Source of the DNA: a virus | Taxonomy: Duplodnaviria; Heunggongvirae; Uroviricota; Caudoviricetes | Direction: 5' to 3' (one strand) | Length of the DNA: 39,503 nucleotides | IMG/VR virus record: IMGVR_UViG_2718218309_000001 | Part shown: one piece after another, positions 1-39,503 of the stretch | Position numbering within the stretch: the first letter of the stretch is position 1 | Layout: each line of letters starts with the position of its first letter | Made by a program: the position numbers and the translations under genes | The notes under the pieces: generated by a model | Database searches by the model: none | Told to the model about the DNA's origin: nothing | What the model saw: the letters and a program-made list of their open reading frames with translations, nothing else

Positions 1-1749
1 ATGACAGTGGCAAATTATAATTCTCTTGTCCAGAAAACTTTCTGCGAAAATGCAATTCGTTCCGTTGTCATGATTGATGACGATTTTCTGACGTATTCTG
101 AATCAATCAGGGCGTTGAATAACGAAGTTGATTTAGACTACAACAAAATTGACTCATCTAAACGAGCCGCTACTCTTGAGAGCTTTTTTCAATCTAAAAA
201 TATGATTTGTGATGTTGACAATGGTTCTGTTAATTTCGATGTGGATCGGATTAGAAAATCAGATCTTATTATTGTAGATTATCATCTTGATAATAATGCA
301 CCTGATAAAACACTTAAACCATTACAAGATTTGAAAGACTCCGATCATTTAAATATGATTGTAATATATACTAGAGAGAATTTAGAAACGGTTTGGATGC
401 AGATATCATCGACTCTCAAAGGTGCTCTGGATATCAACAGCTTGATCATTGACTACGATAATGAAGATGTCCAAAGTTATTGGGAAGACGTTGTATTACC
501 GAACTTAAATGATAATGGTAATAAAGCTCTCACAAGAGATGAAACAATAGCCTATATTAAAGACAGTAAGCCTTGTAGAAGAATTAAAAGATTAATACAT
601 GATGATGCTGTGTTGGAGGATCAAAAGGATAAAAACTTCATTGCAAAAATGATTGCAGAATATGCTGTGTCTAGAAATGCAATTATTTCTAGCAACACAT
701 CTGGCAATGTCATTCGGGGTGATGAAAGCGGAGTAAAATGGATTCAATGTGGTAATATCTTTGTCTCCCTATTTCATAAGGTTCAAGATGATCATGAAAA
801 CGATGGAGATAGGATTTGGCAAACTCTCAATGATTCTCTCATTGAATGGAAACCATCTTATTATCAGTTAATAAAATCTGAAATTCAGAATGCAATCGAA
901 GCTGAGGCTTTATCTTTTGTAAATCATTTGGCTAACGATCATTACGGTCAAGCTGCGTGGTTAAATGAGATATTAAAATCAGACTCGCCTGATATTAGAT
1001 GTAGAAATATTGACTTTGTATTTGGTAATTTATCAGAAGAGCTTTATCAAAGACTTAAAAATAATAATACGCTGGATGAATTTATCAAAAGTGTTTTTGA
1101 TAGCTATTCAAATGAATACGCTAACAGCGGAGTTGCTGCATTGCTCCAATATTGCTCTTCAAAAATGGATCTGCCATCAAATAATGATACTTATCACGAA
1201 ATGTATCATGCTTTAAATATGAATTTGTCTTCAAAGAATTTTGAAGATGGTCATATTTCTACTGGCACTATTTTCTTTGATACAGAGTCGAACAAATGGT
1301 ATTTATGTGTATCTGCGGCATGTGATTTGGTTCCTACTCAGGGTAACGACCCTCACCATGTAAGATTAAGTCCGCACAGGCTCATTAAAGTTCTGGAGCT
1401 TTTTAACGCCAGTCAGAGTAAAGCATTGCCATTTGCTGAACATTCGAAATATATATATGTAATGCATAAAAATCAAAGAAAATATCTCTCTATTTTCGAA
1501 GGGGATAAAACGCTTCCTGTTGTTGATTATATGGTGGTGTTGAATCATGGAACAACAGTTGATGGCGAAGAAAAAAATATTATTTCTGCCGTGTTTTTAA
1601 GTAATATGGATGGCAACGTGCAAAATGTTCCTGTCCGACTCAAACTTAAATCTCAACTGAGAACTGGTTATGCAGAAAGATATCAGGCTATAGCGTCTCA
1701 GTATAGCTCAAGGATTGGTGTGGATTATGTATCAATGATGCTACCATAA
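1..1749 (+). CDS. Hypothetical 582-aa protein; N-terminal alpha/beta domain with acidic motifs (VVMIDDD, DLIIVDYHLD, MIVIYT, STLKG) reminiscent of receiver/PIN/Toprim-type folds; no P-loop seen
   Basis: Long uninterrupted ORF from ATG at position 1; AT-rich codon usage unlike the prophage core; alternating hydrophobic strands ending in Asp residues. Domain assignment is inference only. Confidence 0.6.
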   Translation: MTVANYNSLVQKTFCENAIRSVVMIDDDFLTYSESIRALNNEVDLDYNKIDSSKRAATLESFFQSKNMICDVDNGSVNFDVDRIRKSDLIIVDYHLDNNAPDKTLKPLQDLKDSDHLNMIVIYTRENLETVWMQISSTLKGALDINSLIIDYDNEDVQSYWEDVVLPNLNDNGNKALTRDETIAYIKDSKPCRRIKRLIHDDAVLEDQKDKNFIAKMIAEYAVSRNAIISSNTSGNVIRGDESGVKWIQCGNIFVSLFHKVQDDHENDGDRIWQTLNDSLIEWKPSYYQLIKSEIQNAIEAEALSFVNHLANDHYGQAAWLNEILKSDSPDIRCRNIDFVFGNLSEELYQRLKNNNTLDEFIKSVFDSYSNEYANSGVAALLQYCSSKMDLPSNNDTYHEMYHALNMNLSSKNFEDGHISTGTIFFDTESNKWYLCVSAACDLVPTQGNDPHHVRLSPHRLIKVLELFNASQSKALPFAEHSKYIYVMHKNQRKYLSIFEGDKTLPVVDYMVVLNHGTTVDGEEKNIISAVFLSNMDGNVQNVPVRLKLKSQLRTGYAERYQAIASQYSSRIGVDYVSMMLP

Positions 1750-1761
1750 TTATTATATTTT

Positions 1762-1789
1762 AGGCGTGGTGATTTTTTTCGCCATGCCT
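1762..1789. terminator. Hairpin (aggcgtgg / ccatgcct stem) followed by T-rich tract between convergent genes
   Basis: Inverted repeat 1762-1769 and 1782-1789 with about 12-nt loop, flanked by T runs; sits between the 3' ends of ORF 1-1749 (+) and ORF 1820-2236 (-). Confidence 0.3.
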
Positions 1790-1819
1790 ATTTTATATTT
1801 ATCATCACAATGATGTTGT

Positions 1820-2236
1820 TTATTTTTGTTTAAGTCTTCTAAGCTTCATGCATTCTAATGAGAATAATAATAGAGTTGTGCTGTATATAAAGCCAGAGTT
1901 AGTTAATAACTTTAAATTTAATGCTTCAGGATTTTCACTGAGAAAGTGAAAGGCATAAACTAAGTATACAGCTAAAGTAGCCGTTCCAATTGTTGGTCCA
2001 ATATCGCCTTGATCATGAGGTTCAAGGTTTACATTGAACTTGAAGATTAGCCATTCAAATCCCCAAGTAAAAAAAACAACTAATATCATGGCTGCGAATA
2101 ATTTCGCGATGTTATCTGCTGATGGATTCATCAGAACAGATTGTTTCTGAAAAAATTCACAAAGTGAGAGTCCGAAAAAAATAAAAAAAAGTGGTCTGGA
2201 ACTAAATTTTTCAAAAACTTTGAATAGGGTTTCCAT
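1820..2236 (-). CDS. Hypothetical small multi-pass membrane protein (138 aa, about 4 hydrophobic segments)
   Basis: ORF with several 18-22 aa hydrophobic stretches (FFIFFGLSL, AAMILVVFFTWGF, GTATLAVYLVYAF, IYSTTLLLFSL); immediately downstream of and co-directional with the P4-type integrase. Confidence 0.45.
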   Translation of the reverse strand: METLFKVFEKFSSRPLFFIFFGLSLCEFFQKQSVLMNPSADNIAKLFAAMILVVFFTWGFEWLIFKFNVNLEPHDQGDIGPTIGTATLAVYLVYAFHFLSENPEALNLKLLTNSGFIYSTTLLLFSLECMKLRRLKQK

Positions 2237-2274
2237 TTTCTTTACCTTCAGGATTATATTAGCTATTCTGATAC

Positions 2275-3546
2275 TTAGGCTACCAGAGCATTTGATCTTT
2301 GAGCTTGAACGTAATCACTCCACCATTGCATCAAACTCTGTCGCTCTATCAGATATTCTGCACGATTGTATGCTGCGATAATTTCATCTTTTTTCGAGTG
2401 GGCAAGCGCTGCCTCAAGAACTTCAGCTCTGAATTTACCAGACTCCTCTGCCGCTGTTCGTGCAATAGAACGCATACCGTGAGCTACAAGCTCGCCTCCG
2501 AACCCCATTCGGATGATAGCTGCGTTGGCTGTTTGTTCATGCATATGATTAAGAGGCGCTTTTATGCTGGGGAAAACCCATTCTCTATGCCCACTTATTG
2601 ATTTCATTAATTCAAGGATGCGCAAAGCTTCTTTACTCAAAGGAACTTTGTGAAGCTTTTTCATTTTCATGAAATCAGCAGGAATGTTCCAAATGCTGTT
2701 GGTTGTATCAATATCAGACCACCTTGCGCGAACGGCTTCACCCGGACGAACCCATGTCAACAATTGCCATTCAATTAGCATACGTGTTTCCAACCGGATT
2801 GACGCATTCGTCAAAGATTCCATAAACCTTGGCAATTCGCTTGGGGGAAGGGCAGGCATATTTTGCTTTTTTGGTTTACTGAATCTTTGACCAAGGTTGT
2901 CAGCCGGGTTGAACTCAATAAGTTCTTCAGTAGCTGCCCACCGGAAGATTTCATTCAGACGTGAAATGATACGGCGTAGAGTTTCCAATACGCCTCGTTG
3001 CTCAATAGGATCAAGGTGTTGTTTTAAGAGCTTAGGTCGGATCTCATTGATAGGGACATTACCCAGACCGGGAAAGACATTTCTCTCTAAGCTGCGCCAG
3101 ATGTCTGCTGCATGGTCTTGTGAGATACCTGATGTCTTTACCTTCTCATCTAACCATTTCCGCGCTACGGCTTGGAGAGTGTGCTCAGTAGCACTCTTTA
3201 ATGCCTTCGCCTTATCGTTGTTATGGATTTGGGGATCAACACCATTTGCCAGAAAGGAGAGATATTCATCACGTAAGGCTCTGGCTCTTGCAAGGGTAAG
3301 GTGAGGATATGTCCCAAGGCTCATTTTGGTTCTTTTCTTGCTCACTGGTACTGCATACCTGAAATACCAATTTTTCTTGCCTCCTTTCGCCAAAGGAGCG
3401 ATTCGTAGAATCAGACCATCACCGTCAAACAAGTTGATTTCTTTATCGGCTGGCTTGGTGCTTTTGATTTCAGTGTCAGTGAGCTTCTTAGCGATTTTTG
3501 CCATTTTGGGACCCTCGGTTTTTGGACCCTTCTTAGTGGGTCCCAT
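2275..3546 (-). CDS. int: P4-family tyrosine integrase (CP4-57 IntA-like); true start probably the internal Met (MAKIAKKLTDTEIK, near 3504)
   Basis: N-terminal TDTEIKSTKP...DGDGL...WYFRY motif block typical of P4-type integrases; C-terminal catalytic region with R...H..R..Y-type residues (HGMRS, AHS...YNRAEY); adjacent to att copy. Confidence 0.9.
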   Translation of the reverse strand: MGPTKKGPKTEGPKMAKIAKKLTDTEIKSTKPADKEINLFDGDGLILRIAPLAKGGKKNWYFRYAVPVSKKRTKMSLGTYPHLTLARARALRDEYLSFLANGVDPQIHNNDKAKALKSATEHTLQAVARKWLDEKVKTSGISQDHAADIWRSLERNVFPGLGNVPINEIRPKLLKQHLDPIEQRGVLETLRRIISRLNEIFRWAATEELIEFNPADNLGQRFSKPKKQNMPALPPSELPRFMESLTNASIRLETRMLIEWQLLTWVRPGEAVRARWSDIDTTNSIWNIPADFMKMKKLHKVPLSKEALRILELMKSISGHREWVFPSIKAPLNHMHEQTANAAIIRMGFGGELVAHGMRSIARTAAEESGKFRAEVLEAALAHSKKDEIIAAYNRAEYLIERQSLMQWWSDYVQAQRSNALVA

Positions 3547-3669
3547 TCAGGGTGCCATAACTCGTAGTTCTCAGCAATTCTCACTGGACGACAATAGACG
3601 TAAAAAAGCCCGCAGAGCTTGTGCTGTGTGGGCTTAGTAGACTTCATTGAACTTCAAACAACTAAAAAG

Positions 3670-3714
3670 TGGTGGAGCTGGCGGGAGTTGAACCCGCGTC
3701 CGAAATTCCTACAT
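3670..3714. repeat. 45-bp direct repeat of the ssrA 3' end (att core copy; junction between prophage and P4-like island)
   Basis: tggtggagctggcgggagttgaacccgcgtccgaaattcctacat is identical to 39102-39146 (the 3' end of ssrA); sequences diverge immediately outside. Confidence 0.9.
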
Positions 3715-3827
3715 ACCATTTTTATCATAGTAAAAACAGTAATTTACGTTTAAAAACAATGTATTAGTATTATTTTGTATTTGTCCGTTTTACGCATTTT
3801 TAATGCTCTGTCGCCAAATTGCCGCCA

Positions 3828-5021
3828 TCACTTCTTGTCTTCGATAGAACCGTATTCAAGAAGGTTGTCCATACACTTCTCTAACCTATAGAAATCTGTC
3901 AAAGGATAGAGATTGACAATGTTGTCATCAAAACTTTGCATACCTGATAAACGTTCTTTCCTTCTTAAGAATCTTGAGGCAGACCTAACACCATCATCCT
4001 CACTTGGTTCACAGGAATAATCTAGAGTTTTTAGTACCTGCCATGAAACGGGGGGAGTAAGCTTGAACATTTTTACTAGCTTAGGACAGAAATCTTTTGT
4101 TATGGTTTGCTGATATGTAACTTTAGGTGGAAGAACAACGTTAATAGATTTATCACCATGGTTTGTTTTAATCATTCTTGTCGATCTGTATGCAATTCCG
4201 ACAATGTTTGATTTATTTCTACGACTAATCCATTGCATTAATAAATTTGGGATTATATATTCCTGAGTGAAAGATGTGCTGCCGTTAATCTTTGCAAAAC
4301 TACAAGCGTAAATTAGTGGCATTAAACAAATGTAAGACATCTTTGTGATGTATGACATTTTGTCATTATCAATCTTACCATAGAAACGTGAGTAGAGGAT
4401 TTCCGAAGTGAAATCTAATATTTTGGAATTTTCTTCACTGGATATAAAAGAAGATATATATAACTTATCAAAATCAGGTTTATCCATTTCAAGCCAACAT
4501 ACATATAGGGATGAGCCTAAATATAAACAGGGTAGACCTGCAACCGAGTATCTTTGGGCATTTACCAAGTGCCTTTTAGAGAATGGTATATGAAAGATTT
4601 CATTTCTATTTTTTACTGCTGTATCAGATTTTCTAACCCTGAATAAAGGTCTTGAAGAATTGCAAATATTCTCTAAGGGGATTGATATTTTCTGGATGTA
4701 GTTAGCTGTGAATCGATCAGAAAATGTTCTGTCGAAAGTATCATATGAGGACTTGATATCACCTGATAAAAAATATTCCAAAGAGCTTACAACGCCAAAG
4801 TATATTCTTGTTATTCTATCAAGTTTAGAACTCAATCTACGAGATAATTCATTGTCATTATCTTCTATGTAGTCATTTAAAGTATTAAAGTAAATTTCAC
4901 ATTTATTTTTAAAATCATTAATAATGTCGGTCTTAACAGTGAAAGGGAGTTTTAAATCTCCCGTCTTTATAAGGCTTTCAAATAAAAAATTAAAATCATC
5001 ATGTATATTTTCGGTTTCCAT
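3828..5021 (-). CDS. RES-domain-like protein (397 aa), candidate NAD+-targeting toxin/effector
   Basis: Motif block PLFRVR...QRYSVAGLPCLYLGSSLYVCWLE (aa about 125-179) matches the RES signature (Arg ... G.P.LYL.SS ... E) known from RES-Xre toxins; very AT-rich; second gene of an operon downstream of int. Confidence 0.55.
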   Translation of the reverse strand: METENIHDDFNFLFESLIKTGDLKLPFTVKTDIINDFKNKCEIYFNTLNDYIEDNDNELSRRLSSKLDRITRIYFGVVSSLEYFLSGDIKSSYDTFDRTFSDRFTANYIQKISIPLENICNSSRPLFRVRKSDTAVKNRNEIFHIPFSKRHLVNAQRYSVAGLPCLYLGSSLYVCWLEMDKPDFDKLYISSFISSEENSKILDFTSEILYSRFYGKIDNDKMSYITKMSYICLMPLIYACSFAKINGSTSFTQEYIIPNLLMQWISRRNKSNIVGIAYRSTRMIKTNHGDKSINVVLPPKVTYQQTITKDFCPKLVKMFKLTPPVSWQVLKTLDYSCEPSEDDGVRSASRFLRRKERLSGMQSFDDNIVNLYPLTDFYRLEKCMDNLLEYGSIEDKK

Positions 5022-5075
5022 TGTTATTATCCTTTTGAGTAATTTAATGAATATAACGGGTTTTTCGTGACAGCA

Positions 5076-6203
5076 TCATTCCAAATGATCTGCCGCCGCT
5101 TTGCCGCCAAGGATTTTCATATAAGGAGGCTTAGCATAAACCTCCTTGGTCTGCTGGAAAGTGGTTTTGGAGAATCTTCTTTCTTCTGATTGTAAATATT
5201 TTAGCAGACGTTGATATTTGTTTTCTAATATTTGACTATTCCCAGCCAGATCGTAAATATCGCAGGTTATGTTATAAAGCCAATAAACTACGGCTTTGAT
5301 TTCAGGCTCTGAGAAATAGGTTGTGTTAAATACATATTCATTATTATGATTGTAAATGTAGGAGTGTTTCCTTTGTATAGTGTTAACCTTAAGTAGCTTC
5401 ATAAGGTTGATAATTTTAAGGTCAATAGAAATTAAAGAAATTATCTCTGACTTCAAATCACCCTTTTTGATACCAATAATTTCTTTATCAAGTTCATTCC
5501 AGGCATTTATGATTTTTTGCGTGAATTTTGGGGAAGGGCTATAAATTGCACCAGTATTTTGTGAAGATTGAAATAAATTATTATAAAGCTTATGAGGAAA
5601 TACAATTTTCACTTCGTAAGTATTTACTTTTTCACTTGATTCTATATAAGCATGGCTAGCCACTTCAGCAGCCACATGCCTTGTTCGATCAGTCTGCGTG
5701 GGGATATATTCAAGAACCAAAGTAGGGAATGAACTAATCGTTTCGATAAATAGTTTTAAATGAGAGTAATAAGCGTCTGCATTGTTTTTAACTTTAGCTG
5801 ATTGTATCTGTGATTCAGTTTGAATGGTTCTATGAATATTATTTACTATTGAAGCCAGTGGCACTGATGAAGCTAATAATAGCAACGGAAGTTTACTAAT
5901 ATTAAGAAAATTTGCAAACCCGTCGGTTGTCAGTTGTAAACTATGATCTCTCCAAACCCAGCAACCGAATAAAATAAAATAGTAAAATGGTAATAAGATA
6001 GAAGCTATAAACAAAGGTTGTTTGAATAAATTATTGTCATTTAACTCAAACCACCCGTAAAAATAAAACAGTCCTATTGTTATAAATAATGAGGTTATTG
6101 CCACCGTTAAGAACATTACCTCAAAACCATAATATATTGTAAAAGTATTTGCAACTATGGATAGTAAGAGCAAAAAAGTTAAAGTGATAATTTTATTTTT
6201 CAT
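5076..6203 (-). CDS. Hypothetical membrane protein (375 aa): about 4 N-terminal TM helices plus about 280-aa soluble C-terminal domain
   Basis: Hydrophobic segments in the first 90 aa; start ATG (6203-6201) overlaps the int stop codon (TGA 6202-6200), i.e. ATGA translational coupling with int; AT-rich. Confidence 0.6.
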   Translation of the reverse strand: MKNKIITLTFLLLLSIVANTFTIYYGFEVMFLTVAITSLFITIGLFYFYGWFELNDNNLFKQPLFIASILLPFYYFILFGCWVWRDHSLQLTTDGFANFLNISKLPLLLLASSVPLASIVNNIHRTIQTESQIQSAKVKNNADAYYSHLKLFIETISSFPTLVLEYIPTQTDRTRHVAAEVASHAYIESSEKVNTYEVKIVFPHKLYNNLFQSSQNTGAIYSPSPKFTQKIINAWNELDKEIIGIKKGDLKSEIISLISIDLKIINLMKLLKVNTIQRKHSYIYNHNNEYVFNTTYFSEPEIKAVVYWLYNITCDIYDLAGNSQILENKYQRLLKYLQSEERRFSKTTFQQTKEVYAKPPYMKILGGKAAADHLE

Positions 6204-7219
6204 AAGTTAATCATATTCAACGGGTTTTTGGTAACTGCATCTTCTAAATGATCTGGGGAGAAATGTGCATAGATCATTGTCATCTTAATATCGGCATGCC
6301 CAAGAATTTCTTTAAGAACAAGTATATTACCGCCATTCATCATGAAATAGCTTGCGAAGGTATGCCGCAGCACGTGGGTACATTGGCCCTCTGGCAAGTC
6401 GATACCAGCTCGTTTCACTGCGCGCTCAAAAGCTTTTCTGCATGGCGTGAATAGTTTCCCTCTGTTTTTGGGGAGTTCATCATACAGCTCCTGAGATATC
6501 GGTATGGTACGGTTTTTCTTGCCTTTAGTTTTGGTATAGGTGATCCGGTATTTAGTTAACTGATGGCCTTGAAGGTTTTCTGCTTCACTCCATCGCGCGC
6601 CGGTAGCCAGGCATATTTTTGCAATCATCAATAGGCTGGAGCTATGAGAATCTGCGCAAGCATCAAGCAGGCGTTTAATTTCTTCCGTGGTCAGGAACGC
6701 CAGCTCACCTTCTGCGATTTTAAATGTTGGCAAACCGGCGAGTGGATTGGGTGCTGACCAATGGCCCAACTTTTTCAGTGTGCCAAACACGGATGATAGG
6801 TTGCGTTGTTCAAGGTTTACCGTGCGAGGCTTAACTGGCGACATAAGCACGCCATCTTCATTTCGCACCTCACCTTTTAGCCGTGCTTCGCGGTATTTCG
6901 TAAAGTCGCCAGCGGTTAACTCTGAGGCAACAGGATCACCCAGGCCGTTACAAATAATGTTGAGTTTTGCCATCAGGCGTTTGGGGTCAGCAAGTGTCTG
7001 CCCGTAGAGTGAATGCCATTGCTCAATCACTTCTGACAAACGCCGCCGATCTTCTTTCTCACCCAACCACGGTTTTTTGTTTACTTCGTCCATGGTGTGA
7101 TTTTCGAATGCTATGGCCTCACCTTTCGTCGCAAATTGTTTGCGCACACGCTTGCCGTCGCGCCCGTTAGGGTAGCACTCACATAACCATTTACCGTTCG
7201 GCTGTTTTCTGATGGTCAT
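6200..7219 (-). CDS. int: P2/186-type tyrosine integrase
   Basis: 339-aa protein with N-terminal MTIRKQPNGKWLCE... and C-terminal catalytic residues (R...HVLRHTFAS...YAHF), as in P2 Int; located next to the repressor gene as in P2/186. Confidence 0.9.
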   Translation of the reverse strand: MTIRKQPNGKWLCECYPNGRDGKRVRKQFATKGEAIAFENHTMDEVNKKPWLGEKEDRRRLSEVIEQWHSLYGQTLADPKRLMAKLNIICNGLGDPVASELTAGDFTKYREARLKGEVRNEDGVLMSPVKPRTVNLEQRNLSSVFGTLKKLGHWSAPNPLAGLPTFKIAEGELAFLTTEEIKRLLDACADSHSSSLLMIAKICLATGARWSEAENLQGHQLTKYRITYTKTKGKKNRTIPISQELYDELPKNRGKLFTPCRKAFERAVKRAGIDLPEGQCTHVLRHTFASYFMMNGGNILVLKEILGHADIKMTMIYAHFSPDHLEDAVTKNPLNMINL

Positions 7220-7222
7220 AAG

Positions 7223-7873
7223 TTAGAGGCTCTTGATTACTTTGGCTGCTCGTCCTACAACTTCCACATCATCTACAGAGCATTCAAATGAAGTGTCATC
7301 TTGGTGAACTACTATTTTGTTTCCGGGTATACGTGCAATTTTGACGATGTTTTTCATACCGTCGATGTCTATGAGCCAAATTCCGTTACTAAGCTGTTTT
7401 GCTGATGTGTCAACGATGTAATTGCCATCGCTAGCTTTGACGTACAAACAGTATTCGGCTTTTCCGGGTATCAAACTCTGATCAAGGAAAACATCTTCCA
7501 GCTCTTCGAGCGTTCCGTTCTCAATGGTTGCCTGCCGTACTGATGGGATAACAATCTTTGAAAGGGGGCGAACTGTAGGTGAACTCTCGTTTTTGAACTT
7601 ATTTTTTTCTTCTGTTTGAGGATACATTTCCCCTTGGCCCGTTGTCAGCCAAAGCAGAGAAATACCTGTTTCAAGGGCACATTGAATAACCCAGTCAGCG
7701 GGAAAGCTATCACGTAACATCCTGTTTGCCATGGTACTTTTTGATGCTTCGAGATGTTCAACTAACGCTATTTGAGTGTTGAAACCATAGGCGGTCATCA
7801 GCCTTTTGATGGTCTCCCTTCCTCCCGTATTTGCACCTGTATTGATCTTCAAGATGAACTCTCCATTTGACAA
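7223..7873 (-). CDS. cI: Phage 186 CI-like immunity repressor
   Basis: Resembles 186 CI (AYGF..., CALETG..LWLTTGQGE, C-terminal VDDVEVVGR); divergent from apl across an operator-containing intergenic region. Start codon uncertain (track start is a non-ATG codon). Confidence 0.8.
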   Translation of the reverse strand: MSNGEFILKINTGANTGGRETIKRLMTAYGFNTQIALVEHLEASKSTMANRMLRDSFPADWVIQCALETGISLLWLTTGQGEMYPQTEEKNKFKNESSPTVRPLSKIVIPSVRQATIENGTLEELEDVFLDQSLIPGKAEYCLYVKASDGNYIVDTSAKQLSNGIWLIDIDGMKNIVKIARIPGNKIVVHQDDTSFECSVDDVEVVGRAAKVIKSL

Positions 7874-7902
7874 TCCAATAATGGGATCGTATTTTTGTGT
7901 TC

Positions 7903-7929
7903 AACTTCTAATGTGAGAGTTTAGAAGTT
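7903..7929. promoter_or_regulatory. Candidate repressor operator: perfect 9-bp inverted repeat AACTTCTAA-N9-TTAGAAGTT in the cI/apl divergent promoter region
   Basis: Palindrome seen directly in the 100-bp intergenic region between divergent cI and apl. Confidence 0.4.
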
Positions 7930-7975
7930 GGGGTTAAACATCATAAAACGCACTAAAGCCAAGAGATACTGCACT

Positions 7976-8218
7976 ATGAGCACAGATATTTCAATTCGTG
8001 TACCAAAAGAGATGGCTACGCCTGCAGAGTTCGCTGAATGGGAAGGTATCTCCCGTGGCTCTGTTTACCAGAAAATTCACCATGGTCAGCTTGCTAAGTA
8101 CATGGTCAAGAAAGAAAAAAACAAAGGTCGCGTAAGCCTGCGTTACCTGATGTACAAAACCGACCAGGTTCGTGAATCCCTCGGTCATTCCAACTTTCGC
8201 GTCATTGTTGGTCAGTAA
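7976..8218 (+). CDS. apl: Apl/Cox-like excisionase and transcriptional regulator (HTH)
   Basis: First gene of the early rightward operon; HTH-like segment ATPAEFAEWEGISRGSVYQKIHHGQL typical of Cox/Apl/AlpA-type proteins. ATG at 7976 preferred over the TTG at 7928 that lies inside the operator. Confidence 0.7.
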   Translation: MSTDISIRVPKEMATPAEFAEWEGISRGSVYQKIHHGQLAKYMVKKEKNKGRVSLRYLMYKTDQVRESLGHSNFRVIVGQ

Positions 8219-8250
8219 GTTCGATTATGAGAACTTTCTAAGGGGCTTGC

Positions 8251-8760
8251 ATGTTTGATTATCGCGTTTCCAAACATCCACACTTTGACGAAGCCTGCCG
8301 GGCTTTCGCACTGCGTCACAACATGGTGAAGCTGGCAGAACGCGCAGGAATGAATGTCCAGACGCTGCGCAATAAGCTGAACCCGGAGCAACCGCATCAA
8401 CTTACGCCGCCGGAGATCTGGCTGCTGACTGATATCACAGAAGACTCAACGCTGGTTGACGGTTTTCTGGCTCAAATCCATTGCCTGCCGTGCGTGCCAT
8501 TGAATGAAGTGGCAAAAGAGAACCTGCCGCATTACGTCATGAGTGCAACCGCAGAGATCGGGCGTGTTGCTGCAGGTGCGGTATCTGGCGATGTAAAAAC
8601 CAGTGCAGGTCGTCGTGATGCTATCAGCAGCATTAACTCTGTAACACGACTGATGGCGCTGGCTGCTGTTTCATTGCAGGCCCGTTTACAGGCTAACCCT
8701 GCGATGGTGAGTGCAGTTGATACCGTGACTGGCCTCGGTGCTTCATTCGGTTTGCTGTGA
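8251..8760 (+). CDS. cII: Phage 186 CII-like lysogeny establishment regulator (169 aa)
   Basis: Position after apl and size match 186 CII; HTH-like N-terminal region. Confidence 0.7.
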   Translation: MFDYRVSKHPHFDEACRAFALRHNMVKLAERAGMNVQTLRNKLNPEQPHQLTPPEIWLLTDITEDSTLVDGFLAQIHCLPCVPLNEVAKENLPHYVMSATAEIGRVAAGAVSGDVKTSAGRRDAISSINSVTRLMALAAVSLQARLQANPAMVSAVDTVTGLGASFGLL

Positions 8761-8767
8761 GGTGCTT

Positions 8768-9064
8768 ATGCTGAAGAAAGAACCATCATTTGCATCGCTG
8801 CTGGTAAAACAAAGTCCGGCAATGCACTACGGTCACGGCTGGATCATGGGTGAGGATGGTAAACGCTGGCATCCATGTCATTCACAAGATGAATTGCTGT
8901 CTGAATTGACCACGAGGAAACGGAGAAAGTCAAAATGTATGCAGCGGAAAGTGAAGTGGTTTATCAGTTTCGTTACAGAGGGGAGAGTTATTCAGTACCT
9001 GAAGATGATTTGCTGTGTTGTTATCCGTCGTTGTCGGGCGATGGCAGTTACTTTTTCACGCTAA
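8768..9064 (+). CDS. Hypothetical early protein (3' extent doubtful; C-terminal half looks like low-complexity read-through)
   Basis: GAGGTG RBS before ATG 8768; overlaps the next ORF by about 130 nt in another frame. Confidence 0.3.
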   Translation: MLKKEPSFASLLVKQSPAMHYGHGWIMGEDGKRWHPCHSQDELLSELTTRKRRKSKCMQRKVKWFISFVTEGRVIQYLKMICCVVIRRCRAMAVTFSR

Positions 9065-9159
9065 AAGATGGGACGTTTTTACGGGGAGAGCAGGTTAAAG
9101 AGACGATACGAAAAAATGTATCTCCTCTTGAACGTTACCGTAATAACAAACAACGATAG
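8935..9159 (+). CDS. Hypothetical early protein (74 aa)
   Basis: ORF with GGAG-type RBS upstream; position corresponds to small early genes (fil/dhr/orf78 region) of 186/P2. Confidence 0.4.
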   Translation: MYAAESEVVYQFRYRGESYSVPEDDLLCCYPSLSGDGSYFFTLKDGTFLRGEQVKETIRKNVSPLERYRNNKQR

Positions 9160-9181
9160 TTGCGTTTTGGGGATATGAATT

Positions 9182-9523
9182 ATGGCAATTAATGGCGCTG
9201 CGGCGACTGTTCCATTAAGCCCCGGTGAACGCCTGAATGGACTTAATCACATTGCGGAGCTAAGGGCGAAAGTTTTTGGCCTGAATATTGAGTCAGAGCT
9301 TGAGCGGTTTATTAAAGATATGCGTGATCCACGGGATATCAATAACGAACAAAATAAACGGGCACTGGCTGCTATATTCTTTATGGCAAAAATTCCAGCT
9401 GAACGTCATAGCATCAGCATTAATGAGCTGACCACTGACGAAAAGCGGGAGTTGATTAAAGCAATGAATCATTTTCGTGCAGTGGTGAGCTTATTTCCCA
9501 GACGGCTAACCATGCCGAATTAA
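9182..9523 (+). CDS. Hypothetical early protein (P2 orf80-region analogue)
   Basis: Co-directional ORF in the early operon; coding-like composition. Confidence 0.55.
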   Translation: MAINGAAATVPLSPGERLNGLNHIAELRAKVFGLNIESELERFIKDMRDPRDINNEQNKRALAAIFFMAKIPAERHSISINELTTDEKRELIKAMNHFRAVVSLFPRRLTMPN

Positions 9524-9584
9524 CCAACTAATGAAATTAATGGCGTAAACCCGCCGGGTATCCCTTTATCTAAATTCAGGAGAA

Positions 9585-9824
9585 TTGATTATGCGTAATA
9601 TTGAAACCCTCACGACTAAAACCGGACCGGATGATGCAGGGCTTAATATTTTACTGACAGAGGCTCGTCTGGAAGAACGCCGGGCAAGGGCTGAAGCAAT
9701 GGCAGCTCGCCTTGATAGCCTGGCGTGTCATATCACATCCCGCCAGCTAAACCACGTCGAAGCAGCAGAACTGCTGCGTGTAACTGCTGAAGCAATCCAG
9801 AACGAAGCGCAGGAGATCCACTAA
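9585..9824 (+). CDS. Hypothetical early protein (P2 orf81-region analogue)
   Basis: Co-directional ORF; stop overlaps the next gene start. Confidence 0.5.
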   Translation: MIMRNIETLTTKTGPDDAGLNILLTEARLEERRARAEAMAARLDSLACHITSRQLNHVEAAELLRVTAEAIQNEAQEIH

Positions 9825-10051
9825 TGGCTGATGCAATGGATCTCGTACAGCAGCGCGTTGAAGAAGAACGCCAGCGCCATATCCGTGCTGCCCGTGCCAA
9901 AACGCCGGGCGTGTCCCGCGTGCTTTGCATTGAGTGTGAAGCGCCAATTCCGCCAGCACGCCGCCGCGCCATTCCAGGTGTGCAGCTTTGCATTACCTGT
10001 CAGGAAATCGCAGAGCTGAAAGGCAAACATTACAACGGAGGTGCTGTATGA
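9824..10051 (+). CDS. TraR/DksA-family C4 zinc-finger protein
   Basis: CIECEAPIP...CITCQ (Cx2C-N17-Cx2C) in a 75-aa protein, as in P2 orf82/TraR-like proteins. Confidence 0.75.
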   Translation: MADAMDLVQQRVEEERQRHIRAARAKTPGVSRVLCIECEAPIPPARRRAIPGVQLCITCQEIAELKGKHYNGGAV

Positions 10052-10905
10052 GCACCATCCTGAAATGGGCGGGAAATAAAACCGCAATTATGTCCGAACT
10101 GAAAAAACACCTTCCTGCTGGCCCGCGACTGGTTGAACCTTTCGCGGGTTCCTGTGCTGTGATGATGGCGACGGATTATCCAAGCTATCTGGTTGCGGAT
10201 ATTAATCCTGATTTAATCAACCTCTATAAAAAGGTTGCCGCTGATTGTGAATCGTTTATATCTCGCGCCAGAGTTTTATTTAAGGAAGCAAACAGGGAGG
10301 TGGCTTATTACAACATAAGGCAGGAGTTTAATTACTCAACTGAAATTACTGATTTCATGAAAGCGGTATATTTCCTGTATCTCAATCGTCACGGTTACCG
10401 TGGTTTATGTCGCTATAACAAGAGCGGGCATTTCAACATTCCGTACGGTAATTATAAAAATCCGTATTTCCCTGAAAAAGAAATTCGCGCATTTGCAGAG
10501 AAAGCCCAGCGGGCAACGTTTATCTGCGCAAGCTTTGATGAAACGCTGGCGATGCTGCAGGTGGGGGATGTGGTGTATTGCGATCCGCCGTATGACGGTA
10601 CGTTTTCCGGCTATCACACTGATGGTTTCACTGAAGATGACCAGTATCACCTAGCATCCGTTCTTGAACATCGGTCATCAGAAGGACATCCGGTCATTGT
10701 TTCTAACAGTGACACATCCCTGATCCGTTCGCTATATCGCAATTTTACTCACCACTACATCAAGGCAAAACGCAGCATCGGTGTGGCAGCTGGTGAGAGT
10801 AAATCTGCAACAGAAATCATCGCTGTTTCCGGGCCGCGCTGCTGGGTGGGATTTGATCCTTCGCGTGGCGTGGATAGTTCTGCCGTGTACGGAGTGCGTG
10901 CATGA
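10048..10905 (+). CDS. dam: DNA adenine methyltransferase (Dam family, GATC-type)
   Basis: N-terminal SAM-binding block (KWAGNK...LVEPFAGS) and catalytic DPPY motif ([10 protein letters not shown]); ATG at 10048; stop overlaps the A start (ATGA). Confidence 0.9.
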
Positions 10906-13316
10906 GCCATGCTGATATGAACAACTGCAGCGGCTTTAACGAGGCCGCCGCAGCATTCTCATGGAACAGCCCGAAAAAGGCCATTAACCCTTATCTGGAC
11001 CCGGCGGAAGTTGCGCCGGTTTCTGCGCTTTCAAACCTGATCACTCTGTACGCTGCTGATAACGAGCAGGAACAGCTGCGCCGTGAGGCGCTGAGTGATC
11101 AGGTCTGGGAGCGTTATTTCTTTAATGAATCCCGTGATCCTGTCCAGCGCGAAATGGAACAGGATAAGCTCATTAGTCGGGCAAAGCTGGCGCATGAGCA
11201 GCAGCGTTTTAATCCGGATATGGTCATTCTGGCGGACGTCAACGCCCAGCCTTCCCATATCAGCAAGCCGCTGATGCAACGTATTGAATACTTCAGCAGC
11301 CTGGGCAGGCCAAAGGCTTATTCCCGCTATTTGCGTGAGACGATTAAGCCATGTCTGGAACGACTGGAGCATGTACGCGACAGTCAGCTATCCACTTCTT
11401 TTCGCTTTATGGCAAGCCATGAAGGGCTGGACAGTCTGCTGATCCTGCCTGAAATGAGTCAGGATCAGGTGAAACGCCTGTCCACCCTGGTAGCTGCGCA
11501 TATGAGCATGTGCCTTGATGCCGCTTGTGGCGATTTGTATGCCACCGATGACGTTAAGCCAGAAGAAATCCGCAAGACATGGGAAAAGGTGGCGGCGGAA
11601 ACCCTGCGACTGGATGTCATACCGCCTGCGTTTGAGCAACTCCGCCGGAAAAGAAACCGCCGTAAACCCGTGCCCTATGAACTCATTCCGGGGTCGCTGG
11701 CGCGTATGCTGTGCGCCGACTGGTGGTATCGGAAATTGTGGAAGATGCGTTGCGAATGGCGGGAAGAGCAGTTGCGTGCTGTTTGCCTGGTCAGCAAAAA
11801 AGCATCTCCCTATGTCAGCTATGAAGCCGTGATGCATAAACGTGAGCAGCGCCGTAAGTCGCTGGAGTTTTTCCGTTCTCATGAACTGGTGAACGAAGAC
11901 GGCGACACGCTGGACATGGAGGATGTGGTAAACGCCAGCAGCAGCAACCCTGCGCATCGCCGCAATGAGATGATGGCCTGTGTTAAAGGTCTGGAGCTTA
12001 TCGCGGAAATGCGCGGTGACTGCGCCGTTTTCTACACCATCACCTGTCCGTCACGTTTCCATTCCACGCTAAATAACGGCAGGCCCAACCCGACCTGGAC
12101 AAATGCGACGGTAAGACAAAGCAGTGATTATCTGGTCGGCATGTTTGCTGCATTTCGTAAGGCGATGCACAAAGCCGGATTGCGCTGGTATGGCGTGCGG
12201 GTGGCTGAGCCGCATCATGACGGTACAGTTCACTGGCATCTGTTGTGTTTTATGCGCAAAAAAGATCGCCGCACCATTACTGCTTTGTTGCGTAAGTTTG
12301 CCATTCGTGAAGACCGCGAGGAGCTGGGTAATAACACGGGACCACGCTTTAAGTCTGAGCTGATAAACCCGCGCAAAGGTACGCCAACAAGCTACATCGC
12401 GAAATACATCAGTAAGAACATTGACGGGCGTGGTCTGGCTGGCGAGATCAGCAAGGAAACGGGTAAATCCCTGCGTGATAACGCTGAATACGTTAATGCC
12501 TGGGCGTCTCTGCATCGTGTTCAGCAATTCCGCTTCTTTGGCATTCCGGGGCGTCAGGCTTACCGTGAACTGCGATTGCTGGCTGGTCAGGCGGCAAGGC
12601 AACAGGGGGACAAAAAAGCAGGTGCGCCGGTACTGGATAACCCGCGCCTTGATGCAATCCTGGCTGCTGCTGATGCTGGTTGTTTTGCCACCTACATCAT
12701 GAAGCAGGGCGGCGTACTGGTTCCCCGCAAATATCACCTCATCAGAACTGCTTATGAAATCAACGAAGAACCGACCGCATATGGCGATCACGGTATTCGT
12801 ATTTATGGCATCTGGTCACCCATTGCAGAGGGCAAGATCTGCACTCATGCGGTGAAGTGGAAAATGGTTCGTAAGGCCGTTGACGTTCAGGAGGCGGCAG
12901 CCGACCAGGGCGCTTGCGCCCCTTGGACTCGTGGCAATAACTGTCCCCTTGCTGAAAATTTGAACCAACAGGAGAAAGATAAATCAGCAGATGGGGATAC
13001 CAGAACTGATATTACCTGCATGGATGACAAGGAATTGCACGATTACCTGCACAATATGAGCAAAAAAGAGCGCCGGGAACTGGCAGCAAGATTACGCCTG
13101 GTTAAACCGAAACGGCGTAAAGACTACAAACAGCGAATTACAGAGCATCAGCGTCAGCAGCTCGTCTATGAACTGAAGTCCAGAGGATTTGATGGCAGCG
13201 AGAAAGAGGTCGATTTGCTCCTTCGCGGTGGCAGTATTCCGTCAGGAGCAGGCCTGCGTATCTTCTATCGGAACCAGCGTTTGCAGGAAGATGATAAGTG
13301 GCGGAACCTGTATTAA
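10902..13316 (+). CDS. A: Replication initiation protein A (rolling-circle nickase, P2 gpA / 186 RepA)
   Basis: 804-aa protein with the HxH...Y(I)AKYISK active-site region (TVHWHLLCF ... [11 protein letters not shown]) characteristic of P2 gpA. Confidence 0.9.
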
Positions 13317-13408
13317 TTACGCGGGTTAACAATTCGTGCTCTTAATAATACCAGGCATATCAGGCTGATGAACGTAAAAAAACGTTTTACATCAGTAAGA
13401 TTATTATA

Positions 13409-13428
13409 TACTGTAAATATAAACAGTG
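13409..13428. promoter_or_regulatory. LexA box (SOS operator) TACTGTAAATATAAACAGTG
   Basis: Matches CTGT-N8-ACAG with AT-rich spacer; lies about 45 bp upstream of ORF 13470 and the DinI-like gene. Confidence 0.55.
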
Positions 13429-13469
13429 TTTATGCATACAGTGTTGCTTGTGGTGTCATAGGAGGAAAG

Positions 13470-13658
13470 ATGCAGGACTATTTTTTGGAGTCTTTGAAGC
13501 TCCAGCGCATTGATTTTTTTCTTAAGCTTGTAGCGGCTAGTGAGTGTAGTGATGAAGAGAAGGGGCTGGCTCTGCAGTGGGTTTCTGAATTGACTGATGA
13601 ACTCATGGCAAAAATCAGAAGCCACGAATACAACCGCTCAATGGATGTCATCAGCTGA
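13470..13658 (+). CDS. Hypothetical small protein (62 aa), first gene of putative SOS-controlled operon
   Basis: GGAGGA RBS 4-9 nt upstream of ATG 13470; preceded by LexA box. Confidence 0.5.
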   Translation: MQDYFLESLKLQRIDFFLKLVAASECSDEEKGLALQWVSELTDELMAKIRSHEYNRSMDVIS

Positions 13659-13668
13659 GGTGACTTTT

Positions 13669-13902
13669 ATGCGCATTGAAATAATGATCGATAAAGAGCA
13701 GAAGATTAGCCAGTCTACCCTGGACGCTCTGGAGTCCGAGCTTTACCGCAACCTGCAACCCATCTATCCCAAGACAGCTATCCGCATCCGTAAAGGGTCG
13801 GCAAACGGCGTTGAGCTGAGTGGCTTAAAGCTTGATGAAGACAAAAAGCGGGTGATGGAAATTATGCAGCAGGTTTGGGAAGACGACAGCTGGCTGCACT
13901 AA
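13669..13902 (+). CDS. dinI: DinI-family protein (77 aa)
   Basis: MRIEIMIDKEQ...LDALESEL...IMQQVWEDDSWL follows the DinI pattern (MRIEV...ETWE..DW); GAGGTG RBS. Confidence 0.8.
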   Translation: MRIEIMIDKEQKISQSTLDALESELYRNLQPIYPKTAIRIRKGSANGVELSGLKLDEDKKRVMEIMQQVWEDDSWLH

Positions 13903-13975
13903 GGAACGTTCCTGATGTAAGAACTTGATTCTGACGTCAGCAAGGTTGAACAACGAGAGTAGCGAGGCGTTAGCC

Positions 13976-14236
13976 ATGGGTAAAAAAGACAGTAATCACC
14001 AGATTATTTATCGGGGCCAGGTGCTGGAACGGTTTACCCCTGGCGGCTGGGTCTTCTTTCAACGCCCAAAGGAGTGTGGCGGAGGTTTTTGGTTGGGCCG
14101 CACCTATGAAGACTGCTTCTGGCTTGAGCTGGAATTCCCCGTTTCGCTATATGACGGCCTGGAGTTTTTGATGGAAGTCACCAGGGTAGAGCAGAGAAGT
14201 GATGAGGTTGACGCGAATTATTCCCTGTTTGATTAA
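13976..14236 (+). CDS. Hypothetical protein (86 aa), possible Tum-like or other accessory protein
   Basis: ORF following the DinI-like gene; assignment is positional only. Confidence 0.45.
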   Translation: MGKKDSNHQIIYRGQVLERFTPGGWVFFQRPKECGGGFWLGRTYEDCFWLELEFPVSLYDGLEFLMEVTRVEQRSDEVDANYSLFD

Positions 14237-14284
14237 AAATGTATTAGCTTATAATGGAATACTATTTTTGCAGGTGGGGGCGCA

Positions 14285-14896
14285 ATGGATTTAGTCTTTA
14301 AAATTCTGGCTTCGTTGGGTGGGGTGTCTTTTGTTGCATCTGGCATATTTGTTTGGATCGGGAAAGTTTATTTAGAAAGATATAAGTCGCGGCTAAACAA
14401 AGATATTGCTGAATTTCAATCACAACTGAGTGCAACTAATGAAAGAATAAAGGCTAAGTTAGACAATTCTGTTTATGTAACGAAAGCGTATTTTGATAAG
14501 GAGTTATCAGCATATAGTCTCATTTGGAATTCGATGTTTGAAACCAGAGAAAGCGTGCTTAAGCTGAGGCCTGCGCTGGATCATTTTGACCCCAACGAAC
14601 CATTTGAAGAGAGAAAATTTAGAAGGTTGAAAGTTTTTTTCGATGCATTTAATACTTTTGTTACAAGTGTTGAGTCTAACAAACCGTTCATCTCACCAGA
14701 GGTTTATATAATCTTGGACCGTTTCCGGAAGGAATGCTTTTCAGAGTCAATATCGTTTCAGCATGGCGATCCAGAATTTGACTGGCAAAATTATTGGAAA
14801 GAGGCAGAGTTGAATCGTACAACCATCACCAAGCTTTTTGATGAGACGTGTGATGCAATTCGAGACAGGATGCACACATTAACTGTGGTTACGTAG
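14285..14896 (+). CDS. Hypothetical membrane-anchored protein (203 aa; N-terminal TM helix plus helical cytoplasmic domain); hotspot cargo at the tin/old position
   Basis: N-terminal hydrophobic segment ILASLGGVSFVASGIFVWIG; AT-rich; lies between gene A and cos where P2 carries the anti-phage genes tin and old. Confidence 0.6.
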   Translation: MDLVFKILASLGGVSFVASGIFVWIGKVYLERYKSRLNKDIAEFQSQLSATNERIKAKLDNSVYVTKAYFDKELSAYSLIWNSMFETRESVLKLRPALDHFDPNEPFEERKFRRLKVFFDAFNTFVTSVESNKPFISPEVYIILDRFRKECFSESISFQHGDPEFDWQNYWKEAELNRTTITKLFDETCDAIRDRMHTLTVVT

Positions 14897-14987
14897 TTTT
14901 CCAAAAAGTCTCGATGCCCGCTTTGGCGATTGTGCATGTCTATGCCGCATGAATCCGCATGATCGTTTGAGGATCGTTTTAGCTGAG

Positions 14988-15011
14988 GCCCGCTAGGAAT
15001 GGCGGGCTTTT
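14988..15011 (+). terminator. Rho-independent terminator (GCCCGC-loop-GCGGGC followed by TTTT)
   Basis: Perfect 6-bp GC stem with 8-nt loop and T tract downstream of ORF 14285-14896. Confidence 0.45.
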
Positions 15012-15056
15012 GCTTATGTCATGCAGACGCATGAAAACCACTACATAAAGCGGGCA

Positions 15057-15075
15057 GGCGTGGCGGGGATACGAG
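15057..15075. other. cos site (cohesive-end sequence) of the P2/186-type prophage
   Basis: GGCGTGGCGGGGATACGAG closely matches the 19-nt cohesive ends of 186 (GGCGTGGCGGGGAAAGCAT) and P2 (GGCGAGGCGGGGAAAGCAC), recalled from memory. Confidence 0.55.
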
Positions 15076-15185
15076 CGCGCGCTCATGGTTGAATTAATGA
15101 AATTATGGTGTTAAATAGGCTAGCTTTTTAAGTCGTGAATATTCAATTTTTCAACTCATTTTTTTCATAGGGAGGAGTAATTGAC

Positions 15186-15884
15186 ATGGTTATGTTAGTG
15201 GATGACTGTCCACGATGTGGATCACAAAAAATAGCGTTTGATGTTAATGGGCTGAATTGCACTAGGGTTTACAATGCATTGGGCGGGGGTAAAACATACG
15301 AGTACGAGGTCTATTGTGTTTGCCGAGAGTGTCATAAAACGACAATGTTTCTTTGCAGACCTTTAACGAAAAATAAAACTTTAGATGGCTATAATTGGGA
15401 AAGTGGAATATTCGGCTTAAAGGAAGTTGCAGAGGTTGTTAGGCCTATATCACCGGCAGACTTAGCAGTAGAGGAGCCACCAGAGTTCTTACCTGAGCAT
15501 ATCAATAGTACATATGAGGAAGGGGCGAAATGTTTGGCTATAGGTTGTTATAATGCAGCAGCAACCATGTTTAGGCTTTGCCTTGATTATGCCACAAAAG
15601 GACTTCTTCCTGATGGGGAGCAAGGGCCTGCGCAAAAAATAAGGAGAAGCCTAGGGTTAAGAATGGAGTGGTTATTTGATAATCATCTACTGCCTGAAGC
15701 TTTAAGGGAACTAGCTGAATGCGTTAAAGATGACGGAAATGATGGAGCGCATGAAGGTATTTTGGATAAAGCTGCTGCTGAGGATCTTGAAGATTTTACC
15801 TATCTTTTTTTAGAACGGCTTTACACTGAACCTCAACGCCTTATCGAAGCCAAGACAAGGCGTGAACAAAGAAGAAACAAATAA
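15186..15884 (+). CDS. Hypothetical Zn-ribbon protein (232 aa): N-terminal CPRCG...CRECH plus C-terminal helical domain; cargo between cos and Q
   Basis: Cx2C-N30-Cx2C at the N-terminus; GGAGGAG RBS; AT-rich; stop is only 8 bp from the Q stop. Confidence 0.65.
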   Translation: MVMLVDDCPRCGSQKIAFDVNGLNCTRVYNALGGGKTYEYEVYCVCRECHKTTMFLCRPLTKNKTLDGYNWESGIFGLKEVAEVVRPISPADLAVEEPPEFLPEHINSTYEEGAKCLAIGCYNAAATMFRLCLDYATKGLLPDGEQGPAQKIRRSLGLRMEWLFDNHLLPEALRELAECVKDDGNDGAHEGILDKAAAEDLEDFTYLFLERLYTEPQRLIEAKTRREQRRNK

Positions 15885-15892
15885 GTTCGGAA

Positions 15893-16930
15893 TTATTCTT
15901 CTGAAAGAATATAGGGCGTAAATTTAATCACTTCTTCGCCCAGCCAGTCGTTCAGCTCTTGTAGCCTTTTTTGCAAGGGCGTTAATTCATTACGTACAAA
16001 TACGCGACTGGCCTTCTCCACATCCCCAAACCCCCCGACATTATTAGGCATTATCCCCATCATTTGTGGCGGCACACGATGCGCCGCCATCATGTCGTCC
16101 CGGCTCACGTTCTTGATATTCAGGAACTCATCCTTCGCCGCCACTTCTGACAACGGGATAATCTGAAGCCCGTCCTTTTTACCGTTAGGCGAGTACATAA
16201 ACAGGTTACGGAAGTTACCAGGACCTTTGGCGCTTTTCATCGCATTGCGGAGGTTGTTCACATCCTCCTGGTTCTGTGCTGCATCGGTCATGTACATGAT
16301 GAAGCCTGCATGACTGCCGTTAATGTAATACTTGCGGCGGAACAGCGTGGCGGACTCGTTGAGCAGAGCTGACGGAATGGCAGAAAGATAACCAGGCAGG
16401 CCGTAGATCTCCTGGTTGATGTCCGGTTCCATCAGATGAAAAATGTTGCCTTTCGTGAACTGATACGGCTGCGTAGTCATGCCGTATTGCACAAACCAGT
16501 AGGTATCAAGGTCTAACCCGCGTCGGGTGTATTTTGCCAGTGCAGGCTCAAGGGCGATAACTTCACCGAAGCGGTTCGTGCGTTTCTCCAGGTAGGCGTT
16601 ACCAAAAACCAGATAGTCCTGTACAAAACGCGAAAAAGCCTGCTGGCTGAGCAGCGGGTGAGGGATGTAGGTGCTGGTCAGAATGTTGCACTTCACTGCA
16701 ATCGGTGAGCTGTGATGCACGGCGGCGCGGAAGGTTCGCGCCAGTCCGTCGAAACTCACAGGCGGCTCGTACCAACGATCCATCTGTACGCATTCCACAT
16801 AGTCCAGCAGTTCGCGGCGGTCCAGAACAGGAACGGGATCACCGAAGCTGAATGCTTCGGCTGAAGTCTGGCTTTTATGCTGGATCTGTTTCGTCGACGC
16901 AGCGCGGTTCTTCTTACTCTTTCCCATCAA
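15893..16930 (-). CDS. Q: Portal protein (P2 gpQ)
   Basis: 345-aa protein, size and position (leftward, next to cos, before P) match P2 Q. Confidence 0.95.
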   Translation of the reverse strand: MMGKSKKNRAASTKQIQHKSQTSAEAFSFGDPVPVLDRRELLDYVECVQMDRWYEPPVSFDGLARTFRAAVHHSSPIAVKCNILTSTYIPHPLLSQQAFSRFVQDYLVFGNAYLEKRTNRFGEVIALEPALAKYTRRGLDLDTYWFVQYGMTTQPYQFTKGNIFHLMEPDINQEIYGLPGYLSAIPSALLNESATLFRRKYYINGSHAGFIMYMTDAAQNQEDVNNLRNAMKSAKGPGNFRNLFMYSPNGKKDGLQIIPLSEVAAKDEFLNIKNVSRDDMMAAHRVPPQMMGIMPNNVGGFGDVEKASRVFVRNELTPLQKRLQELNDWLGEEVIKFTPYILSEE

Positions 16931-18693
16931 AAAATCTCCACAATATTGCTGGTATTGGCGGACTCGCCCTGCAGCGGTTCGTTAAACAGTGCGTGCATTG
17001 TTGCCCAGGCCAGATCGGCATGGCTGGCTTCTTCGCTGCGGCTGGCTTCATAGGTCGGGCGGTTGCCACTGGCAGTGGTAGCGCGACGGATTGCCATAAA
17101 TGACTGCGCAATGTCGGTGTGCCCGGCGTCAAACTCCAGACGGCGGTGGCTGATAATGTCGTAGGCCTTGAGTACCAGGGCGTTTTTAACGTTGGGGTTA
17201 TAGACAAACTCCCTGACGGCAGGAAAAAACGCTTTCACGTTCTCGTAAACCCCGTGACCGACGCCGGTCGAGTCGATACCGATATAGGTCACGTTATACT
17301 GTTCGGTCAGTTTTTTGATGGCGTCAGCCTGGGCGCGGAAGTCCATCCCGCGCCACTGGTGACGCTCAAGAATGCGGAACTTACCACCCGGCACGGCTGG
17401 CGGAGCCACCACCACGCATCCGGCACTGTCGCCGTTCTGCGTACCTTTTGCCGGGTCATAACCGATCCACACTTCGCGCCAGCCAAACGGGCGCAGGGCC
17501 AGTGCATGAAAGTCGGTCCAGACTTCCCAGCTGTCCACCATGCACGCCTGCAGTTCGCTGAGCGGGAACACGGACGCGAGATCGTCCACGAACTCGCACA
17601 TCAGCAGGTTCTGGTATTCGTCCGGGCTGTACTCCATGCGCAGCTGGTCGAGGTCGAACAGGTTACAGCCGCCGCGCACCGCATCTTCCACGGTGACTAT
17701 CTGGCGGTATTGCCCGTCTGCGCACAGTAGGCCGGGGGCCAGATTGCTGTGGGACAGGTCGATGTCCACCTTGTCAGCTTTGTTGCGTCCACGGTTGAAC
17801 AGCGCACCGGACCAGAACGGATAAGCACTGTGGGTCAGGCTGGATGGCGTGGAAAAATAGGTTTGTCGCCATTTCTTGTGAATAGCCATACCGGAAGCCA
17901 CTTTGCGCAACTCCTGGAATTTCGGTATCCAGAAATATTCATCCAGATACAGGTTGCCGTGGTAACTCTGCGCCGTGCGGGCATTGGTGCCGAGGAAGTA
18001 AAGCGTGGCCCCGTTAGGAAGCACCATCGGATCGCCTTTCAGCTCCACCTCGACTTCTTTGGCGAAGTCGATGATGTACTGCTTGAAGACGTGGGCCTGT
18101 GCCTTACTGGCAGAAAGGAAAATCTGGTTACGTCCGGTAAGCAGAGCGTCAATCAGGGCTTCACGGGCAAAGTAAAAGGTCGCGCCGATCTGGCGTGACT
18201 TCAGCAGGTTGCGGATGCGGTTGGTTTTTCCGGCTTCCCACCAGTGGCGCTGGTAGTTGAACATGGAGGAATGGAAGATTTCTTCCAGTTTCTCTATCTG
18301 TTCATCGGTGAAAACATTCTTTTCCGGCTGACGGCGCGGGCCTTTGTTGCGGTTGGCGACGTTAGGGTTTAAGTCGGCTTCGTTGCCGCCATTGTTAAAC
18401 TTGCCGATCCGCGCGTGGCGCTCCGACTGGCGCGCCAGCAGGTCAATTTCTTTGAAATCTTTCCCTTCTTTGTGCTCCTTCATAATGAGCTGGCAGTAAC
18501 GTGCGGCGGTGGTGAGCTGCATCTGATCCAGCGGCCCATAGTCACCCCACTTGTCGCGTTTCTTCCAGCTGTGAACGGTTGCAACTTTCTCGCCCAGCAT
18601 TTCAGCAATGCGGGCTACGCGGTATCCCTGAAAGTACAGCAGCATGGCCTGCCGACGGGGATCGAGATCTGCGGGTGTCAGTGTGGTGTTCAT
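16927..18693 (-). CDS. P: Terminase large (ATPase) subunit (P2 gpP)
   Basis: 588-aa protein in the P2 P position, overlapping Q by 4 nt; Walker-type ATPase region (SRQIGATFYFAREA). Confidence 0.95.
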   Translation of the reverse strand: MNTTLTPADLDPRRQAMLLYFQGYRVARIAEMLGEKVATVHSWKKRDKWGDYGPLDQMQLTTAARYCQLIMKEHKEGKDFKEIDLLARQSERHARIGKFNNGGNEADLNPNVANRNKGPRRQPEKNVFTDEQIEKLEEIFHSSMFNYQRHWWEAGKTNRIRNLLKSRQIGATFYFAREALIDALLTGRNQIFLSASKAQAHVFKQYIIDFAKEVEVELKGDPMVLPNGATLYFLGTNARTAQSYHGNLYLDEYFWIPKFQELRKVASGMAIHKKWRQTYFSTPSSLTHSAYPFWSGALFNRGRNKADKVDIDLSHSNLAPGLLCADGQYRQIVTVEDAVRGGCNLFDLDQLRMEYSPDEYQNLLMCEFVDDLASVFPLSELQACMVDSWEVWTDFHALALRPFGWREVWIGYDPAKGTQNGDSAGCVVVAPPAVPGGKFRILERHQWRGMDFRAQADAIKKLTEQYNVTYIGIDSTGVGHGVYENVKAFFPAVREFVYNPNVKNALVLKAYDIISHRRLEFDAGHTDIAQSFMAIRRATTASGNRPTYEASRSEEASHADLAWATMHALFNEPLQGESANTSNIVEIF

Positions 18694-18739
18694 GGCACAA
18701 ACCTACAGCCTTGAATGAAGGCTTTCCCCGCCTGCGGTT

Positions 18740-18757
18740 TGTGTGGTTGTCGGTACA
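18740..18757. promoter_or_regulatory. Ogr-type late promoter element TGT-N12-ACA (P/O divergent late promoter region)
   Basis: TGTGTGGTTGTCGGTACA in the P-O intergenic region, centred about 55 bp upstream of the expected O transcription start. Confidence 0.5.
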
Positions 18758-18835
18758 AATACCGCGCATTGTTTCACTGCCCCCATCACCGCAACCATAA
18801 GGCTCCAGTAAGTTATTTCTAACGGAGCACGGCTC

Positions 18836-19669
18836 ATGACAGTGAAAGCAAAGCGTTTTCGCATCGGGGTGGAAGGTGCCACCACCGACGGACGCGAAAT
18901 CCAGCGTGAATGGCTGGAACAGATGGCAGCCAGCTACAACCCGGCGGTGTATACCGCGCTGATTAACCTTGAGCACATCAAGTCTTATCTCCCGGACAGC
19001 ACCTTTAACCGTTACGGCAAGGTGACGGCGCTGTTTGCTGAAGAAATCACGGAAGGCCCGCTGGCAGGCAAGATGGCGCTGTATGCCGACGTTGAGCCAA
19101 CGGAGTCCCTGGTGGAATTGGTGAAAAAAGGCCAGAAATTATTCACCTCTATGGAAGTCAGCCCGAAGTTCGCTGATACGGGCAAAGCCTACCTGGTCGG
19201 CCTGGCTGCCACTGATGACCCTGCCAGTTTGGGTACGGAAATGCTGACATTCAGCGCCAGTGCAGCCCATAACCCGCTGGCAAACCGCAAGCAGAATCCC
19301 GCCAATCTCTTTACCGCCGCAGAGGAAACGGTGATCGAACTGGAAGAAATCCAGGAGGACAAACCGTCCCTGTTTGCCCGTGTCACGGCGCTGTTTACCA
19401 AAAAAGAGCAGTCCGACGATGCCCGGTTCTCTGATGTGCATAAGGCCGTGGAGCTGGTCGCCACTGAGCAGCAAAACCTGAGCGCACGCACCGAAAAATC
19501 CCTGTCTGAGCAGGAAGAACGTCTGTTTGAGCTGGAGACTGCCCTGCAGGCACAGCAGACCGCCTTTAACGAACTGGTGAATAAGCTGAGTCATGAAGAC
19601 AGCCGCCAGGACTACCGCCAGCGTGCAACAGGCGGTAACGCCCCCGCTGACACTCTGACCAATTGCTGA
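18836..19669 (+). CDS. O: Capsid scaffolding protein (P2 gpO)
   Basis: 277-aa acidic coiled-coil-rich protein immediately before the major capsid gene. Confidence 0.9.
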   Translation: MTVKAKRFRIGVEGATTDGREIQREWLEQMAASYNPAVYTALINLEHIKSYLPDSTFNRYGKVTALFAEEITEGPLAGKMALYADVEPTESLVELVKKGQKLFTSMEVSPKFADTGKAYLVGLAATDDPASLGTEMLTFSASAAHNPLANRKQNPANLFTAAEETVIELEEIQEDKPSLFARVTALFTKKEQSDDARFSDVHKAVELVATEQQNLSARTEKSLSEQEERLFELETALQAQQTAFNELVNKLSHEDSRQDYRQRATGGNAPADTLTNC

Positions 19670-19685
19670 TGGAGCACAAAACCCG

Positions 19686-20744
19686 ATGAAGAAGAATACC
19701 CGCTTTGCTTTTAACGCTTACCTGCAGCAGCTGGCGCGTCTGAACGGTGTGGCAGTTGAAGAACTGTCCAGCAAGTTCACCGTAGAGCCGTCCGTGCAGC
19801 AGACGCTGGAAGACCAGATCCAGCAGTCCGCCTCTTTCCTGACGCTGATTAACGTCACGCCAGTGACTGAGCAGTCTGGTCAGTTGCTGGGGCTGGGTGT
19901 TGGCAGCACCATTGCCGGAACCACTGATACCACCGCGAAAGAGCGAGAACCTGTCGATCCGACGCTGATGGTCGATGTGGAATACAAATGCGAACAGACC
20001 AACTTTGACACGGTGCTGACCTACGCGAAGCTGGACCTGTGGGCGAAGTTTCAGGATTTCCAGGTGCGTATCCGTAACGCCATCGTGAAACGTCAGGCAC
20101 TGGACCGCATCATGATCGGCTTTAACGGCGTGAAGCGTGCGAAAACCTCCAACCGTAGCGAAAACCCGCTGCTGCAGGATGTGAACAAAGGCTGGCTGCA
20201 GAAAATCCGTGAGGATGCACCGGATCACGTCATGGGCAGCACCACCACGGGCGGTGAAACCACACCGGGCGCGGTGAAAGTCGGGAAAGGTGGCGAATAT
20301 GCCAACCTGGACGCCGTAGTGATGGATGCCGTCAATGAGCTTATCGATGTGGTCTACCAGGACGATGACGATCTGGTGGTGATTTGCGGTCGTGAACTGC
20401 TGTCTGACAAGTATTTCCCGCTGGTCAACAAAGAGCAGGAAAACAGTGAAAAACTGGCTGCCGATATGATCATCAGTCAGAAACGCATGGGTGGCCTGCA
20501 GGCGGTGCGTGCGCCGTTCTTCCCGCCGAATGCGCTGCTGATCACCCGTCTGGATAACCTGTCCATCTACTGGCAGGAAGATACCCGCCGCCGTTCAGTT
20601 ATCGACAACCCGAAACGTGACCGGATTGAAAATTTTGAATCCGTTAACGAAGCCTATGTGGTTGAGGACTATCGCTGCGCTGCACTGGTGGAAAACATCC
20701 AGATTGGTGACTTCAGCGCCGCCGCAGCAGAAACCGGAGCGTAA
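19686..20744 (+). CDS. N: Major capsid protein (P2 gpN)
   Basis: 352-aa protein in the P2 N position; size and order match. Confidence 0.95.
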   Translation: MKKNTRFAFNAYLQQLARLNGVAVEELSSKFTVEPSVQQTLEDQIQQSASFLTLINVTPVTEQSGQLLGLGVGSTIAGTTDTTAKEREPVDPTLMVDVEYKCEQTNFDTVLTYAKLDLWAKFQDFQVRIRNAIVKRQALDRIMIGFNGVKRAKTSNRSENPLLQDVNKGWLQKIREDAPDHVMGSTTTGGETTPGAVKVGKGGEYANLDAVVMDAVNELIDVVYQDDDDLVVICGRELLSDKYFPLVNKEQENSEKLAADMIISQKRMGGLQAVRAPFFPPNALLITRLDNLSIYWQEDTRRRSVIDNPKRDRIENFESVNEAYVVEDYRCAALVENIQIGDFSAAAAETGA

Positions 20745-20747
20745 TTC

Positions 20748-21398
20748 ATGAGCCTGAGTCCCGCACGGCAGCATCGCCTGCGCGTTCAGGCTGAACAGGC
20801 CGCTCGCGAGGGTGGCAGTGTTCGCCACGCGTCGGGCTATGACCTGATGCTGCTGCAACTGGCGGAAGACCGCCGCCGTCTCAAGGGCGTTCAGTCCACG
20901 GTCAAAAAAGCGGAAATCAAGGTGGAGCTGCTGCCGAAATATGCCGCCTGGGCGGAGGGCGTTCTGGCTGCCGGAGGCGCTCAACAGGATGACGTGCTGA
21001 TGTACGTGATGCTGTGGCGCATTGATGCCGGAGATTATGCAGGGGCGCTGGAGATCGGGCGTCATGCCCTGCGTCATGGCTGGGTGATGCCGCTGGGTAA
21101 CCGCAACGTGCAGACCGTGCTGGCAGAGGAAATGGCAGACGCGGCGCAGAGCGCAATGCTTGCCGCCACCGGCTTTGATGCCGATCTGTTGCTGCAGACG
21201 CTGGAGCTGACAGACGGTCTGGATATGCCGGACCAGTCACGGGCGCGTCTGCATAAAGCGATTGGCGCTGTCCTGAGTGAAAGCAACCCGGCTTCCGCCC
21301 TTAATCATCTCAACCATGCGTTACAGCTCGATCCTCGCTGTGGCGTGAAAAAAGACAAACAGCAGCTGGAGCGCAGACTGCGCAATGACAGCCGCTGA
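20748..21398 (+). CDS. M: Terminase small (endonuclease) subunit (P2 gpM)
   Basis: 216-aa protein following N, as in P2. Confidence 0.85.
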   Translation: MSLSPARQHRLRVQAEQAAREGGSVRHASGYDLMLLQLAEDRRRLKGVQSTVKKAEIKVELLPKYAAWAEGVLAAGGAQQDDVLMYVMLWRIDAGDYAGALEIGRHALRHGWVMPLGNRNVQTVLAEEMADAAQSAMLAATGFDADLLLQTLELTDGLDMPDQSRARLHKAIGAVLSESNPASALNHLNHALQLDPRCGVKKDKQQLERRLRNDSR

Positions 21399-21493
21399 CA
21401 GAACGTGCCCCCGCGCACGGGCGGCACGGGGTGGCGAAAGGCACTGCCACATCAAAACCCCGTCCACCGCCCTCTATTTCAGGAGAAAGCAGC

Positions 21494-21958
21494 ATGAAGT
21501 TTGTTGCGCCAGAACAGGCACCGGAACAGGCGGAAATCATCAGGAATACACCGTTCTGGCCTGATGTGGACCTGTCGGAGTTTCGCAGCGTGATGCGCAC
21601 TGACGGCACGGTGACGCAGCCGCGTTTAAAGCAGGTTGCGCTGTCGGCAATTTCGGAGGTCAACGCAGAGCTGTATGAGTTTCGCAGACGCCAGCAGATG
21701 CTGGGGTATGCCTCGCTGGCAGAAGTTCCGGCGGAACAGCTGGACGGCAAAAGTGAGCGCATTCAGCACTATTTCAACGCGGTTTACTGCTGGGCACGCG
21801 CCATGCTCAACGAACGATACCAGGACTATGACGCCACGGCGTCCGGTGTGAAGCGGGGCGAGGAACTGGCGGAAGCAAGCGGTGATTTGTGGCGTGACGC
21901 CCGCTGGGCCATCAGCCGGGTGCAGGATGCGCCGCACTGCACAGTGGAGCTTATCTGA
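21494..21958 (+). CDS. L: Head completion/stabilisation protein (P2 gpL)
   Basis: ATG at 21494 preceded by AGGAGAAAG RBS; position after M. Confidence 0.85.
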   Translation: MKFVAPEQAPEQAEIIRNTPFWPDVDLSEFRSVMRTDGTVTQPRLKQVALSAISEVNAELYEFRRRQQMLGYASLAEVPAEQLDGKSERIQHYFNAVYCWARAMLNERYQDYDATASGVKRGEELAEASGDLWRDARWAISRVQDAPHCTVELI

Positions 21959-22161
21959 TGAAAGTGCGTGCGCATCAGTATGACACGGTGGACGCGCTTT
22001 GCTGGCGTCATTACGGGCGCACGCAGGGGGTCACGGAGCAGGTACTGAAGGCAAATCCGGGGCTTGCCGAATACGGCCCCTTTTTACCTCACGGGCTGCA
22101 GGTGGAGCTGCCGGACATTCCGACCACCACCACCGTGCAGACCGTCCAGCTATGGGACTGA
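21958..22161 (+). CDS. X: Tail protein X (P2 gpX)
   Basis: 67-aa ORF whose start overlaps the L stop (TGATG); position as in P2. Confidence 0.8.
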   Translation: MKVRAHQYDTVDALCWRHYGRTQGVTEQVLKANPGLAEYGPFLPHGLQVELPDIPTTTTVQTVQLWD

Positions 22162-22164
22162 ATT

Positions 22165-22380
22165 ATGACGCTTGAGCGAATCAGCGCCTTTATCACGTAT
22201 TGCATCGCCGTCGTGCTGGCCTGGCTGGGCGATTTGTCCATCAAGGATGCCTCAACGCTGGGCGGCCTGATGATTGGTGTACTGATGCTGGCTATCAACT
22301 GGTACTACAAACACAAATCCTACCAGCTTCTGCGCGACGGGCAGATCTCGCGGGAGGACTATGAATCCATCAATCGTTAA
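22165..22380 (+). CDS. Putative holin (71 aa, two TM segments)
   Basis: Two hydrophobic helices and a charged C-terminus; immediately upstream of the endolysin. Confidence 0.65.
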   Translation: MTLERISAFITYCIAVVLAWLGDLSIKDASTLGGLMIGVLMLAINWYYKHKSYQLLRDGQISREDYESINR

Positions 22381-22873
22381 ACGCTGCCTTGTCGGGGCCG
22401 TGCTGGCTATTGCTGCCACGCTGCCGGGTTTTCAGCAGCTTCACACCTCCGTGGAGGGGCTGAAACTGATTGCTGATTACGAAGGCTGTCGTCTGCAGCC
22501 GTATCAGTGCAGCGCGGGTGTCTGGACCGACGGCATTGGTAATACATCGGGCGTCATTCCCGGCAAAACAATCACGGAACGACAGGCAGCAGAAGGGCTG
22601 ATCTCCAACGTGCTGCGTGTGGAGCGGGTACTGGAAAGGTGTGTGAAGCAACTGCCACCACAGAAGGTGTATGACGCTACGGTGTCGTTTGCCTTCAACG
22701 TGGGGACGGGCAATGCCTGCAGCTCCACGCTGGTGAAATTGCTCAATCAGCGGCGCTGGGCGGATGCGTGCCGACAGTTGCCGCGCTGGGTTTATGTAAA
22801 AGGTGTGTTTAATCAGGGGCTGGATAACCGCCGTGCGCGGGAGATGGCCTGGTGTTTACAGGGAGCAAACTGA
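22361..22873 (+). CDS. K: Phage lysozyme/endolysin (P2 gpK-like) with N-terminal hydrophobic signal-anchor (SAR-like) segment
   Basis: Hydrophobic N-terminus KRCLVGAVLAIAATLPGF followed by a lysozyme-like core (EGLKLIADYEGCRLQPY...GVWTDGIGNT). Confidence 0.85.
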   Translation: MNPSIVKRCLVGAVLAIAATLPGFQQLHTSVEGLKLIADYEGCRLQPYQCSAGVWTDGIGNTSGVIPGKTITERQAAEGLISNVLRVERVLERCVKQLPPQKVYDATVSFAFNVGTGNACSSTLVKLLNQRRWADACRQLPRWVYVKGVFNQGLDNRRAREMAWCLQGAN

Positions 22874-22874
22874 A

Positions 22875-23252
22875 ATGAAAAAGAAATTAATCAGCGGACT
22901 GTTTCTGATGTTATGGATGGCGCTGTTAATCGCAGCAATGGTGTATCCGCAGGGGATTTTTCCGGTACTGGCAGCGTCCGGCGTTTGGGTAGCCTGTTTG
23001 CTGACATGGGCGGTAATTCCGGTAGCACTGGCTGCGTTAATTAAGAATGGCCCGCTCTGGCAGGAGTTAAGGGCATCTTTACTGAAGACAATTACCCGAA
23101 AAGAAAACGTATTTATCAGTTGGGTGATGCGATTGCTGATTGTTGTAAGTCTCGCCTGGACGGGGTGGGCTATTACCCTGGTCTTTTATCTACTGACCGT
23201 TATTGCCTTCTGGATCACCCGTAATCAGATGGCGCAACAGGTAGCAGCATGA
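22875..23252 (+). CDS. lysA: Lysis accessory membrane protein (LysA-like, 125 aa, about 4 TM)
   Basis: Highly hydrophobic ORF between endolysin and LysB; ATG at 22875. Confidence 0.55.
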   Translation: MKKKLISGLFLMLWMALLIAAMVYPQGIFPVLAASGVWVACLLTWAVIPVALAALIKNGPLWQELRASLLKTITRKENVFISWVMRLLIVVSLAWTGWAITLVFYLLTVIAFWITRNQMAQQVAA

Positions 23253-23677
23253 ACCGGTTGCTGCTGGTTGTGCTGGCGTTATTACTGGCGGCGCTGGGCT
23301 GGCAGACGTGGCGGCTGGCTGATGCCAGCCAGACCATTAGCACGCAGGCAGACGAGCTGCAGAGCAAAAGCCAGGCACTGGCAAAGAGCAACAGCCAGCT
23401 TATCAGCCTGTCCATTCTGACTGAAACCAATAACCGGGAGCAGGCGCGGCTCTATGCCGAAGCAGAACAGACCAGCGCGCTGCTGAGACAACGACAACAC
23501 CGGATCGAGGAACTGAAACGTGAGAACGAGGATTTACGCCGCTGGGCTGATACTCCTTTGCCTGCTGACATTATCCGGCTGCGGGAACGTCCGACGCTCA
23601 CCGGAGGTGCAGCTTATCGTCAGTGGTTGTCCGCGAGTGACACCGTGTCGGCTGGATCAGGCAGCGCCGCGCACTAA
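23249..23677 (+). CDS. lysB: Rz-like inner-membrane spanin (P2 LysB)
   Basis: N-terminal TM anchor plus coiled-coil periplasmic domain; contains an overlapping out-of-frame lipoprotein ORF. Confidence 0.8.
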   Translation: MNRLLLVVLALLLAALGWQTWRLADASQTISTQADELQSKSQALAKSNSQLISLSILTETNNREQARLYAEAEQTSALLRQRQHRIEELKRENEDLRRWADTPLPADIIRLRERPTLTGGAAYRQWLSASDTVSAGSGSAAH

Positions 23678-23810
23678 CGGTGATCTGAACGCGTTGTTGG
23701 ATGAAACGGAGGCCGCCTGGGCGGTCTGTGCAGACAAAGTGGACATGATTATTGCGTGTCAGGAGCAAAACAGTGAACAAACCACAATCCCTGCGCCACG
23801 CCCTCAATAA
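23520..23810 (+). CDS. lysC: Rz1-like outer-membrane lipoprotein spanin (P2 LysC), overlapping lysB in the +1 frame
   Basis: GTG start; signal peptide with lipobox LTLSGC; Pro-rich mature part. Confidence 0.75.
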   Translation: MRTRIYAAGLILLCLLTLSGCGNVRRSPEVQLIVSGCPRVTPCRLDQAAPRTNGDLNALLDETEAAWAVCADKVDMIIACQEQNSEQTTIPAPRPQ

Positions 23811-24204
23811 AGCTGTGCCTTATGTCCGCAATAACCCGGACAAACTGCATCTGTTTGTGGATAACGGTTCGCTGGTTGCCACGGGGGCCAGCTCCATGTC
23901 GTGGGAGTACCGTTACACCCTGAACGCGGTGATTGAGGATTTCAGCGGCGACCAGAATCTGCTGATGGCCCCGGTTTTGCTGTGGCTGAGGGATAACCAG
24001 CCCGATGCCATCAATAACCCGGCGTTACGGGAAAAACTATTCACCTTTGAGGTGGATATTCTGCGCAACGATGTCTGTGATATCAGCCTGAACCTGCAAC
24101 TGACGGAGCGTGTGCTGGTCAGCACTGACGGTAGTGTGTCGAGTGTTGAAGCTATAGCGGAACCTGATGAACCTGAAGAAATGTGGACGGTGAAACGTGG
24201 CTGA
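23773..24204 (+). CDS. R: Tail completion protein (P2 gpR)
   Basis: Probable GTG start at 23773 with AGGAG RBS 7 nt upstream; position as in P2. Confidence 0.8.
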   Translation: MNKPQSLRHALNKAVPYVRNNPDKLHLFVDNGSLVATGASSMSWEYRYTLNAVIEDFSGDQNLLMAPVLLWLRDNQPDAINNPALREKLFTFEVDILRNDVCDISLNLQLTERVLVSTDGSVSSVEAIAEPDEPEEMWTVKRG

Positions 24205-24643
24205 ACTGCAGAAGGTGGACGACTGGCTGAGTGCCTTGCTGGCGAATCTGGAACCAGCCACGAGAAGCCGCATGATGCGCCAGCTGGCGCAGGAACTGCG
24301 CCGGACACAGCAGCAGAATATCAGGATGCAGCGCAATCCAGATGGCAGCAGTTATGAACCGCGCAGGGTAACAGCACGCAGCAAGAAGGGGCGCATCAAA
24401 CGTCAGATGTTTGCAAAGCTGCGCACCACAAAATACCTGAAAACTGCCGCCAGCACCGACTCTGCCAGCGTGCAGTTTGAAGGCAAGGTGCAGCGCATTG
24501 CCCGCGTTCACCATTACGGCCTGCGAGATCGCGTCAGTCGTAAGGGACCGGAGGTGCGTTACGCAGAGCGTCGCCTTCTGGGTGTAAATGATGATGTTGA
24601 GGCAATGACCCGCGACATGATTCTGCAATGGCTGGCGGGGTGA
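24197..24643 (+). CDS. S: Tail completion / virion morphogenesis protein (P2 gpS)
   Basis: GTG start overlapping R stop; size and position match P2 S. Confidence 0.85.
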   Translation: MAELQKVDDWLSALLANLEPATRSRMMRQLAQELRRTQQQNIRMQRNPDGSSYEPRRVTARSKKGRIKRQMFAKLRTTKYLKTAASTDSASVQFEGKVQRIARVHHYGLRDRVSRKGPEVRYAERRLLGVNDDVEAMTRDMILQWLAG

Positions 24644-24647
24644 TCTT

Positions 24648-24665
24648 TGTATCAGCACTGATACA
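24648..24665. promoter_or_regulatory. Ogr-type late promoter element TGT-N12-ACA (PV)
   Basis: TGTATCAGCACTGATACA (itself palindromic) centred about 55 bp upstream of the V start. Confidence 0.5.
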
Positions 24666-24711
24666 AGTTGCAGCACTGCCGCCTTTCTTCCCCTGATGGC
24701 AACCTTTCCCT

Positions 24712-25290
24712 ATGAACGCACAATTAACCGAAATCATGCGCCTTATCACCAACCTGATCCGCACAGGGGTAGTCACCGAAGTGGACAGGGAAAACTGGCT
24801 TTGCCGGGTGAAAACGGGCGAGCTTGAAACCAACTGGATCAGCTGGCTGACGCTGCGTGCCGGGAATGCCCGTACATGGTGGCGACCATCGGAAGGTGAG
24901 CAGGTGGTGCTGCTGAGTCTGGGCGGCAATCTGGAAACCGCCTTTGCGCTGCCCGCTGTCTATTCGAATCAGTTCGCACCACCGTCGACGTCGGCGGACG
25001 CCTGCGTGACAGAACATCCTGACGGTGGCTGGTTTGAATACGAACCCGCCACCGGGCGCTGGTATGTCAGGGGCATCAAATCAATGGTCATTGAGGCTGC
25101 TGACAACATCACCATGAAAACCAGTGAGTTTGTACTGGAGGCTGACCGCACGCGCATTAACAGCGAAGTGGTGATCAATGGTGGCGTTACCCAGGGCGGC
25201 GGAGCGATGAGTTCTAACGGGATCGTGGTTGATGCGCATCAGCATACTGGCGTCCTGAAAGGCGGCGATACAACCGGAGGCCCGGTATGA
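24712..25290 (+). CDS. V: Baseplate spike/assembly protein (P2 gpV)
   Basis: 192-aa protein in the P2 V position after S and the PV element. Confidence 0.9.
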   Translation: MNAQLTEIMRLITNLIRTGVVTEVDRENWLCRVKTGELETNWISWLTLRAGNARTWWRPSEGEQVVLLSLGGNLETAFALPAVYSNQFAPPSTSADACVTEHPDGGWFEYEPATGRWYVRGIKSMVIEAADNITMKTSEFVLEADRTRINSEVVINGGVTQGGGAMSSNGIVVDAHQHTGVLKGGDTTGGPV

Positions 25291-25646
25291 CGCTTTATAG
25301 CGGGATGAACAATACCAGCGGCAAAGTCATTACTGATATTGATCATCTGCGCCAGTCGGTGCGGGACATTCTGCTGACACCGCAGGGTAGTCGTATTGCC
25401 CGCCGGGAATATGGTTCCCTGCTGTCGGCACTGATAGATCAGCCACAAAATCCGGCATTACGCCTGCAGGTCATGTCGGCAGTGTATGTGGCGCTGAGTC
25501 GCTGGGAGCCACGGTTGACGCTGGATTCCATCACCATCAACAGCAATTTTGACGGTTCAATGGTGGTGGAGCTGACCGGGCGGCGGAATAACGGTGTGCC
25601 TGTGTCCCTTTCCGTATCAACAGGAGCAGAGAATGGCAGTGATTGA
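25287..25646 (+). CDS. W: Baseplate wedge protein (P2 gpW, gp25-like)
   Basis: 119-aa protein, start overlaps V stop; position between V and J as in P2. Confidence 0.9.
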   Translation: MTLYSGMNNTSGKVITDIDHLRQSVRDILLTPQGSRIARREYGSLLSALIDQPQNPALRLQVMSAVYVALSRWEPRLTLDSITINSNFDGSMVVELTGRRNNGVPVSLSVSTGAENGSD

Positions 25647-26541
25647 CCTTTCGCAGTTGCCTGCACCGCAGATTGTGGATGTGCCGGACTTTGAGACGCT
25701 GCTTGCCGAACGCAAGGCAGAATTTGTGGCGCTTCATCCGAAAGATGAGCAGGAAGCAGTGATCCGCACGCTGGAACTGGAATCTGAACCCGCCACTAAA
25801 TTGTTGCAGGAGAACGCTTACCGTGAGTTGCTTCTGCGCCAGCGCATTAACGAAGCCGCGCAGGCGGTGATGGTGGCTTACGCGATGGGCGGCGATCTTG
25901 ACCAGCTCGCTGCCAACTACAACGTGACACGCCTGACGGTGACGCCTGCTGATAATGATGCTGTGCCGCCCGTTGCAGCTGTGATGGAAAGCGATGAAGC
26001 GTTGCGCCTGCGTGTGCCTGCGGCCTTTGAAGGGCTTTCTGTTGCGGGGCCAACTGCAGCTTATGAATTTCATGCCCGAAGCGCCGACGGTCGGGTGGCG
26101 GATGCCAGTGCAACCAGCCCGGCACCTGCAGAGGTGGTGCTGACTGTCCTTAGCCGCGAAGGCGATGGAACTGCAGAAAAAGACCTGCTGGACGTGGTGG
26201 AAAAAGCTCTGAACAGTGAGAACGTCCGCCCGGTGGCTGACCGTCTTACGGTTCGCAGCGCAGAAATCATCCCGTACCGCGTGGAAGCCACCATTTTTCT
26301 CTATCCTGGACCGGAAGCAGAGCCGGTAATGGCAGCGGCAAAAGCCAGCCTGCAGAAGTACATCGCCAGTCAGACGCGTCTTGGTCGGGATATTCGCCGT
26401 AGCGCCATTTTTGCCGCCCTGCATGTTGAGGGGGTGCAGCGTGTGGAGCTGGCTTCTCCTCTGGCGGATGTGGTCCTGAACAAAACACAGGCGGCATCAT
26501 GTACGCAGTGGAGCGTAACCAACGGAGGAACGGATGAATAG
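25633..26541 (+). CDS. J: Baseplate assembly protein (P2 gpJ)
   Basis: 302 aa from ATG 25633 (same length as P2 J); overlaps W and I. Confidence 0.9.
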   Translation: MAVIDLSQLPAPQIVDVPDFETLLAERKAEFVALHPKDEQEAVIRTLELESEPATKLLQENAYRELLLRQRINEAAQAVMVAYAMGGDLDQLAANYNVTRLTVTPADNDAVPPVAAVMESDEALRLRVPAAFEGLSVAGPTAAYEFHARSADGRVADASATSPAPAEVVLTVLSREGDGTAEKDLLDVVEKALNSENVRPVADRLTVRSAEIIPYRVEATIFLYPGPEAEPVMAAAKASLQKYIASQTRLGRDIRRSAIFAALHVEGVQRVELASPLADVVLNKTQAASCTQWSVTNGGTDE

Positions 26542-27139
26542 TCTGCTGCCACCGGGTTCAACACCACTGGAGCGCCGACTGGCGCAAACCTGCAGCGGGA
26601 TTTCTGATCTGCAGGTGCCGCTTCGTGACTTGTGGAATCCGGCAACCTGTCCGGTCAGTTTCCTGCCTTATCTCGCCTGGGCGTTCTCTGTGGATCGCTG
26701 GGACGAGGGCTGGACAGAAAGCGTCAAGCGCCAGGTGGTGAAGGATGCTTTTTATATTCATCAGCATAAAGGGACCACCAGTGCCGTGCGGCGGGTGGTG
26801 GAGCCGTTCGGATTCCTGATCCGCATTATTGAGTGGTGGCAGACCGGAGAAACACCGGGCACGTTTCGCCTGGATATCGGCGTGCAGGACCAGGGCATCA
26901 CTGAAGATACCTATCTGGAACTTGAGCGACTGATAAGCGATGCCAAACCATGTAGCCGCCACATGATCGGCATGTCCATCAATCTGCAGACCAGCGGCCC
27001 GCATTGGGTGGGAGCCGCCAGCTATCTTGGCGAAGAAATCACGATCTATCCGTATATCAACGAAACGATTATTTCCGGTGGCACCGCGCATGAAGGCGGG
27101 GCGGTCCATGTTATTGACACAATGAGAGTGAATCCATGA
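26534..27139 (+). CDS. I: Baseplate/tail formation protein (P2 gpI)
   Basis: Position between J and tail fibre H; overlapping starts and stops. Confidence 0.85.
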   Translation: MNSLLPPGSTPLERRLAQTCSGISDLQVPLRDLWNPATCPVSFLPYLAWAFSVDRWDEGWTESVKRQVVKDAFYIHQHKGTTSAVRRVVEPFGFLIRIIEWWQTGETPGTFRLDIGVQDQGITEDTYLELERLISDAKPCSRHMIGMSINLQTSGPHWVGAASYLGEEITIYPYINETIISGGTAHEGGAVHVIDTMRVNP

Positions 27140-28638
27140 GCACAAAATTTTATACCCTGCTGACGGATATTGGCGCGGCGAAACTTGCCAGCGCCGCCGC
27201 GCTCGGTGTGCCGCTAAAAATTACCCATATGGCGGTGGGCGATGGCGGTGGAGTATTGCCAACGCCGGACGCAAAGCAGACGGCACTGGTAAATGAGAAA
27301 CGCCGGGCTGCGCTGAATATGCTTTATATCGACCCGCAGAACAGCAGCCAGATTATTGCCGAACAGGTGATCCCTGAAAACGAGGGCGGTTGGTGGATAC
27401 GTGAAGTGGGCTTGTTTGATGAGTCCGGGGCATTGATTGCCGTGGGCAACTGCCCGGAAAGCTATAAGCCGCAACTGGCTGAAGGTAGCGGGCGCACTCA
27501 GACCGTGCGCATGGTGCTGATTACCAGCAGCACGGACAATATCACCCTGAAAATCGACCCTGCTGTAGTGCTGGCAACCCGCAAGTATGTGGATGACAAG
27601 GCACTGGAGCTGAAGGTTTACGCGGATGATCAGATGGCAAAACATCTTGCCGCACCGGACCCGCATTCACAGTACGCGCCAAAAGCCAGCCCGACATTTA
27701 CCGGAACCCCCAAAGCGCCAACGCCAGCGGCGGGGAATAATACCACGCAGGTTGCGACCACTGCGTTTGTACAGGCGGCACTGACGGCCCTTATTAATGG
27801 TGCGCCAGCCACGCTGGACACGCTGAAAGAAATAGCCGCAGCCATTAACAATGATCCGAATTTCAGTACCACCATTAACAATGCGCTGGCACTAAAAGCA
27901 CCGTTGTCGAGTCCGGCACTCACCGGAACGCCAACAGCCCCCACGGCGGCGCAGTCGGTCAACAATACACAGATTGCCACTACGGCTTTTGTGAAATCGG
28001 CGATTGCAGGAATGGTGGGTTCTGCACCTGCTGCACTGGATACACTGAACGAACTGGCGGCGGCACTGGGGAATGATCCGAACTTTGCCACGACAATGCT
28101 TAATGCGCTGGCAGGTAAACAACCGCTGGACAATACGCTTACCAATTTGAGTGGAAAGGATGTAGCTGGTCTTCTCACATACCTTGGAATAGGAGAAACG
28201 GGAAAATACGACATTCTGCCAGCATCAAGAGGAGGCACTGGAGCGTCAACTATAGCCGGAGCATTGATAAACTTTGGTCTGAGTGATTTAGTGACTGCCG
28301 GATTAGTACAGGTGGAATCTGGTACAGACTTTATTACTGCTAAGATTCCATTTCTGTCAGGTGGTAGCAAGCGATTCCTGATGATACATGCCATCAAGGC
28401 GACAATGCCTGCAAATAATAACGGGTATAACCTTACTGTTACATTCCCGACTGCCTATGATAATGCACCGATACCAATTCTTGGCTCGACCGTAGGGTCG
28501 ACTTCAACAACGGGTGGTACCACAGAGTCAATGAATATTTCATCAGTCACAAAATCGGGTTGCATCATTTCTTCAGCATGGCAAACATGGTCTGAGGGAC
28601 CGGTATATCTTTTAACGATTGGAGGAGTTGCAGCATGA
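27136..28638 (+). CDS. H: Tail fibre protein (P2 gpH); C-terminal part lies inside an invertible segment
   Basis: 500-aa protein with conserved N-terminal MSTKFYTLLTDIGAAKLA; two tandem internal repeats of about 74 aa; AT-richer variable C-terminus after the crossover site at about 28184-28206. Confidence 0.9.
   Translation: MSTKFYTLLTDIGAAKLASAAALGVPLKITHMAVGDGGGVLPTPDAKQTALVNEKRRAALNMLYIDPQNSSQIIAEQVIPENEGGWWIREVGLFDESGALIAVGNCPESYKPQLAEGSGRTQTVRMVLITSSTDNITLKIDPAVVLATRKYVDDKALELKVYADDQMAKHLAAPDPHSQYAPKASPTFTGTPKAPTPAAGNNTTQVATTAFVQAALTALINGAPATLDTLKEIAAAINNDPNFSTTINNALALKAPLSSPALTGTPTAPTAAQSVNNTQIATTAFVKSAIAGMVGSAPAALDTLNELAAALGNDPNFATTMLNALAGKQPLDNTLTNLSGKDVAGLLTYLGIGETGKYDILPASRGGTGASTIAGALINFGLSDLVTAGLVQVESGTDFITAKIPFLSGGSKRFLMIHAIKATMPANNNGYNLTVTFPTAYDNAPIPILGSTVGSTSTTGGTTESMNISSVTKSGCIISSAWQTWSEGPVYLLTIGGVAA
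27685..28128 (+). repeat. Tandem in-frame duplication (2 x about 222 bp) within tail fibre gene H
   Basis: Peptide repeats (P..TGTP.APT.A...NNTQ.ATTAFV...G.APA.LDTL.E.AAA..NDPNF.TT..NALA.K.PL) at aa 184-257 and 258-331. Confidence 0.6.
28184..28206. repeat. Left crossover site of the tail-fibre invertible segment (inverted repeat partner of 29871-29893)
   Basis: TTGGAATAGGAGAAACGGGAAAA versus TTGGTTTGGGAGAAGCGGCAAAA on the opposite strand (18/23 identical); both encode a G.GE.GK-like junction inside tail fibre reading frames. Confidence 0.55.
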
Positions 28639-29021
28639 AATATTATTCACCTTCAATTAATGGATTTCCCGAACAAAAGACTGATGACAGTATTGAGATC
28701 AGTGAAGAGGTCTGGAGAATACTTCTTAGTGAAATTTACTCAGGCCGGGAGTTATTTAACGATGGCGGCGTACCCGCTACCCGTGTGCCGCAACCTACGC
28801 AAGAACAAGTAATTGCAGCCGCAGAAAATGAGCGCCAACGATTGCTGAATTATGCTGATACCGTAATGCTCGACTGGCGTACAGAATTGATGCTGGGTGA
28901 AATCAGCGACGCCAACAGGGCTAAATTGTCGGCGTGGCTGGCTTATAAAAATCAAGTTAAGTCGGTTGATGTGACAACTGACCCTGAGCATGTTAACTGG
29001 CCTGTTCCCCCGGAGGCGTAG
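28635..29021 (+). CDS. G: Tail fibre assembly protein (P2 gpG-like)
   Basis: 128-aa protein after H; conserved Tfa C-terminal motif (...NWPVPPEA). Confidence 0.8.
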   Translation: MKYYSPSINGFPEQKTDDSIEISEEVWRILLSEIYSGRELFNDGGVPATRVPQPTQEQVIAAAENERQRLLNYADTVMLDWRTELMLGEISDANRAKLSAWLAYKNQVKSVDVTTDPEHVNWPVPPEA

Positions 29022-29436
29022 GCCATTCAATATCTGGCGCACTGGAGGTATCAACCAGTTCCAGTGCGTCCAGATAATCCAGCCATAAATTATATTGTTC
29101 CAGCTCGTCACCTTTCAGACGACCAATAGCAGCTTTGCCAGGCCACTGATGGGTATTGATGTAGGTATTGACTTCTGAAACCAAAGATATTTTTTTCATT
29201 TCAGCCGTCAACACCTCATCCTCTTTTGAAGGGGGTGGGGAATTAATCCATACTGGCCGTCCTGAACTGTCAGCGCCAATTTCTTTCCCTTCTGGATGCA
29301 GCCCAAGAAATTGCTCATATGTTTCTCGGTTAATTTCAATAACATCATCTGGAAGCGTTCCCGCATCCTCATATTCTGGAAACAATTCTTGTAGATAAAA
29401 ACTTTTACTTCCGGGTGAAAAGAATACTGAGTTCAT
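28993..29436 (-). CDS. Alternative tail fibre assembly protein (tfa') in inverted orientation
   Basis: 147-aa protein with the same C-terminal motif family (...EWPTPPGEQAS); convergent with G, 3' ends overlap. Confidence 0.75.
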   Translation of the reverse strand: MNSVFFSPGSKSFYLQELFPEYEDAGTLPDDVIEINRETYEQFLGLHPEGKEIGADSSGRPVWINSPPPSKEDEVLTAEMKKISLVSEVNTYINTHQWPGKAAIGRLKGDELEQYNLWLDYLDALELVDTSSAPDIEWPTPPGEQAS

Positions 29437-29438
29437 TA

Positions 29439-29933
29439 TTACCGTCCAATGATTAACGCTGAGACGCTGGTATCTGAAGGAAAGGCTGCATTCAGTGGTT
29501 TGTCGACTTTGAATACAATCGTATTATTCCCCCGGACAGCGGCAAAAGAACAAACCGCCGTCGCGTATGAACCTGTAATATTACTGGATACACCACCATA
29601 GGTTGTTGTTGATACCAGAGGGATAACGCCCAGCACCTTATTAGGAAATACAAAGGGCAATGTGGCTGTGGCAATATAAGACTTATTAGAACCTGTGATG
29701 GCATAAGCATTATCAGTCATTCCATTCATCGCCACTGGGCCGCTTATACTTACAGTAACCATCTGAATGATTAGCCCGTCAGGTTGACGAATCACAAAAT
29801 TTCCATTGCCACCAGTAACCGTCCAGAAAGACATATCAGGGATTTGGTTTTCCCCGTTGCCCACATTCCGTTTTGCCGCTTCTCCCAAACCAACGTTTAA
29901 GAAAATGCAGAGGTAACAGCTAACTGGCATCAT
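29439..29933 (-). CDS. Alternative tail fibre C-terminal segment (H'), expressed as a fusion to the H N-terminus after inversion
   Basis: Frame stays open upstream of the listed Met through the right crossover site (…LGEAAKRNV…); Gly/Thr/Ser-rich beta-type composition typical of fibre tips. Confidence 0.7.
   Translation of the reverse strand: MMPVSCYLCIFLNVGLGEAAKRNVGNGENQIPDMSFWTVTGGNGNFVIRQPDGLIIQMVTVSISGPVAMNGMTDNAYAITGSNKSYIATATLPFVFPNKVLGVIPLVSTTTYGGVSSNITGSYATAVCSFAAVRGNNTIVFKVDKPLNAAFPSDTSVSALIIGR
29871..29893. repeat. Right crossover site of the invertible segment (inverted copy of 28184-28206)
   Basis: See left site; about 1.7 kb apart, invertase gene immediately outside. Confidence 0.55.
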
Positions 29934-29960
29934 CTCCGGTTTTTATTCAGGGGGATGATC

Positions 29961-30527
29961 ATGCTTATTGGCTATGTACGCGTGTCAACAAATGACCAGA
30001 ACACCGATTTGCAACGTAATGCACTGAACTGCGCGGGATGTGAGCAGATTTTTGAGGACAAAATCAGTGGCACTAAGTCCGACAGACCGGGGCTGAAAAA
30101 ACTACTCAGGACACTATCGGCAGGAGACACGCTGGTTGTCTGGAAGCTGGACAGGTTGGGGCGCAGTATGCGGCATCTTGTTACGCTGATAGAAGAGTTG
30201 CGCCAGCGTGGTGTGAATTTCAGAAGCCTGACTGACAGTATTGATACCAGTACCCCAATGGGCCGTTTCTTTTTTCATGTCATGGGTGCCCTGGCTGAAA
30301 TGGAACGCGAACTGATAGTTGAACGTACCAGGGCAGGGCTGGCTGCAGCTCGTGCCAAAGGCAGAGTAGGTGGACGCCGTCCTAAGTTGACCACCGAACA
30401 GTGGGCACAGATTGGGCGTTTACTCGAGGCCGGAGAATCAAGACAGCGTATTGCACTGATTTTTGATGTAGGCGTTTCTACCATTTATAGAAAATTTCCG
30501 GCAAATAAGATCAATGAATCCCCCTGA
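29961..30527 (+). CDS. Serine-recombinase DNA invertase (Hin/Gin/Pin/Cin family)
   Basis: MLIGYVRVSTNDQNTDLQ (catalytic Ser motif), ...DTLVVWKLDRLGRS..., C-terminal HTH (GVSTIYRKF); about 188 aa; adjacent to the inverted repeats. Confidence 0.9.
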   Translation: MLIGYVRVSTNDQNTDLQRNALNCAGCEQIFEDKISGTKSDRPGLKKLLRTLSAGDTLVVWKLDRLGRSMRHLVTLIEELRQRGVNFRSLTDSIDTSTPMGRFFFHVMGALAEMERELIVERTRAGLAAARAKGRVGGRRPKLTTEQWAQIGRLLEAGESRQRIALIFDVGVSTIYRKFPANKINESP

Positions 30528-30575
30528 ATCAGCATTATGTTGATTATCCCTGCAAGCAGACAAATACCGTTGTTT

Positions 30576-30593
30576 TGTGTGAATAACGACACA
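30576..30593. promoter_or_regulatory. Ogr-type late promoter element TGT-N12-ACA (PF)
   Basis: TGTGTGAATAACGACACA centred about 55 bp upstream of the expected FI transcription start. Confidence 0.5.
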
Positions 30594-30669
30594 ACTGCGC
30601 TTAGCTGTTTGTCAGGCACAATCACTTCAACATAGGGCGAAGCCTAATCCAATCAGGAGGTTCGCCACT

Positions 30670-31842
30670 ATGGCTCAGGATTACCACCACGGGGTGCGCG
30701 TTGTTGAAGTCAACGAAGGCACCCGATCTATTACCACGGTGAGCACCGCCATCGTGGGTATGGTCTGCACGGGCGATGATGCCGATGCAAAAATGTTTCC
30801 TCTTAATAAACCCGTGCTGATCACTGATGTGCTGACTGCCAGCGGTAAAGCGGGTGAGTCAGGTACTCTGGCCCGTTCGCTGGATGCCATCGCTGACCAG
30901 GCAAAACCCGTGACCATTGTTGTGCGTGTGCCGCAGGGTGAAACGGAAGACGAAACCACGACCAATATCATCGGCGCAGTGACTGCTGAAGGTAAAAAAA
31001 CAGGTATGAAAGCCCTGTTATCTGCCCAGTCACAGCTCGGCGTTAAACCGCGCATTCTCGGCGTGCCAGGCCACGACACCAAGGCGGTAGCTACTGAGTT
31101 GCTGAGCGTGGCGCAAAGCCTGCGTGGATTTGCTTACCTGTCAGCGTATGGCTGCAAGACAGTGCAGGAGGCGATCACTTACCGCGAAAACTTCAGCCAG
31201 CGCGAAGGGATGCTGATCTGGCCTGACTTTACTGGCTGGGACACGGTGCTGAATGCCGAAGCAACGGCATATGCCACCGCCCGTGCGCTTGGTCTGCGCG
31301 CCAAAATTGACGAGCAGACCGGATGGCACAAAAGCCTGTCCAACGTGGGCGTGAACGGTGTCACCGGAATTTCTGCAGATGTGTTCTGGGATCTGCAGGA
31401 CCCGGCAACCGATGCAGGTCTGCTGAACCAGAACGACGTCACCACGCTTGTGCGTAAAGACGGTTTCCGCTTCTGGGGTTCCCGCTGCCTGAGTGATGAC
31501 CCGCTCTTTGCCTTCGAAAACTACACCCGCACGGCGCAGGTGCTGATGGACACGATGGCAGAAGCACACATGTGGGCGGTGGATAAACCGCTTAACCCGT
31601 CGCTGGCCCGCGACATTATCGAAGGTATCCGCGCCAAAATGCGCAGCCTGGTCAGTCAGGGCTATCTCATTGGTGGTGATTGCTGGCTGGATGAGTCGGT
31701 GAACGACAAAGACACGCTGAAAGCCGGAAAACTCACCATCGACTACGACTACACGCCAGTGCCGCCACTTGAAAACCTGATGCTGCGTCAGCGCATCACC
31801 GATCAGTACCTGGTGAATTTCGCCAGCCAGGTCAGCGCGTAA
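30670..31842 (+). CDS. FI: Contractile tail sheath protein (P2 gpFI)
   Basis: 390-aa protein (P2 FI about 396 aa) in the conserved position before the tube gene. Confidence 0.95.
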
Positions 31843-31851
31843 GGGGACAAC

Positions 31852-32367
31852 ATGGCATTACCACGCAAATTAAAACACCTGAACCTGTTTAACGACGGGA
31901 ACAACTGGCAGGGGATCGTTGAGTCGCTGACGCTGCCGAAATTTACCCGCAAATATGAGAAGTATCGCGGCGGCGGAATGCCGGGTGCGGTGGATGTGGA
32001 TCTGGGGCTTGATGACAGTGCGCTGGACACAGAATTTTCCATTGGTGGTACTGAATTGCTGCTGTTTAAACAGATGGGTAAAGCCACGGTGGATGGCATC
32101 CAGCTGCGCTTTACCGGCTCTATTCAGCGTGACGATACCGGGGAAGTGCAGGCCGTGGAGCTTGTCGTGCGTGGACGTCACAAAGAAGTGGATTCCGGCG
32201 AGTGGAAGACGGGCGAAAGCAACACCACCAAAGTGACCAGTACCAACAGCTACGCGAAGCTGACCATCAATGGTGAGGTGCTCTATGAAGTGGACCTTAT
32301 CAACATGGTGGAAATTGTGGACGGTGTGGACCTGATGGAAGCGCACCGCAACGCCCTCGGCCTCTGA
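31852..32367 (+). CDS. FII: Tail tube protein (P2 gpFII)
   Basis: 171-aa protein following FI. Confidence 0.95.
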   Translation: MALPRKLKHLNLFNDGNNWQGIVESLTLPKFTRKYEKYRGGGMPGAVDVDLGLDDSALDTEFSIGGTELLLFKQMGKATVDGIQLRFTGSIQRDDTGEVQAVELVVRGRHKEVDSGEWKTGESNTTKVTSTNSYAKLTINGEVLYEVDLINMVEIVDGVDLMEAHRNALGL

Positions 32368-32421
32368 TATATCTGAACGGCGCGGGATACCGCGCCAGAA
32401 CCCAATTGACAGGACAGCAAA

Positions 32422-32724
32422 ATGAGCGATAAGCAGACTGAAAAGACCATTCAACTGGATACCCCCATCAAGCGCGGTAAAACAGAAATCACCGAAATTG
32501 TGCTGCGTAAACCGCAGTCCGGTGCGCTGCGCGGTACACGCCTGCAGGCCATTATGGATATGGATGTAAACGCGATGATGACCGTGATCCCCCGCATCTC
32601 CAGTCCGGCACTGACTGCACAGGAAATTGCAGAGATGGACCCGGCAGATCTCACTGCCATGTCGGTTGAGGTTGTCACTTTTTTGTTGAAGAAGTCGGTG
32701 CTTGCCGGTTTACCGACAGCCTGA
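32422..32724 (+). CDS. E: Tail assembly chaperone E (P2 gpE)
   Basis: 100-aa ORF before tape measure; contains slippery heptamer TTTTTTG at 32679-32685 near its 3' end. Confidence 0.85.
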   Translation: MSDKQTEKTIQLDTPIKRGKTEITEIVLRKPQSGALRGTRLQAIMDMDVNAMMTVIPRISSPALTAQEIAEMDPADLTAMSVEVVTFLLKKSVLAGLPTA

Positions 32725-32858
32725 CGGTTGACGATCTGGTGGCAGATATCGCCACCATTTTTCACTGGCCGCCATCCGTTACTGACGTTATGCCGCTGAC
32801 CGAAGTGCTGGAATGGCGGTATAAAGCGATTCAGAGAAGCGGGGCCAACGATGAGTGA
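32422..32858 (+). CDS. E+E': E+E' fusion chaperone produced by programmed -1 ribosomal frameshift at TTTTTTG (32679-32685)
   Basis: The -1 frame is open from the slippery site to TGA 32856-32858 (codons checked by hand, no stop); it overlaps the T start at 32851, matching the P2 E/E' arrangement. Confidence 0.75.
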
Positions 32859-35800
32859 TAACAACCTGCGTCTGCAGGTCATTCTTAATGCGGTTGACAA
32901 GCTCACCCGCCCATTTCGATCTGCGCAGGCCAGTTCAAGAGAACTGGCTGCTGCTGTCAAAAAATCCCGCGATGCAATAAAGCAGCTTGATCAGGCCGGG
33001 AGCAGTCTGGACAGCTTCCGAAAGCTGCAGGCAGAAAATCAGAAATTAGGCGACAGGCTGAACTATGCCCGCCAGCGTGCAAATTTGCTCAGTCAGGAAC
33101 TGGGAGCGATGGGGCCGCCTTCGCAACGTCAGGTTGTTGCTCTGGGCCGTCAACGGCTGGCTGTTCAGCGCCTGGAAGAACGCCAGAAAAAGCTGCAGCA
33201 GCAGACGGCGCTTGTGCGTGCTGAACTGTACCGGGCGGGAATTTCTGCGAAAGACGATGCGGGAGCAACTGCCCGTTTAGCCCGTGAAACATCACGTTAT
33301 AACCAGGAACTTTCGAAACAGGAGGCGCGGCTGAAGCGACTGGGGGAAGCTCAGCGCAGGATGAATGCAGCGCGTGCCAGTTATGCCCGTTCGCTGGAGG
33401 TGCGTGATCGTATTGCAGGTGCCGGAGCCACCACCACGGCTGCAGGGCTGGCAATGGGTGCGCCAGTGATGGCGGCAGTAAAAAGCTATACCAGCATGGA
33501 AGATGCCATGAAAGGTGTGGCAAAGCAGGTCAATGGTCTGCGTGACGATAATGGCAACCGCACTGCACGTTTTTATGAAATGCAGGATGCCATCAAGGCT
33601 GCCAGCGAACAGTTGCCGATGGAAAACGGTGCGGTGGACTTCGCTGCACTGGTTGAAGGTGGTGCGCGCATGAACGTCGCAAACCCTGACGACAGCTGGG
33701 AAGATCAGAAACGTGACCTGCTGGCCTTCGCCAGTACGGCAGCAAAGGCGGCAACAGCCTTTGAGCTGCCAGCGGATGAACTGTCAGAAAGTCTGGGGAA
33801 AATCGCCCAGCTCTACAAAATCCCCACCCGCAATATTGAACAGCTCGGTGATGCGCTGAACTATCTGGATGATAACGCCATGTCGAAAGGGGCAGACATC
33901 ATTGATGTGATGCAACGTCTGGGCGGTGTGGCTGACCGTCTGGATTATCGTAAAGCGGCGGCGCTGGGTTCCACCTTCCTGACACTGGGCGCTGCGCCAG
34001 AGGTTGCAGCCAGTGCAGCAAACGCGATGGTGCGTGAATTGTCCATTGCCACCATGCAAAGCAAGAGTTTCTTTGAAGGGATGAATCTGCTGAAACTCAA
34101 TCCTGAAGTGATTGAAAAGCAGATGACGAAGGATGCGATGGGAACCATCCAGCGCGTGCTGGAGAAGGTAAACGCGCTGCCGCAGGACAAGCGCCTGTCT
34201 GCCATGACTATGTTGTTTGGTAAAGAGTTTGGCGATGACGCGGCGAAACTGGCAAACAACCTGCCGGAACTGCAGCGTCAGTTAAAACTGACAGCGGGCA
34301 ATGATGCGCTTGGCTCCATGCAGAAAGAATCCGACATTAACAAGGATTCACTTTCTGCGCAGTGGTTGCTGGTCAAAACCGGAGCGCAGAACACCTTCAG
34401 CAGCCTGGGCGAAACGCTGCGCCAGCCGCTGATGGATATTCTGTACACGGTGAAAAGCGTCACGGGGGCGTTGCGTCGCTGGGTGGAAGCTAACCCGGAA
34501 CTGACAGGCACACTGATGAAAGCATCGGCTGTTGTGGCTGCGGTTACCGTCGGCCTCGGCACCTTAGCGGTGGCGCTGGCTGCAGTGCTGGGGCCGCTGG
34601 CAGTGATCCGTCTGGGATTCTCTGTGTTGGGTATCAAAACGTTATCTTCCGTTACGGCAGCAGTAACTCGAACCAGCAGCGCGTTGTCCTGGCTGGCTGG
34701 CGCACCACTGGCACTGCTGCGACGCGGGCTTGCTTCATCGGGCAACGCCGCAGGTTTACTTACTGCGCCGTTGTCGTCTTTGCGCCGCACGGCATCACTG
34801 ACGGGAAATGTCCTGAAAACTGTAGCAGGTGCGCCGGTTGCACTTTTGCGGTCTGGATTATCCGGTTTACGTGCGGTTGCTGTGATGTTTATGAATCCAC
34901 TGGCAGCACTACGCGGCGGGCTGGCTGCCGCAGGCACGGTGCTGCGAGTACTGGCATCTGGTCCACTGGCGATGTTGCGCGTTGCCCTGTATGCCGTATC
35001 TGGTCTGTTAGGTGCTCTGCTCAGTCCGATAGGTCTTGTGGTTACTGCACTGGCGGGTGTGGCACTGGTTGTCTGGAAATACTGGCAACCCATCACCGCA
35101 TTTCTCGGTGGCGTGGTGGAAGGATTCAAAGCGGCGGCAGGTCCCATCAGTGCAGCGTTCGAACCGCTTAAGCCTGTGTTCCAGTGGATTGGTGACAAAG
35201 TGCAGGCGCTGTGGGGCTGGTTTACTGATCTGCTGACGCCCGTTAAGTCGACTTCTGCCGAACTGCAGAGCGCAGCGGCAATGGGGCGACGATTCGGGGA
35301 GGCACTGGCGGAAGGGCTGAATATGGTTATGCATCCGCTGGACTCCCTGAAATCTGGCGTTTCCTGGTTGCTGGATAAACTCGGCATTGTCAGTAAAGAG
35401 GCTGCAAAGGCGAAACTGCCGGAAAGCGTGACGCGTCAGCAACCTGCGACGGTGAATGCAGACGGTAAAGTGATGATGCCATCGGGTGGTTTTCCGTCAT
35501 GGGGATATGGCTTTGCGGGGATGTATGACAGCGGCGGCTATATCCCGCGCGGGCAGTTTGGCATCGTCGGTGAAAACGGGCCGGAAATTGTTAACGGCCC
35601 GGCAAATGTGACCAGCCGGAGAAATACAGCTGCACTGGCTGCCGTTGTTGCCGGAATGATGGGCGTTGCTGCCGCGCCTGCAGAGCTTCCACCGTTGCAC
35701 CCTTTGGCACTTCCCGCGAAAGGCGGCGAAGCGATGGTGAGTCGTGCAGCCACTGTGCCGCCCGTTCAACGGATTGAGGCACCGATGCAGATCATCATTC

Positions 35801-35928
35801 AGACGCAGCCAGGACAAAGTGCGCAGGATATTGCGCGGGAGGTGGCCCGCCAGCTTGATGAACGTGAACGCAGGCTGAAGGCAAAAGCCAGGAGTAACTA
35901 CAGCGATCAGGGGGGATACGACGCATGA
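32851..35928 (+). CDS. T: Tail tape measure protein (P2 gpT)
   Basis: 1025-aa Ala/Leu-rich protein with coiled-coil N-terminus and hydrophobic central repeats; position after E/E'. Confidence 0.9.
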   Translation: MSDNNLRLQVILNAVDKLTRPFRSAQASSRELAAAVKKSRDAIKQLDQAGSSLDSFRKLQAENQKLGDRLNYARQRANLLSQELGAMGPPSQRQVVALGRQRLAVQRLEERQKKLQQQTALVRAELYRAGISAKDDAGATARLARETSRYNQELSKQEARLKRLGEAQRRMNAARASYARSLEVRDRIAGAGATTTAAGLAMGAPVMAAVKSYTSMEDAMKGVAKQVNGLRDDNGNRTARFYEMQDAIKAASEQLPMENGAVDFAALVEGGARMNVANPDDSWEDQKRDLLAFASTAAKAATAFELPADELSESLGKIAQLYKIPTRNIEQLGDALNYLDDNAMSKGADIIDVMQRLGGVADRLDYRKAAALGSTFLTLGAAPEVAASAANAMVRELSIATMQSKSFFEGMNLLKLNPEVIEKQMTKDAMGTIQRVLEKVNALPQDKRLSAMTMLFGKEFGDDAAKLANNLPELQRQLKLTAGNDALGSMQKESDINKDSLSAQWLLVKTGAQNTFSSLGETLRQPLMDILYTVKSVTGALRRWVEANPELTGTLMKASAVVAAVTVGLGTLAVALAAVLGPLAVIRLGFSVLGIKTLSSVTAAVTRTSSALSWLAGAPLALLRRGLASSGNAAGLLTAPLSSLRRTASLTGNVLKTVAGAPVALLRSGLSGLRAVAVMFMNPLAALRGGLAAAGTVLRVLASGPLAMLRVALYAVSGLLGALLSPIGLVVTALAGVALVVWKYWQPITAFLGGVVEGFKAAAGPISAAFEPLKPVFQWIGDKVQALWGWFTDLLTPVKSTSAELQSAAAMGRRFGEALAEGLNMVMHPLDSLKSGVSWLLDKLGIVSKEAAKAKLPESVTRQQPATVNADGKVMMPSGGFPSWGYGFAGMYDSGGYIPRGQFGIVGENGPEIVNGPANVTSRRNTAALAAVVAGMMGVAAAPAELPPLHPLALPAKGGEAMVSRAATVPPVQRIEAPMQIIIQTQPGQSAQDIAREVARQLDERERRLKAKARSNYSDQGGYDA

Positions 35929-36410
35929 TGATGGTGCTGGGATTGTACGTGTTTATGCTGCGCACCGTGCCGTATCAGGAGCTGCAGTATCAACGCAGCT
36001 GGCGACATGCGGCAAACAGCCGGGTAAACCGACGTCCGTCCACGCAGTTTCTGGGACCGGACAACGACATGCTGACGCTTTCCGGTGTTCTTATGCCGGA
36101 GATAACAGGTGGCAGGCTGTCGTTGCTGGCACTGGAGCAGATGGCAGAACAGGGGAAAGCATGGCCCCTGATTGAAGGCAGCGGCACGATTTATGGCATG
36201 TATGTGATTGAGGGACTGAATCAGACTAAAACGGAGTTTTTCCGCGACGGTATGCCGCGCCGGATTGAGTTCACCCTGTCGCTCAAACGGGTGGATGAAT
36301 CCCTGTCCGATATGTTCGGTGATCTCAGTGCGCAACTGAATAATCTGCAGGAAACGGCAACGTCTGCCTTAAGCGATATCAGTAAAACGGTGGGAGGGCT
36401 GCTGTCGTGA
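35925..36410 (+). CDS. U: Tail protein U (P2 gpU)
   Basis: 161-aa protein, start overlaps T stop. Confidence 0.9.
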   Translation: MMMVLGLYVFMLRTVPYQELQYQRSWRHAANSRVNRRPSTQFLGPDNDMLTLSGVLMPEITGGRLSLLALEQMAEQGKAWPLIEGSGTIYGMYVIEGLNQTKTEFFRDGMPRRIEFTLSLKRVDESLSDMFGDLSAQLNNLQETATSALSDISKTVGGLLS

Positions 36411-37507
36411 ATTTCAGCTCTGAACTGCTTAACAAAAGCAACAAAACTCCGGCATTCAGCATCAGTATTGAGGGCAGGGATATCACCACTGTGCTGGATA
36501 ACCGCCTGATGAGTCTGACTCTGACGGACAATCGGGGCTTTGAAGCAGACCAGCTTGATCTGGAGCTGGACGATGCCGACGGGAAAATCGTGCTGCCGCG
36601 CCGTGGTGCGGTCATTACGCTGGCGCTGGGCTGGAAGGGGCAGCCGCTTTTCCCGAAAGGGGCATTCACGGTGGACGAGATTGAACACACTGGCGCACCG
36701 GGCCGCCTGACTATCCGGGCGCGAAGTGCTGATTTTCGGGAAACGCTGAATACCCGCCGTGAAAAATCGTGGCACAAGACCACCATTGGGGAAGTGGTGA
36801 AGGAGATAGCCGCGCGGCACAAGCTGAAGATGGTACTGGGTAAAGACCTGTCGGATAAGCTCGTGGAGCATATAGACCAGACTAATGAGAGTGACGGTAG
36901 TTTTCTGATGCGGCTGGCGCGCCAGTACGGTGCTATTGCGTCGGTGAAAAATGGCAATCTGTTATTCATCCGGCAGGGACAGGGCAAAAGTGCCAGCGGT
37001 AAACCACTGCCGGTGATCACTATCACACGTAAGGACGGCGACAGTCACCGCTTTACCCTGGCAGATCGCGGAGCCTATACGGGCATAATTGCCAGCTGGT
37101 TGCATACCCGCGAACCCGCGAAGAAAGAAAGCACCACGGTGAAGCGTAAGCGCAGGACTAAGAAGCAGAAGAAAGAGCTGGAAGCGAAGCAGGGCGATTA
37201 CCTGGTGGGTACGGATGAAAACGTGCTGGTACTTAATCGCACTTATGCCAACCGGAGCAACGCTGAACGGGCAGCGAAAATGCAGTGGGAACGCCTGCAA
37301 CGCGGCGTTGCGTCATTCTCGCTACAACTGGCGGAAGGGCGGGCAGATCTCTACACGGAAATGCCAGTGAAAGTCAGTGGCTTTAAACAGCCGATAGATG
37401 ATGCGGAATGGACCATTACGACTCTGACACATACCGTCAGCCCGGATAATGGTTTTACGACCAGTCTTGAGCTTGAAGTGAAGGTTGATGATCTCGAAAT
37501 GGAATGA
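36407..37507 (+). CDS. D: Tail protein D (P2 gpD)
   Basis: 366-aa protein (GTG start overlapping U stop), last structural gene before ogr as in P2. Confidence 0.9.
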   Translation: MNFSSELLNKSNKTPAFSISIEGRDITTVLDNRLMSLTLTDNRGFEADQLDLELDDADGKIVLPRRGAVITLALGWKGQPLFPKGAFTVDEIEHTGAPGRLTIRARSADFRETLNTRREKSWHKTTIGEVVKEIAARHKLKMVLGKDLSDKLVEHIDQTNESDGSFLMRLARQYGAIASVKNGNLLFIRQGQGKSASGKPLPVITITRKDGDSHRFTLADRGAYTGIIASWLHTREPAKKESTTVKRKRRTKKQKKELEAKQGDYLVGTDENVLVLNRTYANRSNAERAAKMQWERLQRGVASFSLQLAEGRADLYTEMPVKVSGFKQPIDDAEWTITTLTHTVSPDNGFTTSLELEVKVDDLEME

Positions 37508-37597
37508 TTCTTCACAATGGAGAACTTTTAAGTTTGAAAAATGGAATAATGCGATATCATTATTGTGAATTTAGCAAAAATGGGGAGAACTCGAAAA

Positions 37598-37816
37598 ATG
37601 ATGATTTGCCCACTGTGTGGAAGTGCCGCCCATACTCGCAGCAGTTTTCAGGTATCTTCATTGACCAAAGAGCGTTACAACCAGTGCCAGAACATTAACT
37701 GCAGCCATACTTTTGTTACCCATGAAACTTTTGTTCGTTCGATTGCAACGCCAAAAGAGTCAAATCCGGTTCAGCCGCATCCTCATAAATTTAAACAGGT
37801 GGGTTTGCCGATTTAA
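37598..37816 (+). CDS. ogr: Late gene transcriptional activator Ogr (zinc-finger)
   Basis: MMICPLCGSAAHTRSS...KERYNQCQNINCSHTF parallels P2 Ogr (CPLC...KERYHQCQNVNCSATF); 72 aa from ATG 37598. Confidence 0.9.
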   Translation: MMICPLCGSAAHTRSSFQVSSLTKERYNQCQNINCSHTFVTHETFVRSIATPKESNPVQPHPHKFKQVGLPI

Positions 37817-37880
37817 ATGGCGACATAACTACATGATTTAAAACTATACTTTTCTATAAGTTGAGGTTAAATTAACAATG

Positions 37881-38057
37881 CCTGACGTTAGCGGGGATTT
37901 ATCCCCACTCCGTAGATATGTAGTTTGTCGCTTTGCGACTGCGGACCGATTACCTGATTGCCATGTAATCGGACGCCGACTTGTTAAGCTTTCTGGGCTA
38001 ACTGGTTGTTATTTTTTATTTAGTTAGGGCCATGCGCTTGCGCTAAGAGACGTCAGG
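37881..38057 (+). ncRNA. Candidate structured non-coding RNA (possible RT template, retron msr/msd-like) bounded by inverted repeats CCTGACGT / ACGTCAGG
   Basis: 8-bp inverted repeat at 37881-37888 and 38050-38057 encloses about 160 nt with several stable hairpins (GGGGAT-TT-ATCCCC at 37893-37906; GTCGC-TTT-GCGAC at 37927-37939; CCGATTAC-N11-GTAATCGG at 37946-37972); no ORF; directly upstream of the RT operon. Strand and ends not established. Confidence 0.3.
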
Positions 38058-38077
38058 TATCTATGGAGGAACAAGTT

Positions 38078-38251
38078 ATGGATACAAACGAACTTGGCTT
38101 AGTTAAGGCGCGTGTTGAACTGATCACCGCTATGCTCAAATGCGCAACCGCGTTTGTTGGCTTAGTTGGTGCGGTTTACGCCGTTCTTAACATGGCCTTC
38201 AACTACAACAATTTAACTCATGACAATAGAAGTTCAAAGGTGGGAAGATAA
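38078..38251 (+). CDS. Small single-TM protein (57 aa from ATG 38078; 62 aa from ATG 38063)
   Basis: Strong RBS GGAGGA (38065-38070) 7 nt before ATG 38078; hydrophobic helix CATAFVGLVGAVYAVLNMAF; 3' end overlaps the RT start by about 30 nt. Confidence 0.45.
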   Translation: MDTNELGLVKARVELITAMLKCATAFVGLVGAVYAVLNMAFNYNNLTHDNRSSKVGR

Positions 38252-38993
38252 ATTTGAGATTAAGCCCGGGGTTTGGGTTTATGTCCCAAGCGTTGAGGCA
38301 CGTAAAGTCGGAGGGAAGATACTTCAGGCTGTCAGAAACAAGTGGATTCCGCCACTCTATTTTTACCATCTAAGAACTGGTGGGCATCTTAAAGCTGCCA
38401 GATTACACTTAAAAAGTGATTTTTTTGCCGTTGTTGATATTAAACAATTTTTTCAGTCAACGAGCCGTAGTCGTATCACCCGTGATCTAAAGAGCTACTT
38501 CACCTATTCTCAAGCGCGGGAAATCTCAACATTTTCAACTGTAAGAAACTTGTCCCATAGTCCACATAAGCATGTCCTCCCTTTTGGTTTTGTTCAATCT
38601 CCAATACTTGCAACCCTCTGCTTAGATAAAAGTTATTTTGGTAGCTTACTACGCCGATTGAACAAACATCATGATCTCAAGCTAAGTGTGTTTATGGATG
38701 ATGTGATCATCTCGTCAAACGATTTGGCCCAATTACAAGCGGCTTACGACGAAGCACTAGTGGCAATGCGTAAATCTGGTTATCAAGCCAACATGAGTAA
38801 AACTCAGGCACCATCGTCAAAGATTAGCGTGTTTAATTTAACTTTGAGTAAGGGAGTTATGAAAGTCACATCTCAGAAAATGAGTGACTTCCTGATTGAT
38901 TTCTATTCAAGCAATTATGAGCCGCACAGAATAGGGGTCAAAAACTACGTCGAAGCTGTTAATCCAGGGCAAGCGAAACTCTTTAAGTTGTAA
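38220..38993 (+). CDS. Compact reverse transcriptase (257 aa; fingers/palm only), defence-associated RT candidate
   Basis: RT motifs in order: motif 2 FFAVVDIKQFF (catalytic Asp), motif 4 LPFGFVQSPILATL, motif 5 VFMDDVII (FMDD at 38691-38702), motif 6 YQANMSKT; no obvious thumb, maturase or retron VTG region; AT-rich; between ogr and attR. Confidence 0.8.
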   Translation: MTIEVQRWEDKFEIKPGVWVYVPSVEARKVGGKILQAVRNKWIPPLYFYHLRTGGHLKAARLHLKSDFFAVVDIKQFFQSTSRSRITRDLKSYFTYSQAREISTFSTVRNLSHSPHKHVLPFGFVQSPILATLCLDKSYFGSLLRRLNKHHDLKLSVFMDDVIISSNDLAQLQAAYDEALVAMRKSGYQANMSKTQAPSSKISVFNLTLSKGVMKVTSQKMSDFLIDFYSSNYEPHRIGVKNYVEAVNPGQAKLFKL

Positions 38994-39062
38994 TTGCGAT
39001 CGCATGTAGTAGCAACTGGGCTTGACTGAATGTCTGCCGCCATTTTGCCGCCACTACTAAAG

Positions 39063-39090
39063 AAAAAAGGGCTACGCTTTCACGTAACCC
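39063..39090 (-). terminator. ssrA rho-independent terminator
   Basis: On the minus strand GGGGUUACG-loop-CGUAGCCC followed by U6, just downstream of the ssrA 3' end. Confidence 0.5.
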
Positions 39091-39101
39091 CTTGATTTAT
39101 T

Positions 39102-39146
39102 TGGTGGAGCTGGCGGGAGTTGAACCCGCGTCCGAAATTCCTACAT
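39102..39146. repeat. 45-bp att core within the ssrA 3' end (direct repeat partner of 3670-3714)
   Basis: Identical 45-mer; this copy is part of the intact tmRNA gene. Confidence 0.9.
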
Positions 39147-39464
39147 CCTCGGTACTACATGCTTAGTCAGTCTTTACATTCGCTTGCCAGCTGCGGACGG
39201 ACACGCCACTAACAAACTAGCCTGATTAAGTTTTAACGCTTCAACCCCAGGCAGGGCTTCCACGCGATCTCTTTTGGGTTTGACCTCTCTTGATCCCCGT
39301 CCTAAGAGCGGAGGCTAGGGAGAGAGGGCTCTAAGCAGGTTATTAAGCTGCTAAAGCGTAGTTTTCGTCGTTTGCGACTATTTTTTGCGGCTTTTTACGA
39401 GGCCAACCGCCCCTCGGCATGCACCTTGGGTTTCGCAAATCCCGTCGAATCCAGAATCAGCCCC
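39102..39464 (-). ncRNA. ssrA: tmRNA (transfer-messenger RNA, SsrA), 363 nt
   Basis: Reverse complement reads GGGGCTGATTCTGGATTCGACGGG...GCAAACGACGAAAACTACGCTTTAGCAGCTTAA (tag peptide ANDENYALAA)...GGTTCAACTCCCGCCAGCTCCACCA, matching the E. coli tmRNA sequence. Confidence 0.97.
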
Positions 39465-39503
39465 AATGTGTAAAGGTAAGTATACCAGATTTATGAGCGC
39501 CAT

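Follow-up and report, generated by a model that had tools for sequence, protein, structure and literature searches.

How did a P2/186-like prophage and a P4-type integrase island come to lie side by side at the 3′ end of a single tmRNA gene? The initial annotation of the 39,503-nt stretch of DNA analysed here (hereafter the window) interpreted this arrangement as two mobile elements placed in tandem by serial site-specific integrations at the same ssrA attB, and drew attention to a helper-type prophage beside a satellite-like element. Our analysis makes us highly confident that a Fels-2-group P2-like prophage integrated at E. coli ssrA beside an older, decayed islet with an IntA/P4-family integrase. 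The prophage part of the earlier interpretation was borne out, whereas the second element had to be redefined.

The 45-bp repeat and the junctions at ssrA

The tmRNA gene ssrA is intact at 39102–39464 on the minus strand with its 3′ end at 39102, as detected by both ARAGORN, which assigned the tag peptide ANDENYALAA, and Rfam (RF00023, 295.8 bits, model positions 1–374 of 374); no other Rfam family matched anywhere in the window at the gathering threshold. The final 45 nt of the gene, including the CCA end, are the 45-mer TGGTGGAGCTGGCGGGAGTTGAACCCGCGTCCGAAATTCCTACAT, which, as initially described, has two copies in the window, at 3670–3714 and 39102–39146; there are exactly two, on one strand and with a start-to-start distance of 35,432 bp. 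No extra copy was found in the window when up to 3 mismatches were allowed, and in the alignment sequence identity breaks off sharply at either edge of the 45 bp. The Islander signature of an island consists of an intact tDNA, a displaced 3′ fragment in the same orientation and an integrase between them (PMC4383910), and all three were found here: the tmRNA gene and its displaced fragment bound the element, and a tyrosine integrase gene (6200–7219) lies inside the interval.

We constructed an empty site in silico by deleting the prophage (3715–39146) and joining window positions 2900–3714 to 39147–39503. Many E. coli chromosomes contain this 1,172-nt join in one uninterrupted piece (100% identity, 100% coverage), and 958 of 5,426 E. 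coli genomes cover 80% or more of its length. In an annotated example of the empty site (locus L002, E. coli), the order is ssrA, integrase, hypothetical protein, receiver, ATPase and IS3. The free phages Cartapus and vB_YpM_MLG42 contain exactly one copy of the 45-mer per genome. In a five-way alignment, attP reads as the ssrA-side arm of the window, the core and then the int-side arm, and attB reads as the islet side, the core and then the ssrA body, so that an empty site in related genomes and an attP in the free element, which also belong to the Islander definition, are both present. Because the arms around the core in the free phages are the arms around the prophage, the window junctions are attP × attB recombinants. 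The ssrA-proximal core (39102–39146, minus) joins the ssrA body to the ogr/retron-side arm of the prophage, and the displaced fragment (3670–3714, minus) joins the int-side arm to the old DNA downstream of ssrA. The prophage body thus occupies 3715–39101, and the exact limits of the insertion are 3715–39146 (35,432 bp, with one core counted). The crossover point cannot be placed within the 45 bp because both copies are identical.

A repeat of this kind could in general arise by chance or from misassembly, a possibility for which we found nothing more specific. None of 100 dinucleotide shuffles gave a match to the 45-mer even with 3 mismatches allowed, both junctions recur in independently finished genomes (ssrA/phage arm in 229 genomes, islet/phage arm in 74 complete genomes), and the repeat edges coincide exactly with the end of the attP/attB homology, leaving this explanation a practically negligible probability. 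Since the prophage and the islet are contiguous and their junction is common to those 74 complete genomes, the two could also be one composite mobile unit with the inner 45-bp copy as an internal duplication, a result that the initial annotation had itself named as its refutation. However, cutting out exactly 35,432 bp restores a junction that is found unchanged in hundreds of genomes, and the free phage genomes have the predicted arms as their ends and a single core. Moreover, isolate F374 has the same prophage variant (99.8% over the rare cargo) at ssrA adjoining a different integrase island, and the same islet as in the window flanks the unrelated lambdoid Stx phages phi467 and CP-1639; therefore the prophage and the islet move independently, and we consider a composite unit very improbable.

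The integration of a Fels-2-group prophage beside a resident islet can be pictured as follows. The site is the E. coli ssrA-smpB locus, where at the outset the decayed islet would already have adjoined ssrA at its 3′ end. A temperate P2-like phage of the Fels-2 group would then have arrived, its circular genome carrying an attP core equal to the last 45 nt of ssrA, and its tyrosine integrase, which we infer to have been active, would have recombined attP with the 45-bp attB. The expected products are the ssrA body followed by the 45-bp core and the ogr-side arm, with the tmRNA gene remaining intact; a 35.4 kb prophage in between; and a displaced 45-bp ssrA fragment that leads into the old downstream DNA with its integrase islet. 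As both cores are identical, precise excision would restore wild-type ssrA, and to judge from the sequence the prophage may be able to excise and form a circle. The empty site and the attP alignment support a serial occupation of ssrA in which the integrase-bearing islet was there before the prophage; as for the proposal that both elements had integrated at the same attB, the arrival of the islet by an integration of its own is suggested by analogy with CP4-57.

Gene content and att-flanking cargo of the prophage

The insertion is a Fels-2-group P2-like (Peduoviridae) prophage with a complete gene set, and as far as the sequence indicates it may be viable. The full P2/186 gene set lies between the 45-bp copies, where a P2/186-like prophage had been proposed, and most of the genes are 84–100% identical at the amino acid level to an annotated E. 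coli relative. The exceptions are the tail-fibre assembly ORFs and the alternative fibre tip (28993–29933; partial alignments at 33–66%), Ogr (69%), and the cargo next to the att sites and the portal gene. The integrase (6200–7219, minus; Pfam Int_N and Phage_integrase) is 93.2% identical to that of Fels-2, 91.0% to that of SopEPhi and 93.5% to that of vB_YpM_MLG42; with this identity and its junctions in ssrA, the prophage has a Fels-2-type integrase with ssrA as attB. Next to it is a 186-type lysis–lysogeny switch (7223–8760) made up of CI (7226–7852, minus; Pfam Phage_CI_repr and Phage_CI_C), an Apl/Cox-like protein (7976–8215, plus) and CII (8251–8757, plus), each of which maps to the annotated relative. 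The replication endonuclease gpA (10902–13316, plus) is 98% identical to the annotated gpA of a related locus (L001).

The late region (15893–37816) comprises portal, terminase, scaffold, capsid, lysis, baseplate, tail fibre with an invertase (29955–30527), sheath, tube, tape measure, U, D and Ogr (37598–37816). The P2-family structural module was accordingly found with capsid N, portal Q, terminase P/M, scaffold O, sheath, tube, T, U, D and Ogr, and the P2-family models for capsid and portal scored above their cut-offs (TIGR01551, 330 bits; TIGR01540, 373 bits). Each of the module's genes has a counterpart in the annotated relative. Inverted repeats of at least 16 nt were not found around the invertase/tail-fibre segment.

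In P2-like phages, the attP flanks and the gpA/portal locus are known sites of anti-phage systems. Between the islet-side att site and int, the window prophage encodes a RES/ART-like protein of 397 aa (3828–5021, minus) and a predicted membrane protein of 375 aa (5076–6203, minus). Searches of both proteins and of a 203-aa ORF against Pfam, PADLOC and NCBIfam gave nothing above threshold. The 397-aa protein shares 49% identity with Cartapus gp33, which is annotated as a putative RES protein, and in structural comparison the RES toxin MbcT matched it best (probability 0.98, E 0.024); for the 375-aa protein, Foldseek against the PDB gave no match with E < 1. Among 5,426 E. coli genomes, only 2 contain this cargo DNA (3828–6203).

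On the other flank, next to the ssrA-proximal att site, lies a retron-like module (37878–38993, plus) composed of an ncRNA (about 37878–38060), a small ORF (38063 or 38078 to 38251; 57–62 aa with one hydrophobic helix) and a 257-aa reverse transcriptase (38220–38993; Pfam RVT_1, E 2e-21), all on the plus strand. The YMDD motif of the reverse transcriptase reads FMDD here. The ncRNA has a predicted fold of −67.7 kcal/mol (z −3.8). A longest-stem scan upstream of reverse transcriptase homologues was too noisy, and alignment with pair counting was used instead. Across 12 loci, 7 of 8 pairs of the a1/a2 helix showed compensatory changes, and 89.6% of the cells were paired, compared with 22–39% when the strands were slid. 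The module therefore has the features of a retron, namely a reverse transcriptase and, next to it on the upstream side, a structured ncRNA whose ends pair through a1/a2 inverted repeats. The UAG after a1 is invariant in 12/12 loci, which is consistent with a branching G but is not proof of msDNA. Among retron reverse transcriptase models, the best PADLOC hit was RT_VI at only 63 bits, and NCBIfam retron_St85 reached 49 bits against a cut-off of 235; a search of the region against Rfam with E up to 10 returned noise only. Type VI retrons have a 91–110-aa HTH protein (PMC7736814), whereas the neighbour here is the 57–62-aa ORF.

A covariation-supported retron-like module and unannotated cargo thus flank the att sites. 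One tentative interpretation is that a compact reverse transcriptase (about 250 aa) with a covarying ncRNA and a tiny membrane ORF could represent a retron lineage outside types I–XIII, and that, together with the rare RES-like/membrane pair, serial integration at ssrA could be assembling a small defence island of uncharacterised systems; we regard this as possible rather than probable. The practical value of the locus is in these unannotated genes at both attP flanks and at the gpA/portal locus, and it could be this att-flanking cargo, not the tandem layout, that is new.

The resident integrase islet

The islet integrase (2275–3546, minus; RefSeq start at 3504) begins 123–165 bp past the 45-bp copy at 3670–3714. 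Its Pfam domains (Arm-DNA-bind_3, Phage_int_M and Phage_integrase) and its NCBIfam match (NF007246, 440 bits against a cut-off of 434) place it in the IntA/P4 family; it is 34% identical to P4 Int (E 4e-82), 48% to IntA of CP4-57 in K-12 and 100% to intA of LN997803. Beyond it lie a 138-aa ORF (1820–2236, minus) and a PF19192 receiver-domain protein (1–1749, plus), and the genes at 1–2236 are labelled a remnant integrative element in GenBank AJ304858.2. In relatives that are 99.8–99.9% identical to window 1–3714, the whole islet consists of four genes (the integrase, the 138-aa ORF, the receiver-domain protein and an ATP-binding/histidine-kinase-like protein) followed by IS3.

The far side of the islet lies beyond the window, and a distal att site was sought there in the related loci L001 and L002. 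A third att copy further to the left, which the initial annotation had suggested looking for, was not found: 11-mers from the final 99 nt of ssrA, and its 16-nt 3′ end with up to 3 mismatches allowed, matched further sites in the window, L001 and L002 only at chance level, in unrelated genes. In an Islander tandem array every island carries an integrase and a tDNA fragment of its own; the prophage has both and the islet has the integrase only. Two intact tandem islands are therefore not supported by the Islander criterion, and of the proposed pair of elements in tandem a real prophage and a serially occupied ssrA stand, while the second element is a decayed four-gene remnant. This remnant is probably what is left from an older integration at the very 3′ end of ssrA, as suggested by CP4-57, which shares 15 bp with ssrA and extends to the psaA pseudo-fragment on its far side.

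It is tempting to see the islet as a P4-like satellite parked by a P2-like helper with which it interacts, because its integrase has the P4-type architecture and P2-like phages serve P4-like satellites as helpers (PMC9122126). However, when 13 P4 proteins were compared by tblastn with the window and the two whole-islet loci, the only islet homologue was that of Int; alpha primase, sid, psu, epsilon and vis had no match, and P4 delta matched only the prophage's own Ogr. The complete islet, with its four genes and IS3, lacks a distal att, occurs in 958 genomes where the prophage is absent and bears the remnant label in AJ304858.2. Thus, of the features of a P4-like satellite, the islet shows the P4-family integrase, but neither the core genes nor the bounding att repeats. 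We consider the satellite interpretation extremely improbable. The P4-type architecture of the integrase was correctly recognised, and "P4-type" is a label for the integrase family, not for a satellite.

Comparison with known elements

The tandem layout itself is ordinary and already known. In the Islander catalogue no target is more enriched than the tmRNA gene (PMC4383910), and ssrA as a repeated integration hotspot, Fels-2-type phages at ssrA and the same integrase remnant beside a prophage are all documented. Compared with Islander arrays, the prophage alone has the full set of island features, and the islet is without a fragment of its own. The same four-gene islet (intA, a 417-nt ORF, a 1,749-nt ORF and a histidine-kinase-like gene) directly adjoins the Stx1 prophage CP-1639 (AJ304858.2) and the Stx phage phi467 (LN997803), and its integrase there is 92–100% identical to that of the window. 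Those two are lambdoid Stx phages, unlike the P2-like prophage of the window, and intA of CP-1639, unlike ours, is cut short by IS elements.

With P4, the islet shares the integrase family as the sole common feature (34% identity, the same domain architecture), and it has no alpha, sid, psu, delta, epsilon, cI or cos. The attB of P4 is leuX, a gene other than ssrA. CP4-57 of K-12 has an integrase of the IntA family (48% identity) in the same position and orientation directly 3′ of ssrA, although it is 22 kb long with the distal pseudo-ssrA psaA, whereas the window islet is without a distal fragment. CP4-57 can excise, harming ssrA by deletion of U357 (PMC10107115), whereas excision of the window prophage would leave a perfect ssrA.

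The closest parallels of the prophage are Fels-2 and SopEPhi of Salmonella, to which its integrase is 91–93% identical and with which it shares the ssrA target; a passage of PMC3448106 citing Pelludat 2003 reports both as ssrA integrators. Like the Fels-2 group, the window prophage combines a P2 structural module with a 186-type CI/Apl/CII switch, and its attP lies between int and ogr as in the free relatives Cartapus and MLG42. Unlike Fels-2 and SopEPhi, it resides in E. coli, carries the RES-like and membrane protein cargo on the int side of attP and the retron-like module on the ogr side, and has different cargo at the gpA/portal hotspot.

The ssrA repeat and its junctions

A single tmRNA gene (39102-39464, minus strand) was found in the window by ARAGORN, with the enterobacterial tag ANDENYALAA, and Rfam RF00023 aligns over its full length with 295.8 bits. 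The last 45 nt of ssrA occupy 39102-39146 on the plus strand and an exact second copy lies in the same orientation at 3670-3714, so that the coordinates and description of the repeat in the initial annotation, including the intactness of ssrA, were correct. The 45-bp block covers the 3'-terminal stretch of the tRNA-like domain as far as the closing CCA. No third copy was present in the window when up to 3 mismatches were tolerated, and none of 100 dinucleotide shuffles contained a match to the 45-mer.

The predicted empty-site junction was borne out in silico. When window 2900-3714 was joined to 39147-39503, deleting 35,432 bp, many complete E. coli chromosomes contained the 1,172-nt product whole, as one uninterrupted match with 100% identity and coverage, and at least 80% of it was covered in 958 of 5,426 genomes. 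This junction is the empty site. In the free phage genomes Cartapus and vB_YpM_MLG42 (MLG42), the 45-mer occurs exactly once each, positioned between int and ogr. A five-way alignment gave the order of attP as the ssrA-side phage arm of the window, the core and the int-side phage arm, and that of attB as the islet side, the core and the ssrA body; both window junctions are reciprocal hybrids of the two, and similarity breaks off abruptly at either edge of the 45 bp. The alignment and the single 45-mer in the free phages identify the 45 bp as the attP/attB identity block of this Fels-2-type phage group.

In L001, an annotated E. coli chromosome carrying a related prophage, RefSeq annotates the displaced fragment with a partial "ssrA" tmRNA of 177 nt (10563-10739). 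This annotation appears to run on into phage DNA, because identity to ssrA inside it is limited to 45 bp, the same 45-mer as in the window.

An intact prophage beside a remnant islet

The P2/186-like prophage reported between the two copies is complete in gene content. L001 proteins mapped onto the window recovered the whole P2/186 set: Int, CI, Apl, CII, Dam, gpA, portal, both terminase subunits, scaffold, capsid, lysis genes, baseplate, fibre, invertase, sheath, tube, E/E', T, U, D and Ogr. Most proteins are 84-100% identical in amino acids to their L001 counterparts; the values are lower for Ogr (69%) and for the variable tail-fibre ORFs (28993-29933; 33-66% in partial alignments). NCBIfam P2-family capsid and portal models scored well over their cut-offs, and both 186-type CI domains are present in the repressor. 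The prophage Int (6200-7219) is 93.2% identical to that of Fels-2, 91.0% to that of SopEPhi, and 90-94% to the Cartapus and MLG42 integrases. Both Fels-2 and SopEPhi are reported to integrate at ssrA (PMC3448106, with reference to Pelludat et al. 2003).

The islet to the left of the prophage carries an integrase ORF (2275-3546; RefSeq-equivalent start 3504) with the domains Arm-DNA-bind_3, Phage_int_M and Phage_integrase. This architecture, a score of 440 bits against NCBIfam NF007246 (cut-off 434), and identities of 34% to P4 Int and 48% to K-12 IntA of CP4-57 make the earlier label "P4-type" right at the family level; no similarity to the prophage Int was detectable. The proposed pairing of a helper with a satellite did not hold, as P4's other twelve proteins have no homologue in the islet and P4 delta matches only the prophage Ogr, which is expected because delta and Ogr are related.

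Window 1-3714 is 99.9% identical to L001 and 99.8% identical to L002, an annotated E. coli chromosome with the empty site. The L001 layout is that of the window: ssrA, P2-like prophage, ssrA fragment, then islet genes. In both chromosomes the islet consists of the integrase (annotated in L001 as "integrase domain-containing protein"), a 138-aa ORF (hypothetical), a PF19192 receiver protein ("response regulator receiver domain" protein), an ATP-binding protein and IS3, and is followed by chromosomal genes; the locus is flanked on the left by the ygaQ pseudogene and glaH and on the right by ssrA, smpB, ratA and bamE. A third att copy, for which a search further left had been proposed, was found neither as the 45-mer in the window nor as an ssrA-derived fragment on the islet's far side in L001 and L002. 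GenBank AJ304858.2 labels the islet's four genes a "remnant integrative element", beside Stx1 prophage CP-1639, and the same four genes end the record of Stx phage phi467, where the islet integrase is 100% identical to the islet integrase of the window. Serial occupation of ssrA is supported, and the two mobile elements of the initial annotation become one intact prophage plus one remnant.

The islet's 582-aa protein (1-1749, plus strand) has an N-terminal PF19192 receiver domain, and in relatives an ATP-binding/histidine-kinase-like gene adjoins the receiver gene just beyond the window (L001 5173-6891). PADLOC gave no match for this pair. Strain AR_452 has a frameshift in the receiver gene.

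In the same 958 genomes the islet is present but not the prophage; the phage-arm/ssrA junction was found in 229 and the islet/phage-arm junction in 74. Isolate F374 (NZ_OY754371.1) carries the same prophage variant at ssrA, its rare cargo being 99.8% identical. The integrase island beside it is larger than the islet of the window and of a different make-up, encoding AlpA, a DUF927 protein and helicases; the displaced 45-bp fragment there (3207-3251) has one mismatch (CTACGT vs CTACAT). These occurrences show that prophage and islet move independently. Each integrating element would regenerate its target, and hence the newcomer, here presumably the prophage, would be expected nearest the ssrA body, where it lies; the general mechanism is summarised in PMC4383910. 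In K-12 the IntA-type overlap takes in the terminal 15 nt of ssrA, which fall within the 45-bp Fels-2-type core, and thus IntA-type integration would leave the Fels-2-type target intact.

Variable cargo of the prophage

Both flanks of attP proved variable in cargo within this phage group when the window was set beside L001, Cartapus and MLG42. Between the displaced att copy and int, two minus-strand genes (3828-6203) have a low GC content of about 32%, and of 5,426 complete E. coli genomes no more than 2 contain this DNA. Neither protein has a family match. The 397-aa protein, with a predicted RES/ART-like domain, shares 49% identity with Cartapus gp33, whose annotation reads "putative RES protein"; sub-threshold RES matches were seen in 13 of 36 relatives, and the best PDB match of its model (pLDDT 83) was the RES toxin MbcT (probability 0.98, E 0.024). 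For the 375-aa protein, membrane helices are predicted at the N terminus, and no structural match was found.

On the other flank, between ogr and the ssrA-proximal att site, lies a retron-like module (37878-38993, plus strand). Its 257-aa RT (RVT_1, E 2e-21) matched RT_VI best among PADLOC retron models, weakly at 63 bits, and was far under the cut-offs of NCBIfam retron models; the family, of about 250 aa, is spread over gamma-, beta- and alphaproteobacteria. Upstream are an ORF of 57-62 aa, with a single hydrophobic helix, and a structured region of ~185 nt (-67.7 kcal/mol, z = -3.8). Across 12 distant loci in which the upstream region is alignable, compensatory changes affect 7 of the 8 pairs of the closing helix, 89.6% of its cells are paired (22-39% with the partner slid), and the UAG that follows the helix is invariant. 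Such an architecture is that of a retron-type ncRNA; Rfam returned no match for such an ncRNA in the retron region or the whole window.

A defence hotspot has been reported at the gpA/portal locus of P2-like phages (PMC9122126). Here this old/tin-type hotspot (14285-15884, plus strand) holds a 203-aa ORF with no family match and a 232-aa DUF4145 protein weakly resembling PD-T7-4 (E 1e-6). In L001 this position is taken by a retron Ec67-family RT. The DUF4145 stop and the portal gene 3' end lie no more than about 8-20 bp apart (15884-15905), at the position of cos in P2-like phages.

The serine invertase (29955-30527) adjoins oppositely oriented fibre-assembly and alternative fibre-tip ORFs (28993-29933, minus strand), which suggests an invertible host-range segment within 28635-30527. 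A search around it for inverted repeats 16 nt or longer found none.

Relation to known ssrA elements

No integration target is more enriched than the tmRNA gene, and tandem arrays have been catalogued (PMC4383910, with reference to Williams 2003, "Traffic at the tmRNA gene"). The tandem layout is nothing new: ssrA targeting, Fels-2-type phages at this site and a record of the remnant beside a prophage are all documented, and only the cargo has some potential for novelty. CP4-57 of K-12 shares 15 bp with ssrA and has the psaA pseudo-fragment at its other end, whereas the islet here is without a distal fragment in L001 and L002. Excision of CP4-57 deletes U357 and inactivates tmRNA (PMC10107115); in contrast, precise excision of the present prophage should restore wild-type ssrA, because both of its cores are identical.

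Follow-up and report, generated by a model that had tools for sequence, protein, structure and literature searches.

Probable stacking of two single-gene cassettes in the int-att cargo slot of a Fels-2/186-like prophage

The cargo slot between int and the ssrA attachment site

The window (the whole stretch of DNA analysed, 39,503 nt; IMG/VR record IMGVR_UViG_2718218309_000001) contains a P2/186-type integrase gene (int), which is preceded by a CI-type repressor gene and followed on the same strand by two open reading frames (ORFs). These encode a 375-aa membrane protein and a 397-aa putative RES-domain protein, hereafter cassettes A2 and A1, respectively (Table 1), and both were recovered exactly where an earlier note on this DNA had placed them. 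The att core downstream of the cargo is an exact 45-bp repeat of positions 39102-39146, for which the chance expectation in the repeat search was 0 matches. The same stretch also matches the attP of Fels-2, SopEPhi and RE2010, and Rfam reported a partial tmRNA match at positions 3670-3739. The exact att repeat therefore shows the cargo to be part of the prophage, located between int and attL.

Table 1. Coordinates of the features discussed in the text
Feature	Position	Strand	Evidence or remarks
Terminator-like hairpin	3606..3620	-	Beyond att, in host DNA beside the ssrA remnant
attL core	3670..3714	.	45-bp duplicate of the ssrA (tmRNA) 3' end; left end of the P2/186-like prophage
attP arm	3715..3827	-	Right boundary of the slot; minus-strand start TGGCGGCAATTTGGCGACAGAGC (3827..3805)
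Cassette A1, 397-aa putative stand-alone RES-domain protein	3828..5021	-	ORF call and family/domain searches
Scar	5018..5092	-	3'-terminal ~73 nt of an int gene and native int-A1 junction of A1-only prophages
attP-arm motif repeated in truncated form (TGGCGGCAAAGCGGCGGCAGA)	5084..5109	-	Within the 3'-terminal part of the A2 ORF
Cassette A2, 375-aa membrane protein	5076..6203	-	Four predicted TM helices; ORF call, hydropathy and model
P2/186-type tyrosine integrase (int)	6200..7219	-	Pfam Int_N 4e-28, Phage_integrase 4e-24; stop overlaps the A2 start (ATGA)
CI-type repressor	7223..7873	-	Pfam Phage_CI_repr and Phage_CI_C; upstream, same strand
ssrA (tmRNA) gene with attR core (39102-39146)	39102..39464	-	ARAGORN and repeat search

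The AT richness of the 2.4 kb that separate int from the ssrA att repeat was confirmed: the GC content there is 29-35% (0.29-0.35 over 3.8-6.2 kb), whereas the prophage backbone has 0.43-0.56. The statement that int normally lies beside att in such prophages also held: an int-anchored set of 80 close relatives included 66 informative ones, and in 25 of these 66 the int stop codon was 134 bp from the att core. The attP arm was kept in all relatives whatever their cargo, with approximately 135 bp aligning between loci that have an empty slot and loci in which A2 alone, A1 alone, a dCTP-deaminase gene or a 514-aa cargo fills it. The dCTP deaminase, a known defence gene, occupied the slot in two of the loci used for comparison, which are designated here by L numbers (L192 and L195; PADLOC, 5e-141).

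A Fels-2/186-like (P2-family) prophage integrated in ssrA has its cargo slot here, from the int stop codon to the attP arm. Its cargo varies at a fixed position bounded by the int 3' end and the attP arm and includes known defence genes, which is the pattern of a hotspot. PMC13586616 (September 2026) reports the int-att position of P2-like prophages as a minor defence hotspot that accounts for 3% of P2 defence systems. The slot in the window resembles the P2 cargo hotspots of Rousset 2022 (PMC9122126), Vassallo 2022 (PMC9519451) and a Moura de Sousa-type survey of 2026 (PMC13586616) in holding AT-rich exchangeable cassettes at a fixed position between conserved phage bounds; however, the two classical P2 hotspots are the old/tin and Z/fun positions, away from int-att.

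The overlap of the int stop codon with the start of the membrane-protein gene (ATGA) was verified from the sequences of both ORFs: int ends in ...AACTTATGA, and the 375-aa ORF opens at that ATG. The same offset (-3) recurred in 24 of 58 related loci with int directly upstream, and the order CI-int-cargo was conserved in more than 130 loci. The CI gene is probably the start of a lysogenic transcript that carries int and the cargo. The hairpin beyond att was the sole terminator-like hairpin downstream of the cargo, and no terminator-like site was found on the coding strand at the int/A2 or A2/A1 junction; one further minus-strand site is present in the cargo at 4541-4527, within the A1 ORF. A promoter scan of the region returned fewer sites than were found in shuffled sequence. 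In the lysogen, both cassettes would probably be carried on the cI-int transcript.

Features and relatives of the two cargo proteins

A word-indexed search retrieved 281 homologues of the 397-aa ORF and 104 of the 375-aa ORF, and an exhaustive HMMER search expanded the 397-aa family to 2,686 clusters at 50% identity. Judged by these homologue numbers, both ORFs are real genes. PADLOC 2023 and NCBIfam contained no match for A1 or A2, and a literature query by RefSeq accessions returned no match.

The four N-terminal TM helices previously ascribed to A2 were reproduced by Kyte-Doolittle analysis, which placed hydrophobic segments at about residues 5-23, 29-47, 65-83 and 102-120, and the AF2 model has helices matching these segments. 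The strongly conserved part of the protein comprises TM3-TM4 and a juxtamembrane helix (residues 50-160; 58% identity within the family, against 14-22% elsewhere), and the C-terminal alpha/beta domain (residues 161-375) is hypervariable and predicted to be cytoplasmic. No known family or fold was found for A2 in Pfam, PADLOC, NCBIfam, PDB or BFVD, Foldseek against PDB and BFVD giving nothing below E 0.1; A2 matches a PHROG family without an assigned function. The A2 family is almost confined to the int-att position of P2-like prophages (58 of 65 loci). From its position and its pattern of variation, A2 could tentatively be regarded as a defence or exclusion protein. A relationship between A2 and the S_4TM effector beside an A1-like gene in L035 was rejected (probability 0.1%), as was the identification of A1 or A2 with PD-T7-4, a system said to overlap an integrase; PD-T7-4 is a Zn-finger-HEPN protein of approximately 220 aa.

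The A1 protein is predicted to consist of an N-terminal helical domain (residues 1-112), a RES core (about 125-335) and C-terminal helices (343-387), with R128, R130, R157, Y167, E178 and S280 as the putative catalytic residues. The LFRVR ... QRYSVAGLPCLYLGSSLYVCWLE motif, which had been read as the signature of a RES domain, was confirmed in A1 and marks the region of highest conservation in the family; among close relatives, the RES core was 70-73% identical and the terminal domains 38-44%. The domain call itself stood, on indirect evidence. Against the Pfam RES model (PF08808; gathering score, 23.2 bits), the window protein remained sub-threshold with 14 bits (E 0.052), and its match was limited to residues 141-179. 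The model matched 19 members in one family set of 40 and 27 in another of 74; the 40 were close relatives, all of which stayed below the gathering score (best E, 0.0059). Two remote members did exceed it (L028, 25.4 bits; L036, 25.6 bits), and further remote members reached 20-22.5 bits over profile positions 3-137.

A Foldseek search with the A1 model (pLDDT 84) returned MbcT (6fkg) as its sole match (E 3.6e-3, probability 1.0, TM 0.54), which points to a RES/ART-like fold. In addition, hhalign aligned the A1 family profile with three anti-phage RES (aRES) proteins (probability 95.3%, E 2.3e-8, 208 columns) that themselves match PF08808 at 1.7e-14. All six residues that were mutated to alanine in aRES are conserved in this alignment, in which R128, R130, R157, Y167, E178 and S280 of A1 correspond to R182, R184, R215, Y225, E236 and S334 of aRES. 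Across phyla, R130, R157, Y167 and E178 show little or no variation, and conservation of R128 and S280 reaches at least 90%; the Arg/Glu/Ser triad and the NAD-binding Arg and Tyr are thereby retained. Alignment of the A1 family with MbcT alone gave 2.3%, too weak to count, with the expected motif aligned (A1 Y167 and E178 with MbcT Y58 and E69). Profile searches against PDB sequences returned no RES structure and only chance matches to helical bundles. The scores of the remote members, the MbcT-like model, the aRES alignment and the conserved residues indirectly support the assignment of A1 as a divergent stand-alone protein with a RES-type domain. As had been noted earlier, no Xre antitoxin gene accompanies A1, whose neighbours are the membrane-protein gene and int upstream and att downstream, and no RNA family or tandem repeat that would fit an RNA antitoxin was found in the region.

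Stand-alone RES-domain anti-phage proteins (aRES), which defend by NAD+ depletion without a partner gene, were reported by Osterman et al. in January 2026 with a definition that demands an N-terminal HEPN_RES_NTD1 domain, PF18870 (bioRxiv 10.64898/2026.01.28.702374). Like aRES, A1 is encoded by a single gene without an antitoxin, falls within the range of 300-600 aa, has a non-catalytic N-terminal domain followed by a RES domain homologous to that of aRES, and is found in enterobacterial mobile and defence contexts. A1 differs from aRES in that it lacks the Zn-ribbon, carries an extra C-terminal helical segment, and is located at the int-att position of a prophage, not in a chromosomal defence island. 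The N-terminal domains also appear to be unrelated: hmmscan detected PF18870 in all three aRES proteins and in 0 of 40 and 0 of 74 A1 family members (0 of 114), and hhalign of the N-terminal domains gave a probability of 0.2%, the criterion of the aRES authors being hhsearch against Pfam. The idea that the A1 N-terminal domain is a divergent PF18870 was dropped on these figures. Since this domain is not PF18870, the aRES precedent on trigger and regulation may not apply to A1; similarly, because the RES core of A1 is too divergent for the Pfam threshold, an annotation-based search for aRES would probably miss it.

With the RES-Xre toxins, A1 shares a predicted RES/ART-like fold, MbcT being its only fold match in PDB, and the spacing of its R..R..Y..E..S residues fits R27, R47, Y58 and E69 of MbcT. 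Unlike MbcT-MbcA, Res-Xre, NatT-NatR and ParST, however, A1 has no Xre/COG5642 antitoxin gene, and it is twice the length of RES-Xre toxins, with flanking helical domains. An HTH partner was kept only by distant clostridial relatives, either as an HTH_3 ORF immediately upstream (L032 and L033) or as an N-terminal fusion (L034).

Occurrence of the cassettes and the scar between them

Among about 230 related loci, A1 or A2 was normally solitary and located directly after int. In the 80 closest, int-anchored prophages, the slot was empty in 25, held A2 only in 20, A1 only in 14 and other cargo in 7, and held both in none. A1 stood alone with int directly preceding it in 76 of 80 A1 loci, and no RES gene occurred near A2 in any of 65 A2 loci, 29 of which extend at least 1.3 kb downstream. 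The relatives with a single cassette include ones that are 94-97% identical to the window genes. A1 and A2 were found together in 5 of approximately 185 loci fetched via either family, and their adjacency was seen in three apparently independent lineages: the window with L001 and L003; L123 with L124; and a chromosomal islet of Ferrimonas (L013), which has the opposite gene order and is located outside any recognisable prophage. A1 was solitary between housekeeping genes in L009, and other stacked combinations occupied the int-att slot in L189 and L241.

A2 and A1 of the window lie on the same strand with a gap of 54 nt. Sequence comparison shows that this "spacer" is left over from another int gene and does not represent an operon junction. 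The scar is identical at 65 of 73 positions to the int 3' end and A1 start of L200, and at 70 of 79 positions to those of L106. One extra T within it creates the TGA stop of the upstream 375-aa ORF, which ends in ...AAADHLE*, DHLE being part of the int motif PDHLEDAV. The attP-arm fragment at the end of A2 meets the int remnant at the microhomology CAGAnCATT, and the minus-strand stretch 5130..5084 is identical at 43 of 47 positions to the A2 end and attP arm of the A2-only locus L186. A scar composed of an int 3' end and an attP arm between A2 and A1 indicates secondary stacking. Stacking documented by a scar was not found in the available portions of the P2 hotspot literature (PMC9122126, PMC9519451 and PMC13586616). 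We conclude that A1 and A2 are, very probably, two independent single-gene cassettes stacked in an int-att hotspot.

Proposed function and alternative explanations

We propose that the slot in the Fels-2/186-like lineage is either empty or filled with one exchangeable AT-rich cassette, and that secondary recombination would have stacked two cassettes in the window. This event would account for the sequence between them, in which ~26 nt from the start of an attP arm are joined to the final ~73 nt of a second int gene. On the strength of its homology to MbcT and aRES, A1 would most likely cleave NAD+ by phosphorolysis, with nicotinamide and ADPR-1''-phosphate as products. The enzyme would stay inactive in the lysogen and may be switched on by infection with another phage, whereupon active A1 would arrest the cell and block replication of the phage; the N- and C-terminal helical parts of A1, which evolve fast, are probably a regulatory or sensor module. 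A2 would be an independent inner-membrane protein that most likely acts, as a second single-gene factor, in exclusion or abortive infection. A defence role for A1 is plausible from the slot that it occupies and by analogy with aRES, and we regard A1 as a probable NAD+-cleaving defence enzyme. The explanation as a whole, which combines stacked cassettes, an NAD+-cleaving defence enzyme (A1) and an exclusion or abortive-infection factor (A2), is held with moderate confidence. The earlier note had recognised no described system here, which is only partly right: aRES (January 2026) and the int-att hotspot (September 2026) have been described. The A1 and A2 families themselves are not among the recognised systems.

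The two genes had previously been taken as one toxin/immunity or abortive-infection module. A single system, in which the RES toxin would have A2 as its immunity factor, antitoxin, anchor or sensor, would fit their common strand and close spacing, the lack of an Xre gene beside A1, and the adjacency of the families in three lineages, including the Ferrimonas islet with its opposite order. However, the two do not form a conserved pair: most loci by far have only one of the genes, the relatives of 94-97% identity among them, the int and attP-arm scar separates the two, and the int-att slot has other stacks too. The module is thus not supported, and we consider a single system very improbable. 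Since the adjacency is seen in three lineages, some cooperation is possible, and to take its recurrence as functional cooperation would be the more radical reading. Even less probable is that the cargo is decaying, non-functional AT-rich DNA; the scar does record past illegitimate recombination and ORFs are split in 2 of 80 RES loci (L147 and L171), but both ORFs of the window are intact, the catalytic residues of A1 are invariant across phyla, and widespread homologues that are intact share 96-98% identity with the window genes.

The role of each protein may also be viewed differently. The characterised RES toxins MbcT, Res and NatT belong to toxin-antitoxin or persistence modules, and these, together with the HTH partners of the distant clostridial members, would suit A1 as a toxin of the RES-Xre type that serves addiction, persistence or prophage stabilisation rather than as a phage-defence effector. 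We think this improbable, as the enterobacterial prophage clade has neither an antitoxin gene nor an RNA candidate, and the position of A1 in a defence hotspot and its stand-alone architecture, shared with anti-phage aRES, point to defence. For A2, the lack of matches in PADLOC, Pfam, NCBIfam, PDB and BFVD and the PHROG family without assigned function would be compatible with a slot passenger involved in envelope lysogenic conversion, transport or signalling. Such a role is unlikely, given the defence genes in the same slot, the concentration of the family at P2-like int-att, and a conserved membrane core joined to a hypervariable soluble domain, which is typical of an arms race.

With regard to the preferred explanation of stacked defence cassettes, a broader reading, which is possible though doubtful, would have both proteins act against phages, the 397-aa family (~2,700 clusters) being a second architectural class of aRES with another sensor domain and the 375-aa family a new membrane-anchored, single-gene system in which the hypervariable cytoplasmic domain would do the sensing of phage. 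The 397-aa family spans many phyla and would be invisible to Pfam- and PADLOC-based annotation. If it acts like aRES, defence by NAD+ phosphorolysis would be far commoner than annotation now shows, and P2-family prophages would carry such a defence at a site co-transcribed with the repressor and integrase. The unrelated N-terminal domain of A1 would offer a natural comparison on the triggers of stand-alone RES enzymes. The A2 family, with its conserved core, hypervariable domain and a slot shared with dCTP deaminase, offers a clean candidate for exclusion by a new single-gene system, and the scar provides a base-level example of cassette build-up in a prophage hotspot.

Direct homologues of A1 (28-49% identity) include YopC of the B. 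subtilis phage SPbeta and the first ORF of RE2010, SopEPhi and Cartapus. RE2010 and SopEPhi are Salmonella phages, and Cartapus is an E. coli phage. The Cartapus and RefSeq SPbeta homologues are already labelled as RES proteins.

The int-attL region of the prophage

The window holds a prophage of ~35 kb bounded by exact repeats of the ssrA 3' end, and the DNA immediately inside attL matches attP of Fels-2, SopEPhi, and RE2010, which places the cargo inside the prophage, between int and attL. The earlier note had described an AT-rich insertion with two ORFs at this position, here called A1 and A2, and our analysis confirmed these observations: both ORFs are present (see table), the GC content is 0.29-0.35 across the cargo stretch versus 0.43-0.56 in the flanking phage DNA, and the A2 start overlaps the int stop codon (ATGA). 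The accompanying interpretation held for the RES-type nature of A1 and failed for the proposal that the two genes form one system.

Minus-strand terminator-like sites were absent from the int/A2 and A2/A1 junctions; one occurs within the A1 ORF, followed by the hairpin on the ssrA side, past att. In P2 and 186, expression proceeds from the lysogenic cI-int transcript, and junctions free of terminators would fit expression of the cargo on such a transcript. A partial Rfam match to the IsrM sRNA in host DNA beside the ssrA remnant was sub-threshold (53 bits versus a gathering score of 376) and probably reflects nothing but shared ssrA-flank sequence.

Coordinates of features in the window and in related loci (L numbers)
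Feature	Sequence	Position	Strand	Remarks
582-aa protein	window	1-1749		Response_reg_2 (PF19192); phrog_7659; weak PADLOC C3a59 match
138-aa membrane protein	window	1820-2236		phrog_6556
P4-type integrase	window	2275-3546		Arm-DNA-bind_3; just outside (left of) attL
Partial IsrM match	window	3602-3679		host DNA
45-bp exact repeat of ssrA 3' end	window	3670-3714 and 39102-39146		prophage limits
attP-arm motif copies	window	3805-3827 and 5084-5109		
A1	window	3828-5021	-	397 aa
Terminator-like site	window	4541-4527	-	inside A1
Recombination scar	window	5018-5109	-	truncated attP-arm motif joined to last ~73 nt of another int
A2	window	5076-6203	-	375 aa
Integrase, P2/186-type	window	6200-7219	-	upstream of cargo
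CI repressor	window	7223-7873	-	upstream of cargo
A1-like gene preceded by CBASS-type pair	L035	3418-6789		Eubacteriales MAG
A1-like gene between CI repressor and int	L011	5266-8123		Klebsiella sp. R390
A1/A2 islet	L013	5273-8850		Ferrimonas
Clostridial HTH_3/RES loci	L032, L033, L034	5412-5666, 5756-6007, 5416-6660		
dCTP-deaminase cargo	L192	6024-7778		584 aa
Stacked cargo	L189	6026-8263		350-aa membrane protein and A2-like gene
Stacked cargo	L241	6025-8223		A1 and 317-aa ORF
Single cargo	L203	6014-7558		514-aa ORF

Two cassettes in one slot

HMMs of the A1 and A2 families were run, together with the int and CI proteins of the window, over 185 loci retrieved via either family, in which CI-int-cargo-att was the usual layout. 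A1 came no more than 60 nt after int in 76 of 80 viral loci (relatives at 95-97% identity among them), and A2 followed int in 58 of 65 loci, including relatives at 94-95% identity; A1 came after A2 in none of these 65, 29 of which reach at least 1.3 kb past A2. An A1 homologue with 75% nucleotide identity also stands alone between int and att in E. coli NZ_LR882997. As an unbiased sample we took the 80 prophages most similar in int (93-97% identity) and scored the slot, that is, the space between the int stop codon and the conserved attP arm. It was empty in 25 (134 bp from int stop to att core), held A2 only in 20, A1 only in 14, and other cargo in 7, and ran into a contig edge in 14; A1 and A2 occurred together in 0/80. 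The viral-contig samples include near-duplicate prophages, and all counts are of loci rather than independent events.

The sequence between the two genes is itself composite. Window 5130..5084(-) comprises the 3' end of A2 and the first part of an attP arm, identical at 43/47 positions to the A2-only locus L186, and window 5090 to 5018(-) comprises the last ~73 nt of an int gene together with the int-A1 junction that is native to prophages carrying A1 only (identity of this tract: 65/73 positions with L200, 70/79 with L106). The microhomology CAGAnCATT lies where these tracts overlap. The A2 stop codon arises from a single additional T in the int remnant, and the protein end ...DHLE is a piece of the int motif PDHLEDAV. 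What had seemed a 54-nt 'intergenic spacer' is therefore a fossil, not an operon junction. An int-like remnant also separates the genes in an independent A2+A1 stack (L123/L124). The simplest history would begin with two related prophages in tandem at ssrA, or with a recombination intermediate carrying both cassettes, followed by a microhomology-mediated deletion from within one int gene to the attP arm of the other.

Functional cooperation between A1 and A2 would agree with the adjacency of the two families in three lineages, one of which is a Ferrimonas islet (200-aa ORF, A1-like gene, A2-like gene, 94-aa ORF) with reversed gene order; however, the adjacency is more simply explained if two common cargos share one slot. 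Because each gene stands alone after int in relatives, no closest-int prophage holds both, and a scar lies between them, the genomic comparison indicates that A1 and A2 are cassettes independent of one another that are stacked in a previously reported prophage hotspot, and not a two-gene system. The Ferrimonas islet, flanked by an aldehyde dehydrogenase gene on one side and lysS/prfB on the other, with no P2-like genes within 6 kb, was the sole co-occurrence seen outside a recognisable prophage.

A1 as a divergent RES-domain protein and A2 as a membrane protein family

The Pfam RES model scored A1 itself below threshold (14 bits versus 23.2; residues 141-179 only), whereas two remote relatives exceeded it (L028, 25.4 bits; L036, 25.6 bits) and others reached 20-22.5 bits, with matches spanning almost the entire model; RES was also the commonest weak match in the family (19/40 members). 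By exhaustive HMMER search the family comprises 2,686 clusters at 50% identity (961 at E<=1e-30), with genome loci from Enterobacteriaceae to Aeromonas, Bacteroidales, Acidobacteria, Myxococcota, Paenibacillus, and Clostridia; it is both large and old. The AF2 model of A1 (pLDDT 83.9, pTM 0.86) had a single PDB fold match, the RES NAD+ phosphorylase toxin MbcT (E 3.6e-3, probability 1.00, TM 0.54 by target), the next-best match having E>1. Alignment of the family by hhalign with three experimentally validated stand-alone antiphage RES (aRES) proteins (Table S4, bioRxiv 10.64898/2026.01.28.702374), which match Pfam RES at 1.7e-14, gave a probability of 95.3% (E 2.3e-8, 208 columns). In this alignment A1 R128, R130, R157, Y167, E178, and S280, invariant or almost so throughout the family, correspond to aRES R182, R184, R215, Y225, E236, and S334, exactly the six residues mutated to alanine by the authors, who reported that active-site mutations abolish defence (bioRxiv 10.64898/2026.01.28.702374). 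The residue spacing is the same as that of R27, R47, Y58, and E69 of MbcT (sequence verified against 6fkg), where the first three are essential. Together, these results identify A1 as a divergent RES-domain protein whose predicted active site is intact.

In the AF2 model, a helical N-terminal domain (1-112) precedes the RES core (~125-335), which is followed by C-terminal helices (343-387). Close family members share 70-73% identity with the window A1 in the core and only 38-44% in the terminal parts, as would fit an enzyme that is itself conserved but whose regulatory or sensor parts evolve fast. Near A1, the window contained neither an antitoxin gene nor an RNA family or a repeat array. MbcT carries out NAD+ phosphorolysis (PMC6436930), and aRES proteins act alone, responding to infection with NAD+ depletion to ADPR-1''P and growth arrest (bioRxiv 10.64898/2026.01.28.702374). 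We infer all function for A1, as for A2; by homology with MbcT and aRES, A1 is most likely an auto-inhibited NAD+-cleaving abortive-infection enzyme. Although likened to aRES in its working, A1 lies outside the authors' definition, which requires PF18870: 0/114 family members match this model and all three aRES proteins do, and the N-terminal domains share no profile similarity. By analogy, the cassette would encode a RES enzyme of aRES-like type whose N-terminal domain is new. A RES-Xre toxin-antitoxin module was rejected because an Xre gene is absent.

Distant clostridial relatives are short (~310 aa); an Xre-type HTH_3 ORF lies immediately upstream in L032 and L033, overlapping the RES gene by 4 nt in L033, and the RES protein of L034 carries the HTH as an N-terminal fusion. 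These HTH_3 genes hint at a common ancestry of stand-alone RES proteins and toxin-antitoxin-type RES toxins. Homologues in isolated phages (records H32-H38) are the att-proximal ORF in Salmonella phages RE2010, SopEPhi, and SE479_1PHIH2 and in E. coli phage Cartapus, whose copy already bears the label 'putative RES protein'; SPbeta of B. subtilis has a homologue in YopC (28% identity, E 3e-30). In L011, a related prophage, the A1-like gene does not follow int but occupies another insertion point. In L035 a SMODS cyclase and an S_4TM effector immediately precede an A1-like gene, which places the A1 family in a defence island.

A2 was ruled out as a relative of that S_4TM effector, to which it bears no relation. 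As the earlier note had proposed, A2 has four hydrophobic segments, matched by helices in a confident AF2 model (pLDDT 82.6). Residues 50-160, covering TM3, TM4, and a juxtamembrane helix, are conserved (58% identity across the family) and include ISKLPLLxLASSVPLAxIVNNIHRTIQTE; hypervariability (14-22% identity) marks the N-terminal helices and also the C-terminal alpha/beta domain of 215 residues, which the positive-inside rule would place in the cytoplasm. No family, fold, or defence-model match was found for A2, which by sequence is an unannotated membrane protein family. The conserved membrane module, the variable soluble domain, and the location in a slot that defence genes also use suggest that A2 might perhaps be a single-gene exclusion or abortive-infection protein.

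Other cargo of the slot and the adjacent P4-type element

PMC13586616 already reports the slot as a minor hotspot of P2-like prophages. In L192 and L195 (94% identical int) it holds a dCTP-deaminase defence gene (PADLOC dCTPase 5e-141; Pfam dCMP_cyt_deam_1) on the strand opposite to int, and the unannotated cargos of L189, L241, and L203 had no Pfam or PADLOC match. The right boundary common to all cargos is the attP arm starting TGGCGGCAAnnTGGCGrCAGAGC, whose motif resembles a direct repeat of the half-site TGGCGRCA and may represent Int arm sites. The C-terminal peptide G-D-x-L/M-A-A-E of many A1 and A2 homologues appears to be read-through of this motif.

The P4-type integrase left of attL has AT-rich cargo of its own, the 582-aa and 138-aa proteins, and window 1-3546 resembles the defence hotspot of a satellite related to P4, apparently integrated at ssrA in tandem with its P2-like helper. 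In ~45 related loci, a P4-type int lies directly past the cargo.

Follow-up and report, generated by a model that had tools for sequence, protein, structure and literature searches.

A Dam-family adenine methyltransferase gene overlapping replication gene A in a P2-like prophage, and the GATC content of P2-like lineages

Why would a P2-like phage carry a DNA adenine methyltransferase of its own, directly before the gene of its replication initiator? The question is raised by dam, a gene found in a window of 39,503 nucleotides, which is the whole stretch of DNA that we analyzed. According to their records, the relatives of this phage come from E. coli, Salmonella, Klebsiella and Yersinia, and all of these hosts are, to our knowledge, Dam+.

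The window contains a P2-like prophage integrated at ssrA. The 3′ 45 bp of the tmRNA gene are repeated exactly at positions 3670–3714 and bound an element of ~35.4 kb, which has two low-GC genes with no assigned function at its left end. The coordinates of the main features are given in Table 1. After cI, the plus strand presents, in this order, an apl-like gene, cII (Phage_CP76), fil, a small ORF, DUF5347, DUF2732, a DksA/TraR zinc-finger gene, dam and A. The zinc-finger gene is a conserved neighbour in P2, 186, RE-2010 and Fels-2, and the gene A protein is 89% identical to that of Fels-2, 30% to that of P2 and 33% to that of 186. The tmRNA was the sole match of an Rfam scan of the window, with no retron msr or other RNA detected. 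We also observed a reverse transcriptase gene at 38220–38993 (257 aa), between ogr and attR.

Table 1. Location of the features discussed in the text (positions refer to the window).
Feature	Position	Strand	Basis or remark
int	6200–7219	minus	
186-type cI, encoding a 216-aa CI	7223–7873	minus	Phage_CI_repr and Phage_CI_C
Predicted early lytic promoter, TTGACA-17-TATTTT	7867–7895	plus	Consensus scan only
DUF2732 gene	9585–9824	plus	PF10809 at 3.2e-29; stop overlaps the zinc-finger start by 1 nt (TAATG)
DksA/TraR C4 zinc-finger gene, left border of the variable slot	9824–10051	plus	PF01258 at 3.1e-11
Zinc finger/dam junction, SD GGAGG and ATGA overlap	10037–10051	plus	Sequence
dam, 285-aa orphan Dam-family (D12 class) N6-adenine DNA methyltransferase	10048–10905	plus	
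AdoMet-binding motif I region EPFAGSCAV, residues 30–38	10135–10161	plus	Aligns with EcoDam EPFVGAGSV
GATC-recognition loop, residues 117–136	10396–10455	plus	EcoDam alignment
Catalytic motif IV DPPY, residues 179–182	10582–10593	plus	Aligns with EcoDam D181–Y184
dam/A junction, SD GGAG 10891–10894, ATGA overlap 10902–10905, predicted hairpin	10884–10905	plus	Sequence, folding
Gene A, rolling-circle replication initiator/nickase, right border of the slot	10902–13316	plus	PF05840 (Phage_GPA) at 8.5e-128
tmRNA gene (ssrA)	39102–39464	minus	Rfam scan

The first-pass annotation had described dam as a complete Dam-type methylase gene with a DPPY motif, and both its coordinates and its frame proved exact. 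The product matches Pfam PF02086 over the entire profile (positions 1–253 of 253) with an E-value of 6.9e-77 and 259 bits (cut-off 22), and reaches 323.9 bits with TIGR00571, ‘Dam family’, whose cut-off is 114.85. With NF008152/PRK10904, the equivalog model of chromosomal Dam, it scores 290.1 bits, below the cut-off of 441. Judged from its sequence, the enzyme belongs to a paralogous phage clade and is not an orthologue of the host Dam. Its best solved relatives are E. coli Dam (EcoDam, 2g1p; 4.5e-74), DpnM and T4 Dam, all of them GATC enzymes, and its identity to EcoDam is 48% over 258 collinear aligned residues. Regarding its orphan status, the gene is flanked by the zinc-finger gene and A, with no adjacent nuclease gene, and the best model in PADLOC is the orphan methyltransferase (oMTase, 4.3e-112).

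Motif I lies N-terminal to the catalytic motif, in the same order as in EcoDam, and reads F-A-G-S-C, with the first Gly kept and the second (EcoDam G39) replaced by Cys36. The second Gly of motif I is also missing from T4 Dam, and by analogy its replacement probably does not matter. The DPPY tetrapeptide is invariant in all 75 dam homologues examined. In the recognition loop, residues Y117, R118, L120, R122, N124, N130, P132, N135 and Y136 correspond to EcoDam Y119, N120, L122, R124, N126, N132, P134, R137 and Y138. From the seven EcoDam residues assigned a role in reading GATC by structural work (PMC4417163), six are identical in the phage enzyme (K9, Y119, L122, R124, P134 and Y138) and the remaining one, N120, is Arg118; besides, the phosphate contact R137 is replaced by Asn135. 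The same residue pattern, including R118, is kept in about 70 homologues with 60–98% identity, and both N120→R118 and G39→C36 are fixed across the P2-like phage clade, while a 53%-identical homologue from a Yersinia phage keeps Asn at the R118 position. Conservation of this kind speaks for an enzyme that is active and recognises GATC, and such specificity is, on these alignments, very likely; the two clade-fixed replacements, one of them at a base-contacting residue, weigh against this reading. The clade-fixed R118 might tune site preference.

Translation of dam starts at the ATG at 10048–10050, preceded by GGAGG at 10037–10041 with a 6-nt spacer. A mechanical ORF list had placed the start at TTG 9988. 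We rejected this start in favour of the ATG because RE-2010 gp10 is also 858 bp long and because homology to E. coli Dam starts at residue 4 of the ATG form. At the 5′ end, the stop codon of the zinc-finger gene (TGA, 10049–10051) overlaps the dam start in an ATGA; at the 3′ end, another ATGA at 10902–10905 joins the dam stop (TGA, 10903–10905) to the ATG of gene A (10902–10904). The earlier description of dam as an early-operon gene with its stop overlapping the A start is correct. The SD of gene A, GGAG, sits inside dam, 7 nt before the A start, and the dam/A pair combines a stop/start overlap with a downstream SD located within the upstream gene. The overlaps at DUF2732, the zinc finger, dam and A link four consecutive genes. 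Folding predicted a hairpin at the zinc finger/dam junction that pairs the dam SD region (z = −2.5 versus shuffled sequence) and an 8-bp hairpin that occludes the A start codon (z = −2.2 versus shuffles); both are weak, only marginally better than shuffled sequence.

Of 68 relatives that carry dam, at least 39 showed the 4-nt overlap with A; in the remaining ones either the extrapolated start codon is unreliable or another gene intervenes before A. These overlaps suggest that translation of A is coupled to that of dam. A direct precedent for coupling at the pre-A junction comes from the annotation of 186, according to which A appears to be translated only if ribosomes read the preceding gene, orf84, to its end. 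A DNA alignment with P2 and 186 across this junction was uninformative, as the sequences are unrelated there. A scan for an intrinsic terminator early in A, similar to tM1 of 186, gave no match; it returned only a 5–8 bp GC hairpin at ~10930–10950 without a T-run.

Expression of dam can be approached from the predicted early promoter, which lies at the start of cI. Its −35 hexamer overlaps the first cI codons, the apl-like gene follows, and its position would allow it to drive apl-cII-fil-...-dam-A. The consensus scan revealed no other plus-strand promoter-like site upstream of dam, and none nearer to it. In the 186 record, the equivalent promoter is pR, which is repressed by CI, and the genes downstream form the early lytic operon. 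Being downstream of such a promoter, dam should be silent in the lysogen and made together with A upon induction or infection; by analogy with 186, expression is probably restricted to lytic growth. Given this location, the methylome of an uninduced dam-minus lysogen would probably read negative.

The first-pass annotation implied some novelty for the gene, and this does not hold: descriptions of it go back to 1990, and genome annotations routinely include it. In that year, Hsu, Inouye and Inouye (PNAS 87:9454) reportedly found a Dam methylase in the 34-kb 186-related prophage of retron Ec67. A phage Dam is typical of P2-like prophages of the Fels-2/RE-2010 type (Felsduovirus-like). At the DNA level, the gene is 96–97% identical to RE-2010 gp10 (YP_007003503), to its counterpart in Klebsiella phage 4LV2017 and to many other Klebsiella phage records. 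At the protein level, identity is 73–75% to Fels-2 STM2730, the SopEPhi homologue, SEN8 and a Yersinia phage. Escherichia phage Cartapus is a further close relative, and the relatives belong to the Peduoviridae, mostly to Felsduovirus. RE-2010, Fels-2 and SEN8 are annotated with the order DUF2732 – zinc finger – (exonuclease) – dam – A, and in Yersinia MLG42 the dam match lies directly before A, where the record has no annotated CDS. A Klebsiella Fels-2-like prophage has been reported to have the same arrangement, its dam measuring 858 bp and its A 2415 bp (PMC7826664). A 2-kb probe spanning dam matched 1245 of the 5426 complete E. coli genomes, where the annotation reads ‘DNA adenine methylase | replication endonuclease’. 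The exact protein is present on 502 contigs, and its 90% cluster has 4038 members, one of them named ‘retron EC67 DNA adenine methylase’, a name that can be traced to Hsu, Inouye & Inouye 1990 (summarised in PMC7826664). The statement that dam is not part of canonical P2 was confirmed: in that phage, the zinc-finger gene and A are separated by Orf83 (DUF5405). Phage 186 also lacks dam, and has an exonuclease gene, a DUF5405 gene and the PAPS-reductase-like orf84 in the pre-A slot.

We then compared GATC content between phages with and without dam. The dam-less genomes of P2 and 186 have 25 and 14 GATC sites, with whole-genome observed/expected ratios of 0.19 and 0.12, whereas the dam-carrying prophage of the window, RE-2010 and Fels-2 have 122, 116 and 117 sites, with ratios of 0.89, 0.87 and 0.90, respectively. 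The same comparison was made on 240 loci from IMG/VR that surround gpA homologues, with 80 loci for each A lineage. Gene A of the P2-type lineage has a median of 0 GATC sites (8.8 expected) and a whole-locus ratio of 0.23; in the 186-type lineage, the median is 2 (7.8 expected) and the ratio 0.33. None of the loci from these two lineages carries dam. Regarding the lineage of the window, the median in gene A is 9 (9.1 expected), the whole-locus ratio is 0.93, and dam is present in 67 of 77 informative loci. This contrast, which is confounded by phylogeny because it involves three lineages only (effectively n = 3), fits published reports in which enterobacteriophages counter-select GATC, phage DNA is poorly methylated and MutH can damage it when under-methylated (PMC5014478, citing McClelland 1984 and Deschavanne & Radman 1991). 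The reason why enterobacterial phages avoid GATC is still called unresolved in the same work (PMC5014478). Within the prophage, we found neither depletion nor enrichment of GATC, with observed/expected ratios of 0.89 by base composition and 0.78 by a Markov model, similar to other 4-mer palindromes.

The ten dam-less loci from the lineage of the window keep normal GATC numbers. In eight of them the zinc-finger gene abuts A, another one has only DUF3850 in between, and the last has only a PAPS-reductase-like gene. No convincing substitute methylase was detected in the 7–21 kb available per locus when searching for ORFs of at least 120 aa with [DNS]PP[YFWH]. Hence, dam does not seem strictly needed to tolerate GATC, unless these losses are recent.

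To describe the position that dam occupies, we scored the genes between the zinc-finger gene and A in the 77 informative loci of this lineage. The slot contains dam alone in 40 loci, DUF3850 and dam in 12, dam and a phrog_887 ‘queuine tRNA-ribosyltransferase’ protein of 250–276 aa in eight (one of them also with DUF3850), and dam and PAPS_reduct in five. Single loci combine dam with a C5-cytosine methylase (PF00145) or with an exonuclease. The slot is empty in eight loci, and is occupied by DUF3850 alone or by PAPS_reduct alone in one locus each. The phrog_887 protein gave no Pfam or NCBIfam match, and may be a DpdA-like DNA transglycosylase. Where present, dam is an intact ORF of 282–295 aa in nearly all of the 68 loci. 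The loci of the 186-type lineage shuffle an exonuclease, DUF5405, PAPS_reduct, DUF3850 and a transglycosylase-like gene in the slot, and those of the P2-type have DUF5405 only. What this analysis adds to the known gene is this hot-spot for DNA-modification genes before A, together with the GATC dichotomy between lineages. The companions of dam favour a role in modifying the phage’s own DNA, be it for anti-restriction or self-protection, and not in regulation.

As for the answer to our question, we lean towards a phage-borne orphan Dam, made in lytic growth, that keeps the replicating phage DNA methylated. Transcription of dam would start at the early promoter repressed by CI and be confined to lytic growth; the overlapping frames (DUF2732 – zinc finger – dam – A) would lead to Dam being made with, and just before, the initiator A. 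The enzyme would transfer a methyl group from AdoMet to N6 of the adenine in GATC. Host Dam has been reported to be limiting for high-copy DNA (bioRxiv 10.1101/2020.06.22.160242); if this applies to fast-replicating phage DNA, the extra enzyme could keep its ~120 GATC sites fully methylated during rolling-circle replication. The phage would so be spared the penalty on unmethylated or hemimethylated GATC, for which the candidates are cleavage by MutH, binding by SeqA and GATC restriction sensitive to m6A, and virions would leave pre-methylated. The benefit that we infer is that a Dam of its own, alongside the replication initiator, would let the phage escape GATC counter-selection. More tentatively, one could picture two lineage-fixed answers to host pressure on under-methylated GATC: P2- and 186-type phages would purge nearly all of their GATC, and Felsduovirus-type phages would retain it at random frequency and carry a Dam co-translated with A, in a pre-A slot acting as a hot-spot for DNA-modification cassettes (Dam, C5-methylase, DpdA-like transglycosylase, PAPS-reductase-like). 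This wider scheme is possible, though we would not yet bet on it.

One could argue that the selective agent is restriction, and that dam is a classical anti-restriction gene by which progeny DNA is pre-methylated against GATC-recognising, m6A-sensitive enzymes (DpnII/MboI type or with overlapping sites) in the next host. This possibility overlaps with the reading that we favour, from which it differs only in the selective agent. We consider it rather unlikely: as the hosts are, as far as we know, Dam+, host methylation would already cover most of the phage DNA, and few such hosts should possess m6A-sensitive GATC restriction. Besides, dam has no restriction partner nearby. In its favour, the slot holds a C5-cytosine methylase, phrog_887 and PAPS_reduct beside dam in relatives, a pattern typical of anti-restriction cargo. 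A review includes phage orphan methylases among anti-restriction tools and reports numerous phage Dam homologues, but it still calls the in vivo role of T4 Dam unclear (PMC12707154). Restriction evasion, one of the two roles put forward in the first-pass annotation, gains circumstantial support from the modification genes in the slot and from the fact that dam-less P2 and 186 lineages purge GATC while the dam lineage does not, and is a reasonable suggestion. The other role, epigenetic control of replication and late genes, found no support. Under such a scheme, the timing of packaging, of replication or of the lytic programme would be set by GATC methylation at phage promoters or at the origin, with P1 Dam at pac as the model. 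GATC sites occur at random frequency in the prophage and are under-clustered, with two pairs within 15 bp (6.1 expected) and six within 30 bp (11.9 expected), which leads us to reject clusters marking SeqA sites or epigenetic switches. The P2 ori nick aligns to about position 12924, in a gappy and approximate alignment, and the nearest GATC sites are at 12786 and 12836, the closer one ~88 nt away. A single GATC is found in a predicted promoter: from the two intergenic GATC sites left of A, one (7885) is located in the early promoter, between its −35 and −10 hexamers. In P2, too, a GATC falls within O1, an operator of the early promoter Pe. Excision of SopEPhi in Salmonella is reportedly favoured by Dam methylation (PMC7380047). 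However, there are dam-less relatives in the same lineage, and single regulatory sites would be methylated by host Dam in any case, so we regard a regulatory role as quite improbable.

The remaining explanations concern the specificity, the timing and the usefulness of the enzyme. The replacement of a base-contacting Asn by R118, fixed in the P2-like clade while the 53%-identical Yersinia homologue retains Asn, could extend methylation beyond GATC and give broader protection. We find this quite improbable, given that the readers of the G:C and T:A pairs (R124, L122, P134, K9 and Y138) are all conserved. Specificity is usually shared in the range of identity, 48%, that separates the phage enzyme from EcoDam. 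A REBASE-based table lists a GATC methylase only in the two strains carrying RE-2010 (PMC4661946), although this link is indirect. Another option is lysogenic conversion, with Dam expressed from the prophage altering the methylome, mutation rate or virulence of the host. The high frequency of the prophage in E. coli genomes would suit this idea, as would the effects of excess Dam on host processes, including the triggering of retron-Sen2 toxin-antitoxin systems (bioRxiv 10.1101/2020.06.22.160242). Yet dam lies within overlapping lytic genes behind a repressed promoter, with no promoter-like site of its own, and host Dam already has the same predicted specificity, which makes conversion very unlikely. 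Finally, dam could be a decaying passenger with no current function, as ten relatives lost it without an obvious change in GATC. This we find barely credible in view of the intact ORF in nearly all of the 68 loci, the catalytic and recognition residues that are invariant down to 60% identity, and the presence of the exact protein on so many contigs.

By itself, the gene is ordinary: a routinely annotated Dam in one of the commonest prophage types of E. coli, Salmonella and Klebsiella. Nevertheless, Dam from an induced prophage may confound methylome or dam-mutant experiments. Excess Dam from E. coli, Salmonella and phage P1 triggers the retron-Sen2 toxin-antitoxin defence (bioRxiv 10.1101/2020.06.22.160242); with three sources having this effect, the phage Dam described here might also be sensed by such systems. 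Because they differ so sharply in GATC, the P2-like lineages with and without dam make a clean natural system for testing why enterobacterial phages avoid it. If the link between GATC and dam is causal, loss of dam should sensitise the phage to MutH, SeqA or an unknown GATC-sensing defence.

In order to contextualize these results, we compared the locus with known systems. RE-2010, Fels-2, SopEPhi, SEN8, 4LV2017 and Cartapus carry this gene at an equivalent position (zinc finger – dam – A), with 285 aa and a stop overlapping the A start. Differences within this group lie in immunity, RE-2010 having a short P2 C-type repressor instead of the 186-type CI found here; in the annotated dam/A overlap, which is 10 nt in Fels-2 and SEN8 versus 4 nt in the window; and in the cargo genes, which differ between the Fels-2/RE-2010 group and this prophage. 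The Dam of retron Ec67 shares its name with a member of the same 90% cluster, a likeness by annotation name only, and Fels-2 STM2730 is annotated as similar to it. The Ec67 reverse transcriptase, however, has 586 aa, and retron Ec67 is located between cos and a DNA packaging gene (PMC6868368), so we rejected an identification with the 257-aa enzyme of the window, which lies elsewhere, between ogr and attR. The chromosomal Dam of E. coli (2g1p) belongs to the same fold family and has in common with the phage enzyme DPPY and residues K9, Y119, L122, R124, P134 and Y138. It differs by N120→R, R137→N, G39→C and a 5-residue deletion after DPPY in the phage protein. The latter, encoded by a phage and probably made in lytic growth alone, also has an unrelated C-terminal tail of 22 residues, which carries the SD and the start of A. 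The Dmt/Dam of P1 and the Dam of T4 are also phage GATC adenine methylases from the same Pfam family, but with identities of only 23–36%. P1 needs GATC methylation at pac (PMC12707154). This rationale is not transferable to P2-like phages, which package from cos, with cos ends annotated in the records of P2 and 186. A positional counterpart outside the dam-carrying lineage is 186 orf84 (PAPS-reductase-like, PF01507), which occupies the same slot and has the same 4-nt overlap with A, but belongs to a different protein family.

GATC content was compared in the whole genomes of P2 (L009), 186 (L010 and L004), RE-2010 (L001 and L011) and Fels-2 (L012), together with 240 IMG/VR loci around gene A homologues (L013-L252). 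The tetranucleotide is nearly missing from P2-type and 186-type phages, with 25 sites in the P2 genome and 14 in that of 186, and in the loci their gene A contains 0 to 2 GATCs vs the ~8-9 expected. In the lineage of the window prophage it occurs at random frequency, at ~120 sites per genome. Among the genomes and loci compared, dam is confined to this GATC-rich lineage, ten members of which lack dam and retain a normal GATC content. Regarding the protein itself, codon 118 of dam (window 10399-10401) encodes Arg where E. coli Dam has the base-contacting Asn120. This Arg is invariant in every P2-like phage Dam that we examined, down to 60% identity, and the change is absent from a 53%-identical Yersinia phage homologue.

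The predicted early lytic promoter of the window prophage also has a GATC in its spacer (position 7885). One of the 25 GATCs of P2 (position 25899 of the P2 record) falls within operator O1, in the interval that separates the -35 and -10 elements of the early promoter Pe. The placement in both early promoters may be a coincidence.

The slot that separates gene A from the zinc-finger gene carries further genes in relatives, either beside dam or replacing it (see the table). The phrog_887 protein is possibly a DpdA-type DNA transglycosylase, and DNA-modification cargo appears to have a hot-spot in this slot.

Features of the window and of the slot in relatives (L-numbers, comparison loci)
Feature	Location	Strand	Remarks
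Other slot genes in relatives	L045:4596-5426, L091:4796-5548, L069:4998-6182, L039:4788-5798, L081:6226-7545, L077:6105-6578
Slot gene in relatives, queuine-tRNA-ribosyltransferase-like			phrog_887; no Pfam match
Slot gene in relatives, C5-cytosine methylase
Slot genes in relatives, PAPS-reductase-like
Slot gene in relatives, DUF3850/ASCH
P4-type integrase (second integrase)	2275-3546	-	Arm-DNA-bind_3 and Phage_integrase
Two low-GC (32-33%) genes, 397 and 375 aa	3828-5021, 5076-6203	both -	between attL and int
Cargo region, several genes	13368-15884	+	gene A to portal gene
DinI-like protein	13597-13902	+
phrog_2100 protein, 84-103 aa	within 13368-15884	+
phrog_26391 protein, 203 aa	14285-14896	+	function unknown
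DUF4145 protein, 232 aa	15186-15884	+	defence candidate PD-T7-4 matches weakly, 1.1e-6
Hin/Gin/Cin-type DNA invertase	29955-30527		Resolvase, 2.3e-53
Small reverse transcriptase, 257 aa	38220-38993	+	RVT_1, 2e-21

The two low-GC genes gave no match in Pfam and PADLOC searches, and their products matched only function-unknown PHROGs families (phrog_7835 and phrog_17460). The pair has the appearance of prophage cargo and may form a defence module. The reverse transcriptase, placed between ogr (37565-37816) and attR, has FMDD instead of YADD. Its top PADLOC model is the retron-type RT_VI (6.6e-18), and an Rfam search of the window found no retron RNA. We take it to be similar to the reverse transcriptases of Abi-P2 type that P2-like coliphages carry.

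In the leftmost part of the window (1-3714), the P4-type integrase lies immediately to the left of the ssrA 3'-end copy at attL, so ssrA appears to be occupied by two elements in tandem. Beyond this integrase lie low-GC genes, including one (1-1749) whose 582-aa product contains a Response_reg_2 domain.

Finally, the invertase adjoins tail-fibre C-terminal and tail-fibre-assembly genes in opposite orientation. This stretch (28993-30527) is the usual invertible host-range segment, and its counterpart in Fels-2 is annotated likewise.

Follow-up and report, generated by a model that had tools for sequence, protein, structure and literature searches.

A split tumA/tumB SOS operon as the predicted DNA-damage induction switch of a Fels-2/186-like prophage

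The window analysed here is a stretch of 39,503 nucleotides that, judged on its sequence, is a Fels-2/186-like P2-family prophage. Directly 3′ of its replication gene lies a small LexA-box cassette, which very probably represents the split (tumA/tumB) version of the SOS operon of P2-family prophages of the 186/Fels-2 type and acts as the switch for induction by DNA damage. The anatomy of the cassette, its conservation, the homology of its products to Tum and DinI, and the identity of one of them to the product of a genetically tested gene are all observed directly. The system itself is already known: the cassette is the "split tum" form of the p95-tum SOS operon of phage 186, the names tumA and tumB come from PSP3, and the key protein is identical to a genetically characterised one. 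The additions made here are modest, and consist of a double operator, a recurrent gene denoted ORF86, an optional dinI, and the invariance of TumA. With this reading, the gene deciding when the prophage leaves lysogeny is identified, and the practical value is a better annotation; in public records tumA is a "hypothetical protein" (phrog_698, unknown function; hypothetical in the RefSeq matches sampled).

As for the mechanism, in undamaged cells LexA would occupy an operator, just 3′ of gene A, that overlaps the -10 of a p95-like promoter and the point where transcription probably starts, with two LexA dimers probably sitting on the overlapping boxes at 13409-13443. Upon DNA damage, activated RecA would lead to the self-cleavage of LexA, the promoter would fire, and TumA, TumB and, probably by read-through, ORF86 would be produced. 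TumA would then bind the 186-type CI repressor, which is devoid of an autocleavage domain, and the lytic promoter would be freed for lytic growth; TumB would most likely tune the activity of the RecA filament and be dispensable for induction.

The cassette, its surroundings and its operator

The closest relative is Escherichia phage Cartapus, a Fels-2-like prophage of the P2 family carried by E. coli LF82 (PMC9928086), with 99.1% identity to the region over 1 kb and 99% to the cassette. This cassette is present in 1,125 of 5,426 complete E. coli genomes, and some E. coli genomes carry two or three copies of it. In the window, it follows gene A (10902-13316, + strand; Phage_GPA, E 8.5e-128) directly and on the same strand, and it lies before the cos/Q end, with the portal gene Q at 15893-16930 (− strand) and the integrase gene at 6200-7219 (− strand). 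The same order is found in 186, Fels-2, PSP3, DuoHS and 33 genome loci; the latter come from a scan of one genome per species and are from Escherichia, Citrobacter, Enterobacter, Klebsiella, Raoultella, Pantoea, Tatumella, Erwinia, Serratia and others. With the phage records included, the sample comprises about 40 loci, and the conservation of operator and promoter was evaluated on 38 loci. At the same site after gene A, the 186 record has the promoter p95 (TTCACA-N18-TACTGT), a LexA box beginning with that -10, and tum, together with nested shorter DinI-like products that are annotated as modulating SOS induction; t95a and orf97 come next.

Regarding the operator, the first SOS (LexA) box, TACTGTAAATATAAACAGTG, is located at 13409-13428 (found on the + strand) and agrees with the LexA consensus, TACTGTATATATATACAGTA, at 17 of 20 positions; 20-mers with three mismatches or fewer were found in none of 100 dinucleotide-preserving shuffles. 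It is this 20-mer match, and not the 8-base core, that gives the box its significance: CTGT-N8-ACAG occurs once within the 39.5-kb window, and the bare core is weak when taken alone, with at least one occurrence in 35 of 100 shuffles and an expectation of 0.47 per window. This expectation, along with the AT-rich composition of the cassette region (GC ~0.40), is what can be said for regarding the palindrome as an AT-rich stretch that arose by chance or as part of an ordinary promoter, in an operon that LexA does not control. Such a reading is extremely improbable: the shuffles never reached the level of the 20-mer match, the half-sites are kept in all 38 loci amid variable flanks, and lexA(Ind-) blocks the induction of DuoHS (PMC12055606), whose box 1 is identical to that of the window and whose 35-nt operator is identical at 32 of 35 positions.

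Control by LexA is also in line with the pattern of conservation. Box 1 was seen in every one of the 38 related loci, which cover many Enterobacterales, and the fraction of loci that agree with the window is 0.99 for its left half-site and 0.93 for its right one, versus 0.54 for the 17-nt spacer of the promoter and 0.39 for the leader; the conservation is thus footprint-like, with the half-sites kept and the flanks varying.

The first-pass annotation had reported a near-consensus LexA box ahead of a small ORF and a DinI-family gene, downstream of gene A and in the position equivalent to that of the LexA-repressed tum promoter of 186; all these points are borne out by the data given above and by those on the two genes given below. 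A second box, CAGTGTTTATGCATACAGTG, with the form GTG-N10-CAG and 14 of 20 consensus positions, goes beyond what had been observed then. It is at 13424-13443, begins 15 nt past the start of box 1 and overlaps it by 5 nt, with the CAGTG junction in common; this dual overlapping layout is of the colicin type, and the second box is found at the identical offset in 26 of the 38 loci. In ColE1 cea, likewise, the boxes start 15 nt apart, with CTGT-N8-(A/C)CAG followed by GTG-N10-CAG. The 35-mer of ColE1, TGCTGTATATAAAACCAGTGGTTATATGTACAGTA, is identical to the operator of the window at 26 of 35 positions, and to that of Fels-2 at 31 of 35; it is found just 5′ of an ORF starting with METAVAYYKDG, which we take to be the N-terminus of colicin E1. 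However, the boxes of ColE1 are downstream of the -10, whereas box 1 of the window includes it, and both promoter and product differ. In colicin genes, overlapping boxes of this kind are occupied by two LexA dimers, which keeps expression from starting at the wrong time (PMC2994835), and by analogy the operator at 13409-13443 probably accommodates two dimers as well; the colicin-like double operator suggests tight repression with a late release, so that induction would need sustained damage.

The promoter has the layout TTTACA-N17-TACTGT, and the LexA box overlaps its -10 in the same register as in 186. The -35 hexamer, TTTACA, is at 13386-13391 (+ strand) and matches the window in 0.94 of the 38 loci, while the -10, TACTGT, at 13409-13414 (+ strand; match in 0.99 of the loci), is at the same time the left half of box 1. 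A generic sigma-70 scan did not call this promoter on the + strand, its -10 having just three of the six consensus bases. Immediately 5′ of the -35, an A-tract at 13376-13382 (+ strand), with a match to the window in 0.80 of the 38 loci, is possibly a UP-like element. The ribosome-binding site of tumA, AGGAGG, is at 13460-13465 (+ strand), 4 nt ahead of the ATG, and matches in 0.88 of the loci; the window sequence of the region is attattataTACTGTAAATATAAACAGTGtttatgcatacagtg...AGGAGGaaagATG. On the − strand, a sigma-70-like match (13403-13432, TAAACA-18-TATAAT, 10/12) falls within the palindromic operator and faces gene A, and is probably incidental to the AT-rich palindrome.

TumA and the CI repressor

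The first gene after the operator, tumA (13470-13658, + strand), encodes a 62-aa predicted antirepressor, which is a homologue of the N-terminal half of 186 Tum. The protein is 100% identical to ECHS_RS04495 of E. coli HS, namely the "tum" of prophage DuoHS, a 189-bp gene that is followed by a DinI-like gene, ECHS_RS04500, in that locus too, and it is 97% identical to STM2728 of Fels-2. The antirepressor role of this type of TumA comes from the genetics of DuoHS: the in-frame deletion of "tum" abolishes mitomycin C lysis and virion foci/formation, with the host SOS reporter still responsive in the mutant, and lexA(Ind-) likewise abolishes mitomycin C lysis and virion foci (PMC12055606). The published primers for the deletion, NHR24/NHR28, join ...GTGGTGTCATAGGAGGAAAGATG to TGAGGTGACTTTTATGCGCATTG (PMC12055606); each of these sequences occurs in the window exactly and only once, at 13450-13472 and 13656-13678, and their positions are those of the start and stop of the 62-aa ORF. 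The dependence on LexA and the requirement of tumA for induction in the window prophage would follow by analogy with DuoHS, Fels-2 and 186. DuoHS and the window have in common the order A - box - tumA - 10 nt - dinI and a gene A that is 98% identical; in contrast, their Apl-like proteins are unrelated by tblastn, the cargo 3′ of dinI is different, and the identity is 86% for the DinI-like proteins and 36% for CI.

Regarding the relationship with 186, BLASTP detected no similarity between TumA and 186 Tum, and tblastn none between the TumA of the window and that of PSP3; the homology is based on the comparison of profiles. The TumA profile, built from 28 diverse relatives, was aligned by hhalign with a profile of the 186 Tum N-half family (PSP3 TumA being one of its members), with a probability of 96.6% and an E of 6e-10; residues 1-44 pair with residues 1-44 with no gaps, the alignment has 48 ungapped columns, and a conserved Cys is in the loop. 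The AF2 model of TumA is a two-helix hairpin (pLDDT 88), for which Foldseek returned generic helical hairpins only, all with E > 0.8; searches of TumA against Pfam, PADLOC and the PDB sequences gave no match. A phmmer search against 1.84 billion representatives returned 67 proteins, mostly shorter than 105 aa, and a fused Tum-like form was not evident among them, four longer ones (two matching near the C-terminal end) being outside this assessment. The relatives of the 186 Tum N-half are, in their majority, short stand-alone proteins, and from the sequences collected the split state of tum would be the common one.

As for the presumed target of TumA, a 186-type CI repressor is encoded at 7223-7873 (− strand), where it adjoins int and is divergent from an Apl-like ORF and the CII (Phage_CP76) gene. 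The protein matches Phage_CI_repr and Phage_CI_C in Pfam and none of the peptidase S24 families that would denote autocleavage of the lambda type; hence, the cognate repressor is a 186-type CI without an autocleavage domain. A CI of this type is not cleaved by RecA, and therefore an antirepressor is needed for SOS induction. In 186, Tum binds CI and prevents it from binding the operator, according to the account in PMC3121763 of the biochemistry of Shearwin 1998; for the pair of the window, we infer a direct binding between TumA and CI.

The two partners diverge to a different extent. Across the loci, TumA identity ranges from 71 to 100%, and that of the neighbouring CI from 29 to 85%; the CI of the window (216 aa) is 36% identical to the CI of DuoHS (189 aa) and 61% identical to that of Fels-2, and identical TumA proteins are paired with CI repressors whose N-terminal domains are 55-57% identical and whose C-terminal domains are 33-56% identical. 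TumA would be expected to co-vary with CI if it were a specific antirepressor, and Mantel tests showed no significant co-variation (for the N-terminal domain, r 0.20 and p ~0.06; for the C-terminal domain, r 0.04). The invariant columns of CI are concentrated within the helix-turn-helix domain, where they form the block S.STMANR..R..FP.DW...C..(E/D)TG..L.WL, and a few more are C-terminal; the most conserved block, SKSTMANR..RDSFPA.WVIQCALETG, has ~76% identity between the window and DuoHS. A near-invariant TumA facing CI repressors that have diverged to 29-36% suggests a promiscuous antirepressor. We propose, tentatively, that the Fels-2-type TumA might be a broad-specificity antirepressor, recognising an invariant surface of the 186-type CI, most likely the conserved block of the N-terminal domain, and that one SOS-derepressed prophage could in this way induce co-resident heteroimmune P2-family prophages in trans. 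If this holds true, the specificity of induction would be independent of that of immunity in the Fels-2-type group, and cross-induction would be predicted between heteroimmune prophages of polylysogenic strains.

The same divergence bears on whether the cassette, SOS-regulated as it may be, is the induction switch in this prophage: TumA may not inactivate this CI, or inducibility may be weak or nil, and the cassette would then be mainly an SOS modulator with an accessory module (DinI, ORF86). DuoHS, whose CI is so distant from that of the window, is the sole prophage with an identical TumA that was tested, TumA and CI do not co-vary significantly, and Cartapus, with its 99% identical cassette, is missing from the LF82 prophages for which ciprofloxacin induction was reported, its production being spontaneous and at a low level (PMC9928086). 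This alternative is nonetheless unlikely. Early lysis by prophage Gally could mask the induction of Cartapus in that experiment, and the most conserved CI block is largely maintained between the window and DuoHS, with the identity given above. Fels-2, with its closely related TumA and a CI at an intermediate distance, causes lethality of lexA-null cells, as PMC3121763 reports in citing Bunny 2002. In addition, the codon differences of tumA across the loci (638 synonymous vs 337 nonsynonymous) indicate a gene that appears to be under purifying selection, kept beside an intact SOS operator across all the CI variants.

Two individual loci should be mentioned. In Pantoea stewartii ATCC 8199 (L031), a Fels-2-type TumA, 84% identical to that of the window, and a dual SOS box are found with a 186-type CI, whose identity to 186 CI is 60% overall and 71% for the N-terminal domain; this is a natural mismatch between the type of antirepressor and the type of repressor. 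Siccibacter turicensis (L040, 10001-10179 and upstream) is the one locus with a frameshifted tumA, and its SOS box is decayed too, with seven mismatches, so that operator and tumA appear to have degraded together.

The DinI-like gene and comparison with known systems

The second gene, tumB or dinI-like (13669-13902, + strand), encodes a protein of 77 aa that matches DinI of Pfam (PF06183) with an E of 2e-24 and a score of 86.1 bits, the gathering threshold being 24.2; the match is full-length, residues 14-76 corresponding to profile positions 1-63 of 63. The TGA of tumA (13656-13658) and the ATG of dinI (13669) are separated by a 10-nt gap, which is the split tumA/tumB arrangement. The protein is 43% identical to residues 71-145, the C-terminal half, of 186 Tum, and 92% identical to PSP3 TumB. 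A weak hairpin with TTTTAT after it, at 13647-13664 (+ strand; three GC pairs), spans the tumA stop and the ribosome-binding site of dinI, and could modulate the tumA:dinI expression ratio or translational coupling.

A homologue of dinI was not detected by tblastn within 10 kb in about 12 of the 40 related loci, among which are the ESSI-2-like phages, where a TumA with 49% identity is preceded by a single box and has no dinI partner; dinI is thus an optional member of the cassette. This finding is relevant to the question of which of the two products is the effector of induction. In 186, the two halves form one polypeptide, and nested DinI-like products carry the annotation mentioned above; moreover, in DuoHS the translational coupling to dinI, whose start is 10 nt on, might be affected when the upstream ORF is deleted. 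It could accordingly be supposed that the DinI-like protein is the effector and the small ORF a leader or accessory peptide, but this is very improbable: the loci that lack a detected dinI homologue keep tumA and the SOS box, the DuoHS deletion leaves the ribosome-binding site and the start and stop codons in place (PMC12055606), the antirepressor activity of PSP3 is reported for the upstream gene (Lemire 2011, PMC3121763), and non-polar deletions of dinI have no effect on the induction of the Gifsy phages (PMC3121763). The first-pass annotation had proposed either an induction switch or an SOS modulator, and both terms find a place, with the small ORF as the switch, being identical to DuoHS tum and a homologue of the Tum N-half, and the DinI gene as the likely modulator, given its similarity to the C-terminal half of 186 Tum.

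Compared with 186, the cassette has the same position after gene A, a LexA box over the TACTGT -10, homologous antirepressor and DinI modules, and a CI with the same architecture, without the autocleavage domain. However, 186 fuses both modules into a single Tum of 146 aa, has a single SOS box, and has a strong partial terminator, t95a, after tum, while none is found in the window; the N-halves are similar at the profile level only.

Fels-2 and PSP3 are closer in that a stop codon separates the antirepressor half from the DinI half of tum (Lemire 2011, PMC3121763). Fels-2 has the same dual SOS operator, and a dinI-type gene, STM2726.1, comes after STM2728; unlike the window, it has STM2726 and STM2723.1 downstream instead of ORF86, ORF203 and the DUF4145 gene. 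In Salmonella, STM2727, within the predicted operon STM2726-2728, was induced 5.5- to 14.8-fold by the mutagen MX, and it is listed with the LexA regulon in Table 4 of that work (PMC2225428). As for PSP3, its tumA is annotated as "similar to 5' end 186 tum; UV induction of prophage" and its tumB as DinI-like; unlike the TumA of the window, PSP3 TumA belongs to the 186-type N-half family.

Outside the P2 family, the dinI - antirepressor (gfoA/gftA) - irsA operons of the Gifsy phages also pair a LexA-repressed antirepressor with a DinI homologue, and their repressor is uncleaved; here, the order is reversed, with dinI first, the antirepressor and repressor families are others, and the phages are lambdoid (PMC3121763).

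ORF86 and the flanking regions

ORF86 (13976-14236, + strand), of 86 aa, is the likely third gene of the operon and recurs in related loci. Its membership of the same unit, suggested at first pass, is partly supported: in 8 of about 40 loci, one of them without dinI, a homologue with the same orientation comes directly after tumA/dinI, and no terminator-like hairpin is predicted between dinI and ORF86. Nothing marks ORF86 as the antirepressor. Its GC content (~0.50) is that of the phage core, and it falls in phrog_2100, annotated with function unknown; it has no match in Pfam or PADLOC, and its AF2 model is confident (pLDDT 83), with nothing below an E of 0.2 by Foldseek against the PDB. The UniRef label of a homologue, P0359, pointed to a DUF2829/Tad2-like protein; this assignment was not borne out, since a search of the 37 members of the family gave no DUF2829 match at E ≤ 1, and Foldseek gave none either. 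ORF86 is probably expressed by read-through from the SOS promoter.

Farther right, ORF203 (14285-14896, + strand) has a GC content of ~0.38 and falls in phrog_26391 (unknown function); neither Pfam nor PADLOC gives a match for it, and of the loci examined only Cartapus shares it. No convincing terminator was found between dinI and ORF203, and SOS read-through into ORF203 is possible because there is no strong terminator between it and ORF86. The gene that follows, at 15186-15884 (+ strand), encodes a DUF4145 protein (Pfam E 4.6e-7), which PADLOC matches to the anti-phage candidate PD-T7-4 (E 1.1e-6, 26 bits); it is located immediately to the right of cos, within the variable stretch that separates tum from the portal gene Q, and homologues occupy the same spot in three other loci. 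ORF203 and the DUF4145 gene read as low-GC cargo flanking cos. The cos site was placed in the gap at 14897-15185 by homology to the ends of the linear Cartapus record, and therefore the SOS operon and the DUF4145 gene would occupy opposite ends of the virion genome.

On the other side of the window, two ORFs without a Pfam match are found left of int, one at 5076-6203 (− strand), overlapping the int stop by 4 nt, and the other at 3828-5021 (− strand). A P4-type integrase (2275-3546, − strand) and a Response_reg_2-domain protein (1-1749, + strand) are encoded farther left, and the prophage may border on another integrative element or island in 1-6203.

Follow-up and report, generated by a model that had tools for sequence, protein, structure and literature searches.

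The window, i.e. the whole 39,503-nucleotide stretch of DNA that was analysed, is that of a P2/186-like E. coli prophage. The gene considered here (hereafter, the target) is a plus-strand ORF of 612 bp at positions 14285..14896, which starts with ATG, encodes a protein of 203 aa and is preceded by the Shine-Dalgarno-like AGGTGGGG at 14272-14279. The identical position in phage Cartapus is that of LF82_789/CARTA_47, annotated as a hypothetical protein both in LF82 and in Cartapus. Between gpA and portal Q lie, in this order, a LexA-boxed cluster of small ORFs and DinI, then an 86-aa ORF followed by the target and, past a hairpin and cos, a DUF4145 gene, the individual features being as follows:

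10902-13316, gpA, left end of the cargo interval
13386..13441, plus strand, SOS-regulated promoter region with a TTTACA -35 element and the tandem LexA boxes CTGTAAATATAAACAG (perfect) and GTGTTTATGCATACAG
13471..13902, plus strand, upstream SOS module, consisting of a 62-aa ORF (13471-13658, phrog_698) and a DinI/Tum-like gene (13669-13902)
13976..14236, plus strand, 86-aa ORF (phrog_2100), directly upstream of the target and intact here
14229..14255, plus strand, candidate promoter of the target, TTGATT-15 nt-TATAAT, read from the sequence, 30 nt 5' of the ATG
14285..14896, plus strand, target CDS, equivalent to LF82_789 / CARTA_47 / WP_000366628-type; PHROG 26391 (phrog_26391, function unknown)
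14981..15019, plus strand, GC-rich, terminator-like hairpin and U-run, part of the conserved cos-left flank
15025..15083, no strand, cos region with the core GGCGTGGCGGGG at 15057-15068
15186..15884, plus strand, DUF4145 cargo gene beyond cos (232 aa, zinc ribbon and DUF4145)
15893-16930, minus strand, portal Q, right end of the cargo interval

In the P2 reference, the A-to-cos interval holds tin and old, on the strand opposite to that of the target; comparison with this reference confirms the suggestion of an earlier, sequence-only reading that the target sits in the tin/old slot. Rousset et al. (2022, PMC9122126) describe the interval as a defence hotspot, the cargo of which comprises variable genes located between gpA and gpQ and adjoining cos, and the target is one of these. 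Its exact arrangement is already given in Table S5A of that study; the locus is absent among the experimentally tested systems of Table S2, and we found no mention of the protein in the literature beyond an RNA-seq table considered below. The AT-richness perceived in the sequence-only reading is real as well: the GC content of the target is 38.2%, whereas the prophage body has 52.5% and gpA 52.9%.

The cos region was located via the Cartapus annotation (putative cos site, its bases 1-59) together with the GGCGTGGCGGGG core. P2 cosR reads GGCGAGGCGGGGAAAGCAC, and the exact P2 cos 19-mer finds no match within 3 mismatches. The core motif lies 161 nt past the stop codon of the target in all 30 P2-like loci, and cos separates the A-side slot, where the target resides, from the Q-side slot. 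The hairpin at 14981-15014 (dG -22.9 kcal/mol, z -4.3), which is followed by UUUUGCUU, was not listed by the consensus terminator scanner. It occurs at loci that have the target and at loci that lack it, among the latter one (L005) where a different cargo gene replaces the target; being part of the cos-left flank, the hairpin is therefore not specific to the target cassette. Thus, a terminator-like structure does follow the target, as originally proposed, but it belongs to the flank of cos.

Is the target a core gene of these phages or cargo? Only 51 of the 5426 complete E. coli genomes contain it, and 1288 match other parts of the region, i.e. its flanks; universal conservation among related phages is not seen, the target being absent from most P2/186-like prophages. 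Outside P2, homologues at 43-76% identity occupy a PICI-like element, where the gene lies beside the integrase, an island adjoining smpB, and sites neighbouring integrase/IS91 or HigBA/HNH-WYL genes; one relative is separated by a few genes from a nuclease of the GAPS4 type. In the Enterobacteriaceae, the gene is confined to mobile elements and always lies beside known defence cassettes. A pseudogenised target persists harmlessly in 11 genomes. Taken together, the target is foreign, swappable cargo. The notion of a swappable slot, put forward in the sequence-only reading, accordingly holds in that the gene is patchy and is replaced in L005, but the target proved to be the stable element of the locus: on the Q-side, beyond cos, at least 15 unrelated cassettes replace one another, with the same target allele beside many of them, the target being far more stable than the Q-side slot next to it.

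Three genes of the locus, namely the 86-aa ORF, the target and the DUF4145 gene, are adjacent, AT-shifted and on the same strand; the table of Rousset et al. gives them as one arrangement, and the DUF4145 protein (Pfam DUF4145, 4.6e-7) shows a match, albeit weak, to PADLOC PD-T7-4 (1.1e-6). This would fit a multi-gene system, in which the target acts with the DUF4145 protein or forms a toxin-antitoxin-like pair with the 86-aa ORF. Such a reading, however, is largely refuted already by the co-occurrence data: the target (51 genomes) and the DUF4145 gene (45 genomes) are found together in only 24. These numbers, the pairing of the target with at least 15 alternative cassettes, and the intervening cos, which leaves the two genes at either end of the genome once this is packaged, led us to reject a two-gene system with the DUF4145 neighbour; the latter is a second cargo independent of the target, a point missed in the sequence-only reading. 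A type II toxin-antitoxin pair with the 86-aa ORF was rejected likewise: co-conservation is not obligate, and the ORF is a pseudogene in 7 loci with the target intact, through loss of the start codon plus a frameshift in 6 Enterobacter loci and through a stop at codon 15 in E. coli 504237. Hence, the 86-aa ORF is dispensable, and selection acts on the target alone. In the distant loci, no neighbour is conserved: 80 such loci yield 367 neighbours, none of them recurrent, and the hand-picked downstream genes of ~200 aa in distant relatives include no conserved partner. Since the Q-side cassettes swap, the upstream ORF decays and no neighbour recurs, the target stands alone, with no obligate partner, in agreement with its first description as a single gene, and we consider its being a component of a larger system exceedingly improbable.

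That the target is more than a chance ORF follows from its homologues (17 close and 921 remote clusters), from a dN/dS of 0.13 versus the Enterobacter alleles, and from its expression in published RNA-seq; it is a genuine gene under purifying selection. The expression data are taken from the literature and pertain to the 99.7%-identical LF82 locus, in a strain different from that of the window. LF82_789 is one of only two morons recognised by RNA-seq in Cartapus, 7-fold over the prophage background (PMC9928086, Table 1). In LB, the log2 fpkm values are 5.4-5.6 for LF82_789, 5.0-5.1 for CI and 3.1-3.3 for the ORF directly upstream; over the range of RNA-seq values, the target shows 5.4-8.6 (log2) versus 2.6-3.6 for that ORF, so that its transcript is ~5- to 60-fold above that of the upstream ORF in cells not induced for SOS. 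The target is, then, transcribed in the lysogen over background and independently of neighbouring lytic or early genes, as prophage morons, those of defence included, are, and is best explained as an autonomously expressed moron. The step in RNA-seq signal argues for a transcription start between the two genes. The promoter scanner called no promoter 5' of the target, missing the candidate listed above because of its 15-nt spacer; this candidate promoter is suggested by the RNA-seq step and by its conservation in the Enterobacter loci.

The SOS-regulated region upstream has its counterpart in the p95-tum module of phage 186, which is likewise under LexA control (PMC7708051), and the identity of the DinI/Tum-like gene is clear from Pfam (DinI, 3.8e-24), with which the LF82 annotation agrees. 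This LexA-boxed, tum-like operon, overlooked in the sequence-only reading, reads toward the target. The LexA box is kept in all P2-like loci compared, and in Enterobacter loci, including those that have lost the DinI gene, it persists upstream of the target. As far as the function of the target is concerned, we regard the module as context. One could nevertheless envisage the target as an accessory of the phage life cycle, the last gene of an SOS-inducible operon, acting, for instance, as a membrane factor during induction, in superinfection by the same phage, in lysis timing or on P4-type satellites. The tandem LexA boxes and the DinI/Tum-like gene, which share the strand of the target and are not separated from it by a strong terminator, the persistence of the LexA box, the fixed 161-nt distance to cos in 30 loci, and the joint rise of transcripts from the whole cluster in macrophages, where genes 3' of the LexA-boxed promoter are induced, would all be in line with this possibility. 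It seems quite improbable, however, given that the target is missing from most P2/186-like prophages, occurs outside P2-like phages, decays harmlessly in 11 genomes and exceeds the transcript of the gene directly upstream without SOS induction. In our assessment of a defence role, the location of the target 3' of the SOS operon and its rise along with this operon in macrophages were counted against that role, as they would be compatible with a function in induction or stress, too.

Transcription of the target stands at 5.5 (log2) in stationary-phase LB cultures, reaches 8.5-8.6 under condition B6 and, at 6 h in macrophages, 10.5. This increase could be taken to indicate that the target is a moron of lysogenic conversion, i.e. 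a membrane-tethered scaffold or regulator of envelope or stress physiology in host-like medium and in macrophages that directly benefits the lysogen. The rise is not specific to the target, however, because CI, integrase and the DUF4145 gene climb in parallel. A physiological role would be compatible with a generic protein-interaction bundle devoid of enzyme motifs (see below) and with the breadth of the family, which spans many phyla, lies mostly outside recognised viruses and often has its distant members among ordinary chromosomal genes. Against it stand the rarity and patchiness of the gene in E. coli and its restriction, within Enterobacteriaceae, to mobile elements, in cargo positions common to known defence genes. 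We hold this role to be unlikely.

The protein itself can be divided into three parts:

14303..14362, plus strand, N-terminal TM helix, aa 7-26, from hydropathy, the positive-inside pattern, conservation and the AF2 model
14363..14467, plus strand, juxtamembrane segment and stalk helix, aa 27-61, from the AF2 model and heptads read from the sequence
14483..14878, plus strand, cytoplasmic up-down four-helix bundle, aa 67-198

The hydrophobic segment 7-26 has a mean Kyte-Doolittle value of 2.0, and no second such segment is present. Five K/R residues fall within the 15 residues on its C-terminal side, as compared to one in the N-flank, which predicts a cytoplasmic location for the C-terminal domain (N-out/C-in); the same positive-inside pattern is seen in 60 of the 62 family members. 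Small residues are conserved within the TM helix (G12, G13, G20, G26), which is kinked at LGG. The AF2 model (pLDDT 94) comprises the TM helix, the stalk and the cytoplasmic four-helix bundle, with a continuous helix at 14-61 (pLDDT 94-97). The a/d positions of the stalk heptads are L30, Y33, L37, I41, F44, L48, N52, I55 and L59; this pattern suggests a parallel coiled coil, via which the protein probably oligomerises. In the bundle, F70, E73, Y77, W81, L94-R95-P96, P134-F135, E154, I192-R193 and R195 are invariant or nearly so, and the short strands 63-65 and 199-201 clasp the four helices. Hydropathy, charge distribution and the confident, all-helical model of the C-terminal domain thus agree with the single N-terminal TM helix and helical cytoplasmic domain initially proposed. 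The head carries no catalytic signature, and its fold is generic, of the protein-interaction bundle type, which leaves the mechanism unconstrained.

A HEPN-like nuclease was considered and rejected: the C-terminal IRDRMH represents R-x3-H rather than Rx4-6H, H197 is not conserved (the family consensus is IRxRI), and neither the target nor its 62 relatives match a Pfam family of the HEPN clan. The label 'valyl-tRNA synthetase', attached to some RefSeq records, goes back to a coiled-coil match to Val_tRNA-synt_C that falls short of the threshold (E 0.009, 16.7 bits versus a cutoff of 25.9) and was likewise dismissed.

The family to which the target belongs has no name and comprises 921 clusters at 50% identity; a search of IMG/VR yielded only 7 distant relatives. 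Besides the head of the target, at least 10 unrelated helical heads are joined to the same N-terminal module of TM and juxtamembrane segment, as would be expected if a constant effector or anchor were combined with variable recognition domains. Within two genes on either side of 35 distant loci, a handful of defence/PDC matches are found, as a raw count, among 113 proteins, many of the neighbours being housekeeping genes. The distant neighbours include a type III methyltransferase, DolB, PDC candidates and resolvases. These neighbourhoods appear mixed, weakly enriched in defence and mobile-element genes amid many housekeeping ones, in a genome sample that was found with a 5-sequence subgroup and is biased toward the 'WLGKVWA' subgroup. 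The mixed distant neighbours, the mere 7 relatives in IMG/VR, the stability of the target as compared to the Q-side slot, the lack of PADLOC similarity and the generic, catalytically unmarked head were also counted against a defence role.

Altogether, we argue that the target is a candidate stand-alone factor of phage exclusion or abortive infection, a best guess to which we assign a probability of roughly 0.4. This role is favoured because of the hotspot slot, the foreign and swappable nature of the gene, its expression in the lysogen, the selection on the target alone, its independence of partners and the architecture of its product. Under this scenario, a single N-terminal helix would hold the product in the inner membrane, N-out/C-in, and the product would assemble via the parallel coiled-coil stalk, displaying the non-enzymatic four-helix head in the cytoplasm. 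The head may recognise a component or a consequence of infection by another phage, upon which the conserved glycine-rich TM and juxtamembrane module would perturb the membrane or block a membrane-linked step of infection. Such a division of labour between sensor and effector, like the anti-phage role itself, is what the position and the architecture suggest. A more far-reaching conjecture, which we consider rather unlikely, is that the N-terminal module (glycine-rich TM, 'WLGKVWAxRIL'-type juxtamembrane segment and coiled coil) is a portable membrane effector combined with interchangeable cytoplasmic 'sensor' heads across many phyla, defining an unrecognised, widespread class of one-protein membrane Abi systems; the P2-hotspot protein would then be its first experimentally tractable member.

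If the target indeed blocks phages, it would represent a new, compact (612 bp), single-gene, membrane-anchored defence family, unrelated to the catalogued ones, with ~900 diverged relatives across phyla and a head-swapping architecture open to mining, and the two sides of the P2 cos hotspot, A and Q, would be separate slots with different turnover. Should it block none, the target would still be one of the two top-expressed accessory genes of a prophage of LF82, a Crohn's-associated strain, and strongly raised in macrophages.

How does the target compare with known families and systems? Searches against Pfam, PADLOC, NCBIfam and PDB yielded no match. Specifically, no family of PADLOC-DB v2.0.0 was hit by the target at E<=1, and its 62 relatives gave only scattered single weak matches, none of them common; Pfam-A hmmscan of the target and these relatives returned only sub-threshold coiled-coil noise, with no SieB, Imm, Abi_2, AbiH or DUF4760. 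As already surmised from the sequence, the target is unlike the proteins that occupy its slot in P2: the best blastp match to Tin (253 aa) covers 6 residues (E 1.0; profile -0.8 bits), and that to Old has E>=2.7 with a negative profile score and no AAA/TOPRIM match in Pfam or PADLOC. Like tin and old, the target lies in the gpA-to-cos slot, is non-core, AT-shifted and expressed from the prophage. However, the two P2 genes run leftward, from a cos-adjacent promoter, and the target rightward, and Tin and Old are soluble, Old being an ATPase-TOPRIM nuclease, whereas the target protein is single-pass and devoid of enzyme motifs. The ligand-binding bundles of Tar/Tsr, TorS and Adeh_2942, as well as FAT/talin, show 3-13% identity to the bundle of the target, which is generic for the fold; moreover, the bundles of chemoreceptors and sensor kinases are periplasmic, between two TMs, whereas that of the target is predicted to be cytoplasmic, after a single TM, and is followed by no output domain.

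Lactococcal AbiP, SieB of P22 and lambda, T4 Imm and HK97 gp15 are single-gene, membrane-anchored proteins of abortive infection or superinfection exclusion. The target resembles them in being a small, single prophage or plasmid gene with an inner-membrane anchor and no partner. It is set apart from them, together with its 62 relatives, by Pfam families rather than by direct alignment to AbiP, Imm or gp15; furthermore, several of these proteins have their functional part in the periplasm, whereas the large domain of the target is predicted to be cytoplasmic.

The transmembrane proteins of 'RT-nitrilase + 1TM', Gop and 'Hydrolase + 3TM' of Rousset et al. scored 1.3-4.3 bits in hmmsearch at maximum sensitivity and matched the target in blastp at E>=0.04, over 15-residue segments only; the 1-TM protein of 'RT-nitrilase + 1TM' gave 3-4 bits against the target family profiles, i.e. 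no detectable homology. This protein, from the P4 hotspot, is the presumed membrane effector of a validated system (Rousset et al. 2022, PMC9122126). It requires a reverse-transcriptase partner, whereas the target has no conserved partner. In overall build, the two are nonetheless alike: the protein is of similar size (~228 aa), it combines a TM helix at the N-terminus with a charged, coiled-coil-like segment and a domain of helices, and its system, too, resides in a cos-adjacent hotspot. Hence, the target has a non-homologous precedent in a validated P4-hotspot system with a presumed effector of the same overall build.

The gene at 14285-14896 lies between gpA and cos of the P2/186-like prophage (here, the A-side slot), in the same interval in which the P2 reference genome carries tin and old on the opposite strand. 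The sequence-only reading had placed here an AT-rich gene for a 203-aa protein with no visible similarity to Old or Tin; the ORF, the GC content (38.2% vs 52.5% in the prophage body) and the gene order confirm the placement, and direct comparison with P2 Tin and Old, in which no similarity was found, bears out the rest. The locus, in gene order, reads as follows:

10902-13316: gpA replication endonuclease
13386-13441: LexA-boxed promoter, LexA boxes in tandem, the one at 13411 perfect (CTGTAAATATAAACAG) and the other at 13426, overlapping a sigma-70-like promoter
between this promoter and the next gene: 62-aa ORF
13669-13902: DinI/Tum-like gene
13976-14236, + strand: 86-aa ORF (phrog_2100)
14229-14255: candidate promoter of the target, TTGATT-15-TATAAT
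14285-14896, + strand: target gene, ATG start, 203 aa, with AGGTGGGG 5 nt 5' of the start codon
14981-15014: GC hairpin, then a U-run (dG -22.9 kcal/mol, z -4.3)
next: cos
15186-15884, + strand: zinc-ribbon/DUF4145 gene
15893-16930, - strand: portal Q, then terminase P

The terminator claimed to follow the gene does exist as a strong hairpin with a U-run, but it is part of the conserved flank left of cos, not of the gene cassette, and also occurs where a different gene has taken the place of the target.

This region is 99.5-99.8% identical to the P2/186-like prophage of E. coli LF82 and other strains, the LF82-type prophage being deposited as phage Cartapus (Peduoviridae, Elveevirus). Public tables already record the target at this locus. 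Rousset et al. 2022 (PMC9122126), who defined the gpA-gpQ hotspot, list the arrangement "hypothetical + DinI + hypothetical + hypothetical + DUF4145", with the same protein accessions, in their Table S5A; it is absent from the systems that they cloned and tested. Beyond that table, the sole literature trace found was the LF82 prophage study (PMC9928086), in which LF82_789 (CARTA_47, same coordinates) is one of two Cartapus "morons", expressed 7-fold over the prophage background in LB. Every database record labels the protein "hypothetical protein" or, erroneously, "valyl-tRNA synthetase", a label that originates from a sub-threshold coiled-coil match. The gene is classed as an uncharacterised hotspot cargo and prophage moron.

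Comparison of related prophages supports the expectation of a swappable slot: the target occurs in 51 of 5426 complete E. coli genomes (40 copies intact), as against 1288 genomes matching other parts of the 2.6-kb region, and another gene can replace it. The other 11 copies, about 90% identical and with a deletion of roughly 20 bp, lie in a decayed element adjoining PRTase+DprA, whose anti-phage activity Rousset et al. (PMC9122126) validated. In E. coli RM10410 (locus L004, NZ_CP042350, 4001-6433), the degraded target sits beside intact PRTase+DprA in an element with integrase fragments; this locus looks like a fossil P2 hotspot whose Q-side cargo outlasted both phage and target. In 30 P2-like loci with the target or its 83-100% identical relatives, the cos core lies exactly 161 nt past the stop codon, and the interval between cos and portal Q (the Q-side slot) holds at least 15 unrelated cassettes: DUF4145; a PIN-domain protein; a 560-aa P-loop NTPase; AIPR; STM3845 with a retron-type reverse transcriptase; an OLD-like AAA_15/TOPRIM protein; AAA_21 with RloB; a Schlafen/HATPase protein; and several unknowns. 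The DUF4145 gene, present in 45 genomes and together with the target in 24, swaps independently of it and is also seen beside different A-side cargo. Since both sides swap independently, the hotspot consists of two slots with cos between them, and the target is the independent, comparatively stable occupant of the A side.

The DUF4145 protein itself (232 aa, phrog_1305, between cos and portal Q) carries a zinc ribbon at its N-terminus (CPRCG...CRECH) and weakly matches the single-gene defence PD-T7-4 (1.1e-6). In LF82 its gene is expressed about 3.7-fold over the prophage background (PMC9928086); a priori, this protein probably makes the better defence candidate of the locus. Elsewhere in the window, a reverse-transcriptase gene (RVT_1, 2e-21; 38220-38990, +) lies at the far prophage end, directly beyond the Ogr/Delta zinc-finger gene ogr (37565-37816); the corresponding end of LF82 Cartapus carries the highly expressed 'putative exonuclease' moron LF82_783, so that this end looks like a further cargo slot differing between near-identical prophages. 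In a low-GC stretch, 28996-30524, a Hin/Gin-type resolvase/invertase (29955-30524, +) adjoins two genes of opposite orientation, one for tail-fibre assembly (28996-29436, -) and one for a tail-fibre C-terminal part (29442-29933, -); the stretch is probably an invertible segment for host range. The AT-rich block 1-6203 (GC 0.31-0.39), left of the P2-type integrase (6200-7219, -), contains a gene (1-1746) for a 582-aa protein that bears a Response_reg_2 receiver domain, a second integrase, of P4 type (2278-3546, -), and two large ORFs for which Pfam gave no match (3831-5021 and 5079-6203, both -). This block may have integrated as an element of its own, or may be att-proximal cargo that abuts the prophage.

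The target is under purifying constraint: alleles from E. coli and Enterobacter, whose products are 83% identical in amino acids, give a dN/dS of 0.13 at dS 0.76, compared with 0.07 for gpA. In all six Enterobacter loci (L010-L015, 5693-5953), the preceding 86-aa ORF, which is intact in the window, lacks its start codon and is frameshifted, and in E. coli 504237 it stops prematurely; the target is intact in all seven. The nucleotide sequence of the ORF is still 88-97% identical (L003, 3692-3952; L010-L015, 5693-5953), perhaps kept because it carries the target's promoter. In the LF82 RNA-seq table (PMC9928086), where BLB (LB stationary) and MB6 (macrophages, 6 h) are confirmed and the meanings of B1 and B6 inferred, the log2 fpkm values are:

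target: BLB 5.4-5.6; B6 8.5-8.6; MB6 10.5
86-aa ORF: BLB 3.1-3.3; B6 2.6-2.8; MB6 7.5-7.7
CI repressor: BLB 5.0-5.1; B6 about 8.1; MB6 8.1
gpA: BLB about 2.5; B6 2.8; MB6 2.8-2.9

The sharp step from the 86-aa ORF to the target implies a transcription start within the 48-nt gap between them, where TTGATT-15-TATAAT, conserved in the Enterobacter loci, is the sole candidate; the promoter scanner did not call it because its spacer is short. A moron acting on host physiology is a live alternative, though we regard it as somewhat unlikely.

A second, SOS-dependent transcriptional input is likely, since the tandem LexA boxes precede the small-ORF/DinI cluster of 62-aa ORF and DinI-like gene (boxes and cluster together, 13386-13902, +); a LexA box is kept in all P2-like loci examined, and the whole cluster rises together, strongly, in macrophages (PMC9928086). 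This set resembles the LexA-controlled p95-tum antirepressor module of phage 186, except that the Tum-like function is here apparently split over two ORFs. An accessory of the phage cycle tied to this SOS operon is likewise a live alternative, though a rather improbable one.

A word-indexed search found close enterobacterial relatives only; a profile search run exhaustively over 1.84 billion representatives recovered 921 clusters at E <=1e-3 (388 at <=1e-10), nearly all of 190-220 aa and aligning end to end. IMG/VR yielded seven distant relatives and no more. The sole label for the target is PHROG 26391, "unknown function", and 62 diverse members gave no sequence-family match in Pfam, PADLOC, NCBIfam or PDB. 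With this 62-sequence alignment, AlphaFold2 gave a pLDDT of 94.3 (all five models >92) and the following elements:

residues 2-10: short helix
L11-G12-G13: kink
residues 14-61: single continuous helix
residues 63-65: three-residue strand, pairing with C-terminal strand 199-201
residues 67-92, 107-131, 138-160, 167-198: up-down four-helix bundle

The only hydrophobic segment, residues 7-26, has a short acidic N-flank and a K/R-rich C-flank, a pattern that holds in 60 of the 62 relatives (mean K/R 0.44 before, 3.5 after) and, by the positive-inside rule, predicts a cytoplasmic location of the large domain. Thus, hydropathy, flanking charges and AlphaFold2 agree with the earlier proposal of one N-terminal TM helix and a helical cytoplasmic domain. 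A clean heptad pattern over residues 30-62 (L30, Y33, L37, I41, F44, L48, N52, I55, L59) suggests that the stalk forms a parallel coiled coil. Small residues are conserved in the TM helix (G12, G13, G20, G26), and (near-)invariant head residues occur at the stalk end (F70, E73, Y77, W81, P134, F135, I192, R193, R195) and the far end (L94, R95, P96, E154; R110 and R114 are conserved in closer relatives). The sequence shows no nuclease, NTPase, protease or HEPN signature; a HEPN reading of the C-terminal "IRDRMH" was rejected, H197 not being conserved.

A subgroup alignment, with one genome per species scanned, gave 111 relatives from Acidobacteriota, Nitrospirota, Desulfobacterota, Cyanobacteria, Bacillota, Planctomycetota, Bacteroidota, Gammaproteobacteria and a CPR bacterium. 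The architecture frequencies among the 80 loci kept are biased by their selection through the WLGKVWA pattern: 22 have the full architecture, 13 differ in the last helix, and 45 share only the first 60-100 residues (TM helix, "WLGKVWAxRIL" segment, stalk start), their remainders forming at least 10 mutually unrelated helical clusters lacking Pfam or PADLOC matches. The N-terminal module of about 65 residues is 40-60% identical across distant phyla and is joined to C-terminal halves of 175-445 aa (loci L037, L043, L049, L060, L062, L070, L090 and others), which argues for a constant membrane module with variable cytoplasmic heads.

Outside P2-like phages, a 43%-identical relative directly follows the integrase of a PICI-like element that also carries a ClpP-capsid fusion and small-terminase-like genes, and a 76%-identical one lies in a small island adjoining smpB. 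Others adjoin an integrase and IS91, lie between HigBA/HNH-WYL and an integrase, in a Corallococcus prophage-like region, near Rhs and transposase genes, or a few genes off a GAPS4-type nuclease. The lambdoid, Enterobacter-type prophage hosting the PICI-like element (L006, 1-2442) has a DUF4760 membrane protein before its lysis cassette and a DUF4145 protein after it, domain types also seen at P2 hotspots. When 113 genes immediately next to distant members were annotated in bulk, the outcome was mixed: resolvases, a type III methyltransferase, DolB, PDC candidates and TA-like DUF4411/DUF4160, but also a nucleoside symporter, a tRNA methyltransferase, cytidylate kinase and ClpB. No neighbour recurred among hand-picked downstream genes or the 367 neighbours of the 80 loci. 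A multi-gene system is essentially excluded.

Taken together, the data show a foreign, selected, partner-less, lysogen-expressed gene in a slot known for anti-phage cargo; it encodes a helical cytoplasmic protein that is anchored in the inner membrane and lacks catalytic motifs. Its location, lysogenic expression and constant-effector/variable-head pattern, with single-TM effectors of such hotspots as a precedent, make a stand-alone exclusion or abortive-infection factor the most likely reading, at a probability of roughly 40%; whatever is left by the readings considered falls to no function or to a function outside them. Such a factor would oligomerise via the stalk, with the conserved TM and juxtamembrane module as its business end and the four-helix head conferring specificity. 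New here are an orphan family of about 900 diverged clusters, a confident predicted structure and topology, the independence of the target from its neighbours, the two-slot anatomy around cos and the portable N-terminal module; the target is a candidate with good support, inexpensive to test, and no surprise.

Among known systems, the target stands in the place of P2 tin and old without being a member of either family. It is similar in build, though not homologous, to the 1-TM component of the RT-nitrilase system, and its bundle has a generic fold likeness to the ligand-binding bundles of chemoreceptors, which lie on the opposite side of the membrane. In concept it is like the classical single-gene membrane Sie/Abi proteins, although it matches none of their Pfam models.

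Follow-up and report, generated by a model that had tools for sequence, protein, structure and literature searches.

A putative P2-type cos site between two cargo slots of a Cartapus-like prophage

P2, 186 and P4 carry 19-nt 5'-protruding cohesive ends inside a conserved core. In P2 and 186 the site is flanked by the accessory region on the gpA side and by the portal gene, which converges on it and has its stop ~170 bp away from the cohesive-end sequence, the interval being free of genes. In lambda, where cos comprises cosQ, cosN and cosB, the terminase introduces staggered nicks at a nicking site with asymmetric flanking recognition sequences; this cos is also a hotspot of double-strand-break recombination, with the cut end open to entry by recombination enzymes. 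The lambda overhang is 12 nt long and the substrate of packaging is a concatemer; for P2, packaging from circles is reported. For P2 and P4, a common core of 55 bp has been described (PMC3931495, PMC9594776). The surroundings of cos are also known to vary: the cos-proximal region from gpA to gpQ is a hotspot of P2-like phages that holds variable and partly defence genes (PMC9122126; PMC13586616), and Rousset et al. speculate that cut cos ends are recombination substrates promoting exchange (PMC9122126).

Here we consider one such locus in a virus genome (IMG/VR record IMGVR_UViG_2718218309_000001), the whole 39,503-nt stretch of which is referred to as the window. Two close relatives of this genome already carry an annotation at the corresponding place. 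The exact 19-mer discussed below has been named as cos in Salmonella phage SEN8 (PMC5427200), which is related to Fels-2 and was sequenced from virions, and the SEN8 record (NC_047753) is opened accordingly, its first base starting the 19-mer and its last base directly preceding it. The record of Escherichia phage Cartapus (OV696611.1; prophage 4 of E. coli LF82, genus Elveevirus) was opened at the equivalent of window position 15025, with its first 59 bp labelled 'putative cos site, homologous to the cos of P2 phage'; it has the identical 19-mer and the same two flanking genes as the window, from which it differs by a single base (15027) across 14825-15324. Both annotations are termed 'putative' and are homology-based. 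The site itself is therefore already known as a P2-type cos, the same sequence having been annotated earlier in Cartapus and SEN8, and a hotspot near cos has likewise been published (PMC9122126). At the same locus, which the latter study treated as a single gpA-gpQ hotspot with the side of cos unstated, we find two slots that draw on almost separate sets of genes and whose contents assort independently, together with a linkage seam at the cohesive end and lineage-dependent use of the portal side.

The cos site and its prophage

As judged from its sequence, the window contains a complete Cartapus-like (Fels-2/Elveevirus-type) prophage of the P2 family. It is collinear with Cartapus and ~97% identical to it over most of its length, with some modules different, and att-like matches at ~3.7 kb and ~39.1 kb place the complete prophage inside the window. 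The element has its own gpP- and gpM-type terminase genes (Table 1): the large subunit, presumably the cutter of cos, is 63% identical to P2 gpP over its full length, and the small subunit, presumably responsible for cos recognition, is 49% identical to P2 gpM.

On the plus strand the window reads GGCGTGGCGGGGATACGAG within a 289-bp gap between two open reading frames, which bears out an earlier sequence-only reading of this DNA in placing a 19-nt cos-like sequence between two cargo genes. A degenerate P2-family pattern, GGCGWGGCGGGGAWASSA, was found once in the 39.5 kb, at this position and with 0 mismatches, and still only once when up to 3 mismatches were allowed, a setting at which shuffled sequences gave a mean of 0.27 matches. 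For comparison, the P2 record annotates cosL as GGCGAGGCGGGGAAAGCAC, and the 186 record annotates cos as GGCGTGGCGGGGAAAGCAT, with the remark 'top strand cut at 5' end and bottom strand cut at 3' end'. When the circular junctions of P2 and 186 were rebuilt and aligned with the window, the 19-mer aligned column for column with both annotated ends, being identical to 186 cos at 15/19 positions that include the first 13. This 13-nt 5' part, GGCGnGGCGGGGA, is common to the cos of P2, 186 and P4, as are the 19-nt spacing to GCGCGC and the left flank. In its last 6 nt the overhang differs, reading ATACGAG in the window versus AAAGCAT / AAAGCAC in P2 and 186.

The flanks themselves, AAAACC...AAGnGGGC on the left and nGCGCGC on the right, are found at the same spacing in the window, P2 and 186 with zero indels, so that the 19-nt distance between the two putative nick sites is preserved. 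The top-strand nick follows the 186 annotation, and the bottom-strand nick is a putative one placed solely by the conserved spacing to GCGCGC. As in P2 and 186, the site falls between the gpA-side non-essential region and the converging Q-P operon. With a G+C-rich 19-mer composed of GGCGnGGCGGGGA and 6 further nt, a conserved core of ~55 bp with fixed-spacing flanks, this location, and terminase genes of the element's own, the window displays each feature by which a P2-family cos can be recognised at the sequence level. A chance match of the 19-mer was ruled out by context and conservation, the alignment, flanks and location weighing more heavily here than the pattern count.

Taken together, homology of sequence, spacing and position with the cohesive ends annotated for P2 and 186 suggests that the earlier reading was right to call the site a cos, and we take it almost certainly to be a genuine one, belonging to a P2-like prophage. 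The fuller explanation, in which this is the cos of a complete Cartapus-like P2-family prophage flanked by two cargo slots, we regard as highly probable. In the literature, a search for direct mapping of GGCGTGGCGGGGATACGAG ends returned the homology-based annotation of SEN8 and no end mapping, and PhageTerm confirmation was found for P2's own cos (phage HQ103). Compared with lambda, the window cos has no sequence homology, and its long conserved arm forms the right end of the mature genome; the likeness lies in a nicking site that terminase would cut in a staggered fashion and around which the recognition sequences are arranged asymmetrically.

Table 1. Positions of features of the cos region and of backbone genes in the window
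Feature	Position	Strand	Basis or remark
Replication endonuclease gpA	10902-13316	+	Pfam Phage_GPA 8.5e-128; outer marker of the published gpA-gpQ hotspot
DinI/Tum-like gene	13597-13902	+	Pfam DinI 3.8e-24; last conserved gene before the gpA-side slot
gpA/DinI-side slot	~13980-14931		Boundaries from comparison of relatives
gpA-side cargo gene 1, hypothetical	13976-14236	+	Homologue of Cartapus CARTA_46; cluster cl4, 6 loci
gpA-side cargo gene 2, 203 aa	14285-14896	+	LF82_789/CARTA_47; phrog_26391, N-terminal hydrophobic segment
Conserved cos island, 151 bp	14932-15082		125-bp left arm + 19-mer + 7 bp (CGCGCGC)
Five GCATG motifs	14934, 14947, 14957, 15029; 15020	+ (first four); - (15020)	Span 14934-15033
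GC-rich hairpin followed by T-run	14985-15010	+	RNA fold
cos core, ~65 bp	15018-15082		Common even to distant P2-like phages
Putative staggered nicks, 5' overhangs	15056/15057 (top), 15075/15076 (bottom)		186 annotation
Putative 19-nt cohesive end (counterpart of lambda cosN)	15057-15075	+	Alignment with P2 cosL / 186 cos; (near-)invariant in 106 distinct relatives
Portal-side slot	15083-15892		Boundaries from comparison of relatives
Portal-side cargo gene, 232 aa, DUF4145	15186-15884	+	LF82_788/CARTA_1; Pfam DUF4145 4.6e-07
Portal (gpQ homologue)	15893-16930	-	Pfam Phage_portal 9.7e-19; synteny with P2, 186, Cartapus, SEN8; converges on cos; right edge of the portal-side slot
Terminase large subunit (gpP homologue)	16927-18693	-	Pfam Terminase_6N, Terminase_6C, Terminase_5
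gpO scaffold	18836-19669
Terminase small subunit (gpM homologue)	20748-21398	+	Pfam Phage_term_smal 2.2e-40

Two cargo slots and a linkage seam at cos

Related cos regions were collected as 160 loci anchored on the portal protein, comprising the best 80 hits in IMG/VR and the best 80 hits among GTDB contigs with one genome per species; exactly one cos core was found downstream of the portal gene in 110 of them. Among loci anchored instead on the 19-mer and having sufficient flank, a portal gene was present in 51/51 and gpA in 46/47, in the order gpA ... cos ... portal. The exact 19-mer occurs in 104/111 related cos regions and in at least 120 IMG/VR contigs. With the related cos regions of the portal-anchored sample aligned on the 19-mer, identity to the window per column is ~0.8-1.0 throughout 14932-15082 and drops to ~0.25-0.35, i.e. 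to random, at 14931 and 15083; the BLAST matches of phages stop at these same two edges, and one locus (L243) carries two inverted copies of the island that both match exactly 14932-15082. From these comparisons cos emerges as a sharply bounded island between a gpA/DinI-side slot and a portal-side slot (Table 1). No other non-coding stretch of the region is as well conserved over the more than 100 diverse loci, which come from many genera, and such conservation while both flanks are randomised argues for purifying selection for function. A mobile cos inserted into a single block of cargo was considered and rejected, the island being constant in orientation, linked to DinI, and at least ~79 bp from the DinI stop.

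The outer edge of the gpA-side slot follows from conservation past DinI. This conservation runs ~79 bp beyond the DinI stop, decaying at ~13960-13980, which places both 13976-14236 and 14285-14896 inside the slot. The sequence-only reading had assigned one cargo gene to each side of cos; this stands for the portal side, and is to be amended for the gpA side, where there are two. In ~27 loci the distance from the DinI stop to cos is that of an 'empty slot', ~204 bp, made up of the 125-bp left arm and the ~79 bp. On the other side, the window differs from P2 and 186 in having a gene between the portal stop and cos, an arrangement shared by most of the sample: the gap measures at least 500 bp in 104/110 portal-anchored loci (median 1.65 kb) and ~150-160 bp, as in P2 and 186, in the remaining 6/110. 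In the independent set of loci anchored on the 19-mer, 47/51 have a gap of 500 bp or more.

Cargo was classified from our own ORF calls (at least 70 aa) clustered at an identity of at least 35%. The genes present from gpA to gpQ proved variable, with 143 ORF clusters in the 110 loci, of which 77 were portal-side, 67 gpA-side, and 1 common to both; portal-side ORFs were oriented from cos toward the portal gene in 163 of 165 cases. Cargo is present on both sides of cos in 74/104 loci, the gpA-side slot is empty in 27/104, and the portal-side slot is empty in 4/104. Acquisition of cargo on both sides of cos, which had been proposed from the window by itself, is thus supported by the variable flanks that relatives show around the 151-bp island. 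Among close relatives of P2 itself, the portal-side slot is empty in 77/79, with a portal-to-cos gap of ~169 bp, which indicates that use of this slot is a trait of the Fels-2/Cartapus lineage. Proteins encoded in the portal-side slot of the window's relatives include AIPR, HIRAN together with HipA-like, and DUF4062 proteins. SEN8 likewise has cargo flanking cos on both sides, and its genes differ from those of the window: the two portal-side genes encode an HNH endonuclease and a hypothetical protein of 333 aa, and the one gene between DinI and cos encodes a DNA-binding protein.

Closer inspection of the window's own cargo indicated genes of limited distribution. For the 203-aa protein, searches of Pfam, NCBIfam and PADLOC found no family, and its cluster comprises 3 loci. 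The DUF4145 protein belongs to a cluster of 6 loci and matches phrog_1305 (9.4e-53) and, weakly, PADLOC PD-T7-4 (1.1e-06, 26 bits). Each is found without the other in further E. coli genomes (H42 and H74), strain XH988 (H42) having the 203-aa gene without the DUF4145 gene. The full two-gene arrangement is present in 24 of 5426 E. coli genomes, whereas the cos block and DinI region are present in ~1290. Published RNA-seq of the LF82 lysogen, which harbours the near-identical Cartapus, gave normalised counts of 45.8 for CARTA_47 and 25.6 for CARTA_1, versus 7.7 for portal and 5.7 for TerL; in that strain, which is LF82 and not the window's own, the cargo is expressed from the prophage in the manner of morons, and CARTA_47 has been listed as a moron at 7x the prophage background (PMC9928086).

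The contents of the two slots assort independently. The 52 portal-side and 44 gpA-side arrangements occur in 91 combinations, with an ARI of 0.03 and an AMI of 0.085. Divergence in aligned segments was compared between pairs of loci, which are phylogenetically non-independent and come from the best 80 hits per search: pairs with the same gpA-side cargo only (n=68) diverge by 2.4% in DinI, 1.2% in the cos left arm and 14.9% in the portal gene, those with the same portal-side cargo only (n=56) by 14.1%, 12.2% and 11.3%, and those with neither in common, which serve as background (n=3189), by 12.9%, 11.3% and 16.0%, respectively. The left-arm effect was reached in 0 of 500 permutations when labels were shuffled. 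Cargo of the gpA side therefore travels with DinI and the cos left arm, and cargo of the portal side with the end of the portal gene. Even the segment 15018-15056, which abuts the predicted top-strand nick, tracks gpA-side cargo (1.3% vs 9.4% mismatch, background 9.0%), while sequence from 15083 onward tracks portal-side cargo; the break accordingly falls within 15057-15082, and the linkage switch is confined to these 26 bp, corresponding to the cohesive end and the 7 bp that follow.

Such a position of the seam agrees with what Rousset et al. speculate, without proving it. Cargo might be exchanged via cut cohesive ends, either through intermolecular annealing of cos or through recombination that starts from the double-strand break, and a further crossover would then fall in conserved backbone; we judge this mechanism to be close to, but short of, an even proposition. 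More tentatively, the single gpA-gpQ hotspot could be read as two independent virion end-modules that are re-paired via the 19-nt end by cos cutting and cohesive-end joining between co-resident phages, the left-end slot being a Fels-2/Cartapus innovation that P2 leaves nearly unused. So read, the right-end module would consist of DinI, cargo and the cos left arm, and the left-end module of cargo and the tail of the portal gene.

Two-sided cargo could also result from ordinary homologous or illegitimate recombination at a permissive, non-essential place, with cos cleavage playing no causal part and the cos core merely the sole stretch common to all lineages, an account to which we give somewhat less than even weight. 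Conserved candidates for crossover do bracket each slot (DinI or gpA, the cos core, and the portal gene), an invariant 26 bp serving as a homology patch also predicts a seam at cos, and other P2 hotspots (Z/fun, int-att) lie away from cos (PMC13586616). Such an account sits less easily with a linkage switch as narrow as that observed, in which the sequence right up to the top-strand nick follows gpA-side cargo. A 26-bp patch of identity is, moreover, at the lower limit for RecA-type exchange. A further point against it is that the hotspot of P4-like satellites also adjoins cos (PMC9122126). Exchange through cohesive ends is nevertheless not the whole story, because close relatives of P2, whose cos is of a like kind, have almost no portal-side cargo, so that possession of a cos alone does not account for a filled slot.

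Anatomy of the island and the extent of the packaging signal

Within the island, a core and a lineage-specific part can be distinguished. Matches to distant P2-like phages of Yersinia, Erwinia, Escherichia and Ralstonia are restricted to 15018-15082, and this ~65-bp core matches the published '55-bp' core of P2 and P4. Relative to P2 and 186, the lineage of the window adds a conserved 86 bp of left arm (14932-15017) that includes a hairpin. An unrelated element (L202) has only 14987-15082 in common with the island; it is a cos-bearing contig without gpA, with integrase, RecE/RecT, DnaC-like and YdaT genes, and it ends 1.5 kb past cos. P4-like satellites with this cos variant were sought among E. 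coli matches restricted to the cos block and among cos contigs without gpA, and no clear case emerged; the E. coli matches (H76-H79) were rejected as satellites, being another, degraded P2-like prophage.

Two features of the left arm stand out. Five GCATG motifs fall inside 100 bp at cos, against 68 observed and 144 expected in the whole window, and they form the best-conserved columns of the arm. Given that TGCAT repeats stand at equivalent places in P2 and 186, the cluster is a candidate set of recognition repeats for the small terminase subunit. The second feature, the hairpin, has a folding energy of -22.9 kcal/mol (z = -4.26), with 0 of 200 shuffles equally stable. Among 85 distinct islands, each of its stem pairs is preserved in 80-96%, except the outermost one at 72%, and its loop varies (GAAC, GGAA, GTTC); few compensatory changes were seen among these islands, and covariation support is not claimed. 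A consensus terminator scan did not call this hairpin, flagging only a weak minus-strand site at 15053-15038. From its stability and the T-run, the hairpin probably serves as an intrinsic terminator that stops plus-strand transcripts coming in from the gpA/DinI region, and the lineage-specific 86 bp could accordingly have a regulatory (terminator) role.

By analogy with P2 and 186, terminase composed of gpM and gpP would, after excision and replication, recognise a signal of ~151 bp (14932-15082) on circular phage DNA and introduce two nicks 19 nt apart (Table 1). The virion chromosome would then have 5'-protruding GGCGTGGCGGGGATACGAG ends that re-anneal once injected. It is possible, but on balance doubtful, that the packaging signal is confined to the core of ~55-65 bp and that 14932-15017 is kept for transcription, as a terminator or insulator at the end of an SOS/early plus-strand operon. 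Distant P2-like phages and the unrelated element above have the core, or the core with the hairpin, alone; the core of the literature is likewise 55 bp, P2 lacks the hairpin segment in the alignment, and the very stable hairpin followed by a T-run would suit such a division. The TGCAT/GCATG repeats point the other way, in that they hold equivalent positions in P2 and 186 despite overall divergence, rank among the top-conserved columns of the arm and are depleted elsewhere in the window, and one paper credits longer cos flanks with better transduction of P2/P4 cosmids (PMC9594776). That the 19-mer is a cos-like relic, belonging to a defective prophage or one packaged from termini elsewhere, is very improbable: the variant is known from homology-based annotation, its 3' third differs from P2 and 186, and Cartapus gives a very low virion yield with no plaques or particles seen (PMC9928086), but the site is the sole match in the window and the top-conserved non-coding stretch of the region, the prophage is complete with intact P2-type TerL, TerS and portal genes, and LF82 yields DNase-protected Cartapus virion DNA above background (PMC9928086). 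In the public virome reads of LF82 from that study, Cartapus is covered about 14x.

Cargo at the ends of the virion genome

If the site is cut as predicted, the linear genome in the P2 convention would place 14285-14896 at its right end and 15186-15884 at its left end, as the sequence-only reading had it. The start of the DUF4145 gene would lie 110 bp in from the left end; at the right end, 160 bp would separate the 203-aa gene from the beginning of the 19-mer. The value of the cos site lies in correct annotation: it would fix the physical ends of the virion genome, with two lysogen-expressed accessory genes at the very termini of the packaged molecule.

The comparative result is of more use than the site. 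In the literature examined, the bipartite nature of the hotspot, the near-disjoint pools, the lineage restriction of the portal side, and the seam at the cohesive end seem to be unstated, and these four points are an incremental addition. They provide population-level support, at 26-bp resolution, for the published proposal of phage cohesive ends as the point at which cargo, whether defence or moron genes, is reshuffled, and they make the exchange mechanism testable by simple crosses. The P2 hotspot is best analysed as two slots that differ in their gene pools and in their use by lineages, and searches for defence genes could be sharpened by this division, the portal-side slot being rich in AIPR, DUF4062, DUF4145 and HIRAN/HipA-like genes.

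LexA boxes and transcription towards cos

Within the window, the sequence CTGTN8ACAG occurs with zero mismatches only once, and a second LexA box, with one mismatch, adjoins it. Both boxes lie directly 5' of a plus-strand run that proceeds from the ORF at 13470 through DinI and the gpA-side cargo to cos and the DUF4145 gene, an arrangement to which the p95/LexA/tum operon of coliphage 186 is similar. In published RNA-seq data for E. coli LF82, a lysogen of the closely related phage Cartapus, macrophage samples show an increase for CARTA_44, CARTA_45, CARTA_46, CARTA_47 (the 203-aa gpA-side gene) and CARTA_1 (the DUF4145 gene), and no increase of gpA, portal or TerL. Taken together, the LexA boxes and this selective increase suggest that transcription of the plus-strand run is SOS-driven; such transcription may cross cos in the prophage.

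Features of the window and of other cos-bearing contigs
Feature	Coordinates	Strand	Remarks
Perfect LexA box, CTGTAAATATAAACAG	window 13411-13441, together with the adjoining box		zero mismatches to CTGTN8ACAG
257-aa ORF	window 38220-38993	+	reverse-transcriptase domain RVT_1, 2e-21
397-aa and 375-aa ORFs	window 3828-6203	-	between att-like site (~3670-3832) and P2-type integrase (6200-7219)
Second integrase	window 2275-3546	-	Arm-DNA-binding domain
L202 cos	IMGVR_UViG_2700989567_000009, 1475-1493	-	exact 19-mer; 13.5-kb contig
L243 cos	IMGVR_UViG_3300011853_000021, 3447-3465 and 6704-6722	- and +	16-kb contig
L169 conserved cos block	E. coli WCHEC035148, 9001-9154		degraded P2-like prophage

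Possible further cargo positions at the prophage edges

The RVT_1 ORF lies close to the right edge of the prophage, beyond the ogr region, at a place where Cartapus instead carries a 'putative exonuclease' moron. Possibly it is a defence gene of the retron or DRT type that occupies a third cargo position. Between the att-like site and the P2-type integrase there are two intervening ORFs, in neither of which Pfam domains were found; Cartapus has a RES-domain protein at this position, and the location agrees with that of a minor 'integrase-att' hotspot mentioned in PMC13586616. Immediately outside the prophage, the second integrase may stem from another integrated element.

cos on other contigs, and its sequence context

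The contig L202 has only 14987-15082 in common with the window phage. Its genes include those for an integrase, RecE/RecT, a DnaC/IstB-like protein, a ParB-HTH protein and YdaT; a DndB-like ORF adjoins cos, 1.5 kb beyond which the contig stops. L202 is either a mosaic phage, in which a P2-type cos is joined to a different early region, or a satellite that uses this 19-mer cos. On L243, portal, cargo, cos and DinI are present as two inverted copies, each matching window 14932-15082 exactly, which reflects either an assembly error or a pair of back-to-back prophages. In L169, a RefSeq CDS for a P-loop NTPase begins at 9017, within the cos block; its start codon is probably annotated too far upstream.

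GCATG is strongly under-represented across both strands of the whole window (68 observed vs 144 +/- 14 expected from shuffles), the exception being a five-copy cluster in the cos island.

Orientation and content of the two cargo slots

Among the portal-anchored related loci L007-L166, the portal-side slot (window equivalent 15083-15892) holds 165 ORFs in total, of which 163 point from cos to the portal gene and are convergent with it; gpA-side ORFs occur in both orientations (79 vs 59). The nearly uniform portal-side orientation could possibly result from read-through of the plus-strand operon across cos, or from avoidance of late-operon read-through. The commonest cargo families in these loci also differ: those of the portal side are defence-like in appearance (DUF4145, AIPR, HIRAN with a HipA-like kinase, and DUF4062), whereas those of the gpA side are small proteins that have no Pfam match and whose N-termini resemble signal peptides or those of lipoproteins. 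Cargo function may therefore differ between the two slots.

Follow-up and report, generated by a model that had tools for sequence, protein, structure and literature searches.

A zinc-ribbon DUF4145/HEPN gene between cos and the portal gene of a P2-like prophage, probably encoding a defence RNase of the RAZR type

The defence protein PD-T7-4, a zinc finger fused to a ribonuclease-family domain, was obtained by functional selection in E. coli, and its gene was reported to be one that 'often overlaps an integrase gene' (Vassallo et al., 2022, PMC9519451). It was renamed RAZR (ring-activated zinc-finger RNase) in 2026, with the protein from E. coli UMB1727 as the example (PDB entry 9y9c; Zhang et al., 2026, PMC13017515). 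RAZR combines a Cys4 zinc-finger domain at its N-terminus with an RNase domain of the DUF4145/HEPN kind. It is inactive alone and forms a 24-mer around rings of T7-type portal proteins or of an Erf-like recombinase; once activated, it cuts single-stranded RNA non-specifically, leading to abortive infection. The substitutions R146A and H154A each abolish defence, and the zinc-finger domain, the most variable part of the protein, sets the specificity (PMC13017515). DUF4145 had been assigned to the HEPN superfamily, and its fusions to zinc ribbons recorded, by Anantharaman et al. (PMC3710099). DS-38, a validated E. coli defence protein, is described in the DefensePredictor preprint (bioRxiv 10.1101/2025.01.08.631726), which comes from the PD-T7-4 laboratory, as having HEPN and zinc-finger domains, of which the HEPN domain alone aligns with PD-T7-4.

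The cos-proximal interval between gpA and gpQ is a hotspot of P2 prophages, for which 1,650 arrangements were collected by Rousset et al. (2022, PMC9122126); a PRTase+DprA system from this locus was shown to be anti-phage in the same study. The interval was listed as P2 defence hotspot #1 by Vassallo et al. (PMC9519451). In P2 itself no gene lies between cos (1-19) and the end of Q (187), where only the terminator tQ is found, in line with the original prediction for the locus described here.

The window is the whole stretch of DNA that was analysed, 39,503 nucleotides of IMG/VR record IMGVR_UViG_2718218309_000001. It contains a P2-like prophage. Over 14900-16000 it shows 99.8% identity both with E. 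coli LF82 and with Cartapus (NC_070909), a phage record whose coordinate 1 corresponds to window position 15025. The features around cos are as follows (window coordinates).

14985-15015, + strand: terminator-like hairpin (11-bp stem, GGAA loop, T run), strong in the RNA fold of 14890-15030; it ends the upstream 203-aa gene
15057-15075, no strand: cos core GGCGTGGCGGGGATACGAG, a 19-nt cohesive-end sequence of the P2/186 type, read from the sequence and supported by the Cartapus annotation; left border of the cargo slot
15076-15170, + strand: AT-rich leader, expected from the upstream hairpin and from transcription in LF82 to hold the promoter of the gene
15171-15177, + strand: strong ribosome-binding site GGAGGAG, read from the sequence, 8 nt before the ATG
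15186-15884, + strand: coding sequence of the 232-aa zinc-ribbon and DUF4145/HEPN protein, from the open-reading-frame list (ATG start, stop codon included)
15186-15470, + strand: N-terminal Cys4 domain (aa 1-95), presumed sensor domain, with two CxxC knuckles (C8/C11 and C46/C49) on a four-stranded beta sheet
15471-15800, + strand: DUF4145/HEPN domain (aa 96-205), presumed RNase effector
15726-15752, + strand: putative active-site motif K181-DDGNDGA-H189, aligned with R146-IVGNQAV-H154 of RAZR
15801-15881, + strand: basic C-terminal helix (aa 206-232, pI 10.4), from the charge count and an AF2 helix at 195-231
15893-16930, - strand: portal gene (P2 gpQ homologue), from the open-reading-frame list and the Cartapus annotation, convergent with the cargo gene; right border of the cargo slot

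The reading frame at 15186-15884 is a real, conserved gene. Its product corresponds to Cartapus gp01, LF82_788 and WP_000245245.1 with the single substitution T109A (one residue different, 99.6% identity), and Cartapus gp01 already carries the annotation 'DUF4145 domain-containing protein'. On the Cartapus map and in the LF82 annotation the gene is flanked by replication gene A on one side and portal gene Q on the other, an arrangement also seen for homologues in E. coli, Citrobacter, Serratia and Pantoea. Its start codon follows 111 nt after the cos core, which is itself contained in the 'putative cos site' of Cartapus (1-59 of the record, 15025-15083 of the window). The zinc-ribbon stop codon ends at 15884 and that of the portal gene occupies 15893-15895, so that the two convergent stops are separated by the 8 nt originally stated. 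The zinc-ribbon frame, described as AT-rich, indeed has a GC content of only 41.6%; that of the portal gene is 51.7% and that of the large terminase gene 56.6%. A word-indexed search returned 603 homologues at E<=1e-3, nearly all of 228-240 aa; an exhaustive search returned 906 clusters at 50% identity, 137 of them below 1e-30.

The predicted 232-aa frame with its own ribosome-binding site and paired Cx2C motifs was confirmed, the cysteines being C8-x2-C11 and C46-x2-C49. In 40 homologues (down to 48% identity) the invariant residues were C8, C11, C46, C49, E112, N123, R130, K181 and G184 through H189. The original prediction had also proposed an acidic helical C-terminal domain and a search for a HEPN-like fold within it. 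Residues 96-205 are indeed acidic (pI 4.4) and helical in the AF2 model, but the tail (206-232) is basic. The C-terminal half adopts an all-helical HEPN fold in the AF2 single-chain model (pLDDT 85.8), and residues 114-203 match Pfam DUF4145 (PF13643), a HEPN-superfamily family, with 30.3 bits against a gathering cut-off of 23.1. For the N-terminal domain no significant structural neighbour was returned by the structure search. The two halves differ in their conservation: mean pairwise identity in the close-family profile (A1) was 0.22-0.41 for the N-terminal domain versus 0.66 for the HEPN domain. In the full-length model pLDDT falls below 50 in the loop 183-187 (DGNDG) at the putative active site and nowhere else, yet this loop belongs to the most conserved stretch of the family; on this model the site may become ordered only in an oligomer.

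The relationship to RAZR was found at the level of profiles. The PD-T7-4 model was the sole PADLOC match of the window protein (E 1.1e-6, 26.3 bits, model positions 39-165 of 211; judged by E-value and not by the thresholds of PADLOC itself), and the same model matched 44 of 60 diverse family members, with a best E of 3.4e-11. A wider profile (A2) was built from 60 representatives at 50% identity; the RAZR chain 9y9c_OA was the only PDB sequence that it matched significantly (E 2.5e-4), profile positions 70-220 falling on RAZR 47-190. Alignment of the window family with RAZR by hhalign gave a probability of 94.6% (E 6.7e-8), and BLASTP gave 26% identity over 136 aa. With the single sequence, phmmer against PDB sequences placed 9y9c_OA only at E about 1, and the close-family profile A1 had no match among PDB sequences. 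In the alignments VKDDGNDGAH falls on CRIVGNQAVH and (F/L)RLCL is also superposed, so K181 is taken as the equivalent of R146 and H189 as that of H154. His189 is invariant, and the spacing of seven residues between the two motif ends is that of RAZR. RAZR/PD-T7-4 is the closest characterised relative that emerged from these comparisons, the kinship being remote.

Position 181 is lysine in all 40 close homologues, while the wider family (n = 60) has Arg in 40, Lys in 16, Gln in three and Thr in one. With lysine in place of arginine the predicted RNase may or may not be catalytically competent; the tight conservation of the motif argues that the active site is under selection. HEPN domains work as dimers. 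The protein might be a catalytically altered HEPN protein that binds RNA without cutting it. It would then serve either as a regulator or, towards a host HEPN/RAZR-type defence, as a decoy or inhibitor, in the latter case an anti-defence factor for the phage: the residue replaced in K181 is essential in RAZR, the gene is phage-borne, and a mixed dimer could poison the host enzyme. This is improbable, since His189, the GN(D)GA motif and Lys181 are all invariant over the 40 sequences, which suggests a constrained active site, and since R and K alternate at position 181 within one family in which the motif is otherwise identical. Moreover, most homologues are chromosomal and lie outside phages, and expression occurs in the lysogen instead of being confined to lytic growth. 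Of the two roles originally offered, defence is the best reading, and no support was found for anti-defence.

The distribution of the gene identifies it as acquired prophage cargo and not as a packaging gene. The cos region (14932-15082) is common to about 1230-1270 E. coli genomes, homology stopping just after cos, near 15082-15087, and the gene was present in 45 of the 5426 complete E. coli genomes searched; it is therefore missing from about 96% of the genomes that share the cos region. This presence/absence comparison, which had been called for in the original prediction, upholds the proposal of acquired cargo, the slot being empty in P2 and variably filled elsewhere. The surprise that the same prediction implied at finding a gene here was misplaced: the interval is a published hotspot (PMC9122126, PMC9519451), and among nine sampled E. 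coli P2-like prophages without the gene, seven carry other cargo between cos and Q (PRTase+DprA; DprA alone; an AAA_22-like ATPase; a nuclease with an AAA ATPase; three hypothetical genes; an AAA ATPase; a P-loop NTPase). In the remaining two the slot is empty, and the portal gene follows about 150 nt after cos. The LF82 protein WP_000245245 is itself present in the hotspot-arrangement table of Rousset et al. (PMC9122126), and DUF4145 is absent from the tested-systems file of that study. The 'Putative HEPN' system cloned there from the P2 locus (pFR103) was considered as an earlier test of the family and was rejected, being an unrelated, larger protein.

Cargo flanks cos to the left and to the right (window 14932-15892; loci L015-L017 and L102-L107), and each side assorts independently of the other: UMNF18, for example, shares the upstream 203-aa gene with the window but has another gene on the Q side. 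Two independently assorting cargo slots that flank cos are a new, smaller point of this work.

A position beside cos and the portal and terminase genes could also be functional, if the protein were an accessory packaging or cos-binding protein. The window protein matches phrog_1305 (E 9e-53), which bears the PHROG label 'DNA binding protein', and copies in Enterobacterales are repeatedly convergent with a portal gene: homologues 53-88% identical in E. coli/Citrobacter, Serratia and Pantoea all face a P2-type portal gene. A full-length homologue in the unrelated actinophage Gordonia phage Meyran (ON724009.1, 145-759; 27% identity) is gene 1 at the genome end, a placement like that of the window gene. 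A packaging function is nevertheless very improbable. The gene is missing from P2 as well as from most E. coli genomes with the cos region, other prophages have unrelated cargo in this slot, the protein is folded like an RNase and unlike known cos-binding proteins, and the gene is transcribed while the late genes are off. At 75 of 80 homologous loci from species representatives no P2-type portal or terminase gene occurs within 4 kb; the other five have one. (This set was gathered with the close alignment, as the wide alignment had no conserved stretch.) The outcome that the original prediction had named as contrary to its proposal, homologues at this site in all related phages and with a packaging role, is thus not what was observed.

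The surroundings of the homologues vary. The upstream cargo of the E. coli/Citrobacter, Serratia and Pantoea copies differs (GAPS4, HicAB, a DUF2971-like protein). The Oceanimonas homologue adjoins an integrase, IS91, AbiTii and ParE and the Aliivibrio homologue adjoins AbiH; the Nitrospira and Kushneria homologues stand alone among housekeeping genes. Remote full-length homologues are present in temperate phages (Burkholderia phi644-2, Stx phages, Gordonia Meyran). No conserved partner gene was found at the homologous loci. A small upstream partner had been suspected from the Nitrospira and Kushneria loci; the idea was rejected because the small frames are mutually unrelated and without a Pfam match.

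Because the upstream gene ends in the terminator-like hairpin at 14985-15015, the zinc-ribbon gene needs a promoter of its own within 15016-15170. The sigma70 promoter originally suggested at 15089-15117 is weak and could not be substantiated: a scan of the + strand gave no consensus promoter there or elsewhere in the leader, and in the upstream alignment TTGAAT (15089-15094) is present in four of the five closest prophage copies (TTGAAA in the copy at L019), with no conserved -10 element at the proper spacing. A terminator between the convergent stops was also sought by scanning and folding; none was found, the folds being no better than shuffles (z about -1), and there is no GC-rich equivalent of P2 tQ between the two stops.

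Transcription was assessed with the LF82 RNA-seq data of Misson et al. (2023, PMC9928086, S1 Table), in which LF82_788/CARTA_1 is the window gene, with matching coordinates. After overnight growth in LB the normalised reads were 25.1 and 26.2 for the zinc-ribbon gene, 7.9 and 7.5 for the portal gene and 5.0 and 6.5 for the terminase gene. In LB the gene is therefore about threefold over its neighbours, under the fivefold moron cut-off of PMC9928086, and it is far above them in DMEM and in macrophages. Values of log2(fpkm+5) for the zinc-ribbon gene were 4.7 in LB, 7.0-7.2 and 7.6 after 1 and 6 h in DMEM, and 9.2 and 9.5-9.6 after 1 and 6 h in macrophages; the portal gene stayed at 2.5-3.1 in all conditions (PMC9928086). 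Since the transcript rises while the portal gene remains low, the gene is transcribed in the lysogen independently of the late operon. The independent expression claimed in the original prediction is borne out by these data, with the gene on and the portal gene silent, and by the upstream hairpin.

Across 13368-15884 of the window, the zinc-ribbon gene and the 203-aa gene both rise about 30-fold from LB to macrophages and are already up in DMEM, and DinI and its neighbours are strongly up in macrophages only (PMC9928086). The rise from stationary phase in LB, its onset in DMEM and the like behaviour of the neighbouring moron LF82_789 would suit a gene of host physiology, that is, a stress- or intracellular-growth-responsive RNase or RNA-binding regulator that aids the lysogen, for example inside macrophages. 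Early-region prophage genes such as DinI rise too, so the increase in macrophages may reflect partial derepression or SOS. A host-physiology role is unlikely, as the family is found elsewhere in mobile or defence-like contexts, the hypervariability of the sensor domain is what an arms race would be expected to produce, and the nearest characterised relative is a defence protein.

The explanation that we prefer, at a probability of roughly 0.7, is that the gene is a moron encoding a single-protein abortive-infection defence RNase of the zinc-ribbon and DUF4145/HEPN (RAZR) type. A defence-RNase function is the most likely one because the effector half is homologous to that of RAZR and the architecture is identical. 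By analogy, the lysogen would make the protein constitutively from its own promoter, and the protein would be harmless alone. On infection by another phage, the variable N-terminal Cys4 domain would bind a phage-made protein assembly, and this binding would rearrange an oligomer such that adjacent subunits bring their HEPN domains together into composite active sites (K181, N185 and H189). These sites would then cut single-stranded RNA non-specifically, translation would stop and the infection would be aborted, which would protect the lysogen population and the prophage. The nucleic-acid sensing that had originally been suggested finds no support in RAZR, the only characterised relative, where ring-shaped phage proteins are what the zinc finger senses and RNase activity belongs to the HEPN domain (PMC13017515). 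The sensor domain of the window protein has no recognisable likeness to its RAZR counterpart, so the trigger need not be a portal or recombinase ring; a ring-shaped trigger specifically is a tentative suggestion and somewhat doubtful.

A bolder version of this reading may be put forward. Within the zinc-ribbon HEPN defence proteins, the protein would represent a separate branch that has a Lys-type active site and a new kind of sensor domain, and the placement of its gene would be functional: late antisense transcription from P-Q would shut the gene off as the phage's own portal rings accumulate, shielding the phage from a portal-sensing protein carried against competitors. The idea arises because RAZR-type proteins can respond to portal rings and the gene sits 8 nt from its own portal gene; as no tQ-like terminator separates the stops, late P-Q transcription should read antisense through the gene. 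Taken as a whole, we regard this proposal as a long shot.

Other cargo candidates were noted in the window. The 203-aa frame at 14285-14896 (+ strand), on the gpA side of cos, is LF82_789/CARTA_47 and matches phrog_26391; it had no significant Pfam match (sub-threshold only) and no PADLOC match. It was reported as a moron, sevenfold over background and macrophage-induced (PMC9928086), and may be a second gene, independent of the first, with a role in defence or fitness. The RefSeq label 'valyl-tRNA synthetase' of its UMNF18 homologue is probably wrong (Val_tRNA-synt_C, 16.7 bits against a cut-off of 25.9). A 257-aa reverse transcriptase is encoded at 38220-38993 (+ strand; Pfam RVT_1, E 2e-21; best PADLOC model retron RT_VI, E 6.6e-18), between an ogr-like gene (37565-37816) and a tmRNA gene, and may represent cargo of the retron type at the right end of the prophage; no retron RNA of Rfam reached the gathering threshold. 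The ssrA tmRNA gene (39102-39464, - strand; Rfam 295.8 bits; ARAGORN tag ANDENYALAA) is situated immediately beyond the prophage, a position that points to integration at ssrA or close by. Two frames at 3828-5021 (397 aa) and 5076-6203 (375 aa), both on the - strand and without a Pfam or PADLOC match, adjoin the integrase gene (6200-7219, - strand). Near its attachment-site ends Cartapus instead carries genes for a RES-domain protein and an exonuclease. With these integrase-side differences, the window prophage appears unlike Cartapus outside the cos region.

The locus as a hotspot, the domain pair, the mechanism of a relative and the DUF4145 annotation were already published, and current views are not overturned. 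What is new is the assignment, predicted from sequence, of a large distinct branch with another sensor domain and a Lys variant to the RAZR type. Should the protein act as RAZR does, a second, widespread branch (906 clusters at 50% identity, from many bacterial phyla) would be added to a defence family for which a mechanism became available only in 2026. Its different sensor domain would make it possible to ask which features of phage assemblies are recognised, and the natural replacement of Arg by Lys offers a test of the HEPN active site that is already at hand. The locus also raises the question of how a phage keeps from setting off its own immune sensor, if that sensor responds to portal-like rings. 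In LF82 the gene is one of the few Cartapus genes expressed in macrophages.

Among known systems, other HEPN proteins provide the more distant comparisons. HEPN-MNT toxins, the C-terminal domain of AbiA and Csm6 differ from the window protein, which has no MNT antitoxin, polymerase domain or CARF domain; the canonical HEPN motif is R-x4-6-H, whereas the window protein has R/K-x7-H, as does RAZR. DS-38, compared by its description in the preprint only, shares with the window protein the same domain pair and an alignment to PD-T7-4 through the HEPN domain alone. The known cargo of the P2 hotspot (old, tin, PRTase+DprA and others) resembles the window gene in being at the same locus, AT-rich, independently transcribed and variably present; it differs in that the P2 genes old and tin are located on the gpA side of cos and the zinc-ribbon gene on the Q side.

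RAZR differs from the window protein in several respects. The identity is about 25% and is restricted to the linker and the HEPN half. The N-terminal domain of the window protein has about 95 aa, against 65 aa (1-65) for the zinc-finger domain of RAZR, and the two do not align; the RAZR zinc ribbon is of the RPB9/TFIIS type and contacts the trigger, and the window protein has the Cys4 set. Lys replaces the catalytic Arg146 across the close subfamily of the window protein, and the gene occupies the cos-Q slot of a P2-like prophage, while PD-T7-4 is often at an integrase gene. Each system is one protein of similar size (219 aa in RAZR, 232 aa in the window) in which an N-terminal Cys4 zinc-binding domain is followed by a C-terminal DUF4145/HEPN domain. 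The motifs E..A, (L/F)RLCL and (R/K)-x2-GN-x3-H occur at the same spacing, and both have a variable sensor domain joined to a conserved effector, carriage on mobile elements and no partner gene.
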